The notes beneath the pieces are model-generated. The model was not told the origin of the DNA and did not search any database. It saw only the letters and a program-made list of their open reading frames with translations. A stretch of DNA of 64,000 nucleotides from Glaucostegus cemiculus. Its lineage: Eukaryota. The stretch spans positions 1,054,001-1,118,000 of the forward strand of contig CDPCPM010000160.1 of the NCBI GenBank assembly GCA_976551045.1, written 5' to 3'. The translations under genes and the position numbers were made by a program. How positions within the stretch are numbered: the first letter of the stretch is position 1; each line of letters starts with the position of its first letter. This document shows, one piece after another, positions 1-64,000 of this stretch.

Positions 1-1490
1 TCTATCCAGGATTTAATCCAAGATATATCATCTGTGAAGGACAGCAGCGGTCACGGAACTCCATACAGAATCAGTCCCATATACCACTGCCTGCTGTCTT
101 ATCTGTGCAAGTCAATTCTGAATCCAAACGGCCAAGTCAACGAGGATCCCACGCATCTCAATATTCTGGATAAGCCGATCATGTGAAACAATGACAAACG
201 CCTCACTAAAATCCATATAGACAACATCAACAGCCCTAGCCTCATCAATCACTTTCGTCCCATACTCAGAAAACACAAATTAGTAAGACCCGACTTGACC
301 GGCTCAAAACCATGCTGACTATCCCGAATTAGGCCATGGTTTTCCAAATTCTCATAGATCCTGTCCTTAAGAATCCTCTCCAACAACTGCCCTGCCGGTG
401 ACGTGAGACTCACCGGTCTGTAATTACCAGGATTTTCCATCGTTCCCTGCTAAAAACAATCGGAAAACATTATCTACTTGCCAGTCCTCCGGGACCTTGC
501 CTGTAGCAGGAAAGGACACGAAGATCTTGGACAAGAGTCACGCAATATCATCTCTTGACTCTCTCAATAAACTGGGGTATGAACCATCAGGTGTTGTGGA
601 CACCCACCTTAATTTGCTTCAAGCAACCCAACATTAACTCCTCCTTAATCTCAATATTCCGTCACATATTAGCGCGCTCCACACTGATATCACTATCATC
701 CACGTCCTCCTCCTTGCTAAATACCGAAGCAAAGTACTCACTTACCACTGTGATGCTGTTCCTCATTAATAGTGCCCCCCACACAGGCACACACACAATT
801 CTTTTAGTCTCTGCAATGGCCACATCATCATACTTCCATGTATTGATCCATGCTCCATTTTAAGCACCTTTACCCCTTACACTCCAAGCCTTAAAATAAG
901 CACACTTCATTCCGTCCGTATCATCTTGTCTATTGCCATGATCCTGCATGTCCTTCTTAACAGAGTTACTGGTTGTGACACTTTCCTCTCAGTCCACCAC
1001 TTTCTTACCTGCTACTATGATTTCCATCGCCCCGCCAAACAAGTTTAAATACAACCACGTAGCACTTCAGAACCTCCCGGCCAGTATATTGGTTCCCCTC
1101 CAGTCAATGTGCAACGCATTCCACTTCTGCAGGTTGCCCCTGCCAAAGGTAAGTTTCCAATGACCCAAAAACCTGAAACCCTTCCCGCTGCATCTTCATC
1201 CACACACACATCTGGTCTATCTTTCAATACCTGCCCTGAGTAGCAGGTGACAGCTCGAGTAATCCAGAGATCACTGCCTTCGAGGGTCTGCTCTTCACCT
1301 TCTTTAGCAACTCTATACACACTCTAAGCAGGACCTCTTCCCTCTTTCTTACGACTTCAATGATGTCAATGTGCAACATGACATCAGGCTGCTCACTCTC
1401 TTGCTTGAGAATGTACTAGAGCGCTCAAGGGACATCCTTCATCCTGGCACCTGGGAGGCGTTCCTTTTCAAGCCACAAAATCTCTTGTCT
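1..1490 (-). mobile_element. Decayed CR1-clade LINE ORF2 fragment
   Basis: ORF 249-440 NPGNYRPVSLTS...LERIL.DRIY..L...LIRDSQHGF is the standard CR1 RT entry motif; frame broken by stops. Confidence 0.8.
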
Positions 1491-2064
1491 GTCAACTATC
1501 ACAATTGGACTTCACCCTCCCGCTGAGCCTCAGAGCCGGCCACAGCACCACTGACCTGGCTGCTGTGGAACGCGGAAAAGATGGACTTTCACGCCGGAGA
1601 GTTGAAAATCGACATGGGGGAGTGTCAGCGAAATGGCGTTCAGCATTCCACATGAAGAAAGAAGTGCAGATCAGTTCAATTCAGGCAAGGGTCACTTGGC
1701 AATGAGAATGATGATGGAAAATCACAGGTCAGCCCAGAGGAGAATTGCTAACGCACACGTGATTGATCCAAACCCATCAGCATAACATTTTCTTACCGGC
1801 AATGAAACAAAGTACAATGTAAGTATCGATGTTGTTCAACCAATTAAAGTTGTTATCTCACACAACAAACAAACACATATTGGATATCGTCACAGGAATT
1901 TGCGTTGCAAGCCAAACAGCGTATACTAATAACTCGAGGATACTTTACTCAGCACTAGGCTAGACCATACCAGATAGTGTATCAACAAAAACGATATCTC
2001 TGTTCTTTGTTCTGTTCTGTTGCTGAACTCTGACTCATCATCCAGCTCTCGATATATCAGATAC

Positions 2065-2327
2065 CTAATACGAGAAAGTCTCGCGTTGTTAAACTTGATC
2101 GTTCGGTTACATTGTTAAATGCCTCACAAGTGTAACTGCCGGTGTCATTCATGGATAAGTCAACAAGGTCCAGGCATTGTCCACTTGTTTGAAGAGCTGA
2201 CCATTGAAGTACCACTGAAATGCAGGAGCGGGGTTCGAAACAGCTAAACACGAAAAAAATACATTTGACCCGGTACCGTGCGCGGCAAGATCTGGGCTGA
2301 CGGATATGGTTAAATTTTCAGGTCCAT
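2065..2327 (-). pseudogene. Gene A exon 4, IgC2 B-type with 1-bp deletion (frameshift near 2200, premature TGA 2151-2149)
   Basis: 263 nt versus 264 nt in paralog 29800-30063; AATGGT-CAGCTCTTCAAA versus AATGGTTCATCTCTTCAAA; the two halves of the Ig domain lie in different frames. Confidence 0.75.
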
Positions 2328-5300
2328 CTAAAACAAATGCACAGTCCGTTTACAGAATGTCACCCAGGATTCTAAACCATATTTCTGTCCCGTCACCAGG
2401 CAACTACATCCATCTCAATACAGAGAAGCCACTGGAAAACTCAGGCTACCCATTCCCAAATGATCACACCTCAGAACAGAATAAATGGGTATGGAAGCAG
2501 CTACATTCAGCAGACGATAGCCATTTGCACAAACTGCGATGCAATCTGCTCTGCCAGACAAGGTTAGAATTGTCTGGATATCATGCTTGCTGTGAAATCA
2601 GCAAGTTCTGGAGGACAGTGGCCGGTACAACCTTTATCCTGAGGGGGAAGCTGTCGTCATGGTGAAAGTTCACCTGGCAGAGAGGGGGATGTTTCTGCTC
2701 GGAAGGAAGGTGGGGCAACGTTTGCTTTTGCTGCAATCTCCCGACTCTCCAGTGAGGATTACAAACGACTCTTGTGAGTAGAGCATAAAATGGAAAATAG
2801 TGAGTTGTGATTTCCCTTCTTTTATTCCTGCACCATTCCTGGATTGCTCCCGACCTAACAAAGTAAATGAATTGACCACATAGCCTGCTTTGCATTTAAT
2901 TAATTTGTGTTTTGCAACATTGTTTGCAAAATTTTGTCTCTCAACGTCTATAATTCATTCCAAAATCAGTAAGGCCCAACATCAACAACTATGAAACTGC
3001 AGGAGAACATTGAAACCTGTCTAGCTCATTCATAACCTCCAGGAAAACAAGTCAACTGCAGGACCCAATCTGTATCCCTCCGTGACCACAACCGCCCCTC
3101 ACCTCCCATGTGGTTTACTGGAACTCTCTTCTGAATCTAGGCTGATTGCACAAGATAATGTTTTCGTCTTCATTTCTCCAGAGGAATCCGACATCACTGC
3201 TCGGGCCATCATTTCTTGTTCATCCTTAAGTTCTCTGAATCAAATGTCAGCAAAAAGCCACCAACATTGATGAGCCTGAAGCTGTGCTGAGAACAGACAT
3301 GTTAAGGAGGGCAAATTTCCTTCCCCGAGGACAATAGTGAACCCAATGTTTGTAACCACTTTCCTGCAAATGCCTGACCTCCACTATGGCCACTGTATGT
3401 TATTCCTGTCACGTCTGTGTGCAGTTAGCAAGTTTTGGATTTGCCCGGGTACTCATGTTTCCTCCCACCTTCAAAAAACGTTCATGTTGATTGATGAACT
3501 GGTCAGTGCGAATTGTGCACAGTGTGTATCTGAGTGAAGAATCTTGGGATTATACCACTCAGATACGCACTCAGAAAATTGTTGATCGGAATGTGAGGAG
3601 AATTAAAAGATGGGATTAATGTAGGGTTTGTGTAATGAAATAAATAAAAGAACGTTCAGGGAAATTCATCAAAATAAATTGAAAACATTGAATATAATTT
3701 CGAAACAAGTGACTTTGCCATTAAATCAGGATCCAAGGACCTGCATCTGGCGATACTATTTTGGCGCCTTACTTTGAATAGTGAACTTGACAATTGCATT
3801 TGATTTGTTTTAATTTGGGGGTGACACGTTCCTTGGAGTATGGCTTGTCCTCTGGTTGTCTGCCATGTTGAAGGTGGGTTTGAGGGCTGAAATGGAGATT
3901 GTTTCCATACCAATTTACGCACAGATATACTGGAGCAGCCAAAGGTAACTCACAGATATTAATCAAACGGAAAAACGTTCACCTGGACGGGGATCCATGG
4001 CCGTGAGGATGGATTTGATCAATACAGATATTAACATGGCTTGAAAAGGAGAAAACAGAATTTTATCCGTCTCCTCATCGGCCGATTGGTCAAAATATTT
4101 TCAGTCGAACCTCATGCCAGTGAAACCCAATACAATCGCGGAGATATGTTACAATATTTCACACACTGTTAGATCACACAGGCCACCACAGTGGCACTTA
4201 CAGCGAACGTTTAGTAGAAATGGATCGCTGGTGTTCGTATTCACCAAGTTGTACGCATCGCAGTTAAATTCCTCGTCCGATCTCAGCACCCCAGAGACAG
4301 TCAAGGTGCTGTTGTTGGAACTTAGGGTTATCCTACCGCCAGCGCTAACCGTCTTGTTGTTCTTAAACCACAGATACGAAACATCCGTTCCTTTTGCTTG
4401 GCACGTCAAACTAACTGTGTCATTGTATTCTACGGGTTTGGTATCATTGGATGTGATAACGGGCTTAGAAGCAGGTTCTGATAAAACAAAGTAGATCATG
4501 AAATACTTGTCACATATTGCGCAGGACGTATCCCCAAAAGATACACAGTATGTCACATGAAGCAACATATTGCTTATTCTGCAAATCATAGATGAAAACA
4601 GATATGTTGTAAATGCTCAATAGACCTGTCAGCGGCGGTGGGGAAGGAATTCTGGTTTAACATTCAGGTGGTCAATTAAGAACTGAACAGTGACGACCAC
4701 TTGGAGAAACATTGCACTTTCATAAACTTGGTGTGAAATAAAGCAAAGTTGCTTATTGCCGTATGCTTGAAAACAATGATAATTCACCATTAAAATAAGC
4801 GAGACGCAGGTGTGAGCAGACCAGAAAAGGGGCTCTGAAACACAATTACGTTACACCTTCAGTTAATAATATCGCAGACAAAACTAAAGTTCGCCACAGG
4901 GACGGCAGGACTGCTCACCATCCTCGATACATTGCGCATTCTAATCATCATTATTGTAGACATGGTACAGTATTCTGCTTTGCTCTCAGCTTTGAATATA
5001 TAATCCCCAGCAGAATATGACAGTTTCTACAGTTCACAATACTCAGGAAAGTAATCGCAGACATACAAACAAACCTGAGACCCACAGAGTCCGTGTCAAT
5101 CAAACCATCCAACATGAAGCCTCCTGGCCAGATTCATAATTTGCATTGTTTTCATTGTACATGTTGGTGCAATTGGACGATTGAATAGGAACAAGTAATG
5201 TTGTGGGTAATTCCATGGAGATCATGACTTAATACTTGGTGTTAAATGTCCTCAGCCATTTCTAACAATCAGTGAGCGAGGGAGTAAATGATCCGTCAAT

Positions 5301-8300
5301 GATTGAGAAAACTAAAGAAGCATAATTCTGGATCATGGCGCCATCTATCAACTTTCCAGGGTGGAATAAAACCCACATTGCTTTCACATGTTCGGTTTAA
5401 AATGTAACCAAGATGCCATGCATAGTTTGGAAAGTTTGCAATCTCAATCGGAAAACAAATAACCTGAATGACCTCACTTCCACTCCTGTCCTTGGTTTTG
5501 GAAATAATGAATAAGTGTTGACTGCCTGTGGCTGTTACAGTCAGGCAATGTTTGGAATGTGAGATCACATTTTCCTCTTTCATTGGCAGATTACTATATC
5601 CGGCACACGCATCATCTGTTTGGCCACAACACTCAAGGTACGTGATATATTTCATTCTCTTTCTCTCTTTACACTATCGTTCCTAATGCCCAGTGAGGGT
5701 ATCTGTAAAGTTCTGGTGGTTCTCTGACCCCTTGCGGCCAGCAGCAGCACAAGAGCAATCATAATACATGAATCATTTAAACCCACATCCAGGCATTCCT
5801 GCGCACCTGGCGCGCCGATCATTTTGCAATCACAAAGCTGAGAAACTATTCGGGTGTAAGGACAAAGCAATGGAACGCAGGACATGTAACAACCTATCTA
5901 ATGGGAGGATATTCTGGCCAGACCACGCACCAAGTTCCACTGCGTCATAACAGTCAGAGCCCCGACAGGAATCCATTCATCCAATCATCTCCGTTCCTGC
6001 TGACAAAGAACTACTCAGTCTCGCCCCGTTTCACAGTTCACAAACCTACGGACCTGTGTCGGCCCCTGAGATCCAGCCTCATCACTGCGTGTAATATGCT
6101 CACATATTCGTCAAAAGTCCGTCTCCGTCGCAAGGTGTCGCAAGGTACCATAATGTGTAGGTCAGCGGTGGTTTCGGGGGGCGGGGAGTGGTGGGAATGT
6201 GGGGACAATAGAATTGGGTGAATGAAAATAGGTGCTTGGTGTTCAGCACAGACGAGCTAGGCCGAAGGGCCTGTTTCCGTGCTGCATGACTCCATGGCTC
6301 TAACCCCCGCCAAGCTCCTGCCTCAATCCATCCAGCTGAATTTTCTACGAATAGAACAAAATCTTTCAGTGAGCATTTGATTATTCTAACACAGCGGCCA
6401 TTTCTGTGGGTCCGAAAGCAAGATTAACCTCCTTAATCTTACTTCACAGTGAAACTTCTGCAATTCCTCCCAATTCTTGTTTGCAACATCCAGTGTTGTC
6501 ACGTCATTCCTGCTCCGTGAGGGCCAGAGCTGTACACTGTGTTCCTTCAGTACACTAACTGGTGAATTGCTCAGGTCTGGTGTGACTTTCCCGCTCACAC
6601 ATTCGATGTCACAGCGTCATGGAGTTCTGCAGAAACAGGCCATGTTCTGGCCAAAATCTGAAAATCTCTAGTGTGCTTTCAGAACCAATTCCTCCACCTC
6701 CCCTCTGCCATCTATGGACATGCCCTCCAGGTCCATTCGATCCCAGTTAACAGGAAACACGTAACAGAGATGAGATCTGGGTGAAACGGCCGAATCATGG
6801 CGAAAACAAAGAACTGGCTGACCGAGAAATTGCACCACACCGTTATTTCCAGCGAGAACCAACGTACGTATGACGTTGTTTATAAGTCGAATAAAGAGCT
6901 AGAGCATCAACAGGCAGATTATCCGAACAGTGTAGTTGGGTTACACGATGCTACCGGGCTCAGACGGACACTGAGCGTCTCTGAACGGGATACCCCACGA
7001 TACAATCAGGCGTCTGCACTAACGAGGAAATGTGGCCCTTGAGTGGATAGACGCTGAAGATACGGTGGTGTGTCGGTCCCAGGGGACTATGAACGGACTG
7101 ATGACTGGCAGTGCCCAAGGGAGAGAACAGGGTAACATAAAACAGATGCTGCGAAACTAAATTACGAACAGAAAATGCAGGTAATACTCAGCAGATCAGG
7201 CAGCAAGGAGGGTTTACAGGTTTCTGATTATTCGTCAGAACCATAAAGTCAGATACAAGCCTCACGTCAAGAGACCAGGGGTGGAAACGACCAAAGTGTA
7301 TGTCTGTGATAGGGCGGAGATCACGGTTGCCTGGGTGACACGAAGCTTTTGGTGCTTTCTTAGAGTGGAAGGTGAACGGTTGCTGATCTCTCTGGAGAAG
7401 GGTAATCGGAGGAAAGTATTTGAGAACAAAGGAGAGAGGGGCAAGAATAAATATTTCCCCATAGAAGACAGTGGTCCATTGGACTAACTCTCGCTGTATG
7501 TCGGTGACTAGCAGTGTTCTGCAGGGATCCGAACAGATCTTCTCTAAAAGACGTACGGGTAGGTTAATTTGGGGGTTTAAAATGGGCGGAGCGGACTCGT
7601 TGGGCCGAAAGGGCCTGTTACCACGCTGTAAATAAAAAGTAAAAGAAAAAAAATAAAATTCTGCTGTTTGTGATATTTATAAATGACCTGGATGAAAATG
7701 TAGGTGGGTGGATTAGTAAGTTTGCAGACGATACGAAGACTGGTGGTGCTGTTGTTAGCGTAGAAGACTACAAAGGATACCGAGGGATATGGATCAGATA
7801 CAGGTGGAGAAATGGAGATGGTATTTAACCTGCTTAAATGTGAAGTGTTGCGCTTTCGTAGATCAAACGTAGTTCCCTGTTTGTGGCAAGACACATAACA
7901 GTGTTGCTATGCAGATGGATCTTGTGGTCCAAGTCCAGAGCTCCATGAATGTGGCTGCACAGGTTGATAATTTGGAAGAGAAAGCGAATTGCATGCCAGA
8001 CTTTATTCGTCGAGTTATTGAGTTCAGGGGTTGGGAAATAATGCTGCAGGTTTGTAATACTCCAGCTGGGCCGCATCTGCATTGTTGCGTTCAATTCTGG
8101 TCGCCTCGTTAGAGGCAGAAAGTGGAGGCTTTGGAGAGGGTTTACCAGGGTGCTGTCTGTATTAGAGGGCATGTGATATAGGGAGAGTTCGGACAGAACT
8201 GAATTGCTTTCTCTGCGGCGGAGGCTGAAATGAGATCTGATAGACAGTATATGTTCCCCAGGGTTGAAATATCTGGAGTGCATACATTTAAGGTGATGGG

Positions 8301-10848
8301 GAGTAAGGTCAAAGGACATGTGAGAGGCATATTTTCTACCCACCTCTGTGTTGGGTACCCTGAATGCTGCGCCAGCAGTGGTGGTGCAGGCAAATACGAT
8401 AGAGGAGTTCAAGAGGCCCTTAGAAATACACATGAATGCACAGAAAACGGAGGGATATGGAAATTGTTGAGTTGGCCATGTGATTCAATCTGTTCGGTAC
8501 AACATTGAGGGCCGATGCGCCTGTTCCTGTGCTGTACTGTTTGTATGTTCTACACTGGAACTGTAAGATAGAGGAGAAATTGTGGCGAGAATCTCTGAAA
8601 TGAAAGGGAATTCCGTAAGCAATTCTGTGGAGAGAGAGAGAAACTGGATTTCGCCTGACATCGGAACTGACCTGTACTGCCACAAACAGGCAGGCTGTTT
8701 ATCCGAAATTGTTGAATACGTTATTGATTCCCCATACGGAAGTAAAGGGTGAAGAAACCGTGACTGACTGTAACTGTACATATAACTGATGGAAAACTCC
8801 CTCGGAAGCAAGAGCACAAAAGCTACTGACTCATGGTGAGTTGATAATTACTGTGCCCGGAACATTGGATATAGACCAGGTATGCTAGACAATTAAAGTG
8901 CTGGGTGCAATAATCAATGAGTGAGAAGCTTGCTCTAAACAATGAGGGTGATACCTGTCTTTGAATCTCTTGATTATAAACCAATTATGTTGGACAATAT
9001 GTACGATGTCTGTCTTTGGATCTCCGAGGCCTGACCGAAATTTGCGGCGCCGCATTCATTAAGTGTGCATGGCAATACCTGTATAAATTTCCGTCTGATC
9101 CTTTGTACGAAAGAGTCCCCGGGAAGCAATTCTCACGAGTGCTAAAGAGACCTCTCCTCAGCGGTGTACTTCTAATACACGCGTTTTATTGAATCAACCC
9201 GGTGACACTGTGTTACTTTGCCGCAGACAGAAGTGGGAACGAAATCGGGACGACACCCGGAGTCTGCAATGAGCAGAGGCGGCTAGTGAGGTTCCACGGA
9301 TGGATTGTACTGTTTTGTTAGGTATTGGGTGTGATTGGCAAAGACTCTCAGGTCGGCCCGTGGCGCTACTGCCACGGAGCTGTCAGGGAGAGCTCCCTAA
9401 AGCTCTGAGTGTCTTCTCTGATGCCTGTGTATTGGAGGAAGTCGGTCAACCCCTAGTTCCAGACGAACCTACTTCTCCCTGTTCGAAGAGTAGTTCAAGT
9501 CAGCTGACCTTGAACGTGGGGTTCAGCTGCACTGGATAAACTAACGAAGTAATGAGAAGCAGACACGATGAGATGCGGCAGAGATCAACTCAGCATCTCG
9601 CAATGATGCAGAGACCAGGACACGAGAGTGCCGGTGATCCGGACCTCCCGCGGGACAGCTTTGAAGGCTCGTGTGCGATTGTGTGTTTCAGGGGTGAGTT
9701 GGTCACAGACCTCAATGAGGGGCTAACTTTGAGAGCGTGACCCTCAAATTGCACTGTTTCCATGGCGATGAAAACCCGGAACATCACCGAGTCTCTGTCA
9801 ATTTTCAGCTCAATGAGATTGAAACACTCTCCTGGGACTAACATCGGCGATTCGCCCAAGGGACGTCATTTAGCCCACCGCTAAATTTCGCAGAAATGTA
9901 CCGGGTCTTCGGACCGAAATCACGTTGAAATGAGGGGAAGCAGTAGAGCGTAGGACCAAGTGTAACTGGCTGAGGTTCCATGTTGTTCTCATTTTAGATA
10001 TGGCGCAGTCACAGAGAACAGAGAGAGCAGCAGTAAGTGAAGAGGGATCGGCCGGGTTCTCACGGCGCGGGGTTCCGCACCCACAGGAACCCTCTCCCCG
10101 AATCCGACCGGCCGGCCGATACCTGTCCGGAAGGGACCCCAAACTGAATCGAATCCTATCCATTAGATGTAATTTCTCGTTCGGAAAGAGTGCATTCTCC
10201 AACAATTGAGTTGGGTAGAAAAGGTTAAATATATTCATTCACCACAGTAATAAAATGAAAATATAAGTCCGGAAATAAATGACTGAACAAGACCAACGTC
10301 TCACTCACCAAGGACCCGCAGAGTGATGGTCGCTGAAGCTGAAGAGCCGCTATTTGTAAACGTGGCCAGACGATACTCCCCGCTGTCCGAGGTGTTCACC
10401 GACTTCAGCAGGAGCGACCCGTTGGAGGTGAATACCTCAGCCCGTGAGTGGTACCCACTACCATAGAGCACACTTCCACCGGTCCACTGGGCGACTGTTT
10501 TCCCATTGAAAAGCCAGTTCCCACCGGTGATCTCGGCCGACGGCCGCACTGAAAAGAACGCATTTCCTCCGTCGGGCACATTGATCCGGCTCTGTTCTGC
10601 GTTGATGAGAAAAGCCTGAGACTCACCTGAGGAAGAGAAATTCGCATGCGGGTAAAGCAAAAGAAGCGGATGGACTCCAGAATCTGCACTTAGCTCAAAA
10701 ATTAGATCGTTTTTGGGAAGCTCATCTGCTTTTCCAAAACTACCCTCTGCTGTGGTGATTCCCTGTTAACGGTCCTTCCGAGAGAGTGACCCTCACCCGC
10801 AGATATGAAGAGACAAAGAGCGAGCGCGGTGAGCGGCAGCTCCGCCAT
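2065..10848 (-). CDS. Gene A (5' part, continues beyond window start): CEACAM-like, leader-N-IgC2A-IgC2B(frameshifted); possible pseudogene or truncated secreted form
   Basis: Exons 10797-10848, 10309-10626, 4202-4477, 2065-2327 with GT/AG boundaries, all phase 1; inverted paralog of gene B. Confidence 0.82.
4202..4477 (-). CDS. Gene A exon 3, IgC2 A-type
   Basis: EPASKPVITSNDTKPVEYNDTVSLTC...YLWF...EEFNCDAYN; 276 nt, T|GTAAGT donor. Confidence 0.88.
7550..8552 (+). mobile_element. Decayed CR1-clade LINE 3' fragments
   Basis: KFADDT-like segment, PHL.CCVQFWSP motif, 3' tail gggccga.g.gcctgttcctgtgctgtactgt...tatgttcta. Confidence 0.75.
8562..9255 (+). mobile_element. LTR-like element related to 13370-14162, in gene A intron 2
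   Basis: Shares CTGTATAAATTTC.GTCTG, GAGTGCTAAAG.GAC and the 3' end CACTGTGTT...GACAGAAG...ATCGGGA.GACA. 5' boundary (TGTAAG) uncertain; no matching TSD found. Confidence 0.55.
10309..10626 (-). CDS. Gene A exon 2, Cys-less IgV N domain
   Basis: 318 nt, GESQAFLINAEQSRINV...NW.FNG...NGSLLLKSVNTSDSGEY; ~72% aa identical to gene B N domain. Confidence 0.9.
10797..10848 (-). CDS. Gene A exon 1, signal peptide (MAELPLTALALCLFISA)
   Basis: cgggATGG context, hydrophobic leader, G|GTGAGG donor. Confidence 0.88.
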
Positions 10849-10960
10849 CCCGAGAGAGTAGCGTCTGTGTCTGCCACACTCTGAGACTGAGCCCGCTTCC
10901 TTGTCTCCGAGCCACATCACTGGAGTCAGTCGTCAGAAGCGGCACCGCTGATTGGACCGG
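10849..10960 (-). promoter_or_regulatory. Putative gene A proximal promoter/5'UTR with CCAAT box (ATTGG at 10951-10955), TGACTCC and AGGAAG
   Basis: Inverted homolog of 16590-16704; homology ends just upstream of the CCAAT box. Confidence 0.5.
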
Positions 10961-11099
10961 CTGCTGCCTGCCTGCGGCGTAGGCAGAGAAGGAAGTAAAG
11001 TAAAACTGAGAAGGACCACTCGGCCCCTCATACATATTCCATCATGCTGTACCATCACATGTGACCTTTTGTCAGCACCACTTCCCTGCACTAAACTCT

Positions 11100-11750
11100 G
11101 AAGGAGAGGAGAAGGGGTATCAACTTCTTTTTCCAGGGTGGAAATGTCTGATGCCAGAGGGCACGGGTTTTTAGAACATAGAATATAGAAAAGCTGCAGC
11201 ACAATTCAGCCCCTTCGGCCCACAAAGCTGTGCTGAACATATCCGTGCACTAGAAATTACTGGGCATTCCATAGACCTCTATTTTACTATGCTCCATGTA
11301 CCTATCTAACAGTCTCTTGAATGACCCTATCGTATTCGCCTCCACCACCCTTGCCTGCAGCCCATTCCACGCACTCACCACTCTCTGAGTAAAACATTTA
11401 CCCCACATATCTGCTCTATATCTACTCCCAAGCACCTTAAACCTATGTCCTCTTGTGTCCACAATTTCAGCCCTGGGGAAAAGCCTCTATCTACCCGATC
11501 AATACCTCTCTGTGGTGAAAGGGGGGACGTTTGAAGGAGACGTAGGAGGCAAGTGGGTGGGTGGGTGTCTGGAACGGGCTACGGGCGGTGCAAGCATTTG
11601 GGCAGGCAACTGAGCATTCAGAGAATGGAGGGATATGGACCATCCGCGTGCAGATGAGATTATTTTAAATTGACACCCTGGCAGGCACAAACAAGGTGGG
11701 CTGAAGGGCCTGGTCCTGTGCTGTACTGTTCTATGTCCTGTATTCTACGT
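11100..11750. mobile_element. CR1 3' fragments, a minus-strand copy (~11170-11500) nested in a plus-strand copy
   Basis: ORF 11250-11462 TRGHRFKV...FTQRVV.AWN.L...VVEA.TI.SFK.LLDRYM is the CR1 ORF2 C-terminus; tails on both strands. Confidence 0.75.
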
Positions 11751-12412
11751 TCTATTTTTTACCGCTTGATTCTTCACGGTCCAGAAATCCTCTTCTTGAT
11801 CCCTCAGAGACTGACTCACTGTAACCATCTTTGGAATGTTCTAAATATTCACCAGCATCTGGTTGGATGAACAATTTTATTCTCGTCTCCACACTCGTGC
11901 AGTCATAGATCTGAAACGACTTTTAATCTCACACACAAAAATAACTTACTTCAACTCTCTGTCGTTCTTGTTTGTTTTCAATAACAGTCAGCCCACGCGG
12001 GAATATTACAACATACTAGTGCTCTAATTATGTGTAAAAGCCCTGTGCAGGACCTTGTCAACTATGTTCTGTCGGAGCAAATACATCGTATCATCTGGTT
12101 CGTCCTTAAATATTCTGCTGGTAACAATCTGGAAAAAAATCAGATTTGTCAAGCATGCTTTCTGTCCCATTAATCTATTTTGACATTGACCTACTGTGGT
12201 ATTATTTTCTCAGTGTCAATGAGAGACTCTTGCAACTCCCCAGACCTTGATGCCAGTCTAACATCTCCTGATTTCTCTTTTTTGTTCTCTTCCTCCTTTC
12301 TGATATAGCAATGTTACCTTTCCTACTTTCCAATCTGTGGGGATTTTTCTGAACTCTGAGGAATTTATGAAAAGGACAACCCATGTGTCCACTTCCTCCA
12401 TTGTCATCGTGA

Positions 12413-12695
12413 GGCGGTTAGTGTAACGTTATTACAGCGCTAGCGACCCGGGTTCAATTCCAGCCGCTGAAGAGTTTGTACGTTCTCCCCGTGTCTACGT
12501 GCGTTTCCTCCGGGTGCTCCGGCTTCCTCCCACATTCCAAAGGACGTAAATGTTAGCAGTTGAGGGTATACTATGTTGGCTCCGGAAGCGGGCGACACTT
12601 GCGGGCTACCCAGCACATTCTCAGCAACGCAAAAAGACGCATTTCATTACTTGTTTCGATGTACATGTGACTAATAAATAAATATATTTTCTTAT
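12413..12695 (+). mobile_element. tRNA-derived V-SINE (HE1-like)
   Basis: Pol III B box GGTTCAATTCC, V-domain ttctccccgtg...tttcctccgggtgctccggcttcctcccaca, A/T-rich tail. Confidence 0.8.
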
Positions 12696-13369
12696 CTCTT
12701 TTAAAACATCCGGTTCCATGTCACCAGATCCCTGAAAATAATCTTTTAAATTAACTGATGTTCATTTCTTTTAGATCCTGTTTTTTTTTTCTCCACACCT
12801 GTTCCCCACCACAGTGTGGATTGTTCTTCCTCCTTCCCTGAAGACACACGACAATATTCGTTTACCTCCTCGGCCATTTCCTTATTCTTATATATAGTTT
12901 AGTGCTTCCGTCTGCAAAACACCGGCGATTAACGCTGGCTGATCCTTTTCATGTTTACCTTTGGAGAAATTCCTTCGGTAGGACTCGTAGGTGAATGCAG
13001 GTTATGTGGATTGGGAATCTACAGAGCAATAATGGGAGAGGGATTTTCCATTTTCACTGCCGTGTCTCTCTAAACGGGACATGGGAACGCTCTAAGTAAA
13101 TGAGTTCTGGTTCAATCCTCCACCTCTATTTTCACCCATCTCTATGACAGCTGCCCTTTCGCTGCTTTATTTCCCAACATCTGCATTCCCAAATACCCAA
13201 TCTGTCAATATCGTCAGTTTGCTTCTACTTCTTTCAGCTCTATAGACAGAGGTTGTTGTTTTATAAGGTTGCGCCCACTGAAATGTGGGGAATATATTGG
13301 CCTTTGAAGCCGTCCATTAAACCAGAAGTCAGACCCTGATCTTCCACACTGTCTCATCTCTCGGTCCTC

Positions 13370-14162
13370 TGTGGTAGTAAAGGGTTAAAATTGCCACTAT
13401 CTTTGGTTTCTAGAAAAGACCACAGACTTCTTCCCAACCTGGACTGGGTAGGGGGATGACTGCTTAGCTGAGGAATGTCAGGCATGTTGATCACCTTTGT
13501 CTAGGTATCAGAATACATTGAGCTGACAGGGACCAACATTAACATCTATAGCACAGACTACCATTGAAACTGGCAATTAGTATCACTGCAGACTAACACT
13601 ATCGCTATAGACAGCTGCAGCCCCCCCCCCACTGTTTTGAATCAACAATCGTTGTAGACAGCTGCAGCCCCGTTGTTTGAAATCGACATCCCTCTATATC
13701 CCTATAGTCAACAGTAATGTCAACTGAAATTTACATAGTATCAGACTCCAGCTCTGTCATTAACATTGGGAGGGAAGCAGACAGTCCGGCAGCTAACAGG
13801 GGTGATACCCACGTTTGTCCCTATTGATCGGAATCCAATTATACTTGAGGGACTACTTTTACATTTGTATAGTTTGTCGGAAACTCTTGATCGGAATCCA
13901 ATTATACTTGATGACTACTTTTTACATTTGTATAGTTTGTTCGAAACTCACGGCGCCGGGTGCATGGGGTTAGCATGGGAAAATCTGTATAAATTTCTGT
14001 CTGCCCACTGCTCTGAGAGATACCTTGGGAAGCGACTCTGTGTGAGTGCTAAAGGGACTCTCCTAGCAGTACTGCTAAGAAAATAAAGGTACCTTTCGAC
14101 CAGACCTCGTGGCACTGTGTTTCTTGCAACGGACAGAAGGGGAAATCGATATCGGGATGACA
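13370..14162 (+). mobile_element. Solo LTR (ERV or gypsy-type), 793 bp
   Basis: TGT...ACA termini, 4-bp target-site duplication CCTC (13366-13369, 14163-14166), TATA-like GTATAAA ~13987, AATAAA ~14082. Confidence 0.75.
13824..13949. repeat. 63-bp tandem duplication inside the LTR U3 region
   Basis: ttgatcggaatccaattatacttga...gaaactc at 13824-13886 and 13887-13949. Confidence 0.9.
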
Positions 14163-14774
14163 CCTCAATGCCCCCTTCCCCATTGAGTACCGGATTCCAG
14201 AAGGATTAACAGGGCGGGCGGGTACGGAGAGGTTATTTCCCCTGCGCTGTAGGGTGTGAAACCAGGGGAGGCTGTCTCAGGATAAAAGCTGTCCATTTAA
14301 TACAGTGATGAGGATGGTTTGATTCACCAGAATCTTTGACATTCTGACCCAGGATGCAGCGAATATTCAGTCTCAGAGTGCAAAGTTTTTAGATAGGGTA
14401 AGTCTTGATTATGGACTCTTAAAGATTCCGGAGATTGCAGGCGACGTACGAGATCGGACATGACCCGTCTGAAAGGCGGAGCCGGCTCGAAGATTCGGGT
14501 GGTCTGCAGTTACCCACATGACCCCAGGTCCACGGATGCCAAACCACCCTCCTGTAGTAACAGGACAACGCCTGTGCTCTGCGCTGTTGCACTTTCGACC
14601 ACACATTTGTAAGCAGCTGTTACAGTGTTGGTAACAGGTGTGCAGTTGTGCCCCTCCCTGGAAATGCCCACCTGCTGAATGTCTCAGCAGTAGAGCATCC
14701 TGACACAGAAATACCCTTCCCTAGATATAGGAAAGTTAATGTAGACTTTAAAGGAGGAGGCATCAAAATTGTTA

Positions 14775-15012
14775 TTAATTTATTTATTGGTATTGGTATT
14801 GGATTATTATTGTCACGTACCGAGGTACAGTGAAAAGCTTGTCTTCCAAACCAATCGTACAGGTCAACTCATTACACAGTGCAGTTACATTGAGTTAAAA
14901 GAGTGCATTGGTGTAGTACAGGTAAAAATAATAGCAGTACAGAGTAAAGTGTCACAGGTACAGAGAAAGAGCAGTGCAATAAGGTGCAAGGTCGCAACAA
15001 GTTAGATCGTGA
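14775..15012 (-). mobile_element. Non-LTR retrotransposon 3' end; same family as 63600-63860
   Basis: Reverse complement matches gaccttgcac.ttattg...cactgcacttt...tgtacc...acctcggtac....gacaataataa at 63660-63850. Confidence 0.6.
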
Positions 15013-16326
15013 AGAATATATAGCATGATTTTCCTTTGCATTTCGGGGATGCTCTAAATATATCATCCACAAAGAAAGATGGTGCAGGGAACAGACATTT
15101 GCAGCTTCCGAACCTTGGGTCAACTGTTGATAAATCGCTGACAAAGGGAGAAGCTCAGAACACCAGGGAAATGCGCAGTTCCGTGGCTTCTTTCACCTTC
15201 ATTTCCAGAATCCAGAGTCGGAGAGGAATAACAAAGATTTCCTTCAGATTGTTATAGGATTCTAACGGCCATAACACGGCCACGGTCTCAACAACTTAAC
15301 CTTGAGTTTCTGATGATACATTAATGAACATTTCCTTTGTAGAAAGAAATGTGAAGTGTCAATGCTGGTGTTCAAGAGGATTTGGATGCACATGTGTGGG
15401 GTACACGGGTGTTTAACATGAAGCTATAGTGTGCACTGAGGAGAAAGGTTATGGTGGCCTTTATGACAAACGCTTTGGAGACTCAGGGTACGAAATCCTG
15501 TTGAAACTGCGCAGGGTTTCGGCGAAAGTGGACATGATGTCCAACGTACAATCAACCAAAGGTAGGACAGACATGCCTTGAGGTTTCCCGCCGACCGATG
15601 ACCAATGAGGATGTGCCGAATCTGAGAGTCCTCAAAGAGATGTATATGAATGCTGAGGGTAATTGGAGGGCAGATGCTGAAAATGTTGATGCCACTTTCC
15701 TATTTCCCATATTCGAAACCCTGGACTCGCGTAATGGGCCATCAATAAGATCGGGAAACACTGGAACGTGGAACAGAACGTGTGGTTCCTCCACTCCGCT
15801 CCGCTCGGCAATAAGATAACGGCTAATCTGATCTTGGTCACACCTCAATTCCAGTCGGTCCCCATCAGTCGCAACCTCGGATGTCCAACCACATGTCTGT
15901 GTCGGCTGTGAATATTGTACACTCAGTGACCCCACCTTCAAAGCTCGCCGAGGTAGAGAAGTCAAAAGGTTGACCATCCTCGTTGAGTACAAACACCTCA
16001 TCGTCTGCATGTTAATTGCGACACCACTTACTCTGAAATTCTTCCCCGTGCGAGATATCCTCGCTCGTATCCTCTCTGACAGCACCAACCAACCAAAACC
16101 CACTCCGGACTTTACAAGAATAGCACACAGCCAAGATATAGTTTGGGTGCAGTATTTTTATTCTCGGTTTTCTTTGGACGTGGAGTTCGGGTACACGTGC
16201 GGCAAACGGGAAGCAGAGATGCGAAGGTGGTCAAACACCAAAGTCGGGGAGGAGGGTGATGCTCACGTTGTTGGTAAATTGTGAGTAGGCTTCCCCAGAA
16301 AGATGAGGGTCTGAAATGATCACCAT

Positions 16327-16507
16327 GTGTGTGAGTGCCTGTGTGTGTGTGTCTGTCTGTCTGTCCGTCTCTGTCTGTATCTGAGCGGCTGTGTCTGTGT
16401 ATGTGTCTGTGTTTGTATGTTTGTGTCTGTTTATGTCTATCTGAGTTTTGCGTGTGTATGTGTGTGTGTGTGTCTGTCTGTCTGTGTTCATCTGTGTCAG
16501 TGTCTGG
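16327..16507. repeat. Compound (TG)n/(TGTC)n microsatellite immediately upstream of the gene B promoter
   Basis: Direct reading. Confidence 0.9.
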
Positions 16508-16589
16508 GTGAGATTTTCTCTATTTCTGTTGCAGACAATTTGCACGTGATTTTGATTCGCTGGAAATTCTTCGCTATCAGCTGAGCGGG

Positions 16590-16704
16590 GACCGGACCAA
16601 TCAGCGCTGCAGCTTCTGACGACTGACTCCAGTGATTTGGCCCGGAGACCAGGAAGCGCGGCTCAGTCTCCGAGTGTAACAAACACAGGCGCTGCTCTCT
16701 CGGG
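16590..16704 (+). promoter_or_regulatory. Putative gene B proximal promoter/5'UTR with NF-Y CCAAT box (GACCAATCAG, CCAAT at 16597-16601), TGACTCC and ETS-like AGGAAG
   Basis: Motifs conserved in order and spacing upstream of gene A; no obvious TATA box. Confidence 0.5.
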
Positions 16705-16756
16705 ATGGAGGGGCTGCCGCTCACCGCGCTCGCTCTTTGTCTCTTCATACCTGCGG
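16705..16756 (+). CDS. Gene B exon 1, signal peptide (MEGLPLTALALCLFIPA)
   Basis: Kozak-like cgggATGG, hydrophobic leader, phase-1 donor G|GTGAGG; near-identical to gene A leader. Confidence 0.9.
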
Positions 16757-19700
16757 GTGAGGGTCACTCTGTCGGAGAGATAGTTAACAAGGAATCACAG
16801 CGGCGGAGGGTTGTGGAAAAGCGTATGAGCTTCCCAGAAACGATCTAATATTGAGCTAAGTGCAGATTCTGGAGTCTCTCCGCTTCTTTCGCTTTTCCCT
16901 CACACGAATTTTTCTTCCTCAGGTGAGTCACAGTTTACCATCCACGCAGAACACAGCCGGATCAATGTGACCGAAGGAGGAAATGCGTTCTTTTCAGTGC
17001 GGCCGACGGCCGAGTTCGCCGGTGGAAACTGGGGTTTCGATGGGAAAACAGTCGTCCAGTGGACGGATACAAAACCGTTCTATGGTAGTGGGTACCAATC
17101 ACGGGCTGAGCTGTTCACCTCCAACGGGTCGCTCCTACTGAAGATGGTGAACACCTTGGACAGCGGAGAGTACACTGTGACCATGTTTACACATAGCGGC
17201 TCTTTAGCTTCAGCGACCGTCACTCTGCGCATCACTGGTGAGTGAGACATTGGTCGTGTTTAATCATTTCTTTGTGACTGCTGCTCTCATTTTAAGTTGG
17301 TGGTGAATGAATCTAATTTAATCTTTCCTGTCCAACTCACTTGTCCTTACACTGTAAGTGTGCAACAGCTTACAGGCTGTTACATGGTCGCAGTGTAACT
17401 TGGTGAAGGAGGTATTTTTCCGGTCTGGAATTTGTAAATAAAGAGTAAGGCCGGTCTACCTTCGATTCATTTTCGGATATCTCTCGGGCAGGCATCTGCC
17501 GTCTGGTAAACTACAGACAGAGGATGCATGTGGGGTGGGACACGGTGCCGTGTTTCTCTGCCTCAGCCTCCCTTTCACCTCACTCTTCCATCGCATGACA
17601 ATGCTAGTGTTTACCACGCGATAAAAGGGAACTGTATTTTGATCCAGGAGTTAAATCAGTGTCCCCAGTTTTCCAGGGGGAGTCTGTGGAGAGAATATAA
17701 GCAGAAGGAGGGTTTCAGGTCGATGCCATTTCATCAGATAGTGAGTTGAGAAGTCAATGATATCCCATCGGACCAGGGGCTTTCCTCCTGCCTGTGATCG
17801 GCGCTCCCGGATCTTCTTGAAAGGAAAGATGTAGACCCTATTGCAACAAACGGCGGGACTTCCGGGCCTCATGACCTGCATCACCACGAGACAAGGTGGA
17901 TTTGGCCTAATGACTTGTCCTTGGGTCTAGAAACTATTATTTATCACAGAGGGGTTGATGCACACTGCTACTGGAGCAGGGTCAGGAGTTCCGAAAACTT
18001 AAAATGCTCTACCGGAAGTTTTACTCCAATGGCCTGTGCCTGATGCATGTACAAATGATATGTTAGCAGAGCACAATAGTTTTTGTTACAAGTTGTTTTA
18101 ATTCACAAAGTGTATTTCTTTTGCTTTGAACTAACGGCGTGGAATGGAGATTTCAGTGGCTCAATTGCCTTAGAAAGTTGTTGATAACATTGGAGCGCCG
18201 GACTGTTATGTGCTTTACATTTTAACTGTCTGTCTCTTATCTTACGCCTTCCCAATACATGTTCAGAATTCAGTGCAGATGACGCTATTCTTTAACAGAT
18301 CTACAGGTGGACTTCCTGATATTAAAGTGATTATTTGTATCCTTTGCACACCTCTTCAGTGTCGCTACTTTATCTACTTCACCTGACAAAACAAAGAGAG
18401 ATACTGGGGTGCATTAGCAATACAGACTGTGGTTTAAAAGTTGTCCATACATTTCATTGTTGATTTGGAGCTAAAGATTAGGGATCAAGCGTAGACCTTC
18501 ACCCTGCCCAGCCTTCTGAGTTATGTTTGTGGTAATAGATTTCCTTATTACGTGAGTTACTTTTAACACCAGCACATATCTCAATAGAGTCATATAGTCA
18601 TACAGCACGGAAACAGGCCCTTCGGCCCACTGCGTACTTGCCCGCCATCAAGCACCCATTTCCACGTAATGTATTATTCTCCACATTCCCATCAACTCCC
18701 TCCAGACTCGACTGCTCGCCTACACCCTAGGGACAAATTGCAGTGGCCATTTAGCGAACCATTTTTTTGCGGATATTGGAACCATTTTGTTCCAAGGCTG
18801 CACATAACCAAGCAATGAAGATGACCGTTTATTGATTAAGGACAGGGAATTCGTTCCAGTTCTTTTGTATAAACAGGCAGAAACTTGGGCTTTCCTCTTT
18901 CCTCCATGACGCGGTCCAGACGACAGATCTCCCTGCTGACAGGTCAAAGCATTCAGAAGACTTGAAACAATGAGACACCCCACAGAATACCTTTGTTTCA
19001 GTTTTCTCACGCTTGGTTTGTAAATGTAAAGAGTAAAGCAGGTTGGGACATAACCAGAATTGTACGGACACAATTATACATTAGTTATAGTTGGTGTCTC
19101 TGCTGTCATCTCTGCACATGTTACTTTGATTGATGAGGTTGTAAATGGGTAGGAGCCGGTTTCATGGTATTTAGAAAGTTTTTATCAAGGTCGCAATAGC
19201 AGGTGTGATCCCCTCCATTCCAACAAGTTTTCGCTGGCTGTCATATTGATGCTGAAAGCCAGTCAGATTCAGTGTGTCGTAACCCGTCCAATTACGTGGC
19301 AGCAACGGAAACGAACCTTGGCATTCCCTTTGGAAAGCAAATGTGCACCTGCTGTGTTAATATAATATTTAAGATCTGAACAACTGGTTGCGTTTAGATA
19401 GTTTCTATCATGTTCTAACTTATTCTCTGGTACCCATGGGAATTTTATGAAACAAAATTTGGAACCAGGATAATATGGGGCAGGCGGCAGACGGCTTGGG
19501 CCAAAGGGAGATTTGAATGGGAGGAAGATGGGGAGGGGATGGAGATGGAGGGAGAGTGTCAGTGTGGACGGGATTACAACAACAAACAGTTGACTGCTGC
19601 TTCCAGCAGAAATTAAAAACTAGATACATGAAAGGAAAGGAATAATCTCCGTTCGTGTGTTGGCGGTTGTAGATTAGAATCCGGAAGTGAAACATGTCCA

Positions 19701-22700
19701 TTCATAACTCGTCGCAATTCCCAAGTTTAGACTGGTGTGGCAATGGGATGGGGAAGAGTTCCTGGGACATACCTGGCTCCGTCAGGTTTTATCTCCTTTG
19801 AAGTTGAGAAATATTGTGAAGCCACACATGAGTGAACCTTCAACTGAGTGACTGGAGATAGAACAGTGAAATCTCTGGTCACTACGTTAAACAATAGATG
19901 TTCTCCAGAGAGAGTAGCAAGTCACCAATTACACTCCCAGCAAAGGCCCATAGGCAGCTCACACATCCATGACCCACGGTCAGACACAACACGATCCCAT
20001 TTCCAACGGCCGGGACCAGCAGTGCGAGGCCCGTTGTTTAAGGCGAGAATCTCATCTGCCCTCTGCATTTAAATAAAACTTTGCCACACTGCGCAGAACC
20101 AGACCATTCGACCCATCAATCCATGTCTGATCCTACACCAATCCACTTTAATTCTCTCCAGGTTCCCGACAATTCCTCCACGATTCTAGCACTCGGCTTA
20201 GCAGCAGGAAAATTTAGAGCAGCTAAATTCTGCTCCACTTCTGCTCCATAATTACCCGAGTGGAGGAGGAAGAATGGAGGAGCAGGTCATTGTTTAACTG
20301 GAGAGAGACAGCGGAGATCTGGGTGTCCGACTGCATGAAGCACTGGGAAGTTAGCGTAGACGTAGATAAGAATCAATGTTGTCGTCGTTGCAAAGGCGAT
20401 GAATATGAATGGAGACAACTGGATAGACAATGGGTGAGATCATAGCTGCACGACTGCATGTAGTCCCTCTCTCTCTCTGTGCCTCTCTGTGCCTATCTGT
20501 CTTGCTGAATGTTGTCCTGCTGAGAGTGAGCGGGGTGCTCCCTGCTCCACTACCGAACAAGAGAAAAATGACTCCTCACTTTGCAAGAGTTATATTTTGC
20601 GTCATGTTCCAGTTATGGTTCTGCAACAGACAGAGCCCCGATATTGCAGAGGACAGACAAGTGGCTGGATCTGAAACCATCGAGGATACAGGAAGAAAGG
20701 TCAGCTCTGTAGAAAAAAAATAGATGGGAGATGCAAGCTCAACGGTTTAGAAATTGAACAGTGTTGCTGCCTCGAGTGACCTTTGTGTCGGTGTACACAA
20801 ATCAATGAAATGTAACGTGCAGGTTCTCCGAACAATTAGGATGTAAATATTTAGCCCATACGTAACTGATACACAAATAAATCCCCTGACCTTTATTACA
20901 AAAGGGTCTGTGTATGAATGATACCATTTTCCAACTATATCGAGCCCTGATGAGAGAGCACTTTGGATATGGGGTTATCTACAAGTAGGGACAGGGTTTC
21001 AGAACAAGAGATCACGCTTTTAAGACTGAGGTGAGGAGTACTTTATAGCATTATTTCTCGAATATTTACTATTTATTTTAATGATACCGAGGAGGGGTGA
21101 ATTCTCAGGTACTTTTTGTTTATCGTTAACACGAAAATAGTTGGATGGCACGTTCACATGAGGACACTGTGCCCCATCAACAATATATGAACAGATTGAT
21201 TCAGTGGGCAAAACCCGGTCACAAAGAGTTTAATATGGGGAAGTGTGATGTCATGCACTTCAGTGAGTGGAATCCAACGGCACACTATTAACTGAATGGA
21301 AAGATATTGCAAATGAGTGATGTACGAGGGATCCCAACGGAGCTTTGGCAAGAATCACAAGAACTTTGAAGGCAGCTGCAGCAAGTAGTTAAGGAGGCAA
21401 CTAGTGTATTGGCACTTATTGCGGTGGGATTCAGAAATGGGAGGTTTGTTCCAGTTCTGCACGGTGTTGCTGAGGCCACTTCTGGAATGCTGTGCAGTTT
21501 TTTCCACTTACCGAAGAAGCGACACAATCGAGTTTGAGCGAGTCCAAAAGTGATTCCCAGAATAATTTATGCGATGAGAGGATTGTCCATTTAGAGAGAC
21601 TCAACAGGTTTGGTCTGTATTCCTAGAATGTGGAAGAATTAGGTTCTCCTCTGAGGGCGGGGAACTTCATGACTTCTCTCCCCTAGACAGCTGCAGAAGC
21701 AGAAATATGGAGTTTATCCCAGGCCACCATTCCCAGACAATGAAAATACAAGAGAGTCGAACAGTATACCGAGAGGGCGGTAAATTTGTGTGAGGACAAG
21801 ACTGGATCAACCATGATCTGAGTGATTTTTGGAGCGAGCTTCTTTAATTGGTCACATGTGGCCCCTGAATCGAGCTCGTAAACAGTTCTTGGTGTTTTCT
21901 CTTCGTTAACTAATTACTAGTGTGCAATCTCAGAGCACTATTTTGCGTCTGTTCAATAACTCATTTCGGATGTTAGTTGCTTCTTTTTGTTCAGGTGACT
22001 CGTTTAATTCCGCTTTTCATGTCATAAAACTCTCCTTTTCTCAACCTGACACAGCACACAAACTGTTACCGCGCCTTTCCATATTCCACTTGTCTTGCAT
22101 TCATAAATCAAAAAGAAACAGAACCAAGATTCTCAAATACCAACTGATGTACTAATTACCTCTGTCACGCTCCTCTGCATCATAAGACACCAGTGATCGT
22201 TCCTTTCCTGTATTTTGACAGAAGCCATTTCTAAGCCCACCATCTCAGCCAATAACACTCATCCCGTAGAGCACAACGATGCAGTTGCTCTAACGTGCGA
22301 TGCCACTGGGTCACCAACCTCATTTGAATGGTTTCATCGAAATGAAACAATTCGCTCCGGGGATAGGACCGCCCTGACTCAGGGCAATAAAACCCTCGTC
22401 ATATCGGGAGTGTTGCGGACTGATGGAGAATTTGTGTGCCGAGTGTCTGATGCTTACAATGAAAAGAGAAGTGATCCATATAATCTGAATGTTGCCTGTA
22501 AGTGTAAAAACAAACTCCGCAAGCATTCGTTAATTATTACCAAACCTACGGAAAGTACTGGAAGGGAAGTTTTTCACTTTCTGTTTGTTTGATCTGAATC
22601 AGATATCTGACACGAAATTTGTAAAAACGTACATGGCGTCATGGTTACATGTTCAACCGTGCACGTCTGAGCAATGTAGGTTTGGTAATGCCTGGGGAAG

Positions 22701-25700
22701 CTGACAGATAGGACGATGATCAAGGATTATGTTTCTTTGATTCCCTATCAATCACCTTGCCCAGGACAGAGTTTCCTTGGAAATGCTTTTCTTGGGTACA
22801 TCAAACAAAGCTTTGTATCCACACCTCCAAGAAATTAGCGATTACAGCAGGTCGCTGTTGAAACAGACAATTTTAATTAGCAAAATTTGCAATGCAAAGT
22901 TTACAAAGAATCAAATTCGAAAAATGGGATTAATGTTGAAGAAAGCTTTGTTTTCCATGAAATATTTAGGTTTAAGATTCGTTGCAAATTTAGTTTAGTT
23001 CAATTCTATGCATTGCACAGCTGGTAAATTGCATGATTTTACTGGCTTAATGGGGCGTGGGTGGCTCGTAGTTCGGTCGCACTCCGAGTTTTGCGTCATA
23101 TTTGAACCAACCAATGCGTTTATTTTAGATGGACTGGAATCTCTAATCGTATCAATCAGCCCAGAGCTTGCTTTATATCCTGCGGGATCAAATGTAACTT
23201 TTTCCTGTTCCACTGTTTCAAACCCCGCTGCTCAGTTTCAGTGGAATCGCAATAATTCAACACATCAGAAAAGCGGGAATCAGCTAATCATTGCAGACCT
23301 GTCCTTGAATCACACTGGCAATTACACTTGCAAAGCTTTCAACTCGATAACACAGAAATCCAGTGTGACAACAAGGTTCATTGTTGTTATAGGTAGGTGA
23401 AGAAGAAGGTGAGTGCTCCCTCCTTACTTATGGTGGCTGTTGTTGTGTTAGCTGCAAGATTAGCAGTAGATGTAGAGGAAATTGTGCGACATTGCGTCTG
23501 TTGGCGTTGTTGCTAAAATCTACTATTCTTGTTTTTAAATGTTGATTTCAGTTGTGAAGTTTTAGTTCATTTGCATTTTGTTCTATTTCTTCCTGTTTTC
23601 TTTGTAAAAACGTGGACGTTTGTATCAGGCAACTGATCTTCGCACTCAGACCTGAAGTTAAGAAGCAACTTACGTAGTTCTTTTTATGAACTTCATTGTG
23701 GGGAAATGGGATCTTAGCGCCAACGTTTGAGACCAAAGAAAAGCAGTGAATTCGTGGCAGGATTGTGTCCAATTCTAATCGGGGCACGGCTGGATCAATG
23801 TGGACATTTATGGTCTCTGCACAACAGGAAGAATCTGACACCTCTGGAGAAGATGCAAGAGGTCTGACGCAGCCGCGGTCTGGTCCAGAAATTTATCATT
23901 CCAAGAATATTGGGCTGTAGTAGCTTTTTGAAGCAATACAGTCAATACAGCTGCATAAAATTATATACCGTATGATCGTTAACGAAATCGTGCCCCATGT
24001 GCATCCTGTGAAGCCTTCCCGCACTCGTGCGGATAAACTCTACCTGTCATCTTTCTGCCCATGTCCGTAACTGATCTATATTTTGCTTTATCCTTTGGCA
24101 ACCTTCTTCACAGTTCACAATTCGAGAATTTGTTTAGTCTCCAAACCTACTGATCAGCCCGTCTACTTTTTCGTCGAAGTCACTTCTACAACAGGGGTTC
24201 CAATACGGACCCTGCGCAACACCACTGGTCACAGACCTCCAGCCAGAACAAACCCCCTCCACCACTTCCCTCTGTCTTCTATGGCCAAGAAAATGTTGAA
24301 TCGATTCTACGAAGTCAAGGTGGACCCCGTGGGCCTTAATCTTCTGGAACGGGCTGCCTTGTCTAATGCCTCACGGAAACCCATGCAGGCAACATCCACT
24401 GCCCTACCCTCATCGATGGTCTTCGCCATCTCCTCAAAGAACTCAATCAACTTCGGAAGGTTATGACCAGCCCAGCACAAAGCCTAGCTGACACTGCCCA
24501 AACGACCCATGCTCTTCCAAATGCCAATAAAACACTTGCCTAAAATTCTTCTCAAAGAGCTTCCCTCCTATTGATCCGAGTCTCACTGATCTATCATTTC
24601 CCCTACTGTCGCCTGCTGCACTTTTCAAACAAAGGGACAACTTTAGTTACTCTCCAGCCCTCTGGGACCTCGCCTGGGGTGAGAGTGGACACGAAAGTAT
24701 AAGTCAGCGCCCCAGTAGTCTACACTCTCGCCTTTTTTAATAACCTGGGATGGATCCCATCAGGGCCTGGGGACATCCGTATGAATGTTCTTCAAGAGAC
24801 TCAACACCACCTCGTTGGTCACATGACCATGCCCTGGAAACTTCGCATACCCCTCCCTGATCTCACTGTCCTCCACGCCCTTCTCCTGATCCCAAGTACT
24901 CATGTAGTGCCTCACACACTTCCTCTGGTTGCAGGCTCGGATTCATTCCGTTGTCCAGAAGTTCTCCTACCATCTCCTGGGCTACTTTATTCTTAATGCA
25001 TGTACAAAGGGACAAAGGATATTCCAAAATCCTATTTTAAAAATGATATTTCGTGGTCATTTTTGGCCTAGTTCTTGCAAGAAAGAGTTCTTTCTTGCTT
25101 TCCTTTTATTCCTTAAGGGCAATGTCTGATTTCAGAGGCCTGTTGAATATTCCAGGCTATTTTACGACGGATGAGCGCACAATGGCCAAACAACAGTGCT
25201 AACAGACCAAGCAAGCTCCGCACACTGGCGATGCAGCTTTGGTTTGACGTGTTACGAGCCACTCCAGGCACGCAGCGTCCTCGGGATTTCAAGGTGAGAG
25301 CGGCTGACGCACAGTACGGCAGAAGTTGGCGAAAGACGAGATCCAGATAGGCAGTAGAAACTTGGCTCAGCATCCTTCATATTTAACATAGAAGAGTGTA
25401 GCACAGGAACCGTTCCGCCCGCGATGTTGTGCCGAACTAAAATACTCAGGGGGGAAAAAGCTGATTGTCAAAGGCAGTGAATTAATTCTGGGATATCACA
25501 AAAGGAGATTATCGGGGCCGAATTCCCAGATAACGACCATCAAAGGATTTCGCCTCGATGAAACATTTCAAAATGAAAATGGATTTTTTCAAATCAATGT
25601 CAGTGTTTAGGAACTAATATATGAAATAGTGATTGTAGCTGAAATCTGTTACCTGATAAAAATGAATGCTCTTTAAAATTTGGAAAGCACCATTTCTGTT

Positions 25701-28700
25701 GGAGATGGTGATCCCAGTCCTCTGGAGAACACGGATCCCAAGCAAATCCGACCACTCAGCCCTGTTGATCCGAAGCCACTGCTGGATGCGACCGTGTTTC
25801 TGGGTTTCGACCAGGAGGTCGGATGCGGTCGCCGCTAATCAGCGGGTTCCAGACTTCCGCGGCCCCCAACGCGCGCGACGGAAATCACAACCGCCTGGAG
25901 CTGCGGGAAATACCTCGGCAAACCTCTGTTGCAAATCAACCCCACAGGGGATGCACCCACCCAGTCAGTGTGCCGATATTATCTAAGACACAGCCATGTT
26001 CAGAGTGTACTAGACATCCCATGTTACATGGGGCGAGCACTGAGCTCTCAGAACTGCAAAGCTCAGGAAGCTCTGTTAAGGTCTTGTGCTTCAAAATCCC
26101 CGTCTCTGGCCTCGTATCCGTGTGCGCAGATCAGCAGTGACTTCCGCAGTCGCTGCAACATGCATTCGGCCACAGTGAACACTAACTGGTCGCTGGTAGA
26201 TAAGGCGGAGGCGTGAGCGTGGCTGATGTTTGCCCATGACCAGTGCGTCTAGAGCCAGGGGCCGCAATAACAGGACAGAGATGAGGAAATGTTTCATCAG
26301 GTCACAGTGAGGCGCAGTACGGAGACAGGACCTTCAGCACACTGTTCCTTCACTAACCCATTTACATCCCCCTCCCCTCCCATCAGCTCCCTCCAGAATC
26401 TACCAGCGGCAGTTTACAGTTGCCAATTCATCTCTCAGCCCGCACATTTTTAGGAGGAACCCGGACACAGGCGGAACTTGCAACCCCAAAACACAGCTAA
26501 TAGCGGAGGTCAGGATTGGACCCGGGTCTCTGTAGCTGTGAGGGTACCCATATCCCTGCCGAAGATAGTGAGGCTTTGATACTCCCGACACGTGTGGCCT
26601 GGAGTCTCAGTCGCTGAATATATTCAAGAGATTTTGCTGGCATTTTTGGGGTAAATGTGAAAGACCCGACATGATCTGATGGCAAAGCAAAATCGACGGG
26701 CCAAATAGCCTGCACGTACTTCTAATTCTTCTGTCCTAATCCTCCATAAAACATCCATCAACTCATTTGACACATTGCTCGCCATCCTGACGGGGCGAAA
26801 TTCATTTAATTCCATCTCACGTCAAGTCTTCGGGATCACAACCCCTGTCTCCCGATAATTAGTCATGGACAAAAGTTAGATAGGTTTCTCACAATCACTC
26901 TCACACCATCTCCCATATCTTCCCAATGCAAAATACGAAACGTAACCGATCACCCGAACGCTTTACTGCATTGTACTCATTTATGTTCACTTTCAATGCA
27001 TTTACCTTTTCCTTTACAACTGATTAGTTTCAGTTGGCCAGAACTAATTAGACTGGGACCAGCGGGGCCAGTTTTGGGACCCACATTGTCGGCATGGGAG
27101 ATTGTCTTCCGAGAAGTGCCGATCGCATTTATCAGGTTAATACGGGGATTGCAGGGGTTCAATAGTGAGGAGAGTTTCCCCACACCAGGACTGAATCTCG
27201 GGGAATGCAAGCTGACCCGTGTTTTGGGTTCAAGGATTAAAATGATTCCCGCTGCTTGAGAGACTGAGACCGGTGGTTAGAATCTGGAATTGAACCCTGG
27301 TTTCGGCAGTGGGGTTTGGGAACGCTTCTCCATACACACAGGAGGGAAATAATTGGGGTTTCTCGCAAGCGAAGGGCAGTAGATGCCTTTCAGCAAAGCT
27401 GGGAAAGGTTGAAGATTGTAGAAAAGTAATGTTAAGATGCAGAGAGAGGTGGTTAAGATGCAGAGAAAGGTGAGGGAAGGGAGATGAGAGAAAAGGGGAA
27501 GAGCTGCGATCTGGAGTGCAGGGAGGTGCAGCCGAAATAAAAGTTTTCCCGTGTTTCCTTCTCCACCGCCGCTGACTGGTCGTTCAGTATTTCATTCATT
27601 CTCTGGGTTCACCTCAGATTCCGCATCTCCAGTGTTACGCTTTCTATAAGACGTGTATTCTCTCAGGGATATAATTGCTGCGCATTACGTTTCAAGTAAT
27701 TTACTATCTGCTGTGTTTTAACAGAACCTGTATCTAAGCCCGTTATCACATCCAATGACACCGACCCCGTAGAATACAATGACACTGTTAGTTTGACGTG
27801 CCACGCAAGAGGGACGGATGTTTCGTATCTGTGGTTTATGAACAATACGACAGTTAGCGCTGGCGGTAGGATAACCCTGAGTTCCAACAACAGCACCTTG
27901 ACTATCTCTGGGGTGCTGAGATCGGACGAGGAATTCACCTGCGTTGCGTACAACTTGGTGAATAAAAACACCAGCGATCCATTTCGACTGAACGTTCGCT
28001 GTAAGTGCAACTGTGGTGGCCCGTTTGATCTCATTAACGTTTAACATTTCATTGTCCGTTACAATGTATCATAACTCTGCGAGGTTGTACTGGATTTCAC
28101 TGGCATGAGGTTCGATTGAACAAAGTTAACCAATAATCCCATTGGTCTATGGGCAGCGGGGTATATACTACCGTTCCTCTTCAGAGTCAGTTTAAAATTT
28201 GTATCGATCAAACCAAACCTCACGACCCATTGCCCATGGATCCCAGTCCAGCTGAGCTTCTCCCATTTTCTTTAACATCTCTGGGTCTCCTTTCCCTGCC
28301 CCAGTAAGAAAGAGCTTTAGTCGGTATGGAAACAATCTCTATTCCAGCCCTCAAGCCTTCCGACAACAGAAATACAACCTCTGCTCTATGGAACCTGTCG
28401 GCAAAACACAAGTGCATTGTCAAACTGACTTAGCAACTTAGCTGACCAAATGTTGCTGTGCTTAGAAATGATATAACGTCAATTTCACCCTCGTATACTT
28501 ATCAAACTGAACATATGGAGATGGAGTCCGTTATTTTTCCCTTGGGGTCCAATTGTTGCAGTGATGCGTAGCATTCCTTCATGGTACCGTAAACCATCGA
28601 ATCTTCGCTATCCTAATATTTCCACCGCAATTTCTGGGATCAGCCAGAGTTTACCGTTTCGTAAATAGTGGTATTGAACTGGGGATGGTGTAGTTGAGGT

Positions 28701-31700
28701 TAAGATGGGAAATTTGGATCATGTTGTCCCAGAGAGGGTTTGAATTTCAAGGGTATGTATGTGCATTGGGGAGCGATGCTCTGCGATACTGAGAATATCA
28801 CTTCAATATTTAGTTAGGTATGAAATTATGTTCAAATTATTTTAGTTTCTTCAACATGATTGTTTCTAACTTTTGATGGCCTTGCCTGCCCTCTACGTGA
28901 CCCTCGGCCCTATCAACGTGGGCTTCTCAGCTGGGTAGTTCCAGGGGAAACAAGGGTTCGACAAGGAATTCTGGCATTGCCACTGACGTCTGAATCTCTT
29001 GACGACGAGTTTAAGAAATTTCGTCCAAGTAGCCTCTGATTGGAGACTTCAGCTGAGAGACAACCTCGCTGGTTGGTCTGGATTCACACCGAAGGCCAGA
29101 CCGGGTAATGCAGCGGAGTTCGTTTCCTGGGGGACAGGGGGAAACGAGGTATGATTTTACCACGGTCCGGTAGTTACCTGATTACCATTGGTGAGACTAT
29201 TTTTGAGTGCACCAAAAGATGTCTCATGCCCGTTTCTATCAGTGACATGAAAGAGTTCGGCGTGGAACAAGTATAGTGGTCACCTCACATCCCTTGGTAT
29301 CTCGAGGGAAATTTAGGAGCTACCGCAAGAATGGGCTGAGCGGTGTCCATTGTTATGCACGACCCTGAAGAGAACATCTCTGCTTCACGCTGGCCTATCA
29401 GGGGAGGATGAACCAAAAGAAAATGTTAGCCCTGTTTCCTTCGCAGCTGAGTCTCTCCAAACAGCCGAGCGTCCACCATGACCCAACATTCCCCTCCCCT
29501 ATCAAAGTTGCATCGTTCACTGTCCTCAGGCAGACGCCACAACAGGAATAATATCCAGATCACTCTATTCTTGTCTGCGAGAGCGGTTGGCACCACCGTT
29601 TGTGCAGGTGACCATCATCTGCTGGAAGGAGATTGTTTCCATACCGATTTCTTCTGAGGTGTGACTCGGTGGGAGCGGGTAGAATTAGTGTGGCAGTGGC
29701 TTCTCTCTATCCACTCGGTGCAGTTGCCTAGTGACGGGATGGAGATCTGCTTTAGAGTCCTGGATGAAATTCTGCAAACGGACTGTGCATTTGTTTTAGA
29801 TGGACCGGAAAATCTAACCATTTCCATCAGCCCAGACCTTGCTGCGTACGGTACGGGTTCAAACGTGAATTTTTCCTGTTCGGCTCTTTCGAACCCCGCT
29901 CCTGCATTTCAGTGGTATTTCAATGGTTCATCTCTTCAAACAAGTGGACAGCGCCTGAACCTTGTTGACCTATCCCTGAATGACACTGGCAGTTACACTT
30001 GTGAGGCGTTTAACAATGTAACCAAAGGGTCGAGCTCAACAACACGAAACCTTGTCGTTTTAGGTATGTATTATGTCGAGGGGTGGTGGAGGTTTCCGAG
30101 TTGTGTATGTAAAAACGGAGATATTGCATTGTGGTTAAACTATCAGCATCTGGTATGGTGTAGCCTGGTTTTGAGTGTGTTATTAGTAAGGTATTAGTAT
30201 GCACTTTTGGGCTTGTAGCGCGCGTTCATAAGATAATACCAAATAGGTCGAAGTTTGGTATGTGAGATAACAACTTTAATTGGCTTATCAACATCGATAC
30301 TAACACTGTATTTTGTTTAATTTCCTGGAAAGAAACGTTATCTTGACGGGTTTGGAAAGTCGTGTGTGCGTCAGCAATTCTTCTCTGCTCTAACCTTTGT
30401 TTATCCGTCATCATTCTCAATGCCAAATGCCCCTTGCCTGAATTTAATTGATCCTTACTTCCTTCTCCCTGTGGAACGCAAATTCCATCCCGTTGACATT
30501 GCACCCTGGTTGGTTTTGATCTGTGGGACAGGGAACGTCCCTTGTTTATTGCGTTACGGAATGGGGTTTAAATGACCTGTTGGCTATCTGCGATCAAATG
30601 CTTTTGAGTACAAATGGAAACTCTTCCTTTTGGTAGCGGTTCAATGACAAGAGCGCTGTACTAAAGTCTGGACACGTTAGACAAACGAAAGGGAGGGGAG
30701 AGTGGGTGGGCAGATGGGTTGAAACATATTCTACACCTCAGTGTTGATCACCATAGCTCGCTGCCGACACTGATAACGAGTTGAGGTTCGGACTGAGCAG
30801 AAGTAGCAGCGCCCAGGGAGTTCAGAATAAAATTGACACCGTCTGGAGAAATAATCAGTTGAAGGGCCGGAGAGAGAGTGGGGAAGGGGGTGACTGGGTC
30901 ATTCTTCTCGGGATTGATCACTCCATTGTAATTGCATTGTGAACCTGCACTTTCTCCTGATACCTTAAAATCTCGAACTTCCACGTTGAGTCCATTCACC
31001 ACTGACATTTCCGCACCCGTCTGTTCAAAGTGAGCCGCACACCGCAGAGAGGTCTGTCAGTTTTCGCAGGCGCCGGTGGGGCGATGCAATGTCAAGCGCC
31101 ACCTCTGGTCCCGGGAGCGCCGGCTCTGCCGACGTACTGTAGGCGCGCTGCACTGCCAACACCACTGTCTTTTTCCTCAGGGCGATATCTGGGGTCCCTT
31201 CGGCCCCCTATTTCGTGTCCTGTCCATCCCGCCGAGTGGGAGATCAGATGGGGATTGTACGTTGGTGATTATTTTACTGAACACATGAAGCTTGGGTTAT
31301 TGACACTGAGGCGGGAATCCGAATCCCATACGGTAGTTGATGGATTACAACTCAGTTAAGTAAACTGATCGGGATTTAACCCGTCGCCAATGGAGGTAAC
31401 AACGAAATTACCAGATTAACAAGCCGAACAATGAAGACATTCTGCTATTCTGACCCAGTCTGGCCTACAGGTGACTGCAAACTGCTGACCCCTGTCTGCC
31501 AGCCATGTTTTGGGGGCAGGTAGGCGTGGACAACAGATGGCGGGATTGTCAGTGAGGTATTCAGACGATTGAATGAAGGTCGGAACTGCTTCTCTCCAGC
31601 GCGGTAACTGAATCTCCACGCTTGCAGCAACACAGATTATCTCGAATATTTTCAATCTTTTCCGTTCTTATTCTACAGAATACCACATCGCTGCTCTGAT

Positions 31701-34700
31701 GTATCTTTCATTAAATCGAATTCTTTTCTTCCCTCCAGTCTTTCTCTTTCAATTCTTGTGCACTAACCAACACCGTGTGTTTTCAACAGAACCTGTTTCT
31801 GAACCCAATATTACCGCCAATGCCACCATCCTCATAGAGTACAATGACACCGTGAAACTAACATGCTTCGCAACAGGCACGGCGGTCTCTTATCTGTGGC
31901 TTGAAGACAATAGGATGATAGTTCCTGGACGCAGGTTTGAACTGGGTGCCGATAACAGCACACTCACTATTTCTGAAGTGTTACGAACAGATGGACCGTT
32001 CACCTGCATCGCATACAACTCGATTAGCGAAAAGTCAAGCGAGCCGTTTGAACTCGATGTTTACTGTAAGTGTCCCAAGCGATCAGTAGTTGCACCGTTT
32101 ATTACCAGTCCTGCTGGGCACCAGGTTCTGGGAGAGGTGTGTTGCACTTGGGGGATGGTGGGACAGTGATGACCTCATTAGAGTAACACTCAGTGTACAC
32201 GACAGTCAGATGACAGACGTGGCCGAATCTACCTCGGCAGCTGGGGAATTTAAATTCAAACCTGGAACTTCAAAATTTAAGACCAATGTCAGTAACGGTG
32301 ACCAATAAACTACCGCATTGTGGGAAAAACTCTGGCTCACTAATGCACTTCAGGGGAAGGAAATGTTCCAGATAACACGGTCTGTTCTATATGTGACTCC
32401 AGACCCAACGATCAGGCTGACTCCTTACCGGCCGCTCAGTTCAGAGGCAATTGGGGATGTATATTACACGTTGGCACTGCCAGTGACGGCCACCTCCTGT
32501 AAACCAATGAGATAAGAAATCTCCTGATGAGATTTCTGAACAATAAGGTCAGGCAGAGCCCCCGCCTGGTACACCAGGGACAATTTGTACCGCTATCATC
32601 GATCAAAAGTGCTTCACTTTTAATAAGTACAGAGCAGGACTTGTAATAACATTTGCATTGAGTGGCGTGGACAACGTTGTGTCCCGTCTACTTTTCCTTT
32701 TGCTCCCTGTTAATTTATGAGCTCCTTTCGACCCCATGCAATCAAATACATTAATTCTGTTTCAACACTAAGATTCTGATCCTTCTGTGGAATGATAAGT
32801 TCACGGATGCTTTTATAGACAAGGGGTACGAGGGTAGTCATTGAAATTCTGGTCCAGTGCAGAATCAGCCAGGAACTCTGAAAATAATTCGACTCCCATG
32901 GAGTTGGGAACGATTTCAGGGCGAGGAAGTGCCAGAGCTAGTGGGGGACTGTCACCCTCCTGACGAAGGTCCAGAGAATCAAGAAGGTAGAAAGAGCCAT
33001 AGATCCATCACTGTGGATGTGTGGGGGAAGTTACGGCCTCCCCGATCGATGGGTTGCCACAATCCCCAGTGGGTGTAACCTGAGTGGTCGAAGTTTACTT
33101 CCTAACATACACGCTGTTACACACTGGGTTTGGGACCGGTACTGAGACCCACCTTCACAGAAGGACTGGAATATAAGAAATTGGAATTTGAAAGCATTTG
33201 CACGCCCAAGTCGCACTGGGTCTTATTCCGCATTTGTTACAGTTTTTCCTAAGGTCGTCCAAGTTTTGATGTGCTGGGTGGCCTCATCCTAATAAGGGAT
33301 TTTCTGTTCAGTAAACCACCCAAAAGCCGCCAACCCCAGAAGTTACAAGGCGAGGTGTTCTGTGGAACTCTGTATTCCAGGTTAGAGAGGTGGAGACAGG
33401 TTTTGGGATGTGAGGCATCTGTTTAACTACAGGTATATTTGACTTACTGCGTGTGGTTTATACACCAGTCCGCTCACCCGTGTGTAGGGATGGTGTTAGT
33501 GTGCACTCTCTGTGGTGGTGGGCTGCTCTCCCTCTCCTGCTCTGCTTTGTTTCTGCTTTCACTGTTCATGTAATTTACTGCCGTCGGTTTTGTGCGTTTG
33601 TTTTAGACGGACCGGATCGTCCAAATATCACTACTGACCCTGACTCACCTCCTTACCTGGCTGGAAGCACCGTCACTTTTACATGTTCCGCAGGGTCCAG
33701 GCCAGTCGCTAACCTGGATTGGTATCTGAACGGTGACTTTCTACAAACTGGGCAGCAACTTATCCTTGACAATATTTCAATGAGCAAGACGGGGAACTAC
33801 ACTTGTCAGGCATTTAACAATTTTACAGAAAAGTACAGTGCCTCAACTCCAGAAATAACAGTGCTCGGTATGTAATACATTTCTCATTTTTTCTACCGAC
33901 GAGAACACAGGGTGATGGTGGACACTCGGTTGTTGGACTAAGTGGCTGAAATTGTACAGATTATCAATTCAGTGTATTAATGTTGCATGCTGAACAACAA
34001 GGGTATTGATTAAGCAACATCAGACTGCTTCATTAATTTGATAATCATGCATTTGTCCATATTGGTCCTCAGAAGTGGACATCCGCCTTCCAAGCCGGTA
34101 CATGACTCCAGACACACCAGCCTTGTGAACGCTTCACTGGCGCCAGTTTGAGTAGGAGGGGACAGTGCAATGGAGGGGCATTCGGAGACGAGCAATAAAT
34201 GCCAATCATGTCCATATCCAGTGAAGAAGGTTACAAGTAACATTCCAGGAGCCTCCAGTCTGGTTTAACCAGATCTTAGACACCTGCTGTACAAGTCAAG
34301 CCACCTCAGCAGTAACCCACACTGTATATACCGACCCGAAATCTCCATTGTCCATTATCCTCCTGTCTGACCCTGCGTGTTCCTCCAGTTTTCCAGCATC
34401 TGCAGTCTCTTGTGTTTCCATATCTACAGGCGGTTGCCCCGACTGCAATGCGGAAAGTTGCTAGTTCACTCCATGTGAATTCAGAGTGAATGCACTCAAT
34501 TCTTTTGGCAAGTTGCACCAGTACTTCTTGGTCCCTCTTCCAACATCTTCCAAAGTTGAACTTGTTGCTCCTACACAATCCTCGGCTCTGTTGCCCGGGT
34601 CCTTTAAGGGTTACACAGAGACATACCTCGCTGCTTCAGCCGCCAGTCTCCTCTGTCGACAGTCCTCACGGGATGTCGCGGCTTGGCCAAGTCACCAGGG

Positions 34701-37700
34701 CAGCACTCCGTTTTCGAGAGACGGCCAGGCTTCACCACCACAATCCCGAAGAATGTCGGAATTAAAACAAACTAACTCCCATGGTACACCTGGAGACCGC
34801 ACGGCCCATTTTCCCGTGCGAGCTCTTTGTAGAGTAATCCATCTCAGTCCCATTACTTACACTTCTCCTGCAGGCTATTGTCCAGCCAGTGCCGCCCAGA
34901 TTAATTTCAGAGTCCAGAGTGACTCTATTTCTTGTTGGAGTGGCTCGTCATTCCCATTTAATACTAATTCCCTGCTTTAAAAGCATCCCTTACATTCTCA
35001 TTGTATCGTGGTTGGGGCTTCTCTGGTCTCGGAGCTGTGATTCAGCAACACCACCAGCTACGCCACTGTGACCCTCACCCCTCGCCACCACGCAATTTTT
35101 AAACCCATTCAAGTGACAGTACCTTAGTACTTTTACGTTTTGCTGAGGCTTTTTTAGAATTGTTCTGAATTTCAGACTTGGCACATTATTGACGAAGATT
35201 AGGCACTCTGTACCTATCAAGCAAACATTTGCCAACCTAATATCAGAGAGAGATATTTTACCCAGAGAGTGGTTGGGGCATGCAATGCGCTGCCTGGGGC
35301 GCTGGTGGAGGCAGGTGCATTGGTCAAATTCAAGCGATTGCTAGATAAGCATTATGGAGGAGTTTAAAATAGAGGGATATGTCGGAGTAAGGTGTTAGAT
35401 AGTATTAGGCGAGGTTTAAAGGTCGGAACAACATTGTGGGACGAAGGGCCTGTGTTGTGCTGCGCTGTTCTATGTTCAGTGTTCTAATGAAAGATTATTT
35501 CATTTCCATTTCCCTGAAACCCACCTGTGGAAATGTGTCAGATCAAATGTTCCCCAAATTTGGGGCAACAGGAATAATCAACTTTCCTAACAAAGAACGG
35601 TGCAAAGCTTGTTGGAGTGATCAGATTACAAGATTTGCCGTCATTGACTCATTTCTCTTGTTTACTGAAATCCATTTTCACCCAATACTTCCTCTATAAA
35701 GTTTTCGGTTAACTCATGTCGAGGTAACACAAAACAATGCATCCACGTATTTTAGCGGCGGGTCTCTTTTTTTAAATTATTTAAACGAATTCCTTGTTGA
35801 AGAAAATCTTCCCCTTGCTAAGATATATAAGATCACGATAGGTTTGTTATTTAACTGCTCGATTACTTGCAGAGCTTCCATGCATTTAGTTCATTTGGCT
35901 GTCGCTGGCGACCTTAGTCCTTACTCTATAACCCACAATAGCATTCGAAAGGCGACGTTCAGCTGTTTTCTTAAACCACTGAGTCTTCTCATGCACTTGT
36001 AACGAACAAGTAACAGGCTGCATACATTAGCTGACTGTTGAACGCCACCACTGTACCAAACACATTCAGCGGGAACTATTTTACAAGGTGTTTATTGTGG
36101 CAACAAAAGCGGGTCAGAGGCTGTGAATCCTATGGTGAGTGATTCACTTCCCAACACGCCAAGTGTCTCCACAATCTACAACGCACAAGTCAGTGGTGTG
36201 ACGGGGCGTTGTTGCCGCCCCAGCAACACACGAGAATCTTCACACTATCCAGAACCAAGCAGCCCGCTCGATCAAAGCCCAAACCTCCCCTGGACAGTCA
36301 ATCCCTCCACCACCTGCGCCAGTGGCTGCAGTGTGCACCAACTTCAAATTGCCCTGCCGTTACCCGCCCAGACTAGCCTGACAGCGGCTCACCCAGAACG
36401 CTACCTCGTCCACCGCTAATGACAATGGCAGAGAGTACAGGGGTACACCACCACCTGCAGATTACCCAGACTTGGAAAAACATTTCAGTGACTTCTCTGT
36501 CACTGGGTGAAAGCCAAAGATTCTCACCACCGCCTTCTCGGGAGAGTGAGTGCAGAACCATAATGCCAGTACCAGTAAGTGAATAAGTAAACATCTGGAA
36601 GAGATATAAAATGGACTCCATACCTATCATCCCTGCTTTCCAAACTGTTTAATTAGCAAGACACAGTTAACACTTTGGGATGGGAGAAGCAAGCTGTGCT
36701 GAAATTCTTTCTGATTCTTTGAATTTCTTGACTACAAAGAGCTATGAAGAGTTAGTCAGTGACTGTGCAAACGGCTGTGGCAGGCGGAGCTTTGGACTAT
36801 GGGGGGGTAGGGTGCAGAGTCATCAGGAACAGGCAGGAAAGTGGAACTGACGCCAATAACAACTCGGTCATGATATTATGAGAGGTTAGATGAGTCGAAC
36901 GGTCGACACCTGCTGTGTTACACGTGTTCCACCGAGCTAATAATTGAAAGAAGGTATAAATAATAACGGAATTTAAATCTCCAACAACAAATCTTTCTCA
37001 CTGAAGTCTCGTTTTAGGCTTGTCGACAGGTTGTCATTTCAGTCTGACCTCTTAGAATTAAATATTAACTTGAGATGTTTCTGATATTTACCACTTGTAT
37101 TTTGAGGGCATTGTAGGTCTCCCTTAGTGCGCGTTATCTCTCCTAATGCGTAACTGGCAGATGAATATCTAATCTCTGCGACATTACCTGTGGGTTTCAA
37201 CGTTTGGTTTTACCTTAACGCCTCACAAGTAAATATCCTAGTACACCCGTGCCTATACATTTAAGGGAAGGGGTATGAGATGTGGGGGGGAATAAGGGAC
37301 ATTTACTTTCACCCGGAAGTACTGATTGAGGAGGTGTAGGGGGTGCACACCAATTTCACAGAACTTCACAAATATTTAGCAAAGCAATTGGAATGCCAGG
37401 ACATAGAAGGCTGTGAACTTGGCACTGGAAATTGGGATTATTACGGATAGATAACAGATTGCCGGCATGAACTTTGCAAGCCGAAAGAGTCTGTTTCCAT
37501 TCTCTGTGACTCTGTATCTCTCGGACCGGACTGATGCAGTCCTGTGGATTTTGTCACAATGGACTTTAACCTGTGTGTTTTTATTTTTTTTTAAGTCTCC
37601 TTATGAGAAAAGCAGAGACGGAGTATAATGCCAAAGATGATGAACTGCCAATCCCCGGTCAGTTGTCTTTAATGAGAATTCTCACATCTGGGGAGGGTGA

Positions 37701-40700
37701 GGAGTGGAGTTGTGACAACGAATCCAAGGATGAGGAGCTTCAATGGCGGAATCTCTGGGATCGTTCACCTTGTGTTTAACATACGGAAGGATGTATATAG
37801 TGATAGAGAGGGTGGGTGAGAGGAGAGCAGAGCAGAGGAGAGCAGAGAAGAGGAGAGGAGAGCAGAGAGAGGAGAGAGAGGGGAGAGATGTGAGAAAGAA
37901 GGGAAGAGAGATATGATAGAGTGGAGAGAAGGGAAGCAAAGAGAGCGGGGAAGAGAGAGAGCAGTTGTTCACAGTGACGGACCGGACAACACGGAATACT
38001 GGCAAAAGAGCAAAGTTATAAACCTGTAATTTTAAGCAAAGACAGCTCCTAAAAACTGATTCTGTGTTCTGTTCTGTGCATCCGCAACTGTCTTTGTTGT
38101 TCTTACAAATAACTATTGATTGATTATCGTGTTACAAGAGTTTACTTTTAACCAGTACAGATTTGGCTTTCTTGATCACAGACTTTACCTTTCTCAGCGG
38201 TCAAACATTGCCTTGTCAATAAATCGCAAGCACATCATCAACAGGTGGTGTTCTGCCATTCGGCCCCTCGAGCACCCTCTGATTCTCAATGATGTTATCG
38301 CTGCTCCGTGATCCCCAAACCCTTAACTCCCATTTCGCCGAATACACCTCCGTCTATGCCGGGTTAGAACACATAATGTCTGATCCCCACAGCTCCCTAG
38401 AATTTTCTCCACATCTCCGGTTGAAGATAGAGACCCCATAATTCCGAACCTTGGTCCCCAGCTGTACAATTTCCCCAGAAGGGGAACTATCTTCTCGACA
38501 GCTGTATTACTCTGGTGTGTTTGATATCAGATCAAACTGAAATTTAAAATTACAATGCTAACACAGACCATCAGACAAATAGGAGAATATGCAGGCCACT
38601 CGGCCTCTATAAACTAACCCGGCATTCGAATCGATGCAGCTGATCATTGTTGGCCTCTGCTCCAGTTCTCAGCCACTTCGCCATAACCATCTAGTCCTCG
38701 ATCGTTCAAATATTTATCAATCTCCACCTTAAATTTATCCAGTGATCCGGCATCCACCACGCTCGGAAATAGAATCCAAGAGAATCACTGCACTCTGAGA
38801 GAAGACATTTCCCTTTACCCACGTTTTAAATAACCGGGCCTTTATAATGTAACTGTGCTGGCTTGTTCATGAGTCTCCCTCTGGTAGAAACATCTTAGCA
38901 TCGGACATAGAACAGGCGCTTCGGCCCACTCTATCTGTGCTGAACATGTGCCAAATTAAACTGATTCCATCTGCCTGCACATGATCCACACCCCTCCATT
39001 CCCTTACTGTTTATATCTCTTGGACACCAATATGGTGTCGCTTCCATCAGCAGCCCTGAACGCTCCTTCCAGTCACCCACCACTCTGTGATAAGAACTGA
39101 GCCCACAATCTCCTTTGAACTTTCCCCCTCTGCCCAAGGATGTGCCCTCTTGAATCCAGAGTGTAACCTCTCAAGCAGACTTAGGATCTTATATGATGAA
39201 ATAAGAACACCTCCATTCTTCTGAGCACCAATGAATACAAACCCAAACTCTCCAGGTTATGGTGAGGCTCAGGCTGAGGATTAGGGTTCCGGTTAGGTTT
39301 AGGGTCAGGGCCATGCATTGTGTAGGGTTCCTGTTGTCTTAATAGAAAAACCCACACCCCAGGAATGAGCCTGGTGAATCTGCTTTGGGCCTCCTCCAAT
39401 GCTACTATATCGGGGGGTTTAGGTAAGGGGACGATATCTGTGTACAGTATTCCAGATGTGACCTCTCCAGAATCCTGTACAACTGTAACAGGACCCTCCA
39501 ATTCATCAATTCCAATTCCTTTGCAGTGAAGGCCAAGGTGCCGGTGACAACTATGTCTTGGTGAACAGGGGGCCTTGATGATGGGAGGATACTGCGTTAA
39601 AAGGTGTAACTCCATTTCGCCTTTACTTGTATTTACAGAACCCGTGTCTAATGTCAATGTAGCACGCAACAATTTAAGTCCCGTGGAAATCAACGATACA
39701 GTTGTACTCATTTGTGACGCGCAGGGTACTATTCAGAGACGAACATGGTTGAAAAATAACCTACCCATCCAGGAAAATGACAGAATATATACATCTTCAG
39801 ATAAAGCAAATCTGACCATAACCCGTGTTAACAGAACTGACACCGCAACATATAACTGTACCGTAAGCAATGATTACAACAGCGGCAGTGCAGCAATCTA
39901 CATGCAAGTTAACTGTAAGTTGGCAGACTGCTCAAAACATTAGCTTGCGTTTGATATTATTCATTACAGAATCCGCATACTTTCTTGATTTCTGTTTGCA
40001 GATGGACCGGAAAACGTTAGAATTCTGCCGCAGGGACCCGTTGAGGCAGATATTGGTTCACGTCTTACATTAACTTGTTCTGCCCAGTCAGTCCCCAGTG
40101 GTGAATATAAATGGTACAATCGGACAAATCATCTACAGACAGGGCAGCAGTACACCATCGAGCCAGGAAGGTCGGTTGACAGTGGGAATTATACTTGTGA
40201 GGTTTATAACAACGTAACCATGAAACGCAGCAGCCGCACCGTCGAAGTACTCGCACGGAGTAAGTACATTTTCTCTCTGTATTTGACTGAGATTGTCTTC
40301 ATAAAGATCTCAGCAGGTGAATTTTCAGAACCTCCCGGTCTCCTCCTCTGTCTGACTTGCTAATCAGAAGGACAATGATTCGGTGTTCTTGGAAACTTTA
40401 AATGTGGAAACAATTATCAGCCAAGACAAAGGGTTTAAAGGGATTCACTTATTAGCGATGAACACGTTATTTTAAATTCCTTGGATACGGCTACAACGGA
40501 TGAGGTTACCTTCCAGCTTTGACAAAGCTTTGGTAACTCAAGAACAAGTGAAACTCTGGGTGAACTTAATGGAGAGTTGTTTTCACTGCTTCGATGATTG
40601 TTAGCAGGACCACTGGAAACGGTTCTACACCATGACAGTTTCGGTTGACAGCACTGCTTTTGTTGACGGGCAGATTCTGGAGTTTTGAGTTGATGGAATG

Positions 40701-43700
40701 TTTCTCAGCACCCAGAAACTCGGGCAGTACTAACTGAACATCAGGAAGCGCGGACGGTAATAAACCTGTGTGTGTAAGATTCCACAGCTGGAGATACGGA
40801 AAACAGCAATGCTTGAGCCAATTCTGACAATTTAAGTAACAGAATGTTCTGGAATGAAGTCAGAAAATTCAGTAGGTCCAGGGGTGCCCGCGGATAGAGA
40901 AACTGCGTCATTGTTTCAGGTTGCAGATACTGACCCGGGGCAGAGAGTTGGAGAAATCAGTAACGGCGGCCTCTAAATTGAAATGGACCGTCACTGGAGA
41001 CGGAGGGAAAATATACTGTGGGATTCCTCGACCAGTTCTTGCCGAGGGTCTTCCACTTGAATCGTTAACTCTTTCCCTCTGCACTGATGCTCCCTGACCG
41101 GTTGAGTGGTTCCAGGATTTCCGCTTTTCATTTAAGTTTTCCCCCAGCATCTACAGTTTTCTGTTTCCCATTTTCATCGAGATCAGATCAATAAACCGGT
41201 GAGGAAACGTTACCCTTTGTCTTTAAGCAAACTGCCGGACGCGGGGTCCGCGTGTTCATGTGCTTACGGACTCTGTCTCGGCAGGGCATAGTGAGAGGAC
41301 AGTTGGAAGTGCACATGAATGCAGTAATAGCGACTGTTTTCCATGAAGGCAAACCGGTTTTCTGGGAGGATGCCTTGGTGTGTGCAGAATGGATTCACTT
41401 TGGAGCTTCAGGGAAAAAAAGAGATATTGAGTAGGAAAGCCATGAAATTATGCTAATCATTCCTAATACCGTGCTTGGGGTGCAAGTATTGTCTGCTGTC
41501 CCGTGTGCCACACCAGGGAGGATGTGAATGTCTCAGAACCTGCAGAGGAGATCTGTTGGTGTGCACCCGGAGGTCAGGGATTTCAATTCCATGGATATAG
41601 GGGAGTAGCAGGGACTATTCCCCTCGGAACAAAGCAGACTGAGGGGCGACTTCTTAAGGAGTAGATGAAGCCGTCTGCTTTTGTTAAACAATAAATGCGG
41701 TCGAGTTGTGCGGAAGAGCTATATAGTGCATGACTTGGAACTCACTGCCCACAAGTGCTGTAGAGGAGCAGACAATTATTGATTCTGAAAGGAAATGGTG
41801 TCGGCCCTTGACTGAGATAATCTTGCAGCACACCGGATAGATCGGGACAATCTTACAGGTTGGCTCACTCTCTGGACAGCAAGCATGAACTGATGGGCCG
41901 ACTGGCACTTCCCCTCACGCACTGAGTTTATGACTTGTGCAGACGTCAGTGGGGACATCGAAATTACCCTAGAAACGGCAAACGTTGAAAATATGAAATA
42001 AAGTGCCGGAAAACTATTATCTCAGGAAGCACCTGCGGAAAGAGAAACGCTTAACTTCAACTGTTCCCCTCTCCACTGGTGTCCTTCCTAACAAGCTGGT
42101 ATTCTCCAATATTTCTGTTTTCATTTCCCCGGACTCTGTAGCTCCCAGGGTCCGCGGTTCACGGGACAACAAATTCAAATGTAAGCTTTAAAAAGTTAGG
42201 TGAAACTGATGAAAACATTCATCAGTCACGCAATCATTGACATTTCCGGTCCGTTTCTCTCTGTGCAAATTATGACAAACCTTCTCGGTGTTTTTGCAGA
42301 AGGTTCTGTAACTACGTCAGATGAACAGCTTTCCCCGCTGTGTTTTTCATTCTTTTCATTTATTGCGGAATTCTTGGGGGTCTCAGTTTACTCGAGCGGC
42401 TTTGAAATGTTAATTGGACAATATCTAAAAAGAAAGTGCATTCCCCTCGCTGCAATTCGAATTAGAGTTTGTTGTCCAATGGGATAAAGTGCCCATTCAA
42501 ATGGTCTTGAAGGTCACTCAGCTCAAGGGACATTCTGACCATCTGGGCGAAGTCCGGATCCAACAACGACTCGATAAGGAATGCCGCAAAATGCAGTAGA
42601 ACCTAATTTCTCCTGAAAGGTTATCAGGAAAATTGATGCATTTTGGGGGGAGATCCGTGCAATGGTTCTGATCCAGATGGATTTATGAAGAATTTTATTT
42701 CCAATTCAGATCTCGATTTTTCTGCTACTCCTGGGCATGAAGCATGACAGGAGGTTTCCCCTCGCGGTGGCCACGGAGTGCACGCCTCCACCGACACTGG
42801 AGACAGCAACAATGAGAAATCACTTCAGGCCCATTATTTCATCAACAAGTGTTGTTGTCTGTAATTCTTCACTTGTGTTGCGCAAAGGTATCGCACGGAC
42901 TCGGCAGGCATATGCTTCAGAAATCTTTATTGTAGCATGATATGATGGAGAGCCAGACTCCTAAAAGCAGAGTTCCAGCACGCCCAAGAAATTACAACCT
43001 TTATTTCTATTGCAGCAGTAGGTAACTACAAACACCCAAGAACAAAAAGCAGAAGTGAATAGCAGAAATAAATGGCGGAAGTGAGAAACCATGGTTTCAG
43101 CCTCAGTCTGGCACACATAAGGAACAAAGTATAATTAGATTGCCGCATCCTATGTGGCGGACACACAAAAAACATCACCATACATAGAGAGTTGTTTGGC
43201 TATCGGCAGAGCAAAGGTTAATGCTCTAGCTCACCATGTGCAGAAATTCGAGCACATTCTCAACTGTCTTTAACATTTCTCCCGCAACGTATTTTACTCT
43301 CCGCCCCATTTAAACCTTCCTCGACAATAAACCGTGCGACCCACACACAAGTGGGGTGGACGCTGGACAGCACACCCGTCTTCAGGAAGCAACGCCTAAC
43401 ATTTCTCAATTAACAGCAAGAGAAACGGAAAGACTGATTAGCTGATATCTGTTCCCAGAATTGTTTTGGGCAATTTGCAAACTATTATTTTCTGCCATTT
43501 ATTTTCTGATGTTTAAAGCTCAACAATGAGCTTGAGGTACCACAAACAATCAAACTTGCACGGATATTGACTCTGTTCACTTAGTTCCTTTCCAATGCAT
43601 CACGTCTCCTTATTTCCTCAATTCCATTTCCAGTTCGCAATGTTCACACTCCCGGAGGTTTGTCAGCTGCGGCGATAGCCGGGATTGTGATTGGCGTTGT

Positions 43701-46700
43701 TGCTGGAATTGCCATTGTGGGTGCATTCGCTGCCTGGTTTATCAAGAAATATGCAAGCAGGTATATATGTTTCATTCAATCTTTACCTTCATGTTGATTA
43801 TACTCCTTAAGACCTGATGTCCTGAAGTAACCAATGATTTGTTGCAGAATGATTTGCGTCTACTCTATCCTGTCAGCCGACGGTGTGCGTATTTCTCCCG
43901 AAGCTTCCATACTTGTTCGATTTACAGCTGCTCTTTAAATCTGCTCCGCTGTTTGACGGTTAGTCATTCAACCTCACTGCCGTGCAGTAGCAATCAAGCA
44001 ATCAAGCACATTCCACCATGACAGAAGGGGCATTCGGCAATTTCTTTCCCCATATATTTGTGAATGGACTGCTTCACACATACACGGCAGGGGGACAGCA
44101 GCAAACACAGGTTGCGGATCTGCACGTCAGCACTGACTGCTATTGTTCGACGCAGAGCCCTGTATTATTAATCCGACTTCTCTTGTTGAAATGCCACCAT
44201 CCGAACAAGAGAAACTGAAGCTGGAGAATATCACAGCCCCTCGAGCCAATTATGCTCTACAATTTGATTGTTGATTTGATCTTGGCCTCAGTTCAACATA
44301 TCCCCCATTCTCAAAAGCCCTTCACTCCGCATTGCACCAAGGATTTTTCTCTCTCGGCCGTGAGTATGTTCAATGCTTCCAAATCCACAGAATGACAGAA
44401 GCCAAAGATTCACCGCCATTCATTACTCCTCCACACCTTCTGATACAGGTGAAACCTTCATCTGAAACATGCCCCCATGTTCAGGAGAAGTTCACTGTGG
44501 GAAACAACAACTTACCCGTCCATACCTGCTCAAAAAGAGGTTTCAGGTTCAGAGACGGTGAGGGCTAACTTGAGCTGACTGAAGAAATCTGTCCAATGAC
44601 CATGAACAGCAAAATCATCCCATAGTCCAAGCTGATTCACACCTATCCATCTAGAAGGCGAGAGTGCGTCACTATCTTGTGTTATCTCCACGAATCTCAG
44701 AGACCATATGTGGAAAGATAAAAGTATCGACTTAATATTCTTTCTTCAGAAATATCGTTATCTGAACATAAATAGGCCGAATATTACAATGGGAATGTGA
44801 TTGTTTCTACTTGCGGTTTGATTGACACCTCTGTGCCCAGAGCAGATAATTTGATATCTCTGTTTCAACGTCCTGTTCCCTACTGTCAAGGTGCAACAAT
44901 AAATGTGATTTCTGTCGGAATTCCCGTTCACTGAATTAGTCTATTGACCAATCTTTTATTTTCAGAATTCATATTTTGATCCGTGTTTGCTTACTTAGGA
45001 TGAAAGTTGCGGAGATACATCTCGGGAGAGGAAAACCAGGAGTAAACAGTGAGTAGAAAGCGTTTTCACAGCTGTCAGTATAAGACGTTGGTTGGGCCAC
45101 ACTTGGAATATTGTGTGCTGTTCTGTTCACCGCAGTATGGAACGTATGTGGTCGTGTGGGGAAGAGATTCGCCAGGATGTGGCCTGGAATGGAGGACTTT
45201 AGTTCCAAGGGGAGGTTATACGCTGGGATAGTTGTCCGTGGAGTACAGGTGGCTGAAGCTAACCTTTCCAGTTTCACATAATCATGAGGTATATACTCAC
45301 TGACCTTTCCGAACGTAGATGAACGTGGATCAAGAGTAAATATGTGAGAAGGAAAATACTGAAAGGAGATAAGAGAGGCATGTTTGTCATACAAACTGTG
45401 GTGGGTGATTGGAACTGGCTGCCAGAGGAGGTGGTTGAGATAGGTATAATCACAGCGTTCACAAAGCATTTTCACAGGTGTACGTATAGGAAAGGTAAAG
45501 AGGGATAGGATCCAAATGCAGGAACTTAGGATGAAAGTGGATGCGCATTTCTGTCGGCATGGTTTCGTCGGGCCAAATGGTCTGTTTCGCGGCTGTAATA
45601 CTCCATCACTTCATGTGACAGGAAATACAAAGGATGTTGCTGCGCAGATCCGTGGACCTCACAGAGATGCTCGTATAATTCTTAGAGTCAAAAATGTGAA
45701 AGAGGCAGTCGGAATCATGCGGTGTCCTGGGATGGCTTAAACGGCCGCAGAGACGGTTATATTCCAGTGAGAAGAAGTGGCGTCAGGGGAGGTGACTGAG
45801 GGGGAATATTTCTTTATACATTTGCTACTGTCTGGAATGTTGCTCCATTTTTCAGTTCTGTCGCCCGTCAGTCTTCAAGGTTGCAAGACTCTGAAGCAGA
45901 ATTGAGTAGCGGTTGAGTTTGCCCGGTGAGGTCCATCTTCTGCATAACTAAAATGTACAATGCTTGACCTGGCTGTGCACTGAACTGGATCGGTGCCAAC
46001 TTCTCAAGGATAACAAGGATCTGCAAATCCTGCCACCGAGAAGGTGAAGAACAGGATCAGACCTTAAGTTGGTCAAATCTACAGGGCTTGTGCGAAAGGG
46101 GCGGAACTCATGAAATTGGTGTGATGCGCTTCCAATGTATCCAACAGGCGTTCCTCCGTAGGTGAAAACTACTATTGAATCTGTTTGCTCAGATAAATAA
46201 ACGTGTTGTATTCCCACAGACACCTTGGCTACGGATGTTGCAGACTCGGCACAGACGTATGAAAATATGCCAAGGAATCAAAAGGTTAGTACAAGTGCAT
46301 CATGATGACATTCTAATCAACATCATTTTTATATACATAACGTAGAATGTTGATGTAGAACATAAAAATAATTCCTCCTACAGCAGTTGTGGATTGGGGT
46401 CAGCAGACTGGGGTCCTTAGGAATATACATCTATAAAACTTGCATTCTTCCTTTTCATGTTCGAATTCACTATCCTACCTCAGAACAATCTTTAACACAC
46501 GTTTGGATAAGGAATACGCAGGAATAGGAAGCCTTAAGAGGGCTCTGGGCCAAATGCGGGCAGTCAGGACATGATCGTTGGCTCCTTGGTCAGGCTGGAC
46601 CAGTTGGGCCGAATGACCCGTCTCCATGCAGTAAGATTGTATCGCTCTGTGACTCTATGAATCGTTGGGAATGGTCATGATCAGGTGTAGCTCGCCAACT

Positions 46701-47355
46701 GACTTCACTATCAAACTATCGTAACACTGGACTCTCTAATAATTGGGTTAATGACACTTTGTGGGTCCACATCTGTGAGCGAATTGCGAAACAAACTCTA
46801 TCTGTGTGTAGACGAGGTTTTCGGTACAAATTTGTTTAAAGCAGCAATGGATGTGAACACTGCTTCCTTTAGGTTTCATTTGGAGGAGAGATAATGACAT
46901 TCTCTGTCTTGTCGGTTGATTCATTCAGTATTTTATTATTTTCCCATCAACAGAGTAGCGCTCACCCGACCGATGAAAACTCCACTTACATGGTAAGGGA
47001 ATTGTGTTTTATTCTTTTGAGGTAAATACTTCTATTTTCACCGTTTCGAACCAAACCCAAACGTAAACCACTCTATCACGGGAACCCCTTTAACACATGG
47101 CAAGTTCACAGCTGATCCTATCTCCCACGTACACTTTCCGGCCCGATCCCCATGTACGCCGAATCACGCACTGTCCGAGAGCCTATCGGTCTCAGCGCGG
47201 AACACTCTCAACGTCTTCTCTATGATCTTATTATACACGTCTGTCAATGTCTGCTTCTGCTAATATTTGTTTGCGAATCATAACGACCTGTTCATGTTCA
47301 ATAGGGGCTGGTGTTGGAAGATCGATCACTTTACAGCGACCTAAGGAGGAATTAG
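16705..47355 (+). CDS. Gene B (whole spliced model): CEACAM-like type I membrane receptor, leader-N(IgV)-(IgC2 A-B)x4-TM-cytoplasmic tail with ITAM; 15 coding exons, 949 aa
   Basis: Exons 16705-16756, 16923-17237, 22222-22497, 23129-23392, 27725-28000, 29800-30063, 31790-32065, 33607-33867, 39639-39914, 40002-40259, 43634-43760, 44999-45048, 46220-46284, 46954-46992, 47305-47355. All have AG/GT boundaries and compatible phases, sum to 2850 nt and read open to TAG 47353-47355. Cys-less IgV, alternating EP(V)S.P A-type and YGPE/D B-type IgC2 domains and a GLS..AIAGIVIGVV TM are CEACAM hallmarks. Orthology to a named CEACAM cannot be assigned. Confidence 0.88.
16923..17237 (+). CDS. Gene B exon 2, N-terminal IgV-like domain lacking cysteines
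   Basis: ttcttcctcag acceptor, 315 nt, W in C strand, NGSLLL and DSGEY motifs with no Cys, donor G|GTGAGT. Confidence 0.92.
18585..18800 (-). mobile_element. HE1/CR1-tailed SINE remnant
   Basis: agagtcatatagtcatacagcacggaaacaggcccttcggccca is the reverse complement of the recurring CR1/SINE tail. Confidence 0.6.
21130..21840 (+). mobile_element. Decayed CR1-clade LINE fragment
   Basis: Degenerate FN.GKC.VMHF, L.FI.RG and RP.LE..VQF.P segments. Confidence 0.6.
22222..22497 (+). CDS. Gene B exon 3, IgC2 A1
   Basis: EAISKPTISANNTHPVEHNDAVALTC...FEWF...EFVCRV; 276 nt, phase 1-1, T|GTAAGT donor. Confidence 0.9.
23129..23392 (+). CDS. Gene B exon 4, IgC2 B1
   Basis: YGLESLIVSISP...NVTFSC..SNPAAQFQW...TGNYTCKAFN; 264 nt, phase 1-1. 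Confidence 0.9.
23990..25000 (-). mobile_element. Decayed CR1-clade LINE RT fragment
   Basis: Similar to 1-800 (catccactgccctaccctcatc, gggacctcgcctg, ataacctggga...ccatcagg). Confidence 0.6.
27725..28000 (+). CDS. Gene B exon 5, IgC2 A2
   Basis: EPVSKPVITSNDTDPVEYNDTVSLTC...YLWF...EEFTCVAYN; 276 nt; 81/92 aa identical to gene A exon 3. Confidence 0.9.
29800..30063 (+). CDS. Gene B exon 6, IgC2 B2
   Basis: YGPENLTISISP...NFSC..SNPAPAFQW...DTGSYTCEAFN; 264 nt, phase 1-1. Confidence 0.9.
31790..32065 (+). CDS. Gene B exon 7, IgC2 A3
   Basis: Branch-like cactaac upstream; EPVSEPNIT...VKLTC...YLWL...GPFTCIAYN; 276 nt. Confidence 0.9.
33607..33867 (+). CDS. Gene B exon 8, IgC2 B3
   Basis: YGPDRPNIT...TFTCSA.SRP...DWYLNG...TGNYTCQAFN; 261 nt, phase 1-1. 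Confidence 0.9.
35250..35478 (+). mobile_element. CR1 3' end fragment
   Basis: FTQRVVGA.NALP..LVEA..L..FK.LLD.H coding remnant and ggg.cgaagggcctgt..tgtgctg..ctgttctatgttc tail. Confidence 0.7.
37800..37962. repeat. Purine-rich (GA/AGAGC/AGAGG)n low-complexity repeat
   Basis: Direct reading. Confidence 0.85.
38560..39560 (-). mobile_element. Decayed CR1 fragments
   Basis: ALEEAQSRFTRLIPG and LESLGLYSL..RR segments within ORF 39181-39711; RVVG.W remnant. Confidence 0.65.
39639..39914 (+). CDS. Gene B exon 9, IgC2 A4
   Basis: EPVSNVNV...VVLICDA...TWLKNN...DTATYNCTVSN; 276 nt. Confidence 0.9.
40002..40259 (+). CDS. Gene B exon 10, IgC2 B4 (not in ORF track)
   Basis: After an 87-nt intron: YGPENVRILPQ...LTLTCSAQSVPSGEYKWY...DSGNYTCEVYN; 258 nt, donor A|GTAAGT. 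Confidence 0.9.
43634..43760 (+). CDS. Gene B exon 11, transmembrane exon
   Basis: IRNVHTPGGLSAAAIAGIVIGVVAGIAIVGAFAAWFIKKYAS; resembles CEACAM1 TM (GLSPGAIAGIVIGVV); phase 1 in, phase 2 out. Confidence 0.9.
44999..45048 (+). CDS. Gene B cytoplasmic exon 1 (RMKVAEIHLGRGKPGVN)
   Basis: ttacttag acceptor, 50 nt, phase 2 to 1, A|GTGAGT donor; positional equivalent of gene C 59282-59337. Confidence 0.7.
45060..45600 (+). mobile_element. Decayed CR1 3' fragment
   Basis: YKTLVGPHLEYCVLFCSP motif and gggccaaatggtctgttt tail. Confidence 0.7.
46220..46284 (+). CDS. Gene B cytoplasmic exon 2 (TLATDVADSAQTYENMPRNQK)
   Basis: ttcccacag acceptor, 65 nt, phase 1 to 0; same length and homologous to gene C 58781-58845. 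Confidence 0.82.
46954..46992 (+). CDS. Gene B cytoplasmic exon 3 (SSAHPTDENSTYM), first half of ITAM
   Basis: Polypyrimidine-cag acceptor, ATG|GTAAGG donor, phase 0-0; homolog in gene C. Confidence 0.85.
47305..47355 (+). CDS. Gene B last coding exon (GLVLEDRSLYSDLRRN*), second half of ITAM
   Basis: caatag acceptor; near-identical homolog on - strand at 55501-55545; stop TAG 47353-47355. Confidence 0.83.
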   Translation, partial: GLVLEDRSLYSDLRRN

Positions 47356-48519
47356 CGCAGAAAGTTTGTGAAGCGATACTAAATGTTGTTTAAAAAGGAA
47401 AAAATTGCATTCTTATTTCTGTCTTTGAAACATGGACTATAGAATGGACAGAAACCTGCCACAAGTTCCCTGCGACTATTATATGACAGACATCATACAG
47501 TGTGGGCTGGAGACAGGTGCAGAGAGACAATGAACATTAGTGGAACAACTTTACTGAACCGGTCGCTGTGTAAAACTTACAACTTGACAGGAAATATGCA
47601 CTTTCAGGACACCTGAGAAAGTTACGGAGCATCCCGTCGTGTTTAACTCCATCAGTTAAAACTCCACATACGTTCCGACTGAGAACCAGAACACCACACC
47701 TGTGATGCAGAAGGATTGGTTGGCTTATGAATCGCGAGGATAACAACACAACAAACCAAGGAAGTTTCCGCATCATAATGCCTCTATCATGTTTCCATTA
47801 CAACCGTTCTCCGTGTCACCCTCGGTTCTTCCAGTCTGTCTCGCTGTCATATCCCCTTCCAACCCTCGCCTGGTTGCCACTCACATTTCCCCCACATCAT
47901 TCCCGTACAAAGTGGATCCTCTCCCTTCTTGATGCAGATCATGGACTGGTCCGTCCTTGACCGCTTCCGCCGTCCACTTCCATAAACGAAACGAAGCGTC
48001 GAATTCAAATTGTTGGCGAACCAGACTCTGTGTTTCCATTGGCCAGGATCTTCTTAGAGCCGCTCATGTGTTGCCGCTACGCAGTCATTCCGGGTATAAT
48101 GACCCCATATTTTCTGTGTTTCCGAGGAAAAGATCGCACTCTCAGCGAAATCTGATGCAGCGTGAGTGATAATTTATTCAACACAACATCAACAGATATT
48201 TTACTGCACAGTGTCCAGCCTCGCCTGTCTGGGCGCAGTGTTCTGACGTCTTTCTCGACAGCAATGAGAACTTGGTTTCATTACTCAGAACCATTGGATG
48301 CTGGAACTTCCATCCTTTCTGTGTCCACCTTCCGACAAATGAGAAGACTGGAAATTCTGCTGCCATCCTCACTTCACCCTCAATGGGAGACACAGAGAAA
48401 AATGCGAATGTGAATGTCGCGTTTCCGTAAACGAAACTGGAAAGCACAACAACGAGTTCGCATGCCACAGGAAGTAAAATATTAATAATATTTTCTTATA
48501 TTAATAAGAAAATATGAAT

Positions 48520-50400
48520 ATAAGCAGTAGGGACAGGAAAAGGACATATGCCCCATGACCCTTCTCCGCCATTCAATAAGATCGTGACTGATCTGGCCGT
48601 GGTCTCTGCTCCACCTGCCATTTCCCCATAACCCTTAATTCCCCTACTGTGCAAAAATCTATCTAACTATGCCTTAAATATATTTGATGAGCTCGTCCCT
48701 CTGAATCCCACAGATTCTCTACTCTCGAGGAAGGCAGCTTCTTCTCACCTCCACCTTGAATTTACTCCCCCGAATCTTGAGGCTATGCTCTCTTGTTTAT
48801 ATCTCACATATCAGTGGAAAAAACCTTCCTGACTGAGCACTCTTATCTCTCCCTTTCATAATATATTTCTTTCAGATGCCTTCTTATTCTTCTGAATTCC
48901 TGGGAGTATAGTTCGAGGCAATTCAATATCTCCTGACAGGCTGAGCCACTCAACTCGGGATCACTCCAGTGAAACTCCTGTGCACCGCCTCCAATGCCAG
49001 CAGATCTTTTCTCAACCACGGGGAGTAGAACTGCACGGAATATTCCAGGTGCCGCCTGACCAGTCCCGTGCAGAGTTCCTCCCTGCTCTTAAATGCAAAC
49101 CCTATTGCAATGAAAGCCAACATTCGATTTGCTATCTTCAAAATGTGTTAGAACTGCAAATCAACCTTTTGCGATTCATGCAATCACGTCCCCTTGCCCA
49201 AAGGCATTTTGCAATATTTCACCATTAATTAATAACCTGGTATTCTTCTTTTTTCATCCTAAGTGGATGACATCGCATTTACCAACATTGTACAACATCT
49301 GTCAGACCCTTGCCGACTCACTTCACCTATCGAGAACGTTCATTTCCTTATTGCTTGCTTAGTGGTTTTTTGTTGCTATGTAACGTTTTCATAAACTTCC
49401 TGTTTCCCACTACTCTTGGAGACTTTGTATGCGCGAGATTTCAGCTTGATGCCTTCTTTAATTACCTCAGTTTCTCAAGACTCGCTCCCACCCTCCCCCC
49501 TTAACTGTCCTTGCCTTTAACGGGAATATACTTCGGTTCAGCACCATAAAATATCTCTTTGAAAGTCTTTCACTATTCCTCAATTATCCCACCATACAGC
49601 CTGCGTTTCCAGTCCTTGCTCATTCCGTTGTAGTCTCCCTTGTTCGGGGAAAATACACCGGTTTATGATTGAACTGGTGCACTCTCCAGTTCTATGTGAA
49701 ATTCACTCATGCAATGATCATTCTTTCCAAGAGAGTCCCAGACAACGTCGTTAATTTCAACAGGCTGAATGCGCAGGAGCAGATCAAAGACAGCATTATT
49801 CCTCGTAGGTTCATAACATGCTGTTCAAGGAAGCTCTTATGCATGCATTTTATGACGTCCTCCTAAATACTGCCTCGACCAAATTGATTCGCCCAATCTA
49901 TGTGGAATTTAATGTCCCCATAGACACTTGCCGTTCCATTCTGACATGAATGAGATATTTCTCAATTTATTGCCTGTGCCACTGTCATGTTATTACTCAG
50001 TAGCCTATACACCACTGGCACCAGCGATTATTATCCTTTACTATTCATAACTCTTCGCAGATGGACTCAATATTCTGCTCCGTTGATTTCATGGCGTCTC
50101 TCACTATCGGCCTGATTTCATTCTTATTTAAAAGCGCAAACCTACTTCCCTTTCAGATAAAGTGCCCTGACTCTCATTGTCTTTTTTATAATCCAGTAAA
50201 TCCTTGTGTCCTTTGCATTTGAATTTACTGTACTCCACTCTCCCTTTTCCCTTTACTAACTTTTCCTCTGGTCTCTCCTTTACTTCCCGCTTTCCTTATG
50301 CATGGATTCCCATCCCCCTGCCATATTAGTTTCAAACCGCCCCAAGAGCATTCGCAAATAATCCCCCGAGGATATTGATCCCCTCCGGGAATAAGTTGGC
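48520..50400 (-). mobile_element. Decayed, internally deleted CR1-clade LINE
   Basis: ORF 48950-49141 ANRMLAFIA.GF.FKSRE...LVR.HLEYSVQF.SP.LRKD.LALEAV.R.FT..IP; related to 56110-58260. Confidence 0.75.
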
Positions 50401-52169
50401 TTGTGTTTTGTACTTCAATGCAAGGGGTCGAGGAAATGAAGGCAACGTGATAAATGAACACAGGTACGTATTTGTATGAAAAACTGGGCACTCTGAAACC
50501 TGGTCGATTGATGAGCAGGTGGAGAACCACAGCATTGTTGGTGACAGGTTTCCGACAAGGTGGAGAAACAGGTTTTGGAATAAAAGCGTGCTCATTATGA
50601 AATGGCAAGGTGCAGTATTTGACAGGCGAGTCCCTCGGCGGAGCGCTGTAAATGTTCGAGTTGCACAGGACTCAACAGCAGGTTCCTCGCTCGGTTACAA
50701 TACATGCGTCACTCCATTTGTATCATTAATATTAATTGCAAATAGCTGAGGCATTGTGTGTCACCCACGTACTGATGGGCGGACATCGGGCCGAGACGTT
50801 AAATCTTTCTCACTGCACACATACTGCCTGACAGGCCGAACATTCCCCCATATAGCTGACCCGTTTTCATTTATATTCCACAATACTACCAATGTACAGT
50901 TTAGGGACACTGCTCTGTGCTAACTGGCTGAGTAACCCGTTCATTTTCCTGGATCTCAGACTCAGGTCCTTTACCAAGAACCACATTAGACAAAAGTATC
51001 CTCTGGTATATTTGAAAAATGTTCACACATCGCTTACCTCTCTTCAGTTTGTACCTTTCTCAACTGCCTTTCCCATGAGAAAATAAAGTAAATAAACAAT
51101 TTGTATCGGCTTGCAACGTGTTTGTCAAGTAATTATTTATTTCATCTATCCCAAAATTGTAATAAATATAACCTTCAATTGGCTCCTATATTCAGTTTTC
51201 CTCCACATTTAAACGAACGGAATTTAGCATCCGTTGGAATGCAAACCGTTCAGCGGGATATTCAAGAAGTGTTTGTGATTTCCTCCTTCCCCTCGCGTCG
51301 AAGTCCAATCCACTTTGTGTTCAGGTCAGGTCACGAGACAATGACATGAGGAAGCCATTAACTTTGCCCAGAGTTTTGACAGACGACAAAATGAGATGTG
51401 CGTGAGGTCTTGTCCGAGTTAGTTGTAAAGATATCTGATAAGCTTTAGTGCTCCACACCTCGGGACAAGTAACCCTCACTTGGTAATTAACTGATTAAGT
51501 AGCTTTGTCGCAAACATGAACATTGGTTGAGTTCAATCAACTAATCTCTGTGAGGGGAGAACGACAGCTGACTGGTCCATGCGCCCTGTCGACTCTTTAC
51601 GAAGACTAAAGAGGATCACAAGCGGCACCGGGCTCATGACTGATTCCCCGGAATCTGCTTCCAACCCCTCCTTCGAATCATTTTTTACCCAAATGCACAA
51701 TGTGCTAAATCGAAGTGGAACAGGAGCATGTGAGAGTATAAGAAATAGAATCACGATTTGGCCACGTTGCCAATCCTGGTTGTTCCACTATTCAGCGAGC
51801 TCGTGGCTGATCGTTCAAAGGTGCTAGACTTGACCAGCCCTGCACACACCCAATTCCCCCAAAATCCTATTTCTCTGCCTTCCTTCTAAACCACCTGCTC
51901 CTCACCCATACCCACCTCCCTCTCACTTCCTTCCCTTCACCGTTCCTGTCTGCAAATCCCACCTTCCTTATTTGGTTCCATGCTCCATCCTCCTCTTCTG
52001 TGAGGTGACATCATTTACAACAATTTCTGGCCTCTACCGATCACCTCATAGCCTCCGCCGCCATCTCTACCCTTCCATCTCCGAGCAGATCCCATCTGCC
52101 AATGACCCCTCCATACCTGGATCCACCGATCACATGCCAGCTCCTGCCTCAGTCCATCTCCTCTTCATT

Positions 52170-53470
52170 CTTTTTCAATCTTTTTTATTGATAACAAATC
52201 AATACAGATTAAGATATATAACAACAATGTTTACACATGTATTATAGAAATATCAAGTAACAATCATAGGTAATCTTAAAGAAAGCAATAAAGTTTGATA
52301 TATATATAAAAGAAAGTTCCAACTCTCTCGGTTCATAAGTGTAGTGTAAAAGATAGAAAAGAAAAAGGTTTGTTATATAATTTAAAGAAAAAACCAAATC
52401 AATTTTAAAAAATCATAATAATATAGAGTAAATTAAACCGAAAATGAATTTAAAAAAGAACAAATAAATAAAACTAGAAAAAAAAACTGGGCTAAAATTT
52501 TCAATAGAAATAGAACAATATGATGTCGTTAGCTCCGTTTCTCTAAATTTAAAAAAAAAGTTAGAAAAGCGGAAACTACATCATATGAAAGTATTGAATG
52601 AATGGACTCCAAATAGCTTCAAATTTAAGCGAAGAATCAACAGTACCACTCGTAATTTTTTCCAAATTAAGACATGATATAGTTTGAGAAAAGCATTGAA
52701 AGGTGATAGGGGATATTGGATCCTTCCATTTAAGCAGAATGGCTCGTTTGGCCATCAATGTAACAAAAGCAACCATACGATTAGCAGAAGCAGGTAAATT
52801 GCCAGACTTTATCCATGGTAATCCAAAACCTGCAGTAATAGCGTGAGGTTGTAAATCGATCTTCATACATCTGAAATAATATTAAAAATGTCTTTCCAAT
52901 ATTTTTCCAAATAAGGACAGGACCAAAACATATGCGACAAAGAAGCCACGTCCGATTTACATCTGTCACATATATGGTTTATACGGTCATAAAAACGAGC
53001 TAGCTTATCTTTGGACATATAGGCCCTGTGAACAACATTAAACTGTATCAATGAGTGCCTGACACTCATTGAGGATGTATTAACTTAATGAAGAATTTTC
53101 TTCCAAGACTCTATAGATATAGACATCTGGAGTTCACTTTCCCCATCATTTTTAATGTGACCGTAATGTGAATGTGACCGTATTTTCATATTTAAATCAT
53201 AAACTATTGCTGCCAAGCCCTTCTGATGGGGATTAAAACCTAAAATTTTATCAATGATTTCGTCTTTATAAAGAAACGGAAAGGAGGGTGTAGTAGCTTT
53301 AAAAAAAAATTAATCTGCAAATATCGAACAAAATGTGATCTAGGTAAATTAAATTTATTATACAGCTGTTCAAAAGATGCAGATCAGTTACCAGTGAATA
53401 GATCACGAAAGCATACTATTCCCTTCCTTTTCCATAAGGAAAAAGTTGTATCTGGTCTGGATGGTTGAAA
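52170..53470 (-). mobile_element. 5'-truncated L1-clade LINE (ORF2 C-terminus with CCHC zinc finger, 3'UTR, A-rich end)
   Basis: LIQFNVVHRAY...CDRCKS...SLSHMFWSCP.L..YW and AKRAILLKWK...CLNLEK...F..IWSPF; terminal AATAAAAAAGATTGAAAAA on - strand. Confidence 0.85.
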
Positions 53471-55473
53471 AACCTTCTCCTCACCTCTTCATCCCAGCTA
53501 TCCCAACTCTGCTCTATCAGTCCAGTAGGACCTCTTCCTCTACCGTACGGCTCCATTTTCTACTCAGTTGATGTGTGTGGAAGAATAGCACTTGGACAAC
53601 ATGCCAGATCTAAACATGGAAAATCATTTAATTCTTTTACAGAGAAGCATTGACACATGGGAGCAGCACATTTACGAAACACGTAAAGTGAACGGAGATA
53701 TGGGATGTATCGGTATTCTGCAAAAATAAATGACGTCATGGTTTCATTAAATTGGACGGTTGCCAAACGAACTGAATCAGAGTATCTGCAAGCAGACCAT
53801 AGACCGAGCTATTTGGCCCAGCGATCAGGAACCTAAACTGGCGACAAGCACTTGATTGGATGCGTTTAAAGGCGTTTGGAATACAACACACAATGCGGGA
53901 GATAGGCAATAGGTCAGGCAGTATCTCAGGAGGCATACCGAGATTATGATTCAGCTGGAGATAGTTTCATCAAAACCCGGTGACGTGTTCATATGAATGA
54001 CTGAATTGAGGAGACACTGGCACCAGAAGGAAGGAGTGCGCTTTGCGCAATCCCATCCTCAATATCCCTCTTATTTATGCAAACACCTGATGATTATTGC
54101 AATTTGCTCTGTTACACTGAGCCCACTTTTAACCCAAGATCATTATTTCTGTCTCCTCTGAAACCTGTAACCATGGTAGTAATGTTCTATTTCTGCCCGT
54201 GGTTTTTCCTTGTTTTACTTGAGGCCAGGGTTAGATAATGCCATATGTGTATTTGGCTCCTCATCCATCCTCTTTGGTTCCTGGACTCCTTACTTTGCAG
54301 TATTAAGGACTGAAAAACCACGTTTCTTTGCTCCTAATTTTACCAAAACCCAAGGTTAACGCGTCACTCCCGTCCATTGGAAGGTTGATCTCTGACTTCC
54401 CGGACAATTGCCCCTCCACTACGTCTACGTCAACTATTGCCTTCCTGCCACAGGCTGAGGGCGGGACAGTGACATAGGGTAGAAGACAGGTTCGTGGCAG
54501 CTCTGGTTGTGGGATCAGGCGCAGAGGATGTGATTCCCATCGTGAATGGTCACGATCTCTCGGTCAGCTGGATGTCCCCCAGAAAAATCTGCTGATGTGT
54601 TGTTCAACCCTGAAGCAACTCTCTCCTGCCGAAGGGGAAGCTCGGGACTGTAAGCAGCACATTATTGTCACCTGAGACGGGGAAGTCAAAGTCACCTGAC
54701 CGCATGCAAAGCTACAGTCCGGTCCAGGCTAGAGCAAAACCGAAGCCAAGCTGACGACATCAGAGCGACACTCTGCCATGGTTTCGGGACTGAGCGAGGG
54801 AACTGGTCAGAGACGGACCAATCAGTAATCTGGGTGAAGAGTTTCGAAGATCACATTGTATGGCAACGTTGAGGGGGGAAATGTGGGTGGATGCGGGAAG
54901 AGTGTCTATTAGTTTATTTCCATGGGTTGTAGGGGAGTGGGGTCAGGTGAGGGAATCAAGGCAATATGACACCACAAACTCATAATCCTCAAGGATGTCT
55001 CCGTCCTGGGGATGTGCAACTGGGGAAGGATATCAGGGCGACATGCACAACAGTTGTTAGGGAAACGTGAGAGACGTATTGCACAGCGGTATCTTCCTCC
55101 ATCGGTTGTCCTTCTGCCGTCACCATTCACCAGCCAGCAATCCTCTTCTCGTCACCAACGACCTCATCTGTGTGAACAACATAGAGTTCAAGTTTATATT
55201 AACCATCTAAATTTTACCAACTTTTGTCATCAACTGTTTTATCCAGCCACTTCATTTGTTTAATAATGCCACTGGTTCACTAACGATGATCCCGTAAAGG
55301 ATCATTGACTCCCTCCATGTCCCCGCCTACCTGCAAGCCGAAAATCCTACATATTATACATCAGTTAATCATAGGCAACATGTTAGCGAGCACAACCCGG
55401 CCCCGCGTCTGTTACACAATGGCGAAACATGGAGAACTCATGGATGCGCTTCCTTTTCAAATAACATATTGGA

Positions 55474-55545
55474 TCACTTGTCAAATGATGTTCCCACATA
55501 CCTCTTTAGGTCGCTGTAAATGGATCGATCTTCCAGCTTCAGTCC
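55474..55545 (-). CDS. Gene C last identified coding exon (GLKLEDRSIYSDLKRYVGTSFDK*); may instead splice at AG|GTATGT (55502/55501)
   Basis: Homolog of 47305-47355; in-frame TGA at 55476-55474; 3' end uncertain because of the internal donor-like site. Confidence 0.75.
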   Translation of the reverse strand, partial: GLKLEDRSIYSDLKRYVGTSFDK

Positions 55546-58500
55546 CTGTTAAACGTGAATAAATCTCCATGATTCACAACACATTGCAACAGAATCCGTC
55601 ATTGACAAAAAATAAGTTAAAGATCGTTAAAAAATACCTCGCCAGTACTTAACACTTGGACACTGAATGGAATTGAGGGACATGGGGACCAGGGCGGAAA
55701 GCGCATCTGAGACACACAGTTATGACATTAAATGGCGGAGGAGGCTCAAGGAGTCGAATTACTGACACTTCCTTGTGTTTCTTGATTGGTGAAATGGAAG
55801 AATTTCCTTCAAGAATGAATGAACAAAGAAGTTCTCTTACCATGAAAGTGGAGTTTCCATCTGGTGCATTCGTACTTATATTCTGGATAGAGAAAATATA
55901 TATATATTTGGCAATAACACAAAAAATTCAATGATCTCTCCCCACACAAGTACTCCGAGATCAATGTTCACATTCTTTACTCAATAATGCACTGTTCGCT
56001 TGTTCTGAACTCCGCCTGATTTTAACACAGAGTGATAGCGAAATATTGTCTCTGAGATGGTGAAAACCTATCAAGGGAATTACACCATTCGTGAGGCTCT
56101 AGTACTTCATATGAACACAAGAAATAAGGGCAGGAGTAGGCCATTTGGCCCATCGACCCTGCTCCGCCAATCAATAACGTTGTGACTTATCCGGCCGTGG
56201 ACTCAGCTCCACCCACCTACCTGTCCCCCATAACCCTGAATTCCCCCCAGCATACACAAATCTACCGAACTGCGTCTCACAGATGTTTGAAGAGACAGCC
56301 TCTACTGCTTCCCTTGGCAGATAATTATACAGATTCAGTACTTTCTGGGAAAAACAGTCTTCCCTCATCTCCATCCTAAATATATTCCACGAATATTGAG
56401 GTTATGCGTTATCGCCAATTCCATGCACACTTTTATTACAGATAAGTCTTTACTTCGACACCTTATTGAACACCTTCTGGGAATTCAAGTACACAACATC
56501 CATCTGTCCCCTATATCCGCTACGCTCATTATATCCTCAAAGAACTCCAGGAAGTTTGTCAAACAGGACATTCACTTCCTGAAACCATGCTAATGCAAAC
56601 ACTCTTATTCATATGTCTCGTTGTTTCTTCACTGGAGTTAGCTTCAAGTATTTTCCTGACTACAGGTGTCAAGCCAACTGCCATATAGTTGCCAGCCGTT
56701 TGCTCACATACCTTTTAAACAATGCGCCGAGACCTGCCCAAAGTCCAGAAATTTTGGTAAATTCTCACAACCCCGTCTACTATCACTTCCGCAATTTCTT
56801 TCAGTTCCCCGGGATACATCCCATCAGGACCATAGTTCCTATCTGCCTTTCTGACCACGAGTTTACTTATCACTAACTCTTTACTGACAGTGAATGTATC
56901 GAGGCCCACCCCTCCCATCGCATCCATAACAGCATTCTTTGCCATGTTAGACGTCTCCTCCAGCGTGACGACAGACCTGAAATAGCGATCCTAGGTCTCG
57001 GCCATTTCCACATTAGCCAAAATTAATTCCCCCTTCTGTCGTTTCGAGGAACCAACGTTCATTTTAGTCACCATTTACCGCTTTGTATAAATACAAAACC
57101 ATTTACAATCTGTACCTGTATTTTGTGCCAGTTTTCTTTCATAATCTATCTTCGTTTCCTTATTGCTTGCTCGGTGGTTCTTTGCGACTTTTTAAAGATT
57201 ACGCAATCTTCCAGTATTCCACTGCAGTTGGCGACTCTGTCTGCGTGAGCATTTAGCTAATGGCTTCCTTTATTTGCTCTGTTATCCAAGGCTGTCTCTC
57301 CGCACGCTCATTGTCGTTGCCTTTAACTGCAATATCGACTCCCTCGACCAACTAGATGTGCCCAGTCCATGTGGAAGTTAAGTCCTCGAGGACAAATGCC
57401 GTTGCATGCTAACATGCATCAGATATTTCTTGGTTTATTACCTATGCCACTGTCATCTTATCATTCCGTGGCCTACAGACAACTCCCACCAGTGCTTTTT
57501 TCCGGGAACCAGTCCTAACCTCCACCCAGATGAACACAATAATCTAATCATTTGATTTCATACCGTTTCTGACGATCGGACTGACCTCATGCTTAATTGA
57601 GAGCGCTACCCTACCTTCCTAAACTTTCTGCCTATCCGGCCGTATTATATGAGTGTCTTGCATATTTAATCCCCAAACATCTCTACCCAACCACTACATT
57701 TCTGTAATGGCAATTAAATCAAACCCCTTTCTACTGGTTTGTGCCACTTCACTGACCTAGGTTCGAATACTGTGGGCATTGAGATAAAGTGACTTTTAGA
57801 TTCTAACAAGCTTGGTGCCCTTTGCATTTGAATTTTCTCTATTCCACGTTTACTTTTCGAACATTTGCTTTACTCTCTGCATTGCTTCCCTCTGTCGTTC
57901 TGCATTGATTGCCATCCACCTGACATATAACTTCAAACCCTCCGCAACATCGCGAGCAAGGACATTAACCCCAGTCCTGGCAAGATGAAGATCATTCGGT
58001 TTATTCAGGTCCCACTTTCCAACAAACCGGTTCTAATGCCTCAGGTAATCTAAAACCCTCCCCACTGCACAACTGATCAAGCCACATATTTATCTAAAAG
58101 GTGCTGAATGGCCTACCCTGATCAGTCACTGGCACTGATAGAAATCCTGAGGTTATTACCTTCGAGGTCCTACTTTTTAACATAACTCCTTGCTCGCTAA
58201 ATTCGGGTTTTAAGAAATAATCTCGGTTTATCCCTATATTGTTGGGAACTATGTGCACCACGACGGTGATATAGTGGTTGTTTCTGACGACCAACTCGTC
58301 TTCGTAACCATTCATCATAACGCACGAATTTAGATCTGTCCGTGGAAGTAGGGGCTTGAATTTTAAGTAATATCTAAAACATGTATGACAAATTGTGGCC
58401 TAACGTGATGGCAATCATGTACTGTTGCTTGTAATAAACACTGAGCAGGCCTACAACTGATCTCAGAATGAAATCTGCCACCTTTGTCCAGCCTTTCCTA

Positions 58501-61500
58501 CCCTTGTAACTCCAGCTCCACCCATATTATTGCCATTCGGATGACTCTACAGATCAAGATCAAGGTCAGTCACCGGCCGACAACAATTGCGGGCGTTGTC
58601 ATGAACGCTCCTCCCCCGTAAACGGAGAAGTTTAAGAAGTCCGACATAGGACTCGGGAAAGGAAAGCTAATGCATGCAGTTCAGAGCTGCCAAATACAAA
58701 ACTACTCTCATGGCTGCGATGCAACATCGCCTCTCCTTAAAACAACACCTGAAGCCACGAATATAATGCCAGGTACCAACCTGTGAATTCCTTGGGAAAT
58801 TTTCATAGGTCTGCAATGCGTTCACGGTGTTTGTGGCCAAGGTGCCTATGGAAATAAAACACATGCAGTCACAGCAGCGAAAAGCATCAGGAGAAGTTAT
58901 TCAGCACAGAGGAAATCTATCCGGCTCCATTCATGGGACCAGCTATCAAATTAGCTTCATGACCTCTCCTGGCTATGAGCAAATGAACGTTCGTGCAGTA
59001 ACTGAAATCATATTATGATGAAAATAAAGAGAGATTCGCTTTGCATAAACTCGTATTCACCTTCCACACTCACATTCTAGTATTGAGTTGAAAAGTTCAA
59101 CTTATTTAACCGGACAAAACGTTTAACATAACAGCGGAATTAGTGACCGTTCATTAAGATGCAAATATCCAGCTTCAGTACCGGGTGACACACAGTTCAT
59201 CAGATCAATTCCCAGAGCCAGAGGAAATGTTAATCTTTCCATGGGTGCAGTAACAGAGCGGATGAATAGGAGTTCACTCACTCTTTCCTCCTGAAGTGAT
59301 GCTTGTGCCATATTTTGCCTGGGGCGGACCTTTCACCCTGAATAAACATGAAGAGGTCAAAGGTGAATTCTGCAGGAAGTTATTTCCTTGGACTGACACA
59401 CCGAGTGAGAACTGTTTCTGAAATCCCATTTACTGGCAGTCGAGTTATTCCTTGCAGCTGTTCCAGCTATCCGATTTACCCACTTTACCCACTTCTCAAT
59501 TGTAACTCGAGTATGGATTAATAAACTCATGATTTGCAGACTGAGGTTAGTTGGTAAAAGAGAGTCATTAATACCCAGGAAAGACACATCAGTGCAGGCG
59601 CCAGATGTCCTCCACTGCACGGCTCTATTTCTATTCCTCAGACTTCTACATATGTCCCCACAATATATATATTTATCCAGCTTCCTCAACTACCACATTG
59701 GACGCACTTTCAAAGCATCTGCAGGGAGATCGTTAAATCTTTCAACAATGCGCCTTGCAGAAACAAAAGCATTTCTTCGACAAGTACCCTTTTGCGTTTA
59801 CTTTCTAATTGTGACTTTAATCCTCGACTCTTTTGCCAAGGTCACCAACCTCCCACTCTCCACATTATCCACCTTCCACATCAGTTTTTGTGCTTCGCTC
59901 AAGTCTCCACTCAGCCTATCCTTCTCCAAGGAAAACAGTCCCAGTCTCTCCAACCTATCCCTGATCCCAGGAACCACTTTCCTCTATCTGTTCTGGGCTC
60001 TCGCTGTTGTTCGCAGCTGCTTACTGTAATGTGGTGACCAGAAATAAAAATTAAATCATGTATCTTACAATACGGACAAGTTTTCTTTTCTGGTTTATAT
60101 ATCTTCCTTCCTATAATACTCCTTGCGTATGTGGATAAAGACAGGAATTTCGTCTGCCTTCTTAACGAATATAAGAGGGAAACCACTGCATATTACGCCT
60201 CGGTGGTGTCTAACCTGACCCAACAACATCGAATTCTATAACTTCAGGTAACCACTCCCCTCTGTCAATCTTTAACCTTCTGCGACCGGCCCCTCCAGTC
60301 CATCTATTTCCCCTCCTCCTCCCTCTCAATCTGCCCTTCACCAACGTATTCCTCCTTCGGTTTTCCCTCCCTAACACCTTCCCTTTAATCTGTGGACCAC
60401 TGCCCTCTCCTATCAGATGACATCTGGTACAGTCCTTTCCCACTTCCATCTAACACCTCCCAGTTCCTGAAACCCATTCTCATTCTACCCTGCCCTCACC
60501 TGCCAATCATCTACTCTCTTGGATAGACCTATCACCAGCCAGCTCTTGCTCAAACATTTCCCCAACATATTTATACTGGCTACGTCCCCGCTTTCCTTCC
60601 AGGCCTCTGGAAAGGTCACGACCTGAAACGTCAACACATCGCCAGCCTGCTCATGCCCCACCACCTCCCCCATCTTTTAATACTGCCTACCTCCCCACTT
60701 TCTTTCGCGTCCTCTGGAAAGGTCTCGACCCGAAAAGTCATCTCTACGTTTCCGTCCACAGATGCTGCCTCCCCGTTGAGTTCCCCCAGCTACTTTGTCT
60801 GTAACTTCCTCCATTAACCTCCAACATCGGAAATTCGCGTTCATGGTGTCAACGTCCCTTTGGAGCCACAGGCGTCATTTTATTTTATCTGTTAATACTG
60901 TTATGTGGTGGGACACGTTGTTCAGGCTGTAATTTCGATACAAATTCTGCCTGAATACTCTTCCCATAATTTAAGGTAGAAACAATATTCGGAAGAAAAC
61001 ACATTTACCTGCCAGTTTTCCGTGCGATGAACCAACCACTGATTCCGCTGATCGAACCCACACCAAGTAGACCAAGAACGATGCCCGCGATGGCGCCAGG
61101 GCCGAGGGTACAACTGGCATCTGTTAAAGGTGCTACCACACACAAGAAAGATCTATTTTATATCCGCAAAACAAATTCCTTACAGTAACAACGTGCATTT
61201 ACATGGCGAACAACTCTTTAATATTAATTTATCATTGTATATTTGAAATCGTATTTTGTGTATCAGAATGAAAGTGCAGGGAAGCTGGAGATACTATAGG
61301 AGACCAACACGCTGAACTGTGCTCGGAGTAAACCTAAGCCTCTCCTCTGTGATCAGTAGAAACAGCAAAGGCTCAGTCAGCAGAACATCCAACAGTCTTT
61401 GTTCTGATGGCTGAGCTCACCCTCTCCTGTATCATTGCAACAAGCATAGCCCTCCCATATTGTCACTTGTCTGGTTTGACCTGTCCTTGAAAGTCCACCA

Positions 61501-62390
61501 ACGTTTTCGTCAAACAGGAATATAACGTTCTCTGGTCTGGCCGTAAGTGGAGAGATTAAATCAATGTGGTTCTGGCGAATGGTGAAGACTTTTTACATTC
61601 TCTCCACAACATTCATCGTTCTTGATAACATTAAGAAGTCTCATAGCTGATCTTTCGATCTGATTATCCATTTGGAAATGCGACTGGAGGACGAGAGTGG
61701 GATGTTCGGGAAACAAAATGTCTGGGTCTTTAATCAGCGGGTGTGAATAGAACAAGCACAGAAACATTCACTCACCTTGTGTGGTAACCTCAACAGTAAG
61801 CTTACTACTCCTATTGGTTACGCGGTTAATAACCAGACATGTATAATTCCCACTGTTAACCGAGCTTCCTGACACAAGGGTGAGCTCCTGCCCTGTCTGG
61901 AGAGTAATGTTCCCGTTGTACCATGCGTATTCACCACAGGGGACTGACAGAGCAAAGCAAGTTAATGTCAGATTTGTTCCAAGATTTGCAACAACTGCAG
62001 ACTGCGGCAGAATTCTGACCTTCTCAGGACCATCTACAAAACGAGAATACGTGTCGATTCTGTGTTCAGTAATATCAGATACAAACTAACGTTGTTGTTT
62101 GCCTGCATACTCACAGTAAACATTCAAGTAGGTCTCTCCAGCGCCACTGTTGAAACTGTTGCTGACGACGCACTTGTATGTCCCTGCATCAATTCTGTTC
62201 ACACTAATTATGGTTAGTTCAGAATTGTCGGCGGGTGTGAATATTCTACTATTTTCCTGTATGGGTTGGTTATTTTTCAACCATGTCCGTTTCTGAACAG
62301 TGCCCGAAGCGTGACAGGTCAGTGCTACGGCATCGACGTTTTCCACTGGAGTGGAATCGTTGTTGAAGACAGTCACGTCAGACACGGCCT
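55474..62390 (-). CDS. Gene C (3' part, 5' end beyond window end): CEACAM-like, ...IgC2A-IgC2B-TM-cytoplasmic tail with first ITAM Tyr replaced by Phe
   Basis: Exons 62115-62390, 61776-62033, 61009-61120, 59282-59337, 58781-58845, 55841-55882, 55474-55545; GT/AG boundaries, open frame, phases match gene B exon for exon. Confidence 0.85.
55841..55882 (-). CDS. Gene C cytoplasmic exon 3 (NISTNAPDGNSTFM)
   Basis: ttttctctatccag acceptor, ATG|GTAAGA donor; AACTCCACTTTCATG versus gene B AACTCCACTTACATG. Confidence 0.83.
56110..58260 (-). mobile_element. Decayed CR1-clade LINE
   Basis: GPDGMYP..LKEIAEVI.D (ORF 56715-56945) and FSQKVLNL.N.LPREAVEA (ORF 56171-56374). Confidence 0.75.
58781..58845 (-). 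CDS. Gene C cytoplasmic exon 2 (TLATNTVNALQTYENFPRNSQ)
   Basis: 65 nt, phase 1 to 0, clear homolog of 46220-46284. Confidence 0.82.
59282..59337 (-). CDS. Gene C cytoplasmic exon 1 (RVKGPPQAKYGTSITSGGK)
   Basis: tttattcag acceptor, 56 nt, phase 2 to 1, A|GTGAGT donor. Confidence 0.72.
60190..60800 (+). mobile_element. Penelope-like element 3' remnant with duplicated terminal segment
   Basis: caacatcgaattctataacttcaggtaa resembles the NIEF.NFR* end I recall from vertebrate Penelope ORFs; pyrimidine-rich UTR; two copies of cctctggaaaggtc.cgacc.gaaa. Confidence 0.5.
61009..61120 (-). CDS. Gene C transmembrane exon
   Basis: DASCTLGPGAIAGIVLGLLGVGSISGISGWFIARKTG(R); PGAIAGIV and KTGR match CEACAM1-type TM exons; phase 1 to 2. 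Confidence 0.88.
61776..62033 (-). CDS. Gene C IgC2 B-type exon (homolog of gene B B4)
   Basis: After an 81-nt intron: YGPEKVRILPQ...LTLTCFALSVPCGEYAWY...SGNYTCLVIN; 258 nt, G|GTGAGT donor. Confidence 0.88.
62115..62390 (-). CDS. Gene C IgC2 A-type exon (homolog of gene B A4)
   Basis: EAVSDVTV...VALTCHASG...TWLKNNQPIQEN...DAGTYKCVVSN; 276 nt. Confidence 0.9.
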
Positions 62391-63599
62391 CTGTAAATAA
62401 AGTTGAAATGGAATTTGTGTTACACTGTTGTCTTAACCACAACCTGTTCGTAAGAGGTGGGTATCCCCAACTCAAGACCATAACCAATCCTGGAATTCTG
62501 TCCAATTTGATTCAATATCCAACCAGATATTAGACTAAGCAGAACTCGAGTACAGTGTTTAAATATTGGCTACTGTCTGTTCAAGAGAGACAGACGTTTA
62601 CTTGGTTATAGATTGCTGGTCCTGGTCAACATTCAAAAATAAACAGGCAGCTCCCTTACTATGTTTGGACTCGCCTTATTAGTCCTATCAAAATGTATCA
62701 CCTTACAGATGTCGGGATTAAATTCTATTAGCCGCTGCACATCACAGTTTACCAACTCATCAATAACAACATCTCACCCGCCTAATCTCCCACTTCTCAA
62801 AACAGCTGATGTCCAACATTTTGGATATAGCAGAAAGGTTCAAAACATTAATCCCTGTGGTGCATCGCTGGTCACAGACACCTAATCACAAACATTGCCC
62901 ATAAGGTACCCCCTGCCTTCTATCAACAAACGACATTTTTAAAGCATTGATAAAAAGTAAACCACATGCAAATTTATTCCATGTCCCGATGGCCCTATTG
63001 GAGGCAGTAATTTGTAAAGGCAAAATAATTCAGACAGTAGGTGTCAACGGACATATTATATTATAGAGATAAATCCAACTGGGAATTTCATTTGGAATGA
63101 AATCATGAAGAACACTGGTGCAAGGTTCGAAAGTGTTGATTGCATTCACTATAGAGTGCAGTAAGAATCCCCACAGCATTAAAACCAGTGGTGGGTAACG
63201 CGTCTTCAGACTGGAGTTAATGCCATTTCCACTGTCAAACCCAACGAAAGAGTCTCTTGCTCCTGCCGATCAAGCTGTGGCTCCTGATTCACACATCCCA
63301 TTGCAAATAAAGGCAAGGATACGATCCATGATTGTCGAGCTAAGTAACTGATGAAGCACAGTTATCACTTCGCATCGATACAAACCATCAAATGAGCTAT
63401 AGCACAGAGCATAGAAATAGTCCTTTCAGCCTAAACAATCCGTGCTAGTCTCTAAACTCGCCCTAACTGTCTTCGTCCAAACGTCTCGGTGTAATGAAGG
63501 ACTCCCATCGTCCTCAATGCTTTTCAACCTCTAAGTAAATGCCACGACCGGTGAAACCATCCTCACAAATCAGGCTCAAGGACGGCTTTTACCCTCTCC

Positions 63600-63860
63600 T
63601 GCAGGACTATTCAACGGTCCCCTAGCACAATAAGATGGACTCCTGACCTCAAAATCTACCTCGTTATGACCTTGCACGTTATTGTCTCCCTGCACTGCAC
63701 TTTCTATGTAGCTGTTGCACTTTATTCTGCATTCCGTTATTGTTTTTACTTGTACTGCCTCGATGCATTGTGTAATGAATTGATCTCTACAAACAGAATG
63801 CAAGGGAGGTTCAGCAGTTTACCTCGGTACAAGAGACAATAATAATAAACCAATAAACCA
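63600..63860 (+). mobile_element. Non-LTR retrotransposon 3' end; same family as 14775-15012
   Basis: Inverted match to 14775-15012, ends in aataataaaccaataaacc. Confidence 0.6.
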
Positions 63861-64000
63861 CCACTTGCGGCACAGTTCTCTCCGGGCATGCAACATACTG
63901 ACAATCCTCAATTTCCCGTTGAGTTTCCTACTGACTCTGCTGTTGACCGTGCCCAGATTATCTCCTCTCGAGAGGAGGGGGATTCATTCTCTCTACGTCC

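Follow-up and report, generated by a model that had tools for sequence, protein, structure and literature searches.

An array of ITAM-tailed CEACAM-like genes and an ITSM-type gene point to a paired receptor system in a ray

Paired CEACAM receptors are known from mammals, frogs and some reptiles, and cartilaginous fish appear in the papers that we found as skate ESTs only. The window analyzed here, a stretch of 64,000 nucleotides of contig CDPCPM010000160.1 from Glaucostegus cemiculus, holds three CEACAM-like genes (A, B and C) and raises the question of whether such a system exists in this lineage and which gene is its inhibitory member. A preliminary description saw in the window a three-gene cluster with contrasting tails and inferred from it an independent, lineage-specific paired system. 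The paired-receptor principle itself is already known, but a complete locus carrying tails of both types would extend paired CEACAMs to the oldest living lineage of jawed vertebrates, and its exon layouts make ‘convergent or inherited’ a testable question. We put a probability of roughly 55% on the reading that the ITAM-tailed genes of a large array act as activating decoys for one ITSM-type, inhibitory gene, here called Z, with N exons kept alike by recombination.

The exon models bear out the described orientations (A minus, B plus, C minus), with A and B head to head (ATGs 5,857 bp apart, at 10848 and 16705) and B and C tail to tail (stops about 8.1 kb apart, at 47355 and 55474). They also show the common exon-phase architecture, all Ig exons being phase 1-1 and bounded by AG/GT, and the N domains are as variable as proposed (amino acid identity 72% for A/B, 64% for B/C and 67% for A/C). 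The features below come from these exon models, supplemented by a fold model for the N exon of A.

10797..10848, minus strand: A leader exon, 52 nt, ATG at 10848
10309..10626, minus strand: A N exon, cysteine-free V-set domain
4202..4477, minus strand: A IgC exon A2
2065..2327, minus strand: A IgC exon B2, 263 nt, frameshift near 2201
16705..16756, plus strand: B leader exon
16923..17237, plus strand: B N exon
22222-22497, 23129-23392, 27725-28000, 29800-30063, plus strand: B IgC exons 1-4 of eight
31790-32065, 33607-33867, 39639-39914, 40002-40259, plus strand: B IgC exons 5-8 of eight
43634..43760, plus strand: B transmembrane exon, helix without charged residue
44999-45048, 46220-46284, 46954-46992, 47305-47355, plus strand: B tail exons
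62115-62390, minus strand: C IgC exon A4
61776-62033, minus strand: C IgC exon B4
61009..61120, minus strand: C transmembrane exon
59282-59337, 58781-58845, 55841-55882, 55474-55545, minus strand: C tail exons

Extending the window, as had been suggested, located the remainder of A (A3, B3, A4, B4, the transmembrane exon, four tail exons and a full ITAM) 12.7 kb to the left, and the leader, N, A2, B2, A3 and B3 exons of C up to 27 kb to the right. All three genes turn out to have an ITAM-type four-exon tail, so the contrast between tails disappears: A and B carry a complete YM|GL-x7-YSDL, and in C the corresponding exons read FM instead of YM. B is the only one of the three without a lesion, a single reading frame in 15 exons (949 aa) that comprises a leader, the N domain, eight IgC domains, a transmembrane segment and four tail exons, and in which a phase-0 intron splits the first half of the ITAM core and tail exon 46220-46284 encodes YEN, a YxN motif. 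Exon B2 of A has lost 1 nt near 2201, leading to an early stop. Sequencing error is ruled out for this frameshift by its presence in four other copies and by short-read contigs of both runs, which bridge it without a gap. Exon B2 of C, outside the window, contains an in-frame stop, and A and C would be working receptors only if the dead, phase-symmetric Ig exon were skipped. The short-read evidence comes from two DNA runs of one sample and applies to the covered parts, which at 95% likeness exclude both N exons; depth was not taken as copy number.

The three genes are not a cluster of their own. The N search returned 51 matches, every one of them within 484-2,004 kb of a single contig; the array counts 52 N-exon loci over 1.5 Mb, and the window spans 1.5 units of an array built from head-to-head two-gene cassettes, in which strands alternate gene by gene and A and C fill the same (minus) slot of successive cassettes. 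Such an array would be enlarged by unequal crossing-over of roughly 70-kb cassettes, with many copies decaying; some of its many-to-many blocks of 96-99.8% identity may be assembly duplicates. Dozens of copies bear activating-type (ITAM) tails, and YxxL-x7-YxxL is kept in 34 of 38 ITAM-type tails (four of the 34 within a frameshifted exon). The lesion-free cassette genes are five plus-slot ITAM genes (at 932 kb, B, and at 1438, 1503 and 1580 kb) and Z only, with none among the 17 minus-slot genes.

Z lies 0.9 Mb from the window on the same contig (2,003,699-2,062,761) and is intact, with 15 canonical exons and 971 aa. Its tail holds TEYAAV, which fits the ITSM pattern TxYxx(V/I), IIYTNP, and TDYATL, which is one residue off; a strict ITIM, (I/L/V/S)xYxx(L/V) by published definitions, is absent from this tail. 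The tail is likely inhibitory; ITSMs can activate as well. The last exon of Z has one match in the genome, and Z-type counterparts are present in sawfish, stingray and horn shark. The tally of ITAM and ITSM genes covers the array apart from the divergent members at 484-606 kb, where another inhibitory gene may exist. A paired system is supported somewhere in the cluster, with Z and ITAM genes as its putative members, but not within the window, whose three genes are ITAM-type throughout.

The genes are those of a cartilaginous fish, likely a ray; all 29 matches to the N exon of A are shark or ray proteins. The CEACAM-like label also holds. Family evidence comes from the N exon of A, from 33 further N exons in an alignment, and from the sawfish model P0012, whose best characterized match is CEA (9e-93), followed by CEACAM1 (2e-48), CEACAM6 (2e-35) and then titin (4e-24). 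The exon models of B and Z agree, with a leader, an N-terminal IgV-like domain and A/B-type IgC domains on phase-1 exons. CEACAM N domains have no intradomain disulfide, and 34 of 42 in-frame N exons here lack cysteine, with two or more in just one. The N domain of A alone matches characterized proteins weakly, and the top five matches of the N profile search are CEACAM1 (37.6 bits), with CD48 close at 36.0. Fold search does not tell CEACAMs apart from other V-set families: the N-domain model is a V-set fold (pLDDT 95) for which Foldseek interleaves PD-L1, TIGIT and CEA, and CEACAM7 reaches a Z-score of 13.5 (rmsd 2.3, 100 aligned) against 15.4 for the best match. The tails of A and B have the ITAM-type CEACAM layout, that is, four exons and YxxL-x6-8-YxxL with the first half split in phase 0. 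They lack the canonical acidic residue at -3 of the first ITAM tyrosine (ENSTY in B, DGNSTY in A, acidic at -4 or -5), as do eutherian ITAM-like CEACAMs, and are therefore filed as ITAM-like. CEACAM genes are syntenic with LIPE, TMEM145, XRCC1 and BCL3; here the matches to LIPE, XRCC1 and TMEM145/GPR180 lie on other contigs than the array in this 1,511-contig assembly, and a Pfam scan of 150 of the 579 non-repeat flank ORFs gave only two Ig exons and one retroelement piece.

What links Z to the ITAM genes is the N exon. Inverted similarity delimits the same tract in A and B:

10202..10960, minus strand: 760-bp tract in A, -112 to +646 from the ATG
16592..17344, plus strand: same 760-bp tract in B

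Similarity between opposite-strand genes is confined to this leader-plus-N tract and has sharp edges; inverted, the tract of A is 84.8% identical to that of B and 88.7% to that of Z. Head-to-head partners are 86.2% alike in their N exons versus 80.8% for non-partners (nine non-redundant pairs, 0 of 20,000 permutations), and 13 tail-to-tail neighbors reach 82.0%; the same comparison gives no partner excess in A4, B4, transmembrane or tail exons. The partner ranks first in N for only six of 14 pairs, and A/B ranks fourth. In quick trees of shark and ray sequences only, the four ITSM tails come out as a single clade (support 100), whereas a clade of the same genes’ N domains is rejected (p-AU 1.7e-54), as is an N clade of Z and the sawfish ITSM gene alone (p 2.1e-4). 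Tails thus group by type across species and N domains by lineage. In sawfish the ITSM gene is 90% like the ITAM gene P0013 in N, and their IgC domains are 37-67% alike. The closest sampled N of the horn shark ITSM gene (66%) comes from another species, which places the horn shark outside the paired-N evidence. Together, the tract, the head-to-head excess and the N trees uphold the proposed exchange between inverted genes, and these comparisons make it likely that ligand-binding N exons are swapped among array genes and kept alike by recombination.

Within the ray, the N domain of Z is 100% identical to that of the ITAM gene at 1642 kb and 83% to those of A and the gene at 1002 kb. The first figure traces back to the duplication of a 22.7-kb block (98.3% identity) rather than to conversion restricted to the exon. 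The ITAM genes nearest Z in N (1642, 1002 and 997 kb, and A) have at least one dead exon each, and B, although intact, is only 67% alike. Similar ligand domains are thus found on opposite tail types, with a recombination signal; decoy candidates, inverted arrangement and conversion, three of four published paired-receptor indicators, are all seen, and the fourth in part. By analogy with mammalian CEACAM1 and CEACAM3, microbes would use the N domain of Z as an attachment site and, through it, damp immune cells via SHP phosphatases, and B-type receptors would offer them variant N domains and, once bound, recruit Src/Syk kinases via the ITAM and Grb2 via YxN, leading to uptake. With Z and B, there are now named proteins with which to look for microbial ligands of an innate receptor in sharks or rays, which would be the first of their kind.

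Much of the array could also have arisen by neutral birth and death, with runaway cassette duplication, most copies dying and N likeness reflecting unselected conversion between nearby inverted copies. The scarcity of lesion-free genes, the many-to-many identity blocks and a whole-exon N dN/dS of 1.00 would all be expected. Yet dN/dS across 15 N exons splits by face: residues 29-58 and 85-105, which form strands C, C', C'', F and G in the structure model (the putative ligand face), give 1.58 (1.06-2.45) versus 0.56 (0.35-0.92) elsewhere, from non-independent pairs under recombination. Several IgC exons also have dN/dS near or above 1, on few changes. Exchange that ends sharply around leader and N, the retention of both ITAM tail types and the ITSM tail in sawfish at 82-94%, and the recurrence of the N-by-lineage pattern in sawfish and stingray likewise speak against neutrality, and we consider this explanation unlikely. 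With tails grouping by type, N domains by lineage, the 760-bp exchange tract and the ligand-face dN/dS, a paired CEACAM system is supported at cluster level, as far as sequence comparison can tell.

Somewhat less probable still is that the receptors bind ligands of the animal itself and no microbe is involved. In epithelia or reproductive tissue, the N domains would then mediate self-recognition or adhesion, be it homophilic or heterophilic, and the two tails would tune the signal. CEACAM1 does work through homo- and heterotypic contacts, the 38 N-glycan sequons of B resemble CEA-type adhesion proteins, and the candidate decoys of the ray match the inhibitory receptor in length, with up to eight IgC domains after N, whereas tetrapod decoys have 0-2 (PMC13278318). 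Such a role predicts a conserved N domain, but when Z is compared with its sawfish counterpart P0014, no domain is less conserved than N (63%, against 77-91% for shared IgC domains and 89% for the tail).

The pair originally proposed, inverted neighbors B (activating) and C (inhibitory through a remaining SIYSDL that matches the ITIM pattern), is very improbable, because intact ITAMs share the terminal SxYxxL, exon B2 of C contains a stop, the B/C N identity (80.6% in nucleotides) is no higher than background, and the Tyr-to-Phe change at 55845 that removes the first ITAM tyrosine is private to C among cassette copies (a decayed remnant at 657 kb also has F) and absent from short-read contigs of one public sample, which show the Tyr base only.

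The putative paired system around Z looks ancient rather than independently invented. Independence is not supported, the tail types being common to sharks and rays and their layouts repeating those of mammalian CEACAM tails; what is specific to the lineage is the array with its repertoire of N domains, and nothing more. In the accessible text of PMC2832619, mammalian and opossum ITAM CEACAMs share with A and B four tail exons, a phase-0-split first YxxL and seven-residue spacing, the opossum ones have YxN in tail exon 2 as in B, and there is typically one inhibitory gene, as here. Z is CEACAM1-like by proposed role only and not a CEACAM1 ortholog; its first tail exon, 53 nt, has the size of CEACAM1 exon 7 (accessible part of PMC11646291), but it has four tail exons instead of the three of a CEACAM1-type inhibitory receptor, the extra 57-nt exon bearing the ITSM. 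The paired Ceacam genes of Xenopus, as far as the available portion of PMC5112662 goes, likewise form one continuous cluster in which inhibitory genes are few, ITAM genes are several and orientations are opposite; conversion acts around the N exon, amino acid change is seen on the CC'C''FG face, and their group 1 N domains are placed closest to fish ones. They differ in lying in same-direction subclusters, unlike the alternating strands and amplified two-gene cassette of the ray, and in conversion limited to the N exon, where the ray tract begins 112 nt ahead of the ATG and takes in the leader and intron 1 as well. Tentatively, the inhibitory/activating pair might be as old as jawed vertebrates, and the cassette array of the ray lineage, with some forty genes, might shuffle a fixed promoter-leader-N module of 760 bp between them and so make a repertoire of full-length anti-microbe decoys.

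We found no paper on this locus in the open literature; shark or ray genes may be reported behind subscription or in supplementary files to PMC3628338, PMC5112662 and PMC13278318. Skate ESTs establish that cartilaginous fish possess a CEACAM homolog and, in the accessible parts of PMC3628338 and PMC4079198, come without locus, tail types or pairing. The direct relatives are RefSeq ‘CEACAM1/3/5/6-like’ models of sawfish, stingrays, devil rays and sharks, with sawfish P0012 of the plus-slot type, P0013 of the minus-slot type and P0014 of the Z type. Their automatic names ignore the tail type, and ITSM genes are called CEACAM5-like or PSG5.

The window contains three CEACAM-like genes:
Gene A, minus strand, 5' part
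Gene B, plus strand, entire gene
Gene C, minus strand, 3' part
A distance of 5,857 bp separates the ATGs of A and B, and about 8.1 kb separate the stops of B and C, both in agreement with the preliminary description. Gene B is a clean open reading frame of 15 exons and 949 aa, encoding a leader, an N domain without cysteine, eight IgC domains arranged as four A/B pairs, an uncharged transmembrane segment (TM) and a tail. The four tail exons (intron phases 2, 1, 0, 0) carry YEN in exon 2 and end in YM|GL-x7-YSDL, in which a phase-0 intron splits the first YxxL. The IgC exon B2 of gene A, overlooked previously, is 1 base short with a premature stop; this is not a sequencing error, because the lesion is common to four other copies and is bridged gap-free by short-read contigs from both runs of one public sample. 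Gene C also has an in-frame stop in B2. The N exons of A (window 10626) and B (16923) open with GTGAGT right behind the acceptor AG. This sequence is a perfect donor motif and might permit re-splicing or skipping of the N exon.

Rather than a three-gene cluster, the window is a piece of a larger array. An N-exon search of the genome gave 51 matches, every one on contig C160, which holds the window, at 484-2,004 kb; 224-2,086 kb was retrieved, and annotation of 424-2,086 kb gave 52 N-exon loci, 42 of them in frame. From about 800 kb onward it is built of repeated units of about 70 kb, each a head-to-head pair of one minus and one plus gene whose ATGs are separated by 3.8-7.3 kb (14 pairs tested); A and C hold corresponding slots in consecutive units. 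Blocks of sequence with 96-99.8% identity show many-to-many matches, as repeated unequal crossing-over would produce; assembly duplicates may explain some. Five plus-slot genes are lesion-free, against 0/17 in the minus slot. In the sawfish model P0007, residues 224-281 are an antisense N-exon stretch flanked by two N domains. The model thus looks fused across inverted genes, which suggests alternating orientation in sawfish too.

The tails of A, B and C had been described as contrasting, a view that does not hold. YxxL-x7-YxxL is intact in 34/38 B/C-type tails, 4 of those 34 sitting in a frameshifted exon. Gene A's tail is complete, and gene C's Tyr-to-Phe change occurs in no other cassette copy; short-read contigs carry only the Tyr base there, with the limit that they may stem from paralogs and may lose rare variants. 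Given these observations and the stop in C's B2, all three tails are, judged by their motifs, of the activating (ITAM) type. The array's last gene, Z, 0.9 Mb from the window, has an intact 971-aa reading frame and IgC domains 80-99% like those of B. Its tail exons (53, 57, 44 and 114 nt; phases 2, 1, 1, 0), the last with a single genome match, carry TEYAAV, IIYTNP and TDYATL, which by published definitions comprise one strict ITSM and no strict ITIM; we infer that Z is inhibitory. Similar tails occur in sawfish P0014 (89%), stingray P0017 (65%) and horn shark P0005 (46%), and a TM-plus-tail tree separates an ITSM and an ITAM clade, each crossing species, with support 100. The genes at 1149, 1297, 1642 and 1784 kb have three extra, partly dead IgC exons upstream of an ITAM tail and, behind exon B4, a 3-kb stretch 95% like that of Z; they are likely chimeric, with a Z-type ectodomain joined to an ITAM 3' end.

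Exons A4, B4, TM and tail sort by slot, unlike the N exons. In AU tests on 27 of 91 N domains with a quick tree, clades were rejected for the N domains of the four ITSM genes (p-AU 1.7e-54), of Z plus its sawfish counterpart (AU p 2.1e-4) and of seven minus-slot genes (AU p 1.2e-9). The N domain of Z is 63% identical to its sawfish counterpart, 83% to A and 100% to the ITAM gene at 1642 kb, the last owing to a 22.7-kb duplication; in sawfish, the ITSM gene's N is 90% like that of the ITAM gene P0013. Opposite-strand partners align only from about -112 to +646 of the ATG (11/11 pairs tested, two with one additional short match outside), and across this tract A is closer to Z (88.7%) than to its neighbour B (84.8%). 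N-exon identity is 86.2% for partners against 80.8% for non-partners (9 non-redundant of 14 pairs; 0 of 20,000 permutations) and 82.0% for tail-to-tail neighbours; the partner ranks top in 6/14 pairs. For horn shark, no pairing was seen in the small sample analysed.

Comparison of 15 N exons gives a dN/dS of 1.58 (codon bootstrap 1.06-2.45) over residues 29-58 plus 85-105, as against 0.56 (0.35-0.92) over the remainder, a split fixed ahead of structure prediction; the pairs are non-independent and the estimate is open to bias from recombination. The predicted strands C, C', C'', F and G fall in the former residues. Over the whole N exon dN/dS comes to 1.00, and values near 1 also occur in some IgC exons, on few changes.

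Every one of the 29 proteins matched by A's N exon comes from a shark or ray, with sawfish nearest (76%), and the source animal is therefore likely a ray. The sawfish relative P0012 matches CEA (9e-93) and CEACAM1 (2e-48) far ahead of other Ig proteins; the N profile ranked CEACAM1 first with CD48 close, and the predicted N fold is a generic V-set. The synteny markers LIPE, XRCC1 and TMEM145/GPR180 gave matches on other contigs of the 1,511-contig assembly. A disulfide-free N domain is a CEACAM feature. Within the portions consulted of PMC5112662, PMC2832619, PMC13278318, PMC4079198, PMC3628338, PMC13262535 and PMC11646291, cartilaginous-fish CEACAMs are known from skate ESTs (PMC3628338, PMC4079198). 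In the article texts covered, literature searches turned up no description of a CEACAM locus in sharks or rays, or of pairing there.

The proposed paired CEACAM system stands as real and well supported: it carries a known system into a new lineage, though with a different cast from the one first named, and is set apart by an unusual array of cassettes and by candidate decoys that are long. We favour, at a probability of roughly 55%, that Z is a receptor exploited by microbes through its N domain, which the ITAM genes would have borrowed and then varied to act as decoys. Such a receptor-plus-decoy arrangement is described for human CEACAM1/CEACAM3 and proposed for frogs (PMC5112662). The structure, motifs and exchange pattern are seen in the sequence; the ligands, cell types and sign of the signals we infer by analogy with mammalian CEACAM1/CEACAM3. 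Strict pairing is weakened on two counts: the ITAM genes with N domains nearest to that of Z would all function only through exon skipping, and the intact gene B reaches just 67% likeness to Z in N. The same two findings leave room for neutral decay of the array, which we consider unlikely, and for adhesion through self ligands, which appears less likely again.

Leaderless CEACAM-type N domains of the same family as A's N (56-57%) also open NLRC3-like RefSeq models of the devil rays Mobula birostris and M. hypostoma:
P0023, P0025, P0030, P0031, P0033, P0034, P0037, P0038: devil-ray models with the N domain
The domain is present in 8/11 cluster members, six of the eight being long NACHT-LRR models; the loci lie on at least two chromosomes, and isoform P0035 skips the domain in frame. 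They may be NLRs into which a CEACAM domain is integrated, or the models may be chimeric. C160:424-2,086 kb has no NACHT match, and the papers listed by a literature search gave no obvious account of an NLR with such a domain.

At C160:672-724 kb (L042-L047) stands a series of leader-plus-N units, four spaced 1.5 kb and several with damaged leaders; no IgC exons were found for them, and they may encode secreted forms of one domain or be remnants. At about 403-413 kb (L178:9215-9598 and L179:886-1224) lies a divergent gene of V plus IgC type, whose IgC exon best matches CEA. Its candidate TM exon is near 407 kb, and its candidate last exon, which ends in IVYSAIAPS, near 413 kb; it is possibly a second inhibitory CEACAM-like gene at the opposite cluster end. 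Directly left of the cluster, at 231-445 kb (L161-L180, L158-L160), lies a family of about 17 long ORFs, each a single exon, which by eye resemble seven-transmembrane receptors.

Follow-up and report, generated by a model that had tools for sequence, protein, structure and literature searches.

Diversifying selection on the predicted binding face of CEACAM-like receptors in the batoid fish Glaucostegus cemiculus

Background

Two neighboring, divergently oriented receptor genes of the batoid fish Glaucostegus cemiculus, here termed A and B, raise the question of what has driven apart the immunoglobulin domains at their N-termini. A sequence-only reading of the 64-kb stretch of DNA that carries them (hereafter the window, to which all coordinates refer) had noted that their N exons differ mainly by amino-acid-changing substitutions, and had attributed this to diversifying selection on one face of the domain, with a conjectured ligand as the driver. 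We ask here whether such selection is indeed discernible, where on the fold it acts, and which partner might be responsible for it.

Results and discussion

The locus and its affinities

Within a CEACAM-like cluster of 1.5 Mb there are 14 head-to-head gene pairs, A and B being one of them; the repeat unit is a 67-kb gene pair. The array comprises dozens of CEACAM-like receptor genes, with a single gene bearing ITSM motifs at its end. A and B represent two old gene classes whose sole common part is a leader-intron-N module, contained in an inverted repeat of 761 bp and 85% identity; no other DNA around the two N exons can be aligned. The relevant features of the window are:

10202..10960, inverted repeat, left arm, with promoter-proximal DNA, leader, intron 1 and N exon
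16592..17344, right arm of the inverted repeat, with the same contents
10797..10848, minus strand, gene A leader exon, 52 nt
10627-10796, minus strand, gene A intron 1
10309..10626, minus strand, gene A N exon, 105 intact codons for a cysteine-free IgV domain
10526-10457, minus strand, gene A selected codons 33, 38, 43, 50, 53 and 56
10372-10340, minus strand, gene A selected codons 85, 90 and 95
4203..4478, minus strand, first A-type IgC exon of gene A, intact, and control exon of the sequence-only reading
2064..2325, minus strand, gene A first IgC B-type exon, with a frameshift near 2190
16705..16756, plus strand, gene B leader exon, 52 nt
16757-16922, plus strand, gene B intron 1
16923..17237, plus strand, gene B N exon, 104 intact codons for a cysteine-free IgV domain
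17018-17089 and 17174-17206, plus strand, gene B selected codons
22221..40258, plus strand, gene B eight IgC exons (A and B types, four times), no stop or frameshift seen
27724-27999, plus strand, gene B IgC control exon of the sequence-only reading
43633..43761, plus strand, gene B transmembrane exon
44997..47349, plus strand, gene B cytoplasmic exons: YxxM upstream, ITAM-like YxxL-x7-YxxL across two exons
55501..62430, minus strand, 3' part of a gene of the adjoining repeat unit (IgC, transmembrane, ITAM-like tail)

The N-terminal IgV domain is devoid of the canonical cysteines (those of A, B and the ITSM gene contain no cysteine at all), a condition also seen in the N domains of CD2/SLAM proteins, which likewise lack the disulfide. 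Residues R61 and D80 are nearly invariant and N68 and S70 invariant across the family, and the cysteine-free IgV domain, the Arg-Asp pair and the N-x-S sequon are all features of the CEACAM N domain (PMC4079198). The exon order, namely leader, N, alternating A and B IgC exons, transmembrane and short cytoplasmic exons, is also that of CEACAM genes. CEACAM1/6 supplied the top 6 of 22 hits in a family-profile search of the PDB with weak scores (best E 4.5e-7, reflecting weak identity to mammalian CEACAM1, relative to which the ray C-C' loop is shorter), and fold searches gave no preference to CEACAMs over other V-set domains, PD-L1 and TIGIT ranking higher. As to synteny with the LIPE, BCL3, XRCC1 and TOMM40 region that marks the CEACAM family, LIPE lies on contig C414 and XRCC1 on C545, and the hits to porin-3 and to the TMEM145 family fall on further contigs; the cluster's own contig carries Siglec-like V exons near 126 and 154 kb and ends 23 kb past the ITSM gene with no overlap with C414. 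Of the candidate ORFs, 100 of 445 between 100 and 480 kb and 60 of 488 at the start of C414 were scanned; PLAC8 and CNFN were matched nowhere, and none of 11 ORFs close to the end of the contig gave a hit in Pfam.

Divergence between A and B

The N-exon counts given earlier are exact: of the 105 aligned codons 29 differ in the encoded amino acid and 7 by synonymous changes only, with 45 nucleotide differences in all and a one-codon indel, and the quoted residue blocks are found as given. The IgC A exons differ by the reported 11 residues (22 nt in a comparison of 91 codons), and the ratio of nonsynonymous to synonymous differences is 37:8 in N versus 12:10 in IgC (Fisher p=0.02). The estimate that pN exceeds pS also holds (0.158 versus 0.099 with plain NG86; 0.165 versus 0.091 with kappa 2.3), but for this pair the excess is within chance. 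Thus NG86 gives ω=1.67 (Z=1.45, Fisher p=0.13, or p=0.04-0.08 under assumed transition/transversion weights of 2-4) and maximum likelihood gives ω=1.75 (LRT p=0.147), so that dN/dS is not distinguishable from 1, the very outcome that the sequence-only reading had named as counting against itself. Moreover, pN (16.5%) matches the divergence of intron 1 (14.5%, 24/166 nt; p=0.67), and hence part of the pairwise excess reflects a low pS. An ω at least as high as that of A and B occurs in 22 of 253 paralog pairs, and the indel recurs in 6 other non-redundant paralogs as a long-standing variant of the family. We accordingly dropped the pairwise dN/dS, being non-significant, as proof of selection. 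The 29 changes cluster only modestly on the front sheet: a 40-codon region that was drawn once the selected sites were known holds 16 of them (p=0.023), and the 52-codon region following DSSP strands holds 18 (p=0.085). It is the paralog family, and not this pair by itself, that supports diversifying selection on the CC'C''FG face.

Selected positions in the paralog family

Site models were run on 23 non-redundant N exons, all paralogs of one assembly, using custom codon-model code and naive empirical Bayes site posteriors. The mean dN/dS of the exon (M0) is 1.02; M2a assigns ~13% of the codons to a class with ω2=3.98 (2ΔlnL 85.8 versus M1a), and M8 is favored over M8a with 2ΔlnL 83.1. Nine sites attain a posterior >0.95, namely 33, 38, 43, 50, 53, 56, 85, 90 and 95, of which 6 differ between A and B. 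The predicted N domain adopts a V-set fold (pLDDT 90), and all nine sites map to its predicted CC'C''FG sheet, a clustering with p=0.0012 or 0.00009; the site-model check with more paralogs that had been suggested is thus clearly passed. By region, ω is 1.68 for the front sheet (p=0.00025) and 0.61 for the back sheet (p=0.0005), whereas the ω=6.1 obtained for 15 'outward' positions has no evidential weight because these were chosen after the site results. The IgC exons show ω=0.48 and no class with ω>1. A few positions on the predicted binding face, then, change amino acid about 4 times faster than neutral across the family, and we consider it very likely that diversifying selection on the N domain is real.

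Tails, pairing with the inhibitory receptor and the likely driver

In a genome search an ITSM-type tail (TxYxxV, with a second motif TxYxxL) was found at one locus. The tails of A, B and others display YxxL-x7-YxxL, and all remaining complete tails in the annotated stretches are ITAM-like; these motifs depart from the strict consensus (PMC7042247) in having no acidic residue at -1 to -3, and an extra tyrosine motif precedes the ITAM by 21 residues in A and 20 in B. Gene A and the ITSM gene are in opposite orientation. The N domain of the latter groups with A's clade (98% bootstrap), being 83% identical to A and 63% to its sawfish ortholog; in the IgC and tail exons the match to this ortholog is 75-92%. 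At the nine selected sites A equals the ITSM receptor in 7 cases and B in 1; the likeness of A is not confined to the face, as the back differs about as much as the front (10/53 and 8/52 positions, respectively). N domains group by species and not by gene class, the ITSM and ITAM genes falling together within Pristis (99%), Hemitrygon (97%) and Pristiophorus (96%), so that the pairing is seen in sawfish, stingray and sawshark besides Glaucostegus. A further search for ITSM-tail orthologs added only Heterodontus. The four paired-receptor indicators listed in a 2026 preprint (PMC13278318) are all present here.

We interpret A and B as CEACAM-like receptors with ITAM-like tails, belonging to a family whose N face diversifies, likely through adhesins that target an inhibitory receptor and are opposed by activating decoys; we assign this reading a probability of about 0.65, and microbes are probably the driver of the selection. 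Microbial adhesins would bind the inhibitory (ITSM) receptor, and the ITAM decoys would mimic it and counter the adhesins, as in mammals and frogs. Adhesin binding, phagocyte expression and uptake signaling are attributed to the ray genes by analogy with mammals only, and should be read as presumptive.

Conversion might copy the leader-intron-N module between inverted neighbors, as module-level sequence patterns suggest: the partners 1498k(-) and 1503k(+) differ by 3-4% within the module and their flanks cannot be aligned. The PHI test detected no intragenic recombination (N exon p=0.28 and 0.77, IgC 0.08, intron 0.56), a one-breakpoint AICc scan of the N exon brought no gain, and a GENECONV-like scan of 171 pairs yielded nominal p values down to 0.0025 that fail correction. 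Owing to such module conversion some decoys, like A, may keep tracking the inhibitory receptor, and others, like B, would diverge to acquire other specificities. A fuller scenario is offered tentatively, at slightly under even odds: the 14 pairs would form a decoy repertoire, with a leader-plus-N cassette of 700 bp passing between the inverted genes, and between them and the one inhibitory receptor, and with selection adjusting about nine residues of the face.

Selection tests do not name a ligand, and the selection could be real and yet reflect a host partner, with the paralogs diverging in their homophilic or heterophilic specificity, in the service of self recognition or of reproduction. 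The CFG face does mediate homotypic and heterotypic CEACAM adhesion (PMC4079198), a testis-specific bovine CEACAM has diversified on it (PMC7042247), and the difference of B from the ITSM receptor at 8/9 selected sites is not expected of a pure mimic. We nevertheless hold this to be unlikely in view of the ITAM-like character of all the other complete tails in the annotated stretches, and because the N domain of the ITSM gene changes rapidly from one species to the next and even so clusters, in four species, with ITAM genes of the same species, a signature of paired receptors tied to pathogens (PMC5112662, PMC8860441).

Gene integrity and controls

The first B-type exon of gene A carries a frameshift, the same lesion recurs in 4 other minus-strand copies, and the IgC exons of other array copies have many stops and frameshifts. 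Together with an A-B ω not different from 1, and the similar family means of pS (0.176), pN (0.190) and intron 1 (0.187), this could mean that A, or much of the array, consists of decaying duplicates with neutrally drifting N exons. However, the mean ω of 1 averages over a constrained back, a diversifying front, 15 invariant columns and the ω≈4 class. Furthermore, the leader, N exon, five unbroken IgC exons, transmembrane segment (despite a proline in its helix) and tail of gene A are all open with normal splice sites, the other four IgC exons, transmembrane exon and ITAM-like tail lying 2.7-12.7 kb left of the window; and the broken exon can presumably be skipped in frame, because the IgC exons share one phase. 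Eight genes with an intact membrane path keep the selection signal (2ΔlnL 21), and it is present also in 7 genes with decayed bodies (2ΔlnL 16), for which reason it may partly predate decay. Neutral drift is hence a quite improbable account of the family, though constraint may have been relaxed over the last stretch of gene A's own branch.

Non-coding pseudo-codon controls from introns are also significant in the absence of a site-rate term (2ΔlnL 6.7-21.9), and we therefore rejected plain M1a/M2a as the sole test. With site-rate variation and multi-nucleotide changes the N exons retain 2ΔlnL 51-77, and with 2-6 partition trees 51-78; with the rate term the controls fall to 0.02-5.7, versus 49 for the same 19 genes. 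All 16 mosaic-tree null simulations gave at most 19.9 (average 6.3), compared with 56.2 observed. Variability at codon positions 1, 2 and 3 is 9.8, 9.2 and 2.2 at the nine sites and 2.2, 2.3 and 2.5 elsewhere; that is, the first two positions are about 4 times more variable and the third is quiet. CpG dinucleotides are not enriched at the selected sites, and we rejected CpG hotspots as the cause. Thus, although the uncorrected controls and the mosaic nulls show that gene conversion, mutation hotspots or multi-nucleotide events can inflate site tests, and the 8 changes in 15 nt at gene B codons 49-53 could be one event, the 2ΔlnL of 51-56 under the stricter models, the quiet third positions and the confinement of the sites to one sheet leave an artefact with hardly any credibility.

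Comparison with known systems

The closest parallels are in Xenopus (Zimmermann and Kammerer 2016, PMC5112662), whose large ceacam cluster likewise combines ITIM/ITSM genes with ITAM genes that resemble them in the N domain and lie in opposite orientation, and shows a nonsynonymous excess in CC'C''FG with whole-exon dN/dS near 1.0-1.3, and conversion restricted to the N region, as we infer for the ray. There the module is the N exon only, whereas in the ray it spans leader and intron 1, and the ray repeat unit is a head-to-head pair of two ITAM-class genes with one terminal ITSM gene. Primate CEACAM1/3/5/6 (Baker et al. 2022, PMC8860441) similarly show positive selection on the N-domain binding surface and shuffling of N domains among paralogs; adhesin binding has been demonstrated in primates and is presumptive in the ray. 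Turtles and crocodiles pair one inhibitory CEACAM1 with several ITAM decoys in opposite orientation, with an extra tyrosine motif 17-21 residues ahead of the ITAM (PMC13278318), but they have up to 11 ITAM genes, fewer than the ray, and selection was tested there on cross-species orthologs rather than on the paralogs of one genome. The direct relatives are NCBI CEACAM-like proteins, so named automatically, of Pristis pectinata, Hemitrygon akajei, Mobula, Heterodontus and Pristiophorus, with 47-70% identical N domains and the same tails. In the literature searched we found no evolutionary analysis of these proteins, the reports of cartilaginous-fish CEACAM found being of presence only, via skate ESTs (PMC3628338, PMC4079198).

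Implications

Positive selection on the CEACAM N domain and decoy pairing are already known from mammals, frogs and some reptiles, and their spread across vertebrates is called unclear in a passage of the 2026 preprint (PMC13278318). Ours is thus a known pattern, apparently new for cartilaginous fish; the same signatures in the ray, with the pairing in three other chondrichthyans, would extend it to the oldest jawed lineage. The nine named residues, along with a natural pair of which A resembles the inhibitory receptor and B does not, provide a handle for finding elasmobranch microbial adhesins. If the fuller, tentative scenario is true, the decoy repertoire would be a germline set of adhesin-catching receptors, and the arms race of CEACAM receptors and decoys would date to the root of jawed vertebrates.

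The CEACAM-like gene cluster

A genome search returned 51 N-exon matches among 127 candidates, every one of them on contig CDPCPM010000160.1 (C160) between 0.48 and 2.0 Mb, and the cluster comprises 14 minus/plus pairs, the N exons of each pair lying 4-8 kb apart. Annotation of the cluster covers the stretches 624-674, 724-1358, 1460-1700 and 1910-2086 kb. Around the window the unit repeats with a period of 67-68 kb, and adjacent units are 96-99% identical across 16-54 kb. As C160 carries near-identical large duplications (about 1.16-1.65 Mb vs 1.65-2.0 Mb), the gene counts may be inflated; window 14163-58157, with gene B, has a 99.2% copy of 44 kb at C160:1577361-1621361, its N exon being identical. 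Three N exons are central:

Window 10309-10626 (-): N exon of gene A, V-set, Pfam E 7.7e-5, under the curated cut-off
Window 16923-17237 (+): N exon of gene B, V-set, Pfam E 0.0033, under the curated cut-off
C160:2,003,932: N exon of the ITSM gene, a plus gene and the last in the cluster, identified by a tail search with protein P0018

The nearest named proteins are cartilaginous-fish CEACAM-like, the top at 69-70% from Pristis pectinata (28 matches among 480 candidates). The minus and plus genes are two old classes with distinct TM and tail exons. Both end in a C-terminal YxxL-x7-YxxL; a further Tyr motif precedes it by 21 residues in A and by 20 in B, as PMC13278318 reports for reptile ITAM CEACAMs. 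Of five matches to the ITSM-type tail of Pristis P0018, the two significant ones both belong to the last plus gene. Gene B looks intact. In gene A the first B-type IgC exon is frameshifted, a lesion shared by four more minus copies, and the TM contains a proline; since its remaining exons keep open frames and normal splice sites, in-frame skipping of the damaged exon is plausible. The first IgC A/B pair (window 2064-4478 (-) in A) is damaged variously across minus genes, by a common frameshift in five and by stops elsewhere, suggesting that it is dispensable and skipped.

At C160:1235000-1263000 (+) a plus-class gene body without a leader or N-exon match lies next to the 1,230-kb minus gene, and the plus gene with its N exon at 857 kb contains an inverted IgC B exon (C160:873382-873642). 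C160:672000-724000 (stretches L038-L040 and L045), placed outside the selection tests, holds a minus-strand subfamily more remote from the other genes; it includes four tandem N exons ~1.5 kb apart, an arrangement resembling the multi-N proteins of Hemitrygon, Mobula and Cetorhinus. In P0025 and P0026, gene models from Hemitrygon and Mobula, a CEACAM N domain is joined with a NACHT-LRR protein, through either a true fusion or an annotation error. Siglec-like V-set exons at about 126 and 154 kb (L208:6412-6834 and L211:3454-4215; top PDB match of the L211 ORF Siglec-10, E 1e-9) share the contig with the cluster, an arrangement reminiscent of the extended leukocyte receptor complex in mammals. 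A divergent V-set and IgC gene close to the cluster, at about 403-405 kb (L148:3215-3598 and 4886-5224; top match SLAMF6, E 1.2e-5) is either CD2/SLAM-like or distantly CEACAM-like.

Selection on the N domain

The sequence-only reading had proposed diversifying selection on the CFG face from the A-B comparison. Its counts were reproduced, namely 29 amino-acid-changing and 7 synonymous-only codons (45 nt in 105 codons, one codon indel) and 11 amino acid differences in the paired IgC exon. However, the pairwise dN/dS (ω) is not distinguishable from 1, an outcome that the reading itself had named as counting against it: NG86 gives pN 0.158, pS 0.099 and ω 1.67 (Fisher p=0.13), and ML gives ω 1.75 (p=0.147), or 2.03 for the front sheet alone (p=0.15). 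Intron 1 differs at 24/166 nt (14.5%), which is not distinguishable from pN (p=0.67). Nonsynonymous:synonymous counts are 37:8 in N vs 12:10 in IgC (p=0.02), a contrast that reflects IgC constraint no less than N selection. Codons 49-53 of gene B (window 17066-17080 (+)) carry 8 changes in 15 nt relative to A; this block, confined to B and its copy, could be a single multi-nucleotide or conversion event. The proposal does not stand on the A-B pair alone, but the feature is real and borne out by the family.

Thirteen of the 51 matches failed splice-rule extraction (distant, broken or frameshifted copies) and seven more were dropped (four left of 626 kb, one distant, one with a stop, one frameshifted); the 31 intact exons, less 8 near-duplicates (<=3 nt), left 23. 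Codon models used custom GY94/F3x4 code, whose M0 likelihood agrees with IQ-TREE (-3171.4 vs -3171.6). M0 gave ω=1.02, and the site models recovered an ω>1 class: M2a assigned ω 0.23 to 38%, 1 to 49% and 3.98 to 13% of sites (2ΔlnL 85.8), with 95.5 for M8 vs M7 and 83.1 for M8 vs M8a. Stricter models retained it at 51-78, with 56 under site-rate variation, 77 under multi-nucleotide changes and 51 under both, the sites being unchanged, and 51-78 on partitioned trees (2-6 segments). Posteriors exceeded 0.95 (naive empirical Bayes, A numbering) at sites 33, 38, 43, 50, 53, 56, 85, 90 and 95. The IgC exons (n=13 non-redundant) had ω=0.48 and no ω>1 class, on a shorter tree with less power.

Counting against selection, the plain test without a rate term was also significant for intronic DNA read as codons (6.7-21.9, 6/6 frames). 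With the rate term, in one set of 19 genes, the intron controls gave 0.02-5.7 and the N exons 49, and null simulations on mosaic trees with gamma rates (n=16) had a mean of 6.3 and a maximum of 19.9. Hypervariability at the nine selected sites is confined to codon positions 1-2 and spares position 3; a mutation hotspot is disfavoured because it would not leave position 3 quiet. Among subsets, 2ΔlnL was 21.0 for 8 intact plus genes, 13.7 for 6 minus genes with damage limited to the first IgC pair, 16.1 for 7 decayed genes, and 7.8 (p=0.02) for a six-gene clade including A, B and the ITSM gene.

The structure that AlphaFold predicts for A reaches a mean pLDDT of 90 (four other models, 32-59) and places the strands, lettered from V-set topology, at C 34-39, C' 42-48, C'' 51-54, F 82-89 and G 95-104. 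On this predicted structure 9/9 sites fall within the 52 codons of the CC'C''FG sheet and its loops (p=0.0012), in agreement with the CFG-face proposal, and ω is 1.68 there vs 0.61 in the remaining 53. When the Trp of strand C is used as a manual anchor and residues are numbered as in the human protein, ray sites 33, 38 and 43 are the likely equivalents of CEACAM1 F29, Y34 and Q44; HMMER alignments back the site mapping to CEACAM1 only for the C''-G part. CEACAM1 residues 27-29, 44 and 51 affect adhesin binding, according to PMC8860441.

Probable module exchange and pairing with the ITSM gene

Around the N exons, the DNA shared by A and B is limited to a 761-bp inverted repeat, and likewise in 9/9 minus/plus comparisons. 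As minus- and plus-class N exons are intermingled in the tree, and the partners at 1498k and 1503k diverge by a mere 3-4% in the leader-intron-N module despite sharing only this module, we infer that it was converted repeatedly between the classes. The N domain of A clusters with that of the ITSM gene (98%), at 83% identity and with the same residue at 7/9 selected sites; B matches the ITSM gene at 1/9, and A and B differ at 6/9. Against its Pristis ortholog the ITSM gene has 63% identity in the N domain, vs 75-92% in the IgC, TM and tail exons (to P0018 or P0016). In automatic gene models with few proteins per species, the ITSM-tail protein is placed with ITAM proteins of its own species in Pristis, Hemitrygon and Pristiophorus, and not in Heterodontus. 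At 1,642 kb (C160:1642600; L010, L100-L105) the N exon of an ITAM gene departs from that of the ITSM gene (L009, 2003932) by a single synonymous base and encodes the same protein; the 5' half of this ITAM gene is like the ITSM unit and its 3' half like the unit at 1,149 kb. Either a recent unequal crossover yielded a perfect decoy or the assembly merged haplotypes, and the near-identical duplicated surroundings may be an assembly artefact.

In a search of the main texts of largely open-access literature, we found no analysis of selection or pairing of chondrichthyan CEACAMs; this is a known kind of system, apparently undescribed in cartilaginous fish. A host ligand is a less likely driver of selection than microbial adhesins. 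The gene array, ITAM-like and ITSM tails, site-specific selection and within-species grouping are observed, and conversion probably acts between the inverted genes. Under adhesin-driven selection, by analogy with tetrapods, adhesins would bind the ITSM receptor, escape changes would be favoured on its binding face, and ITAM paralogs would be selected either to follow this receptor or to catch further adhesin variants.
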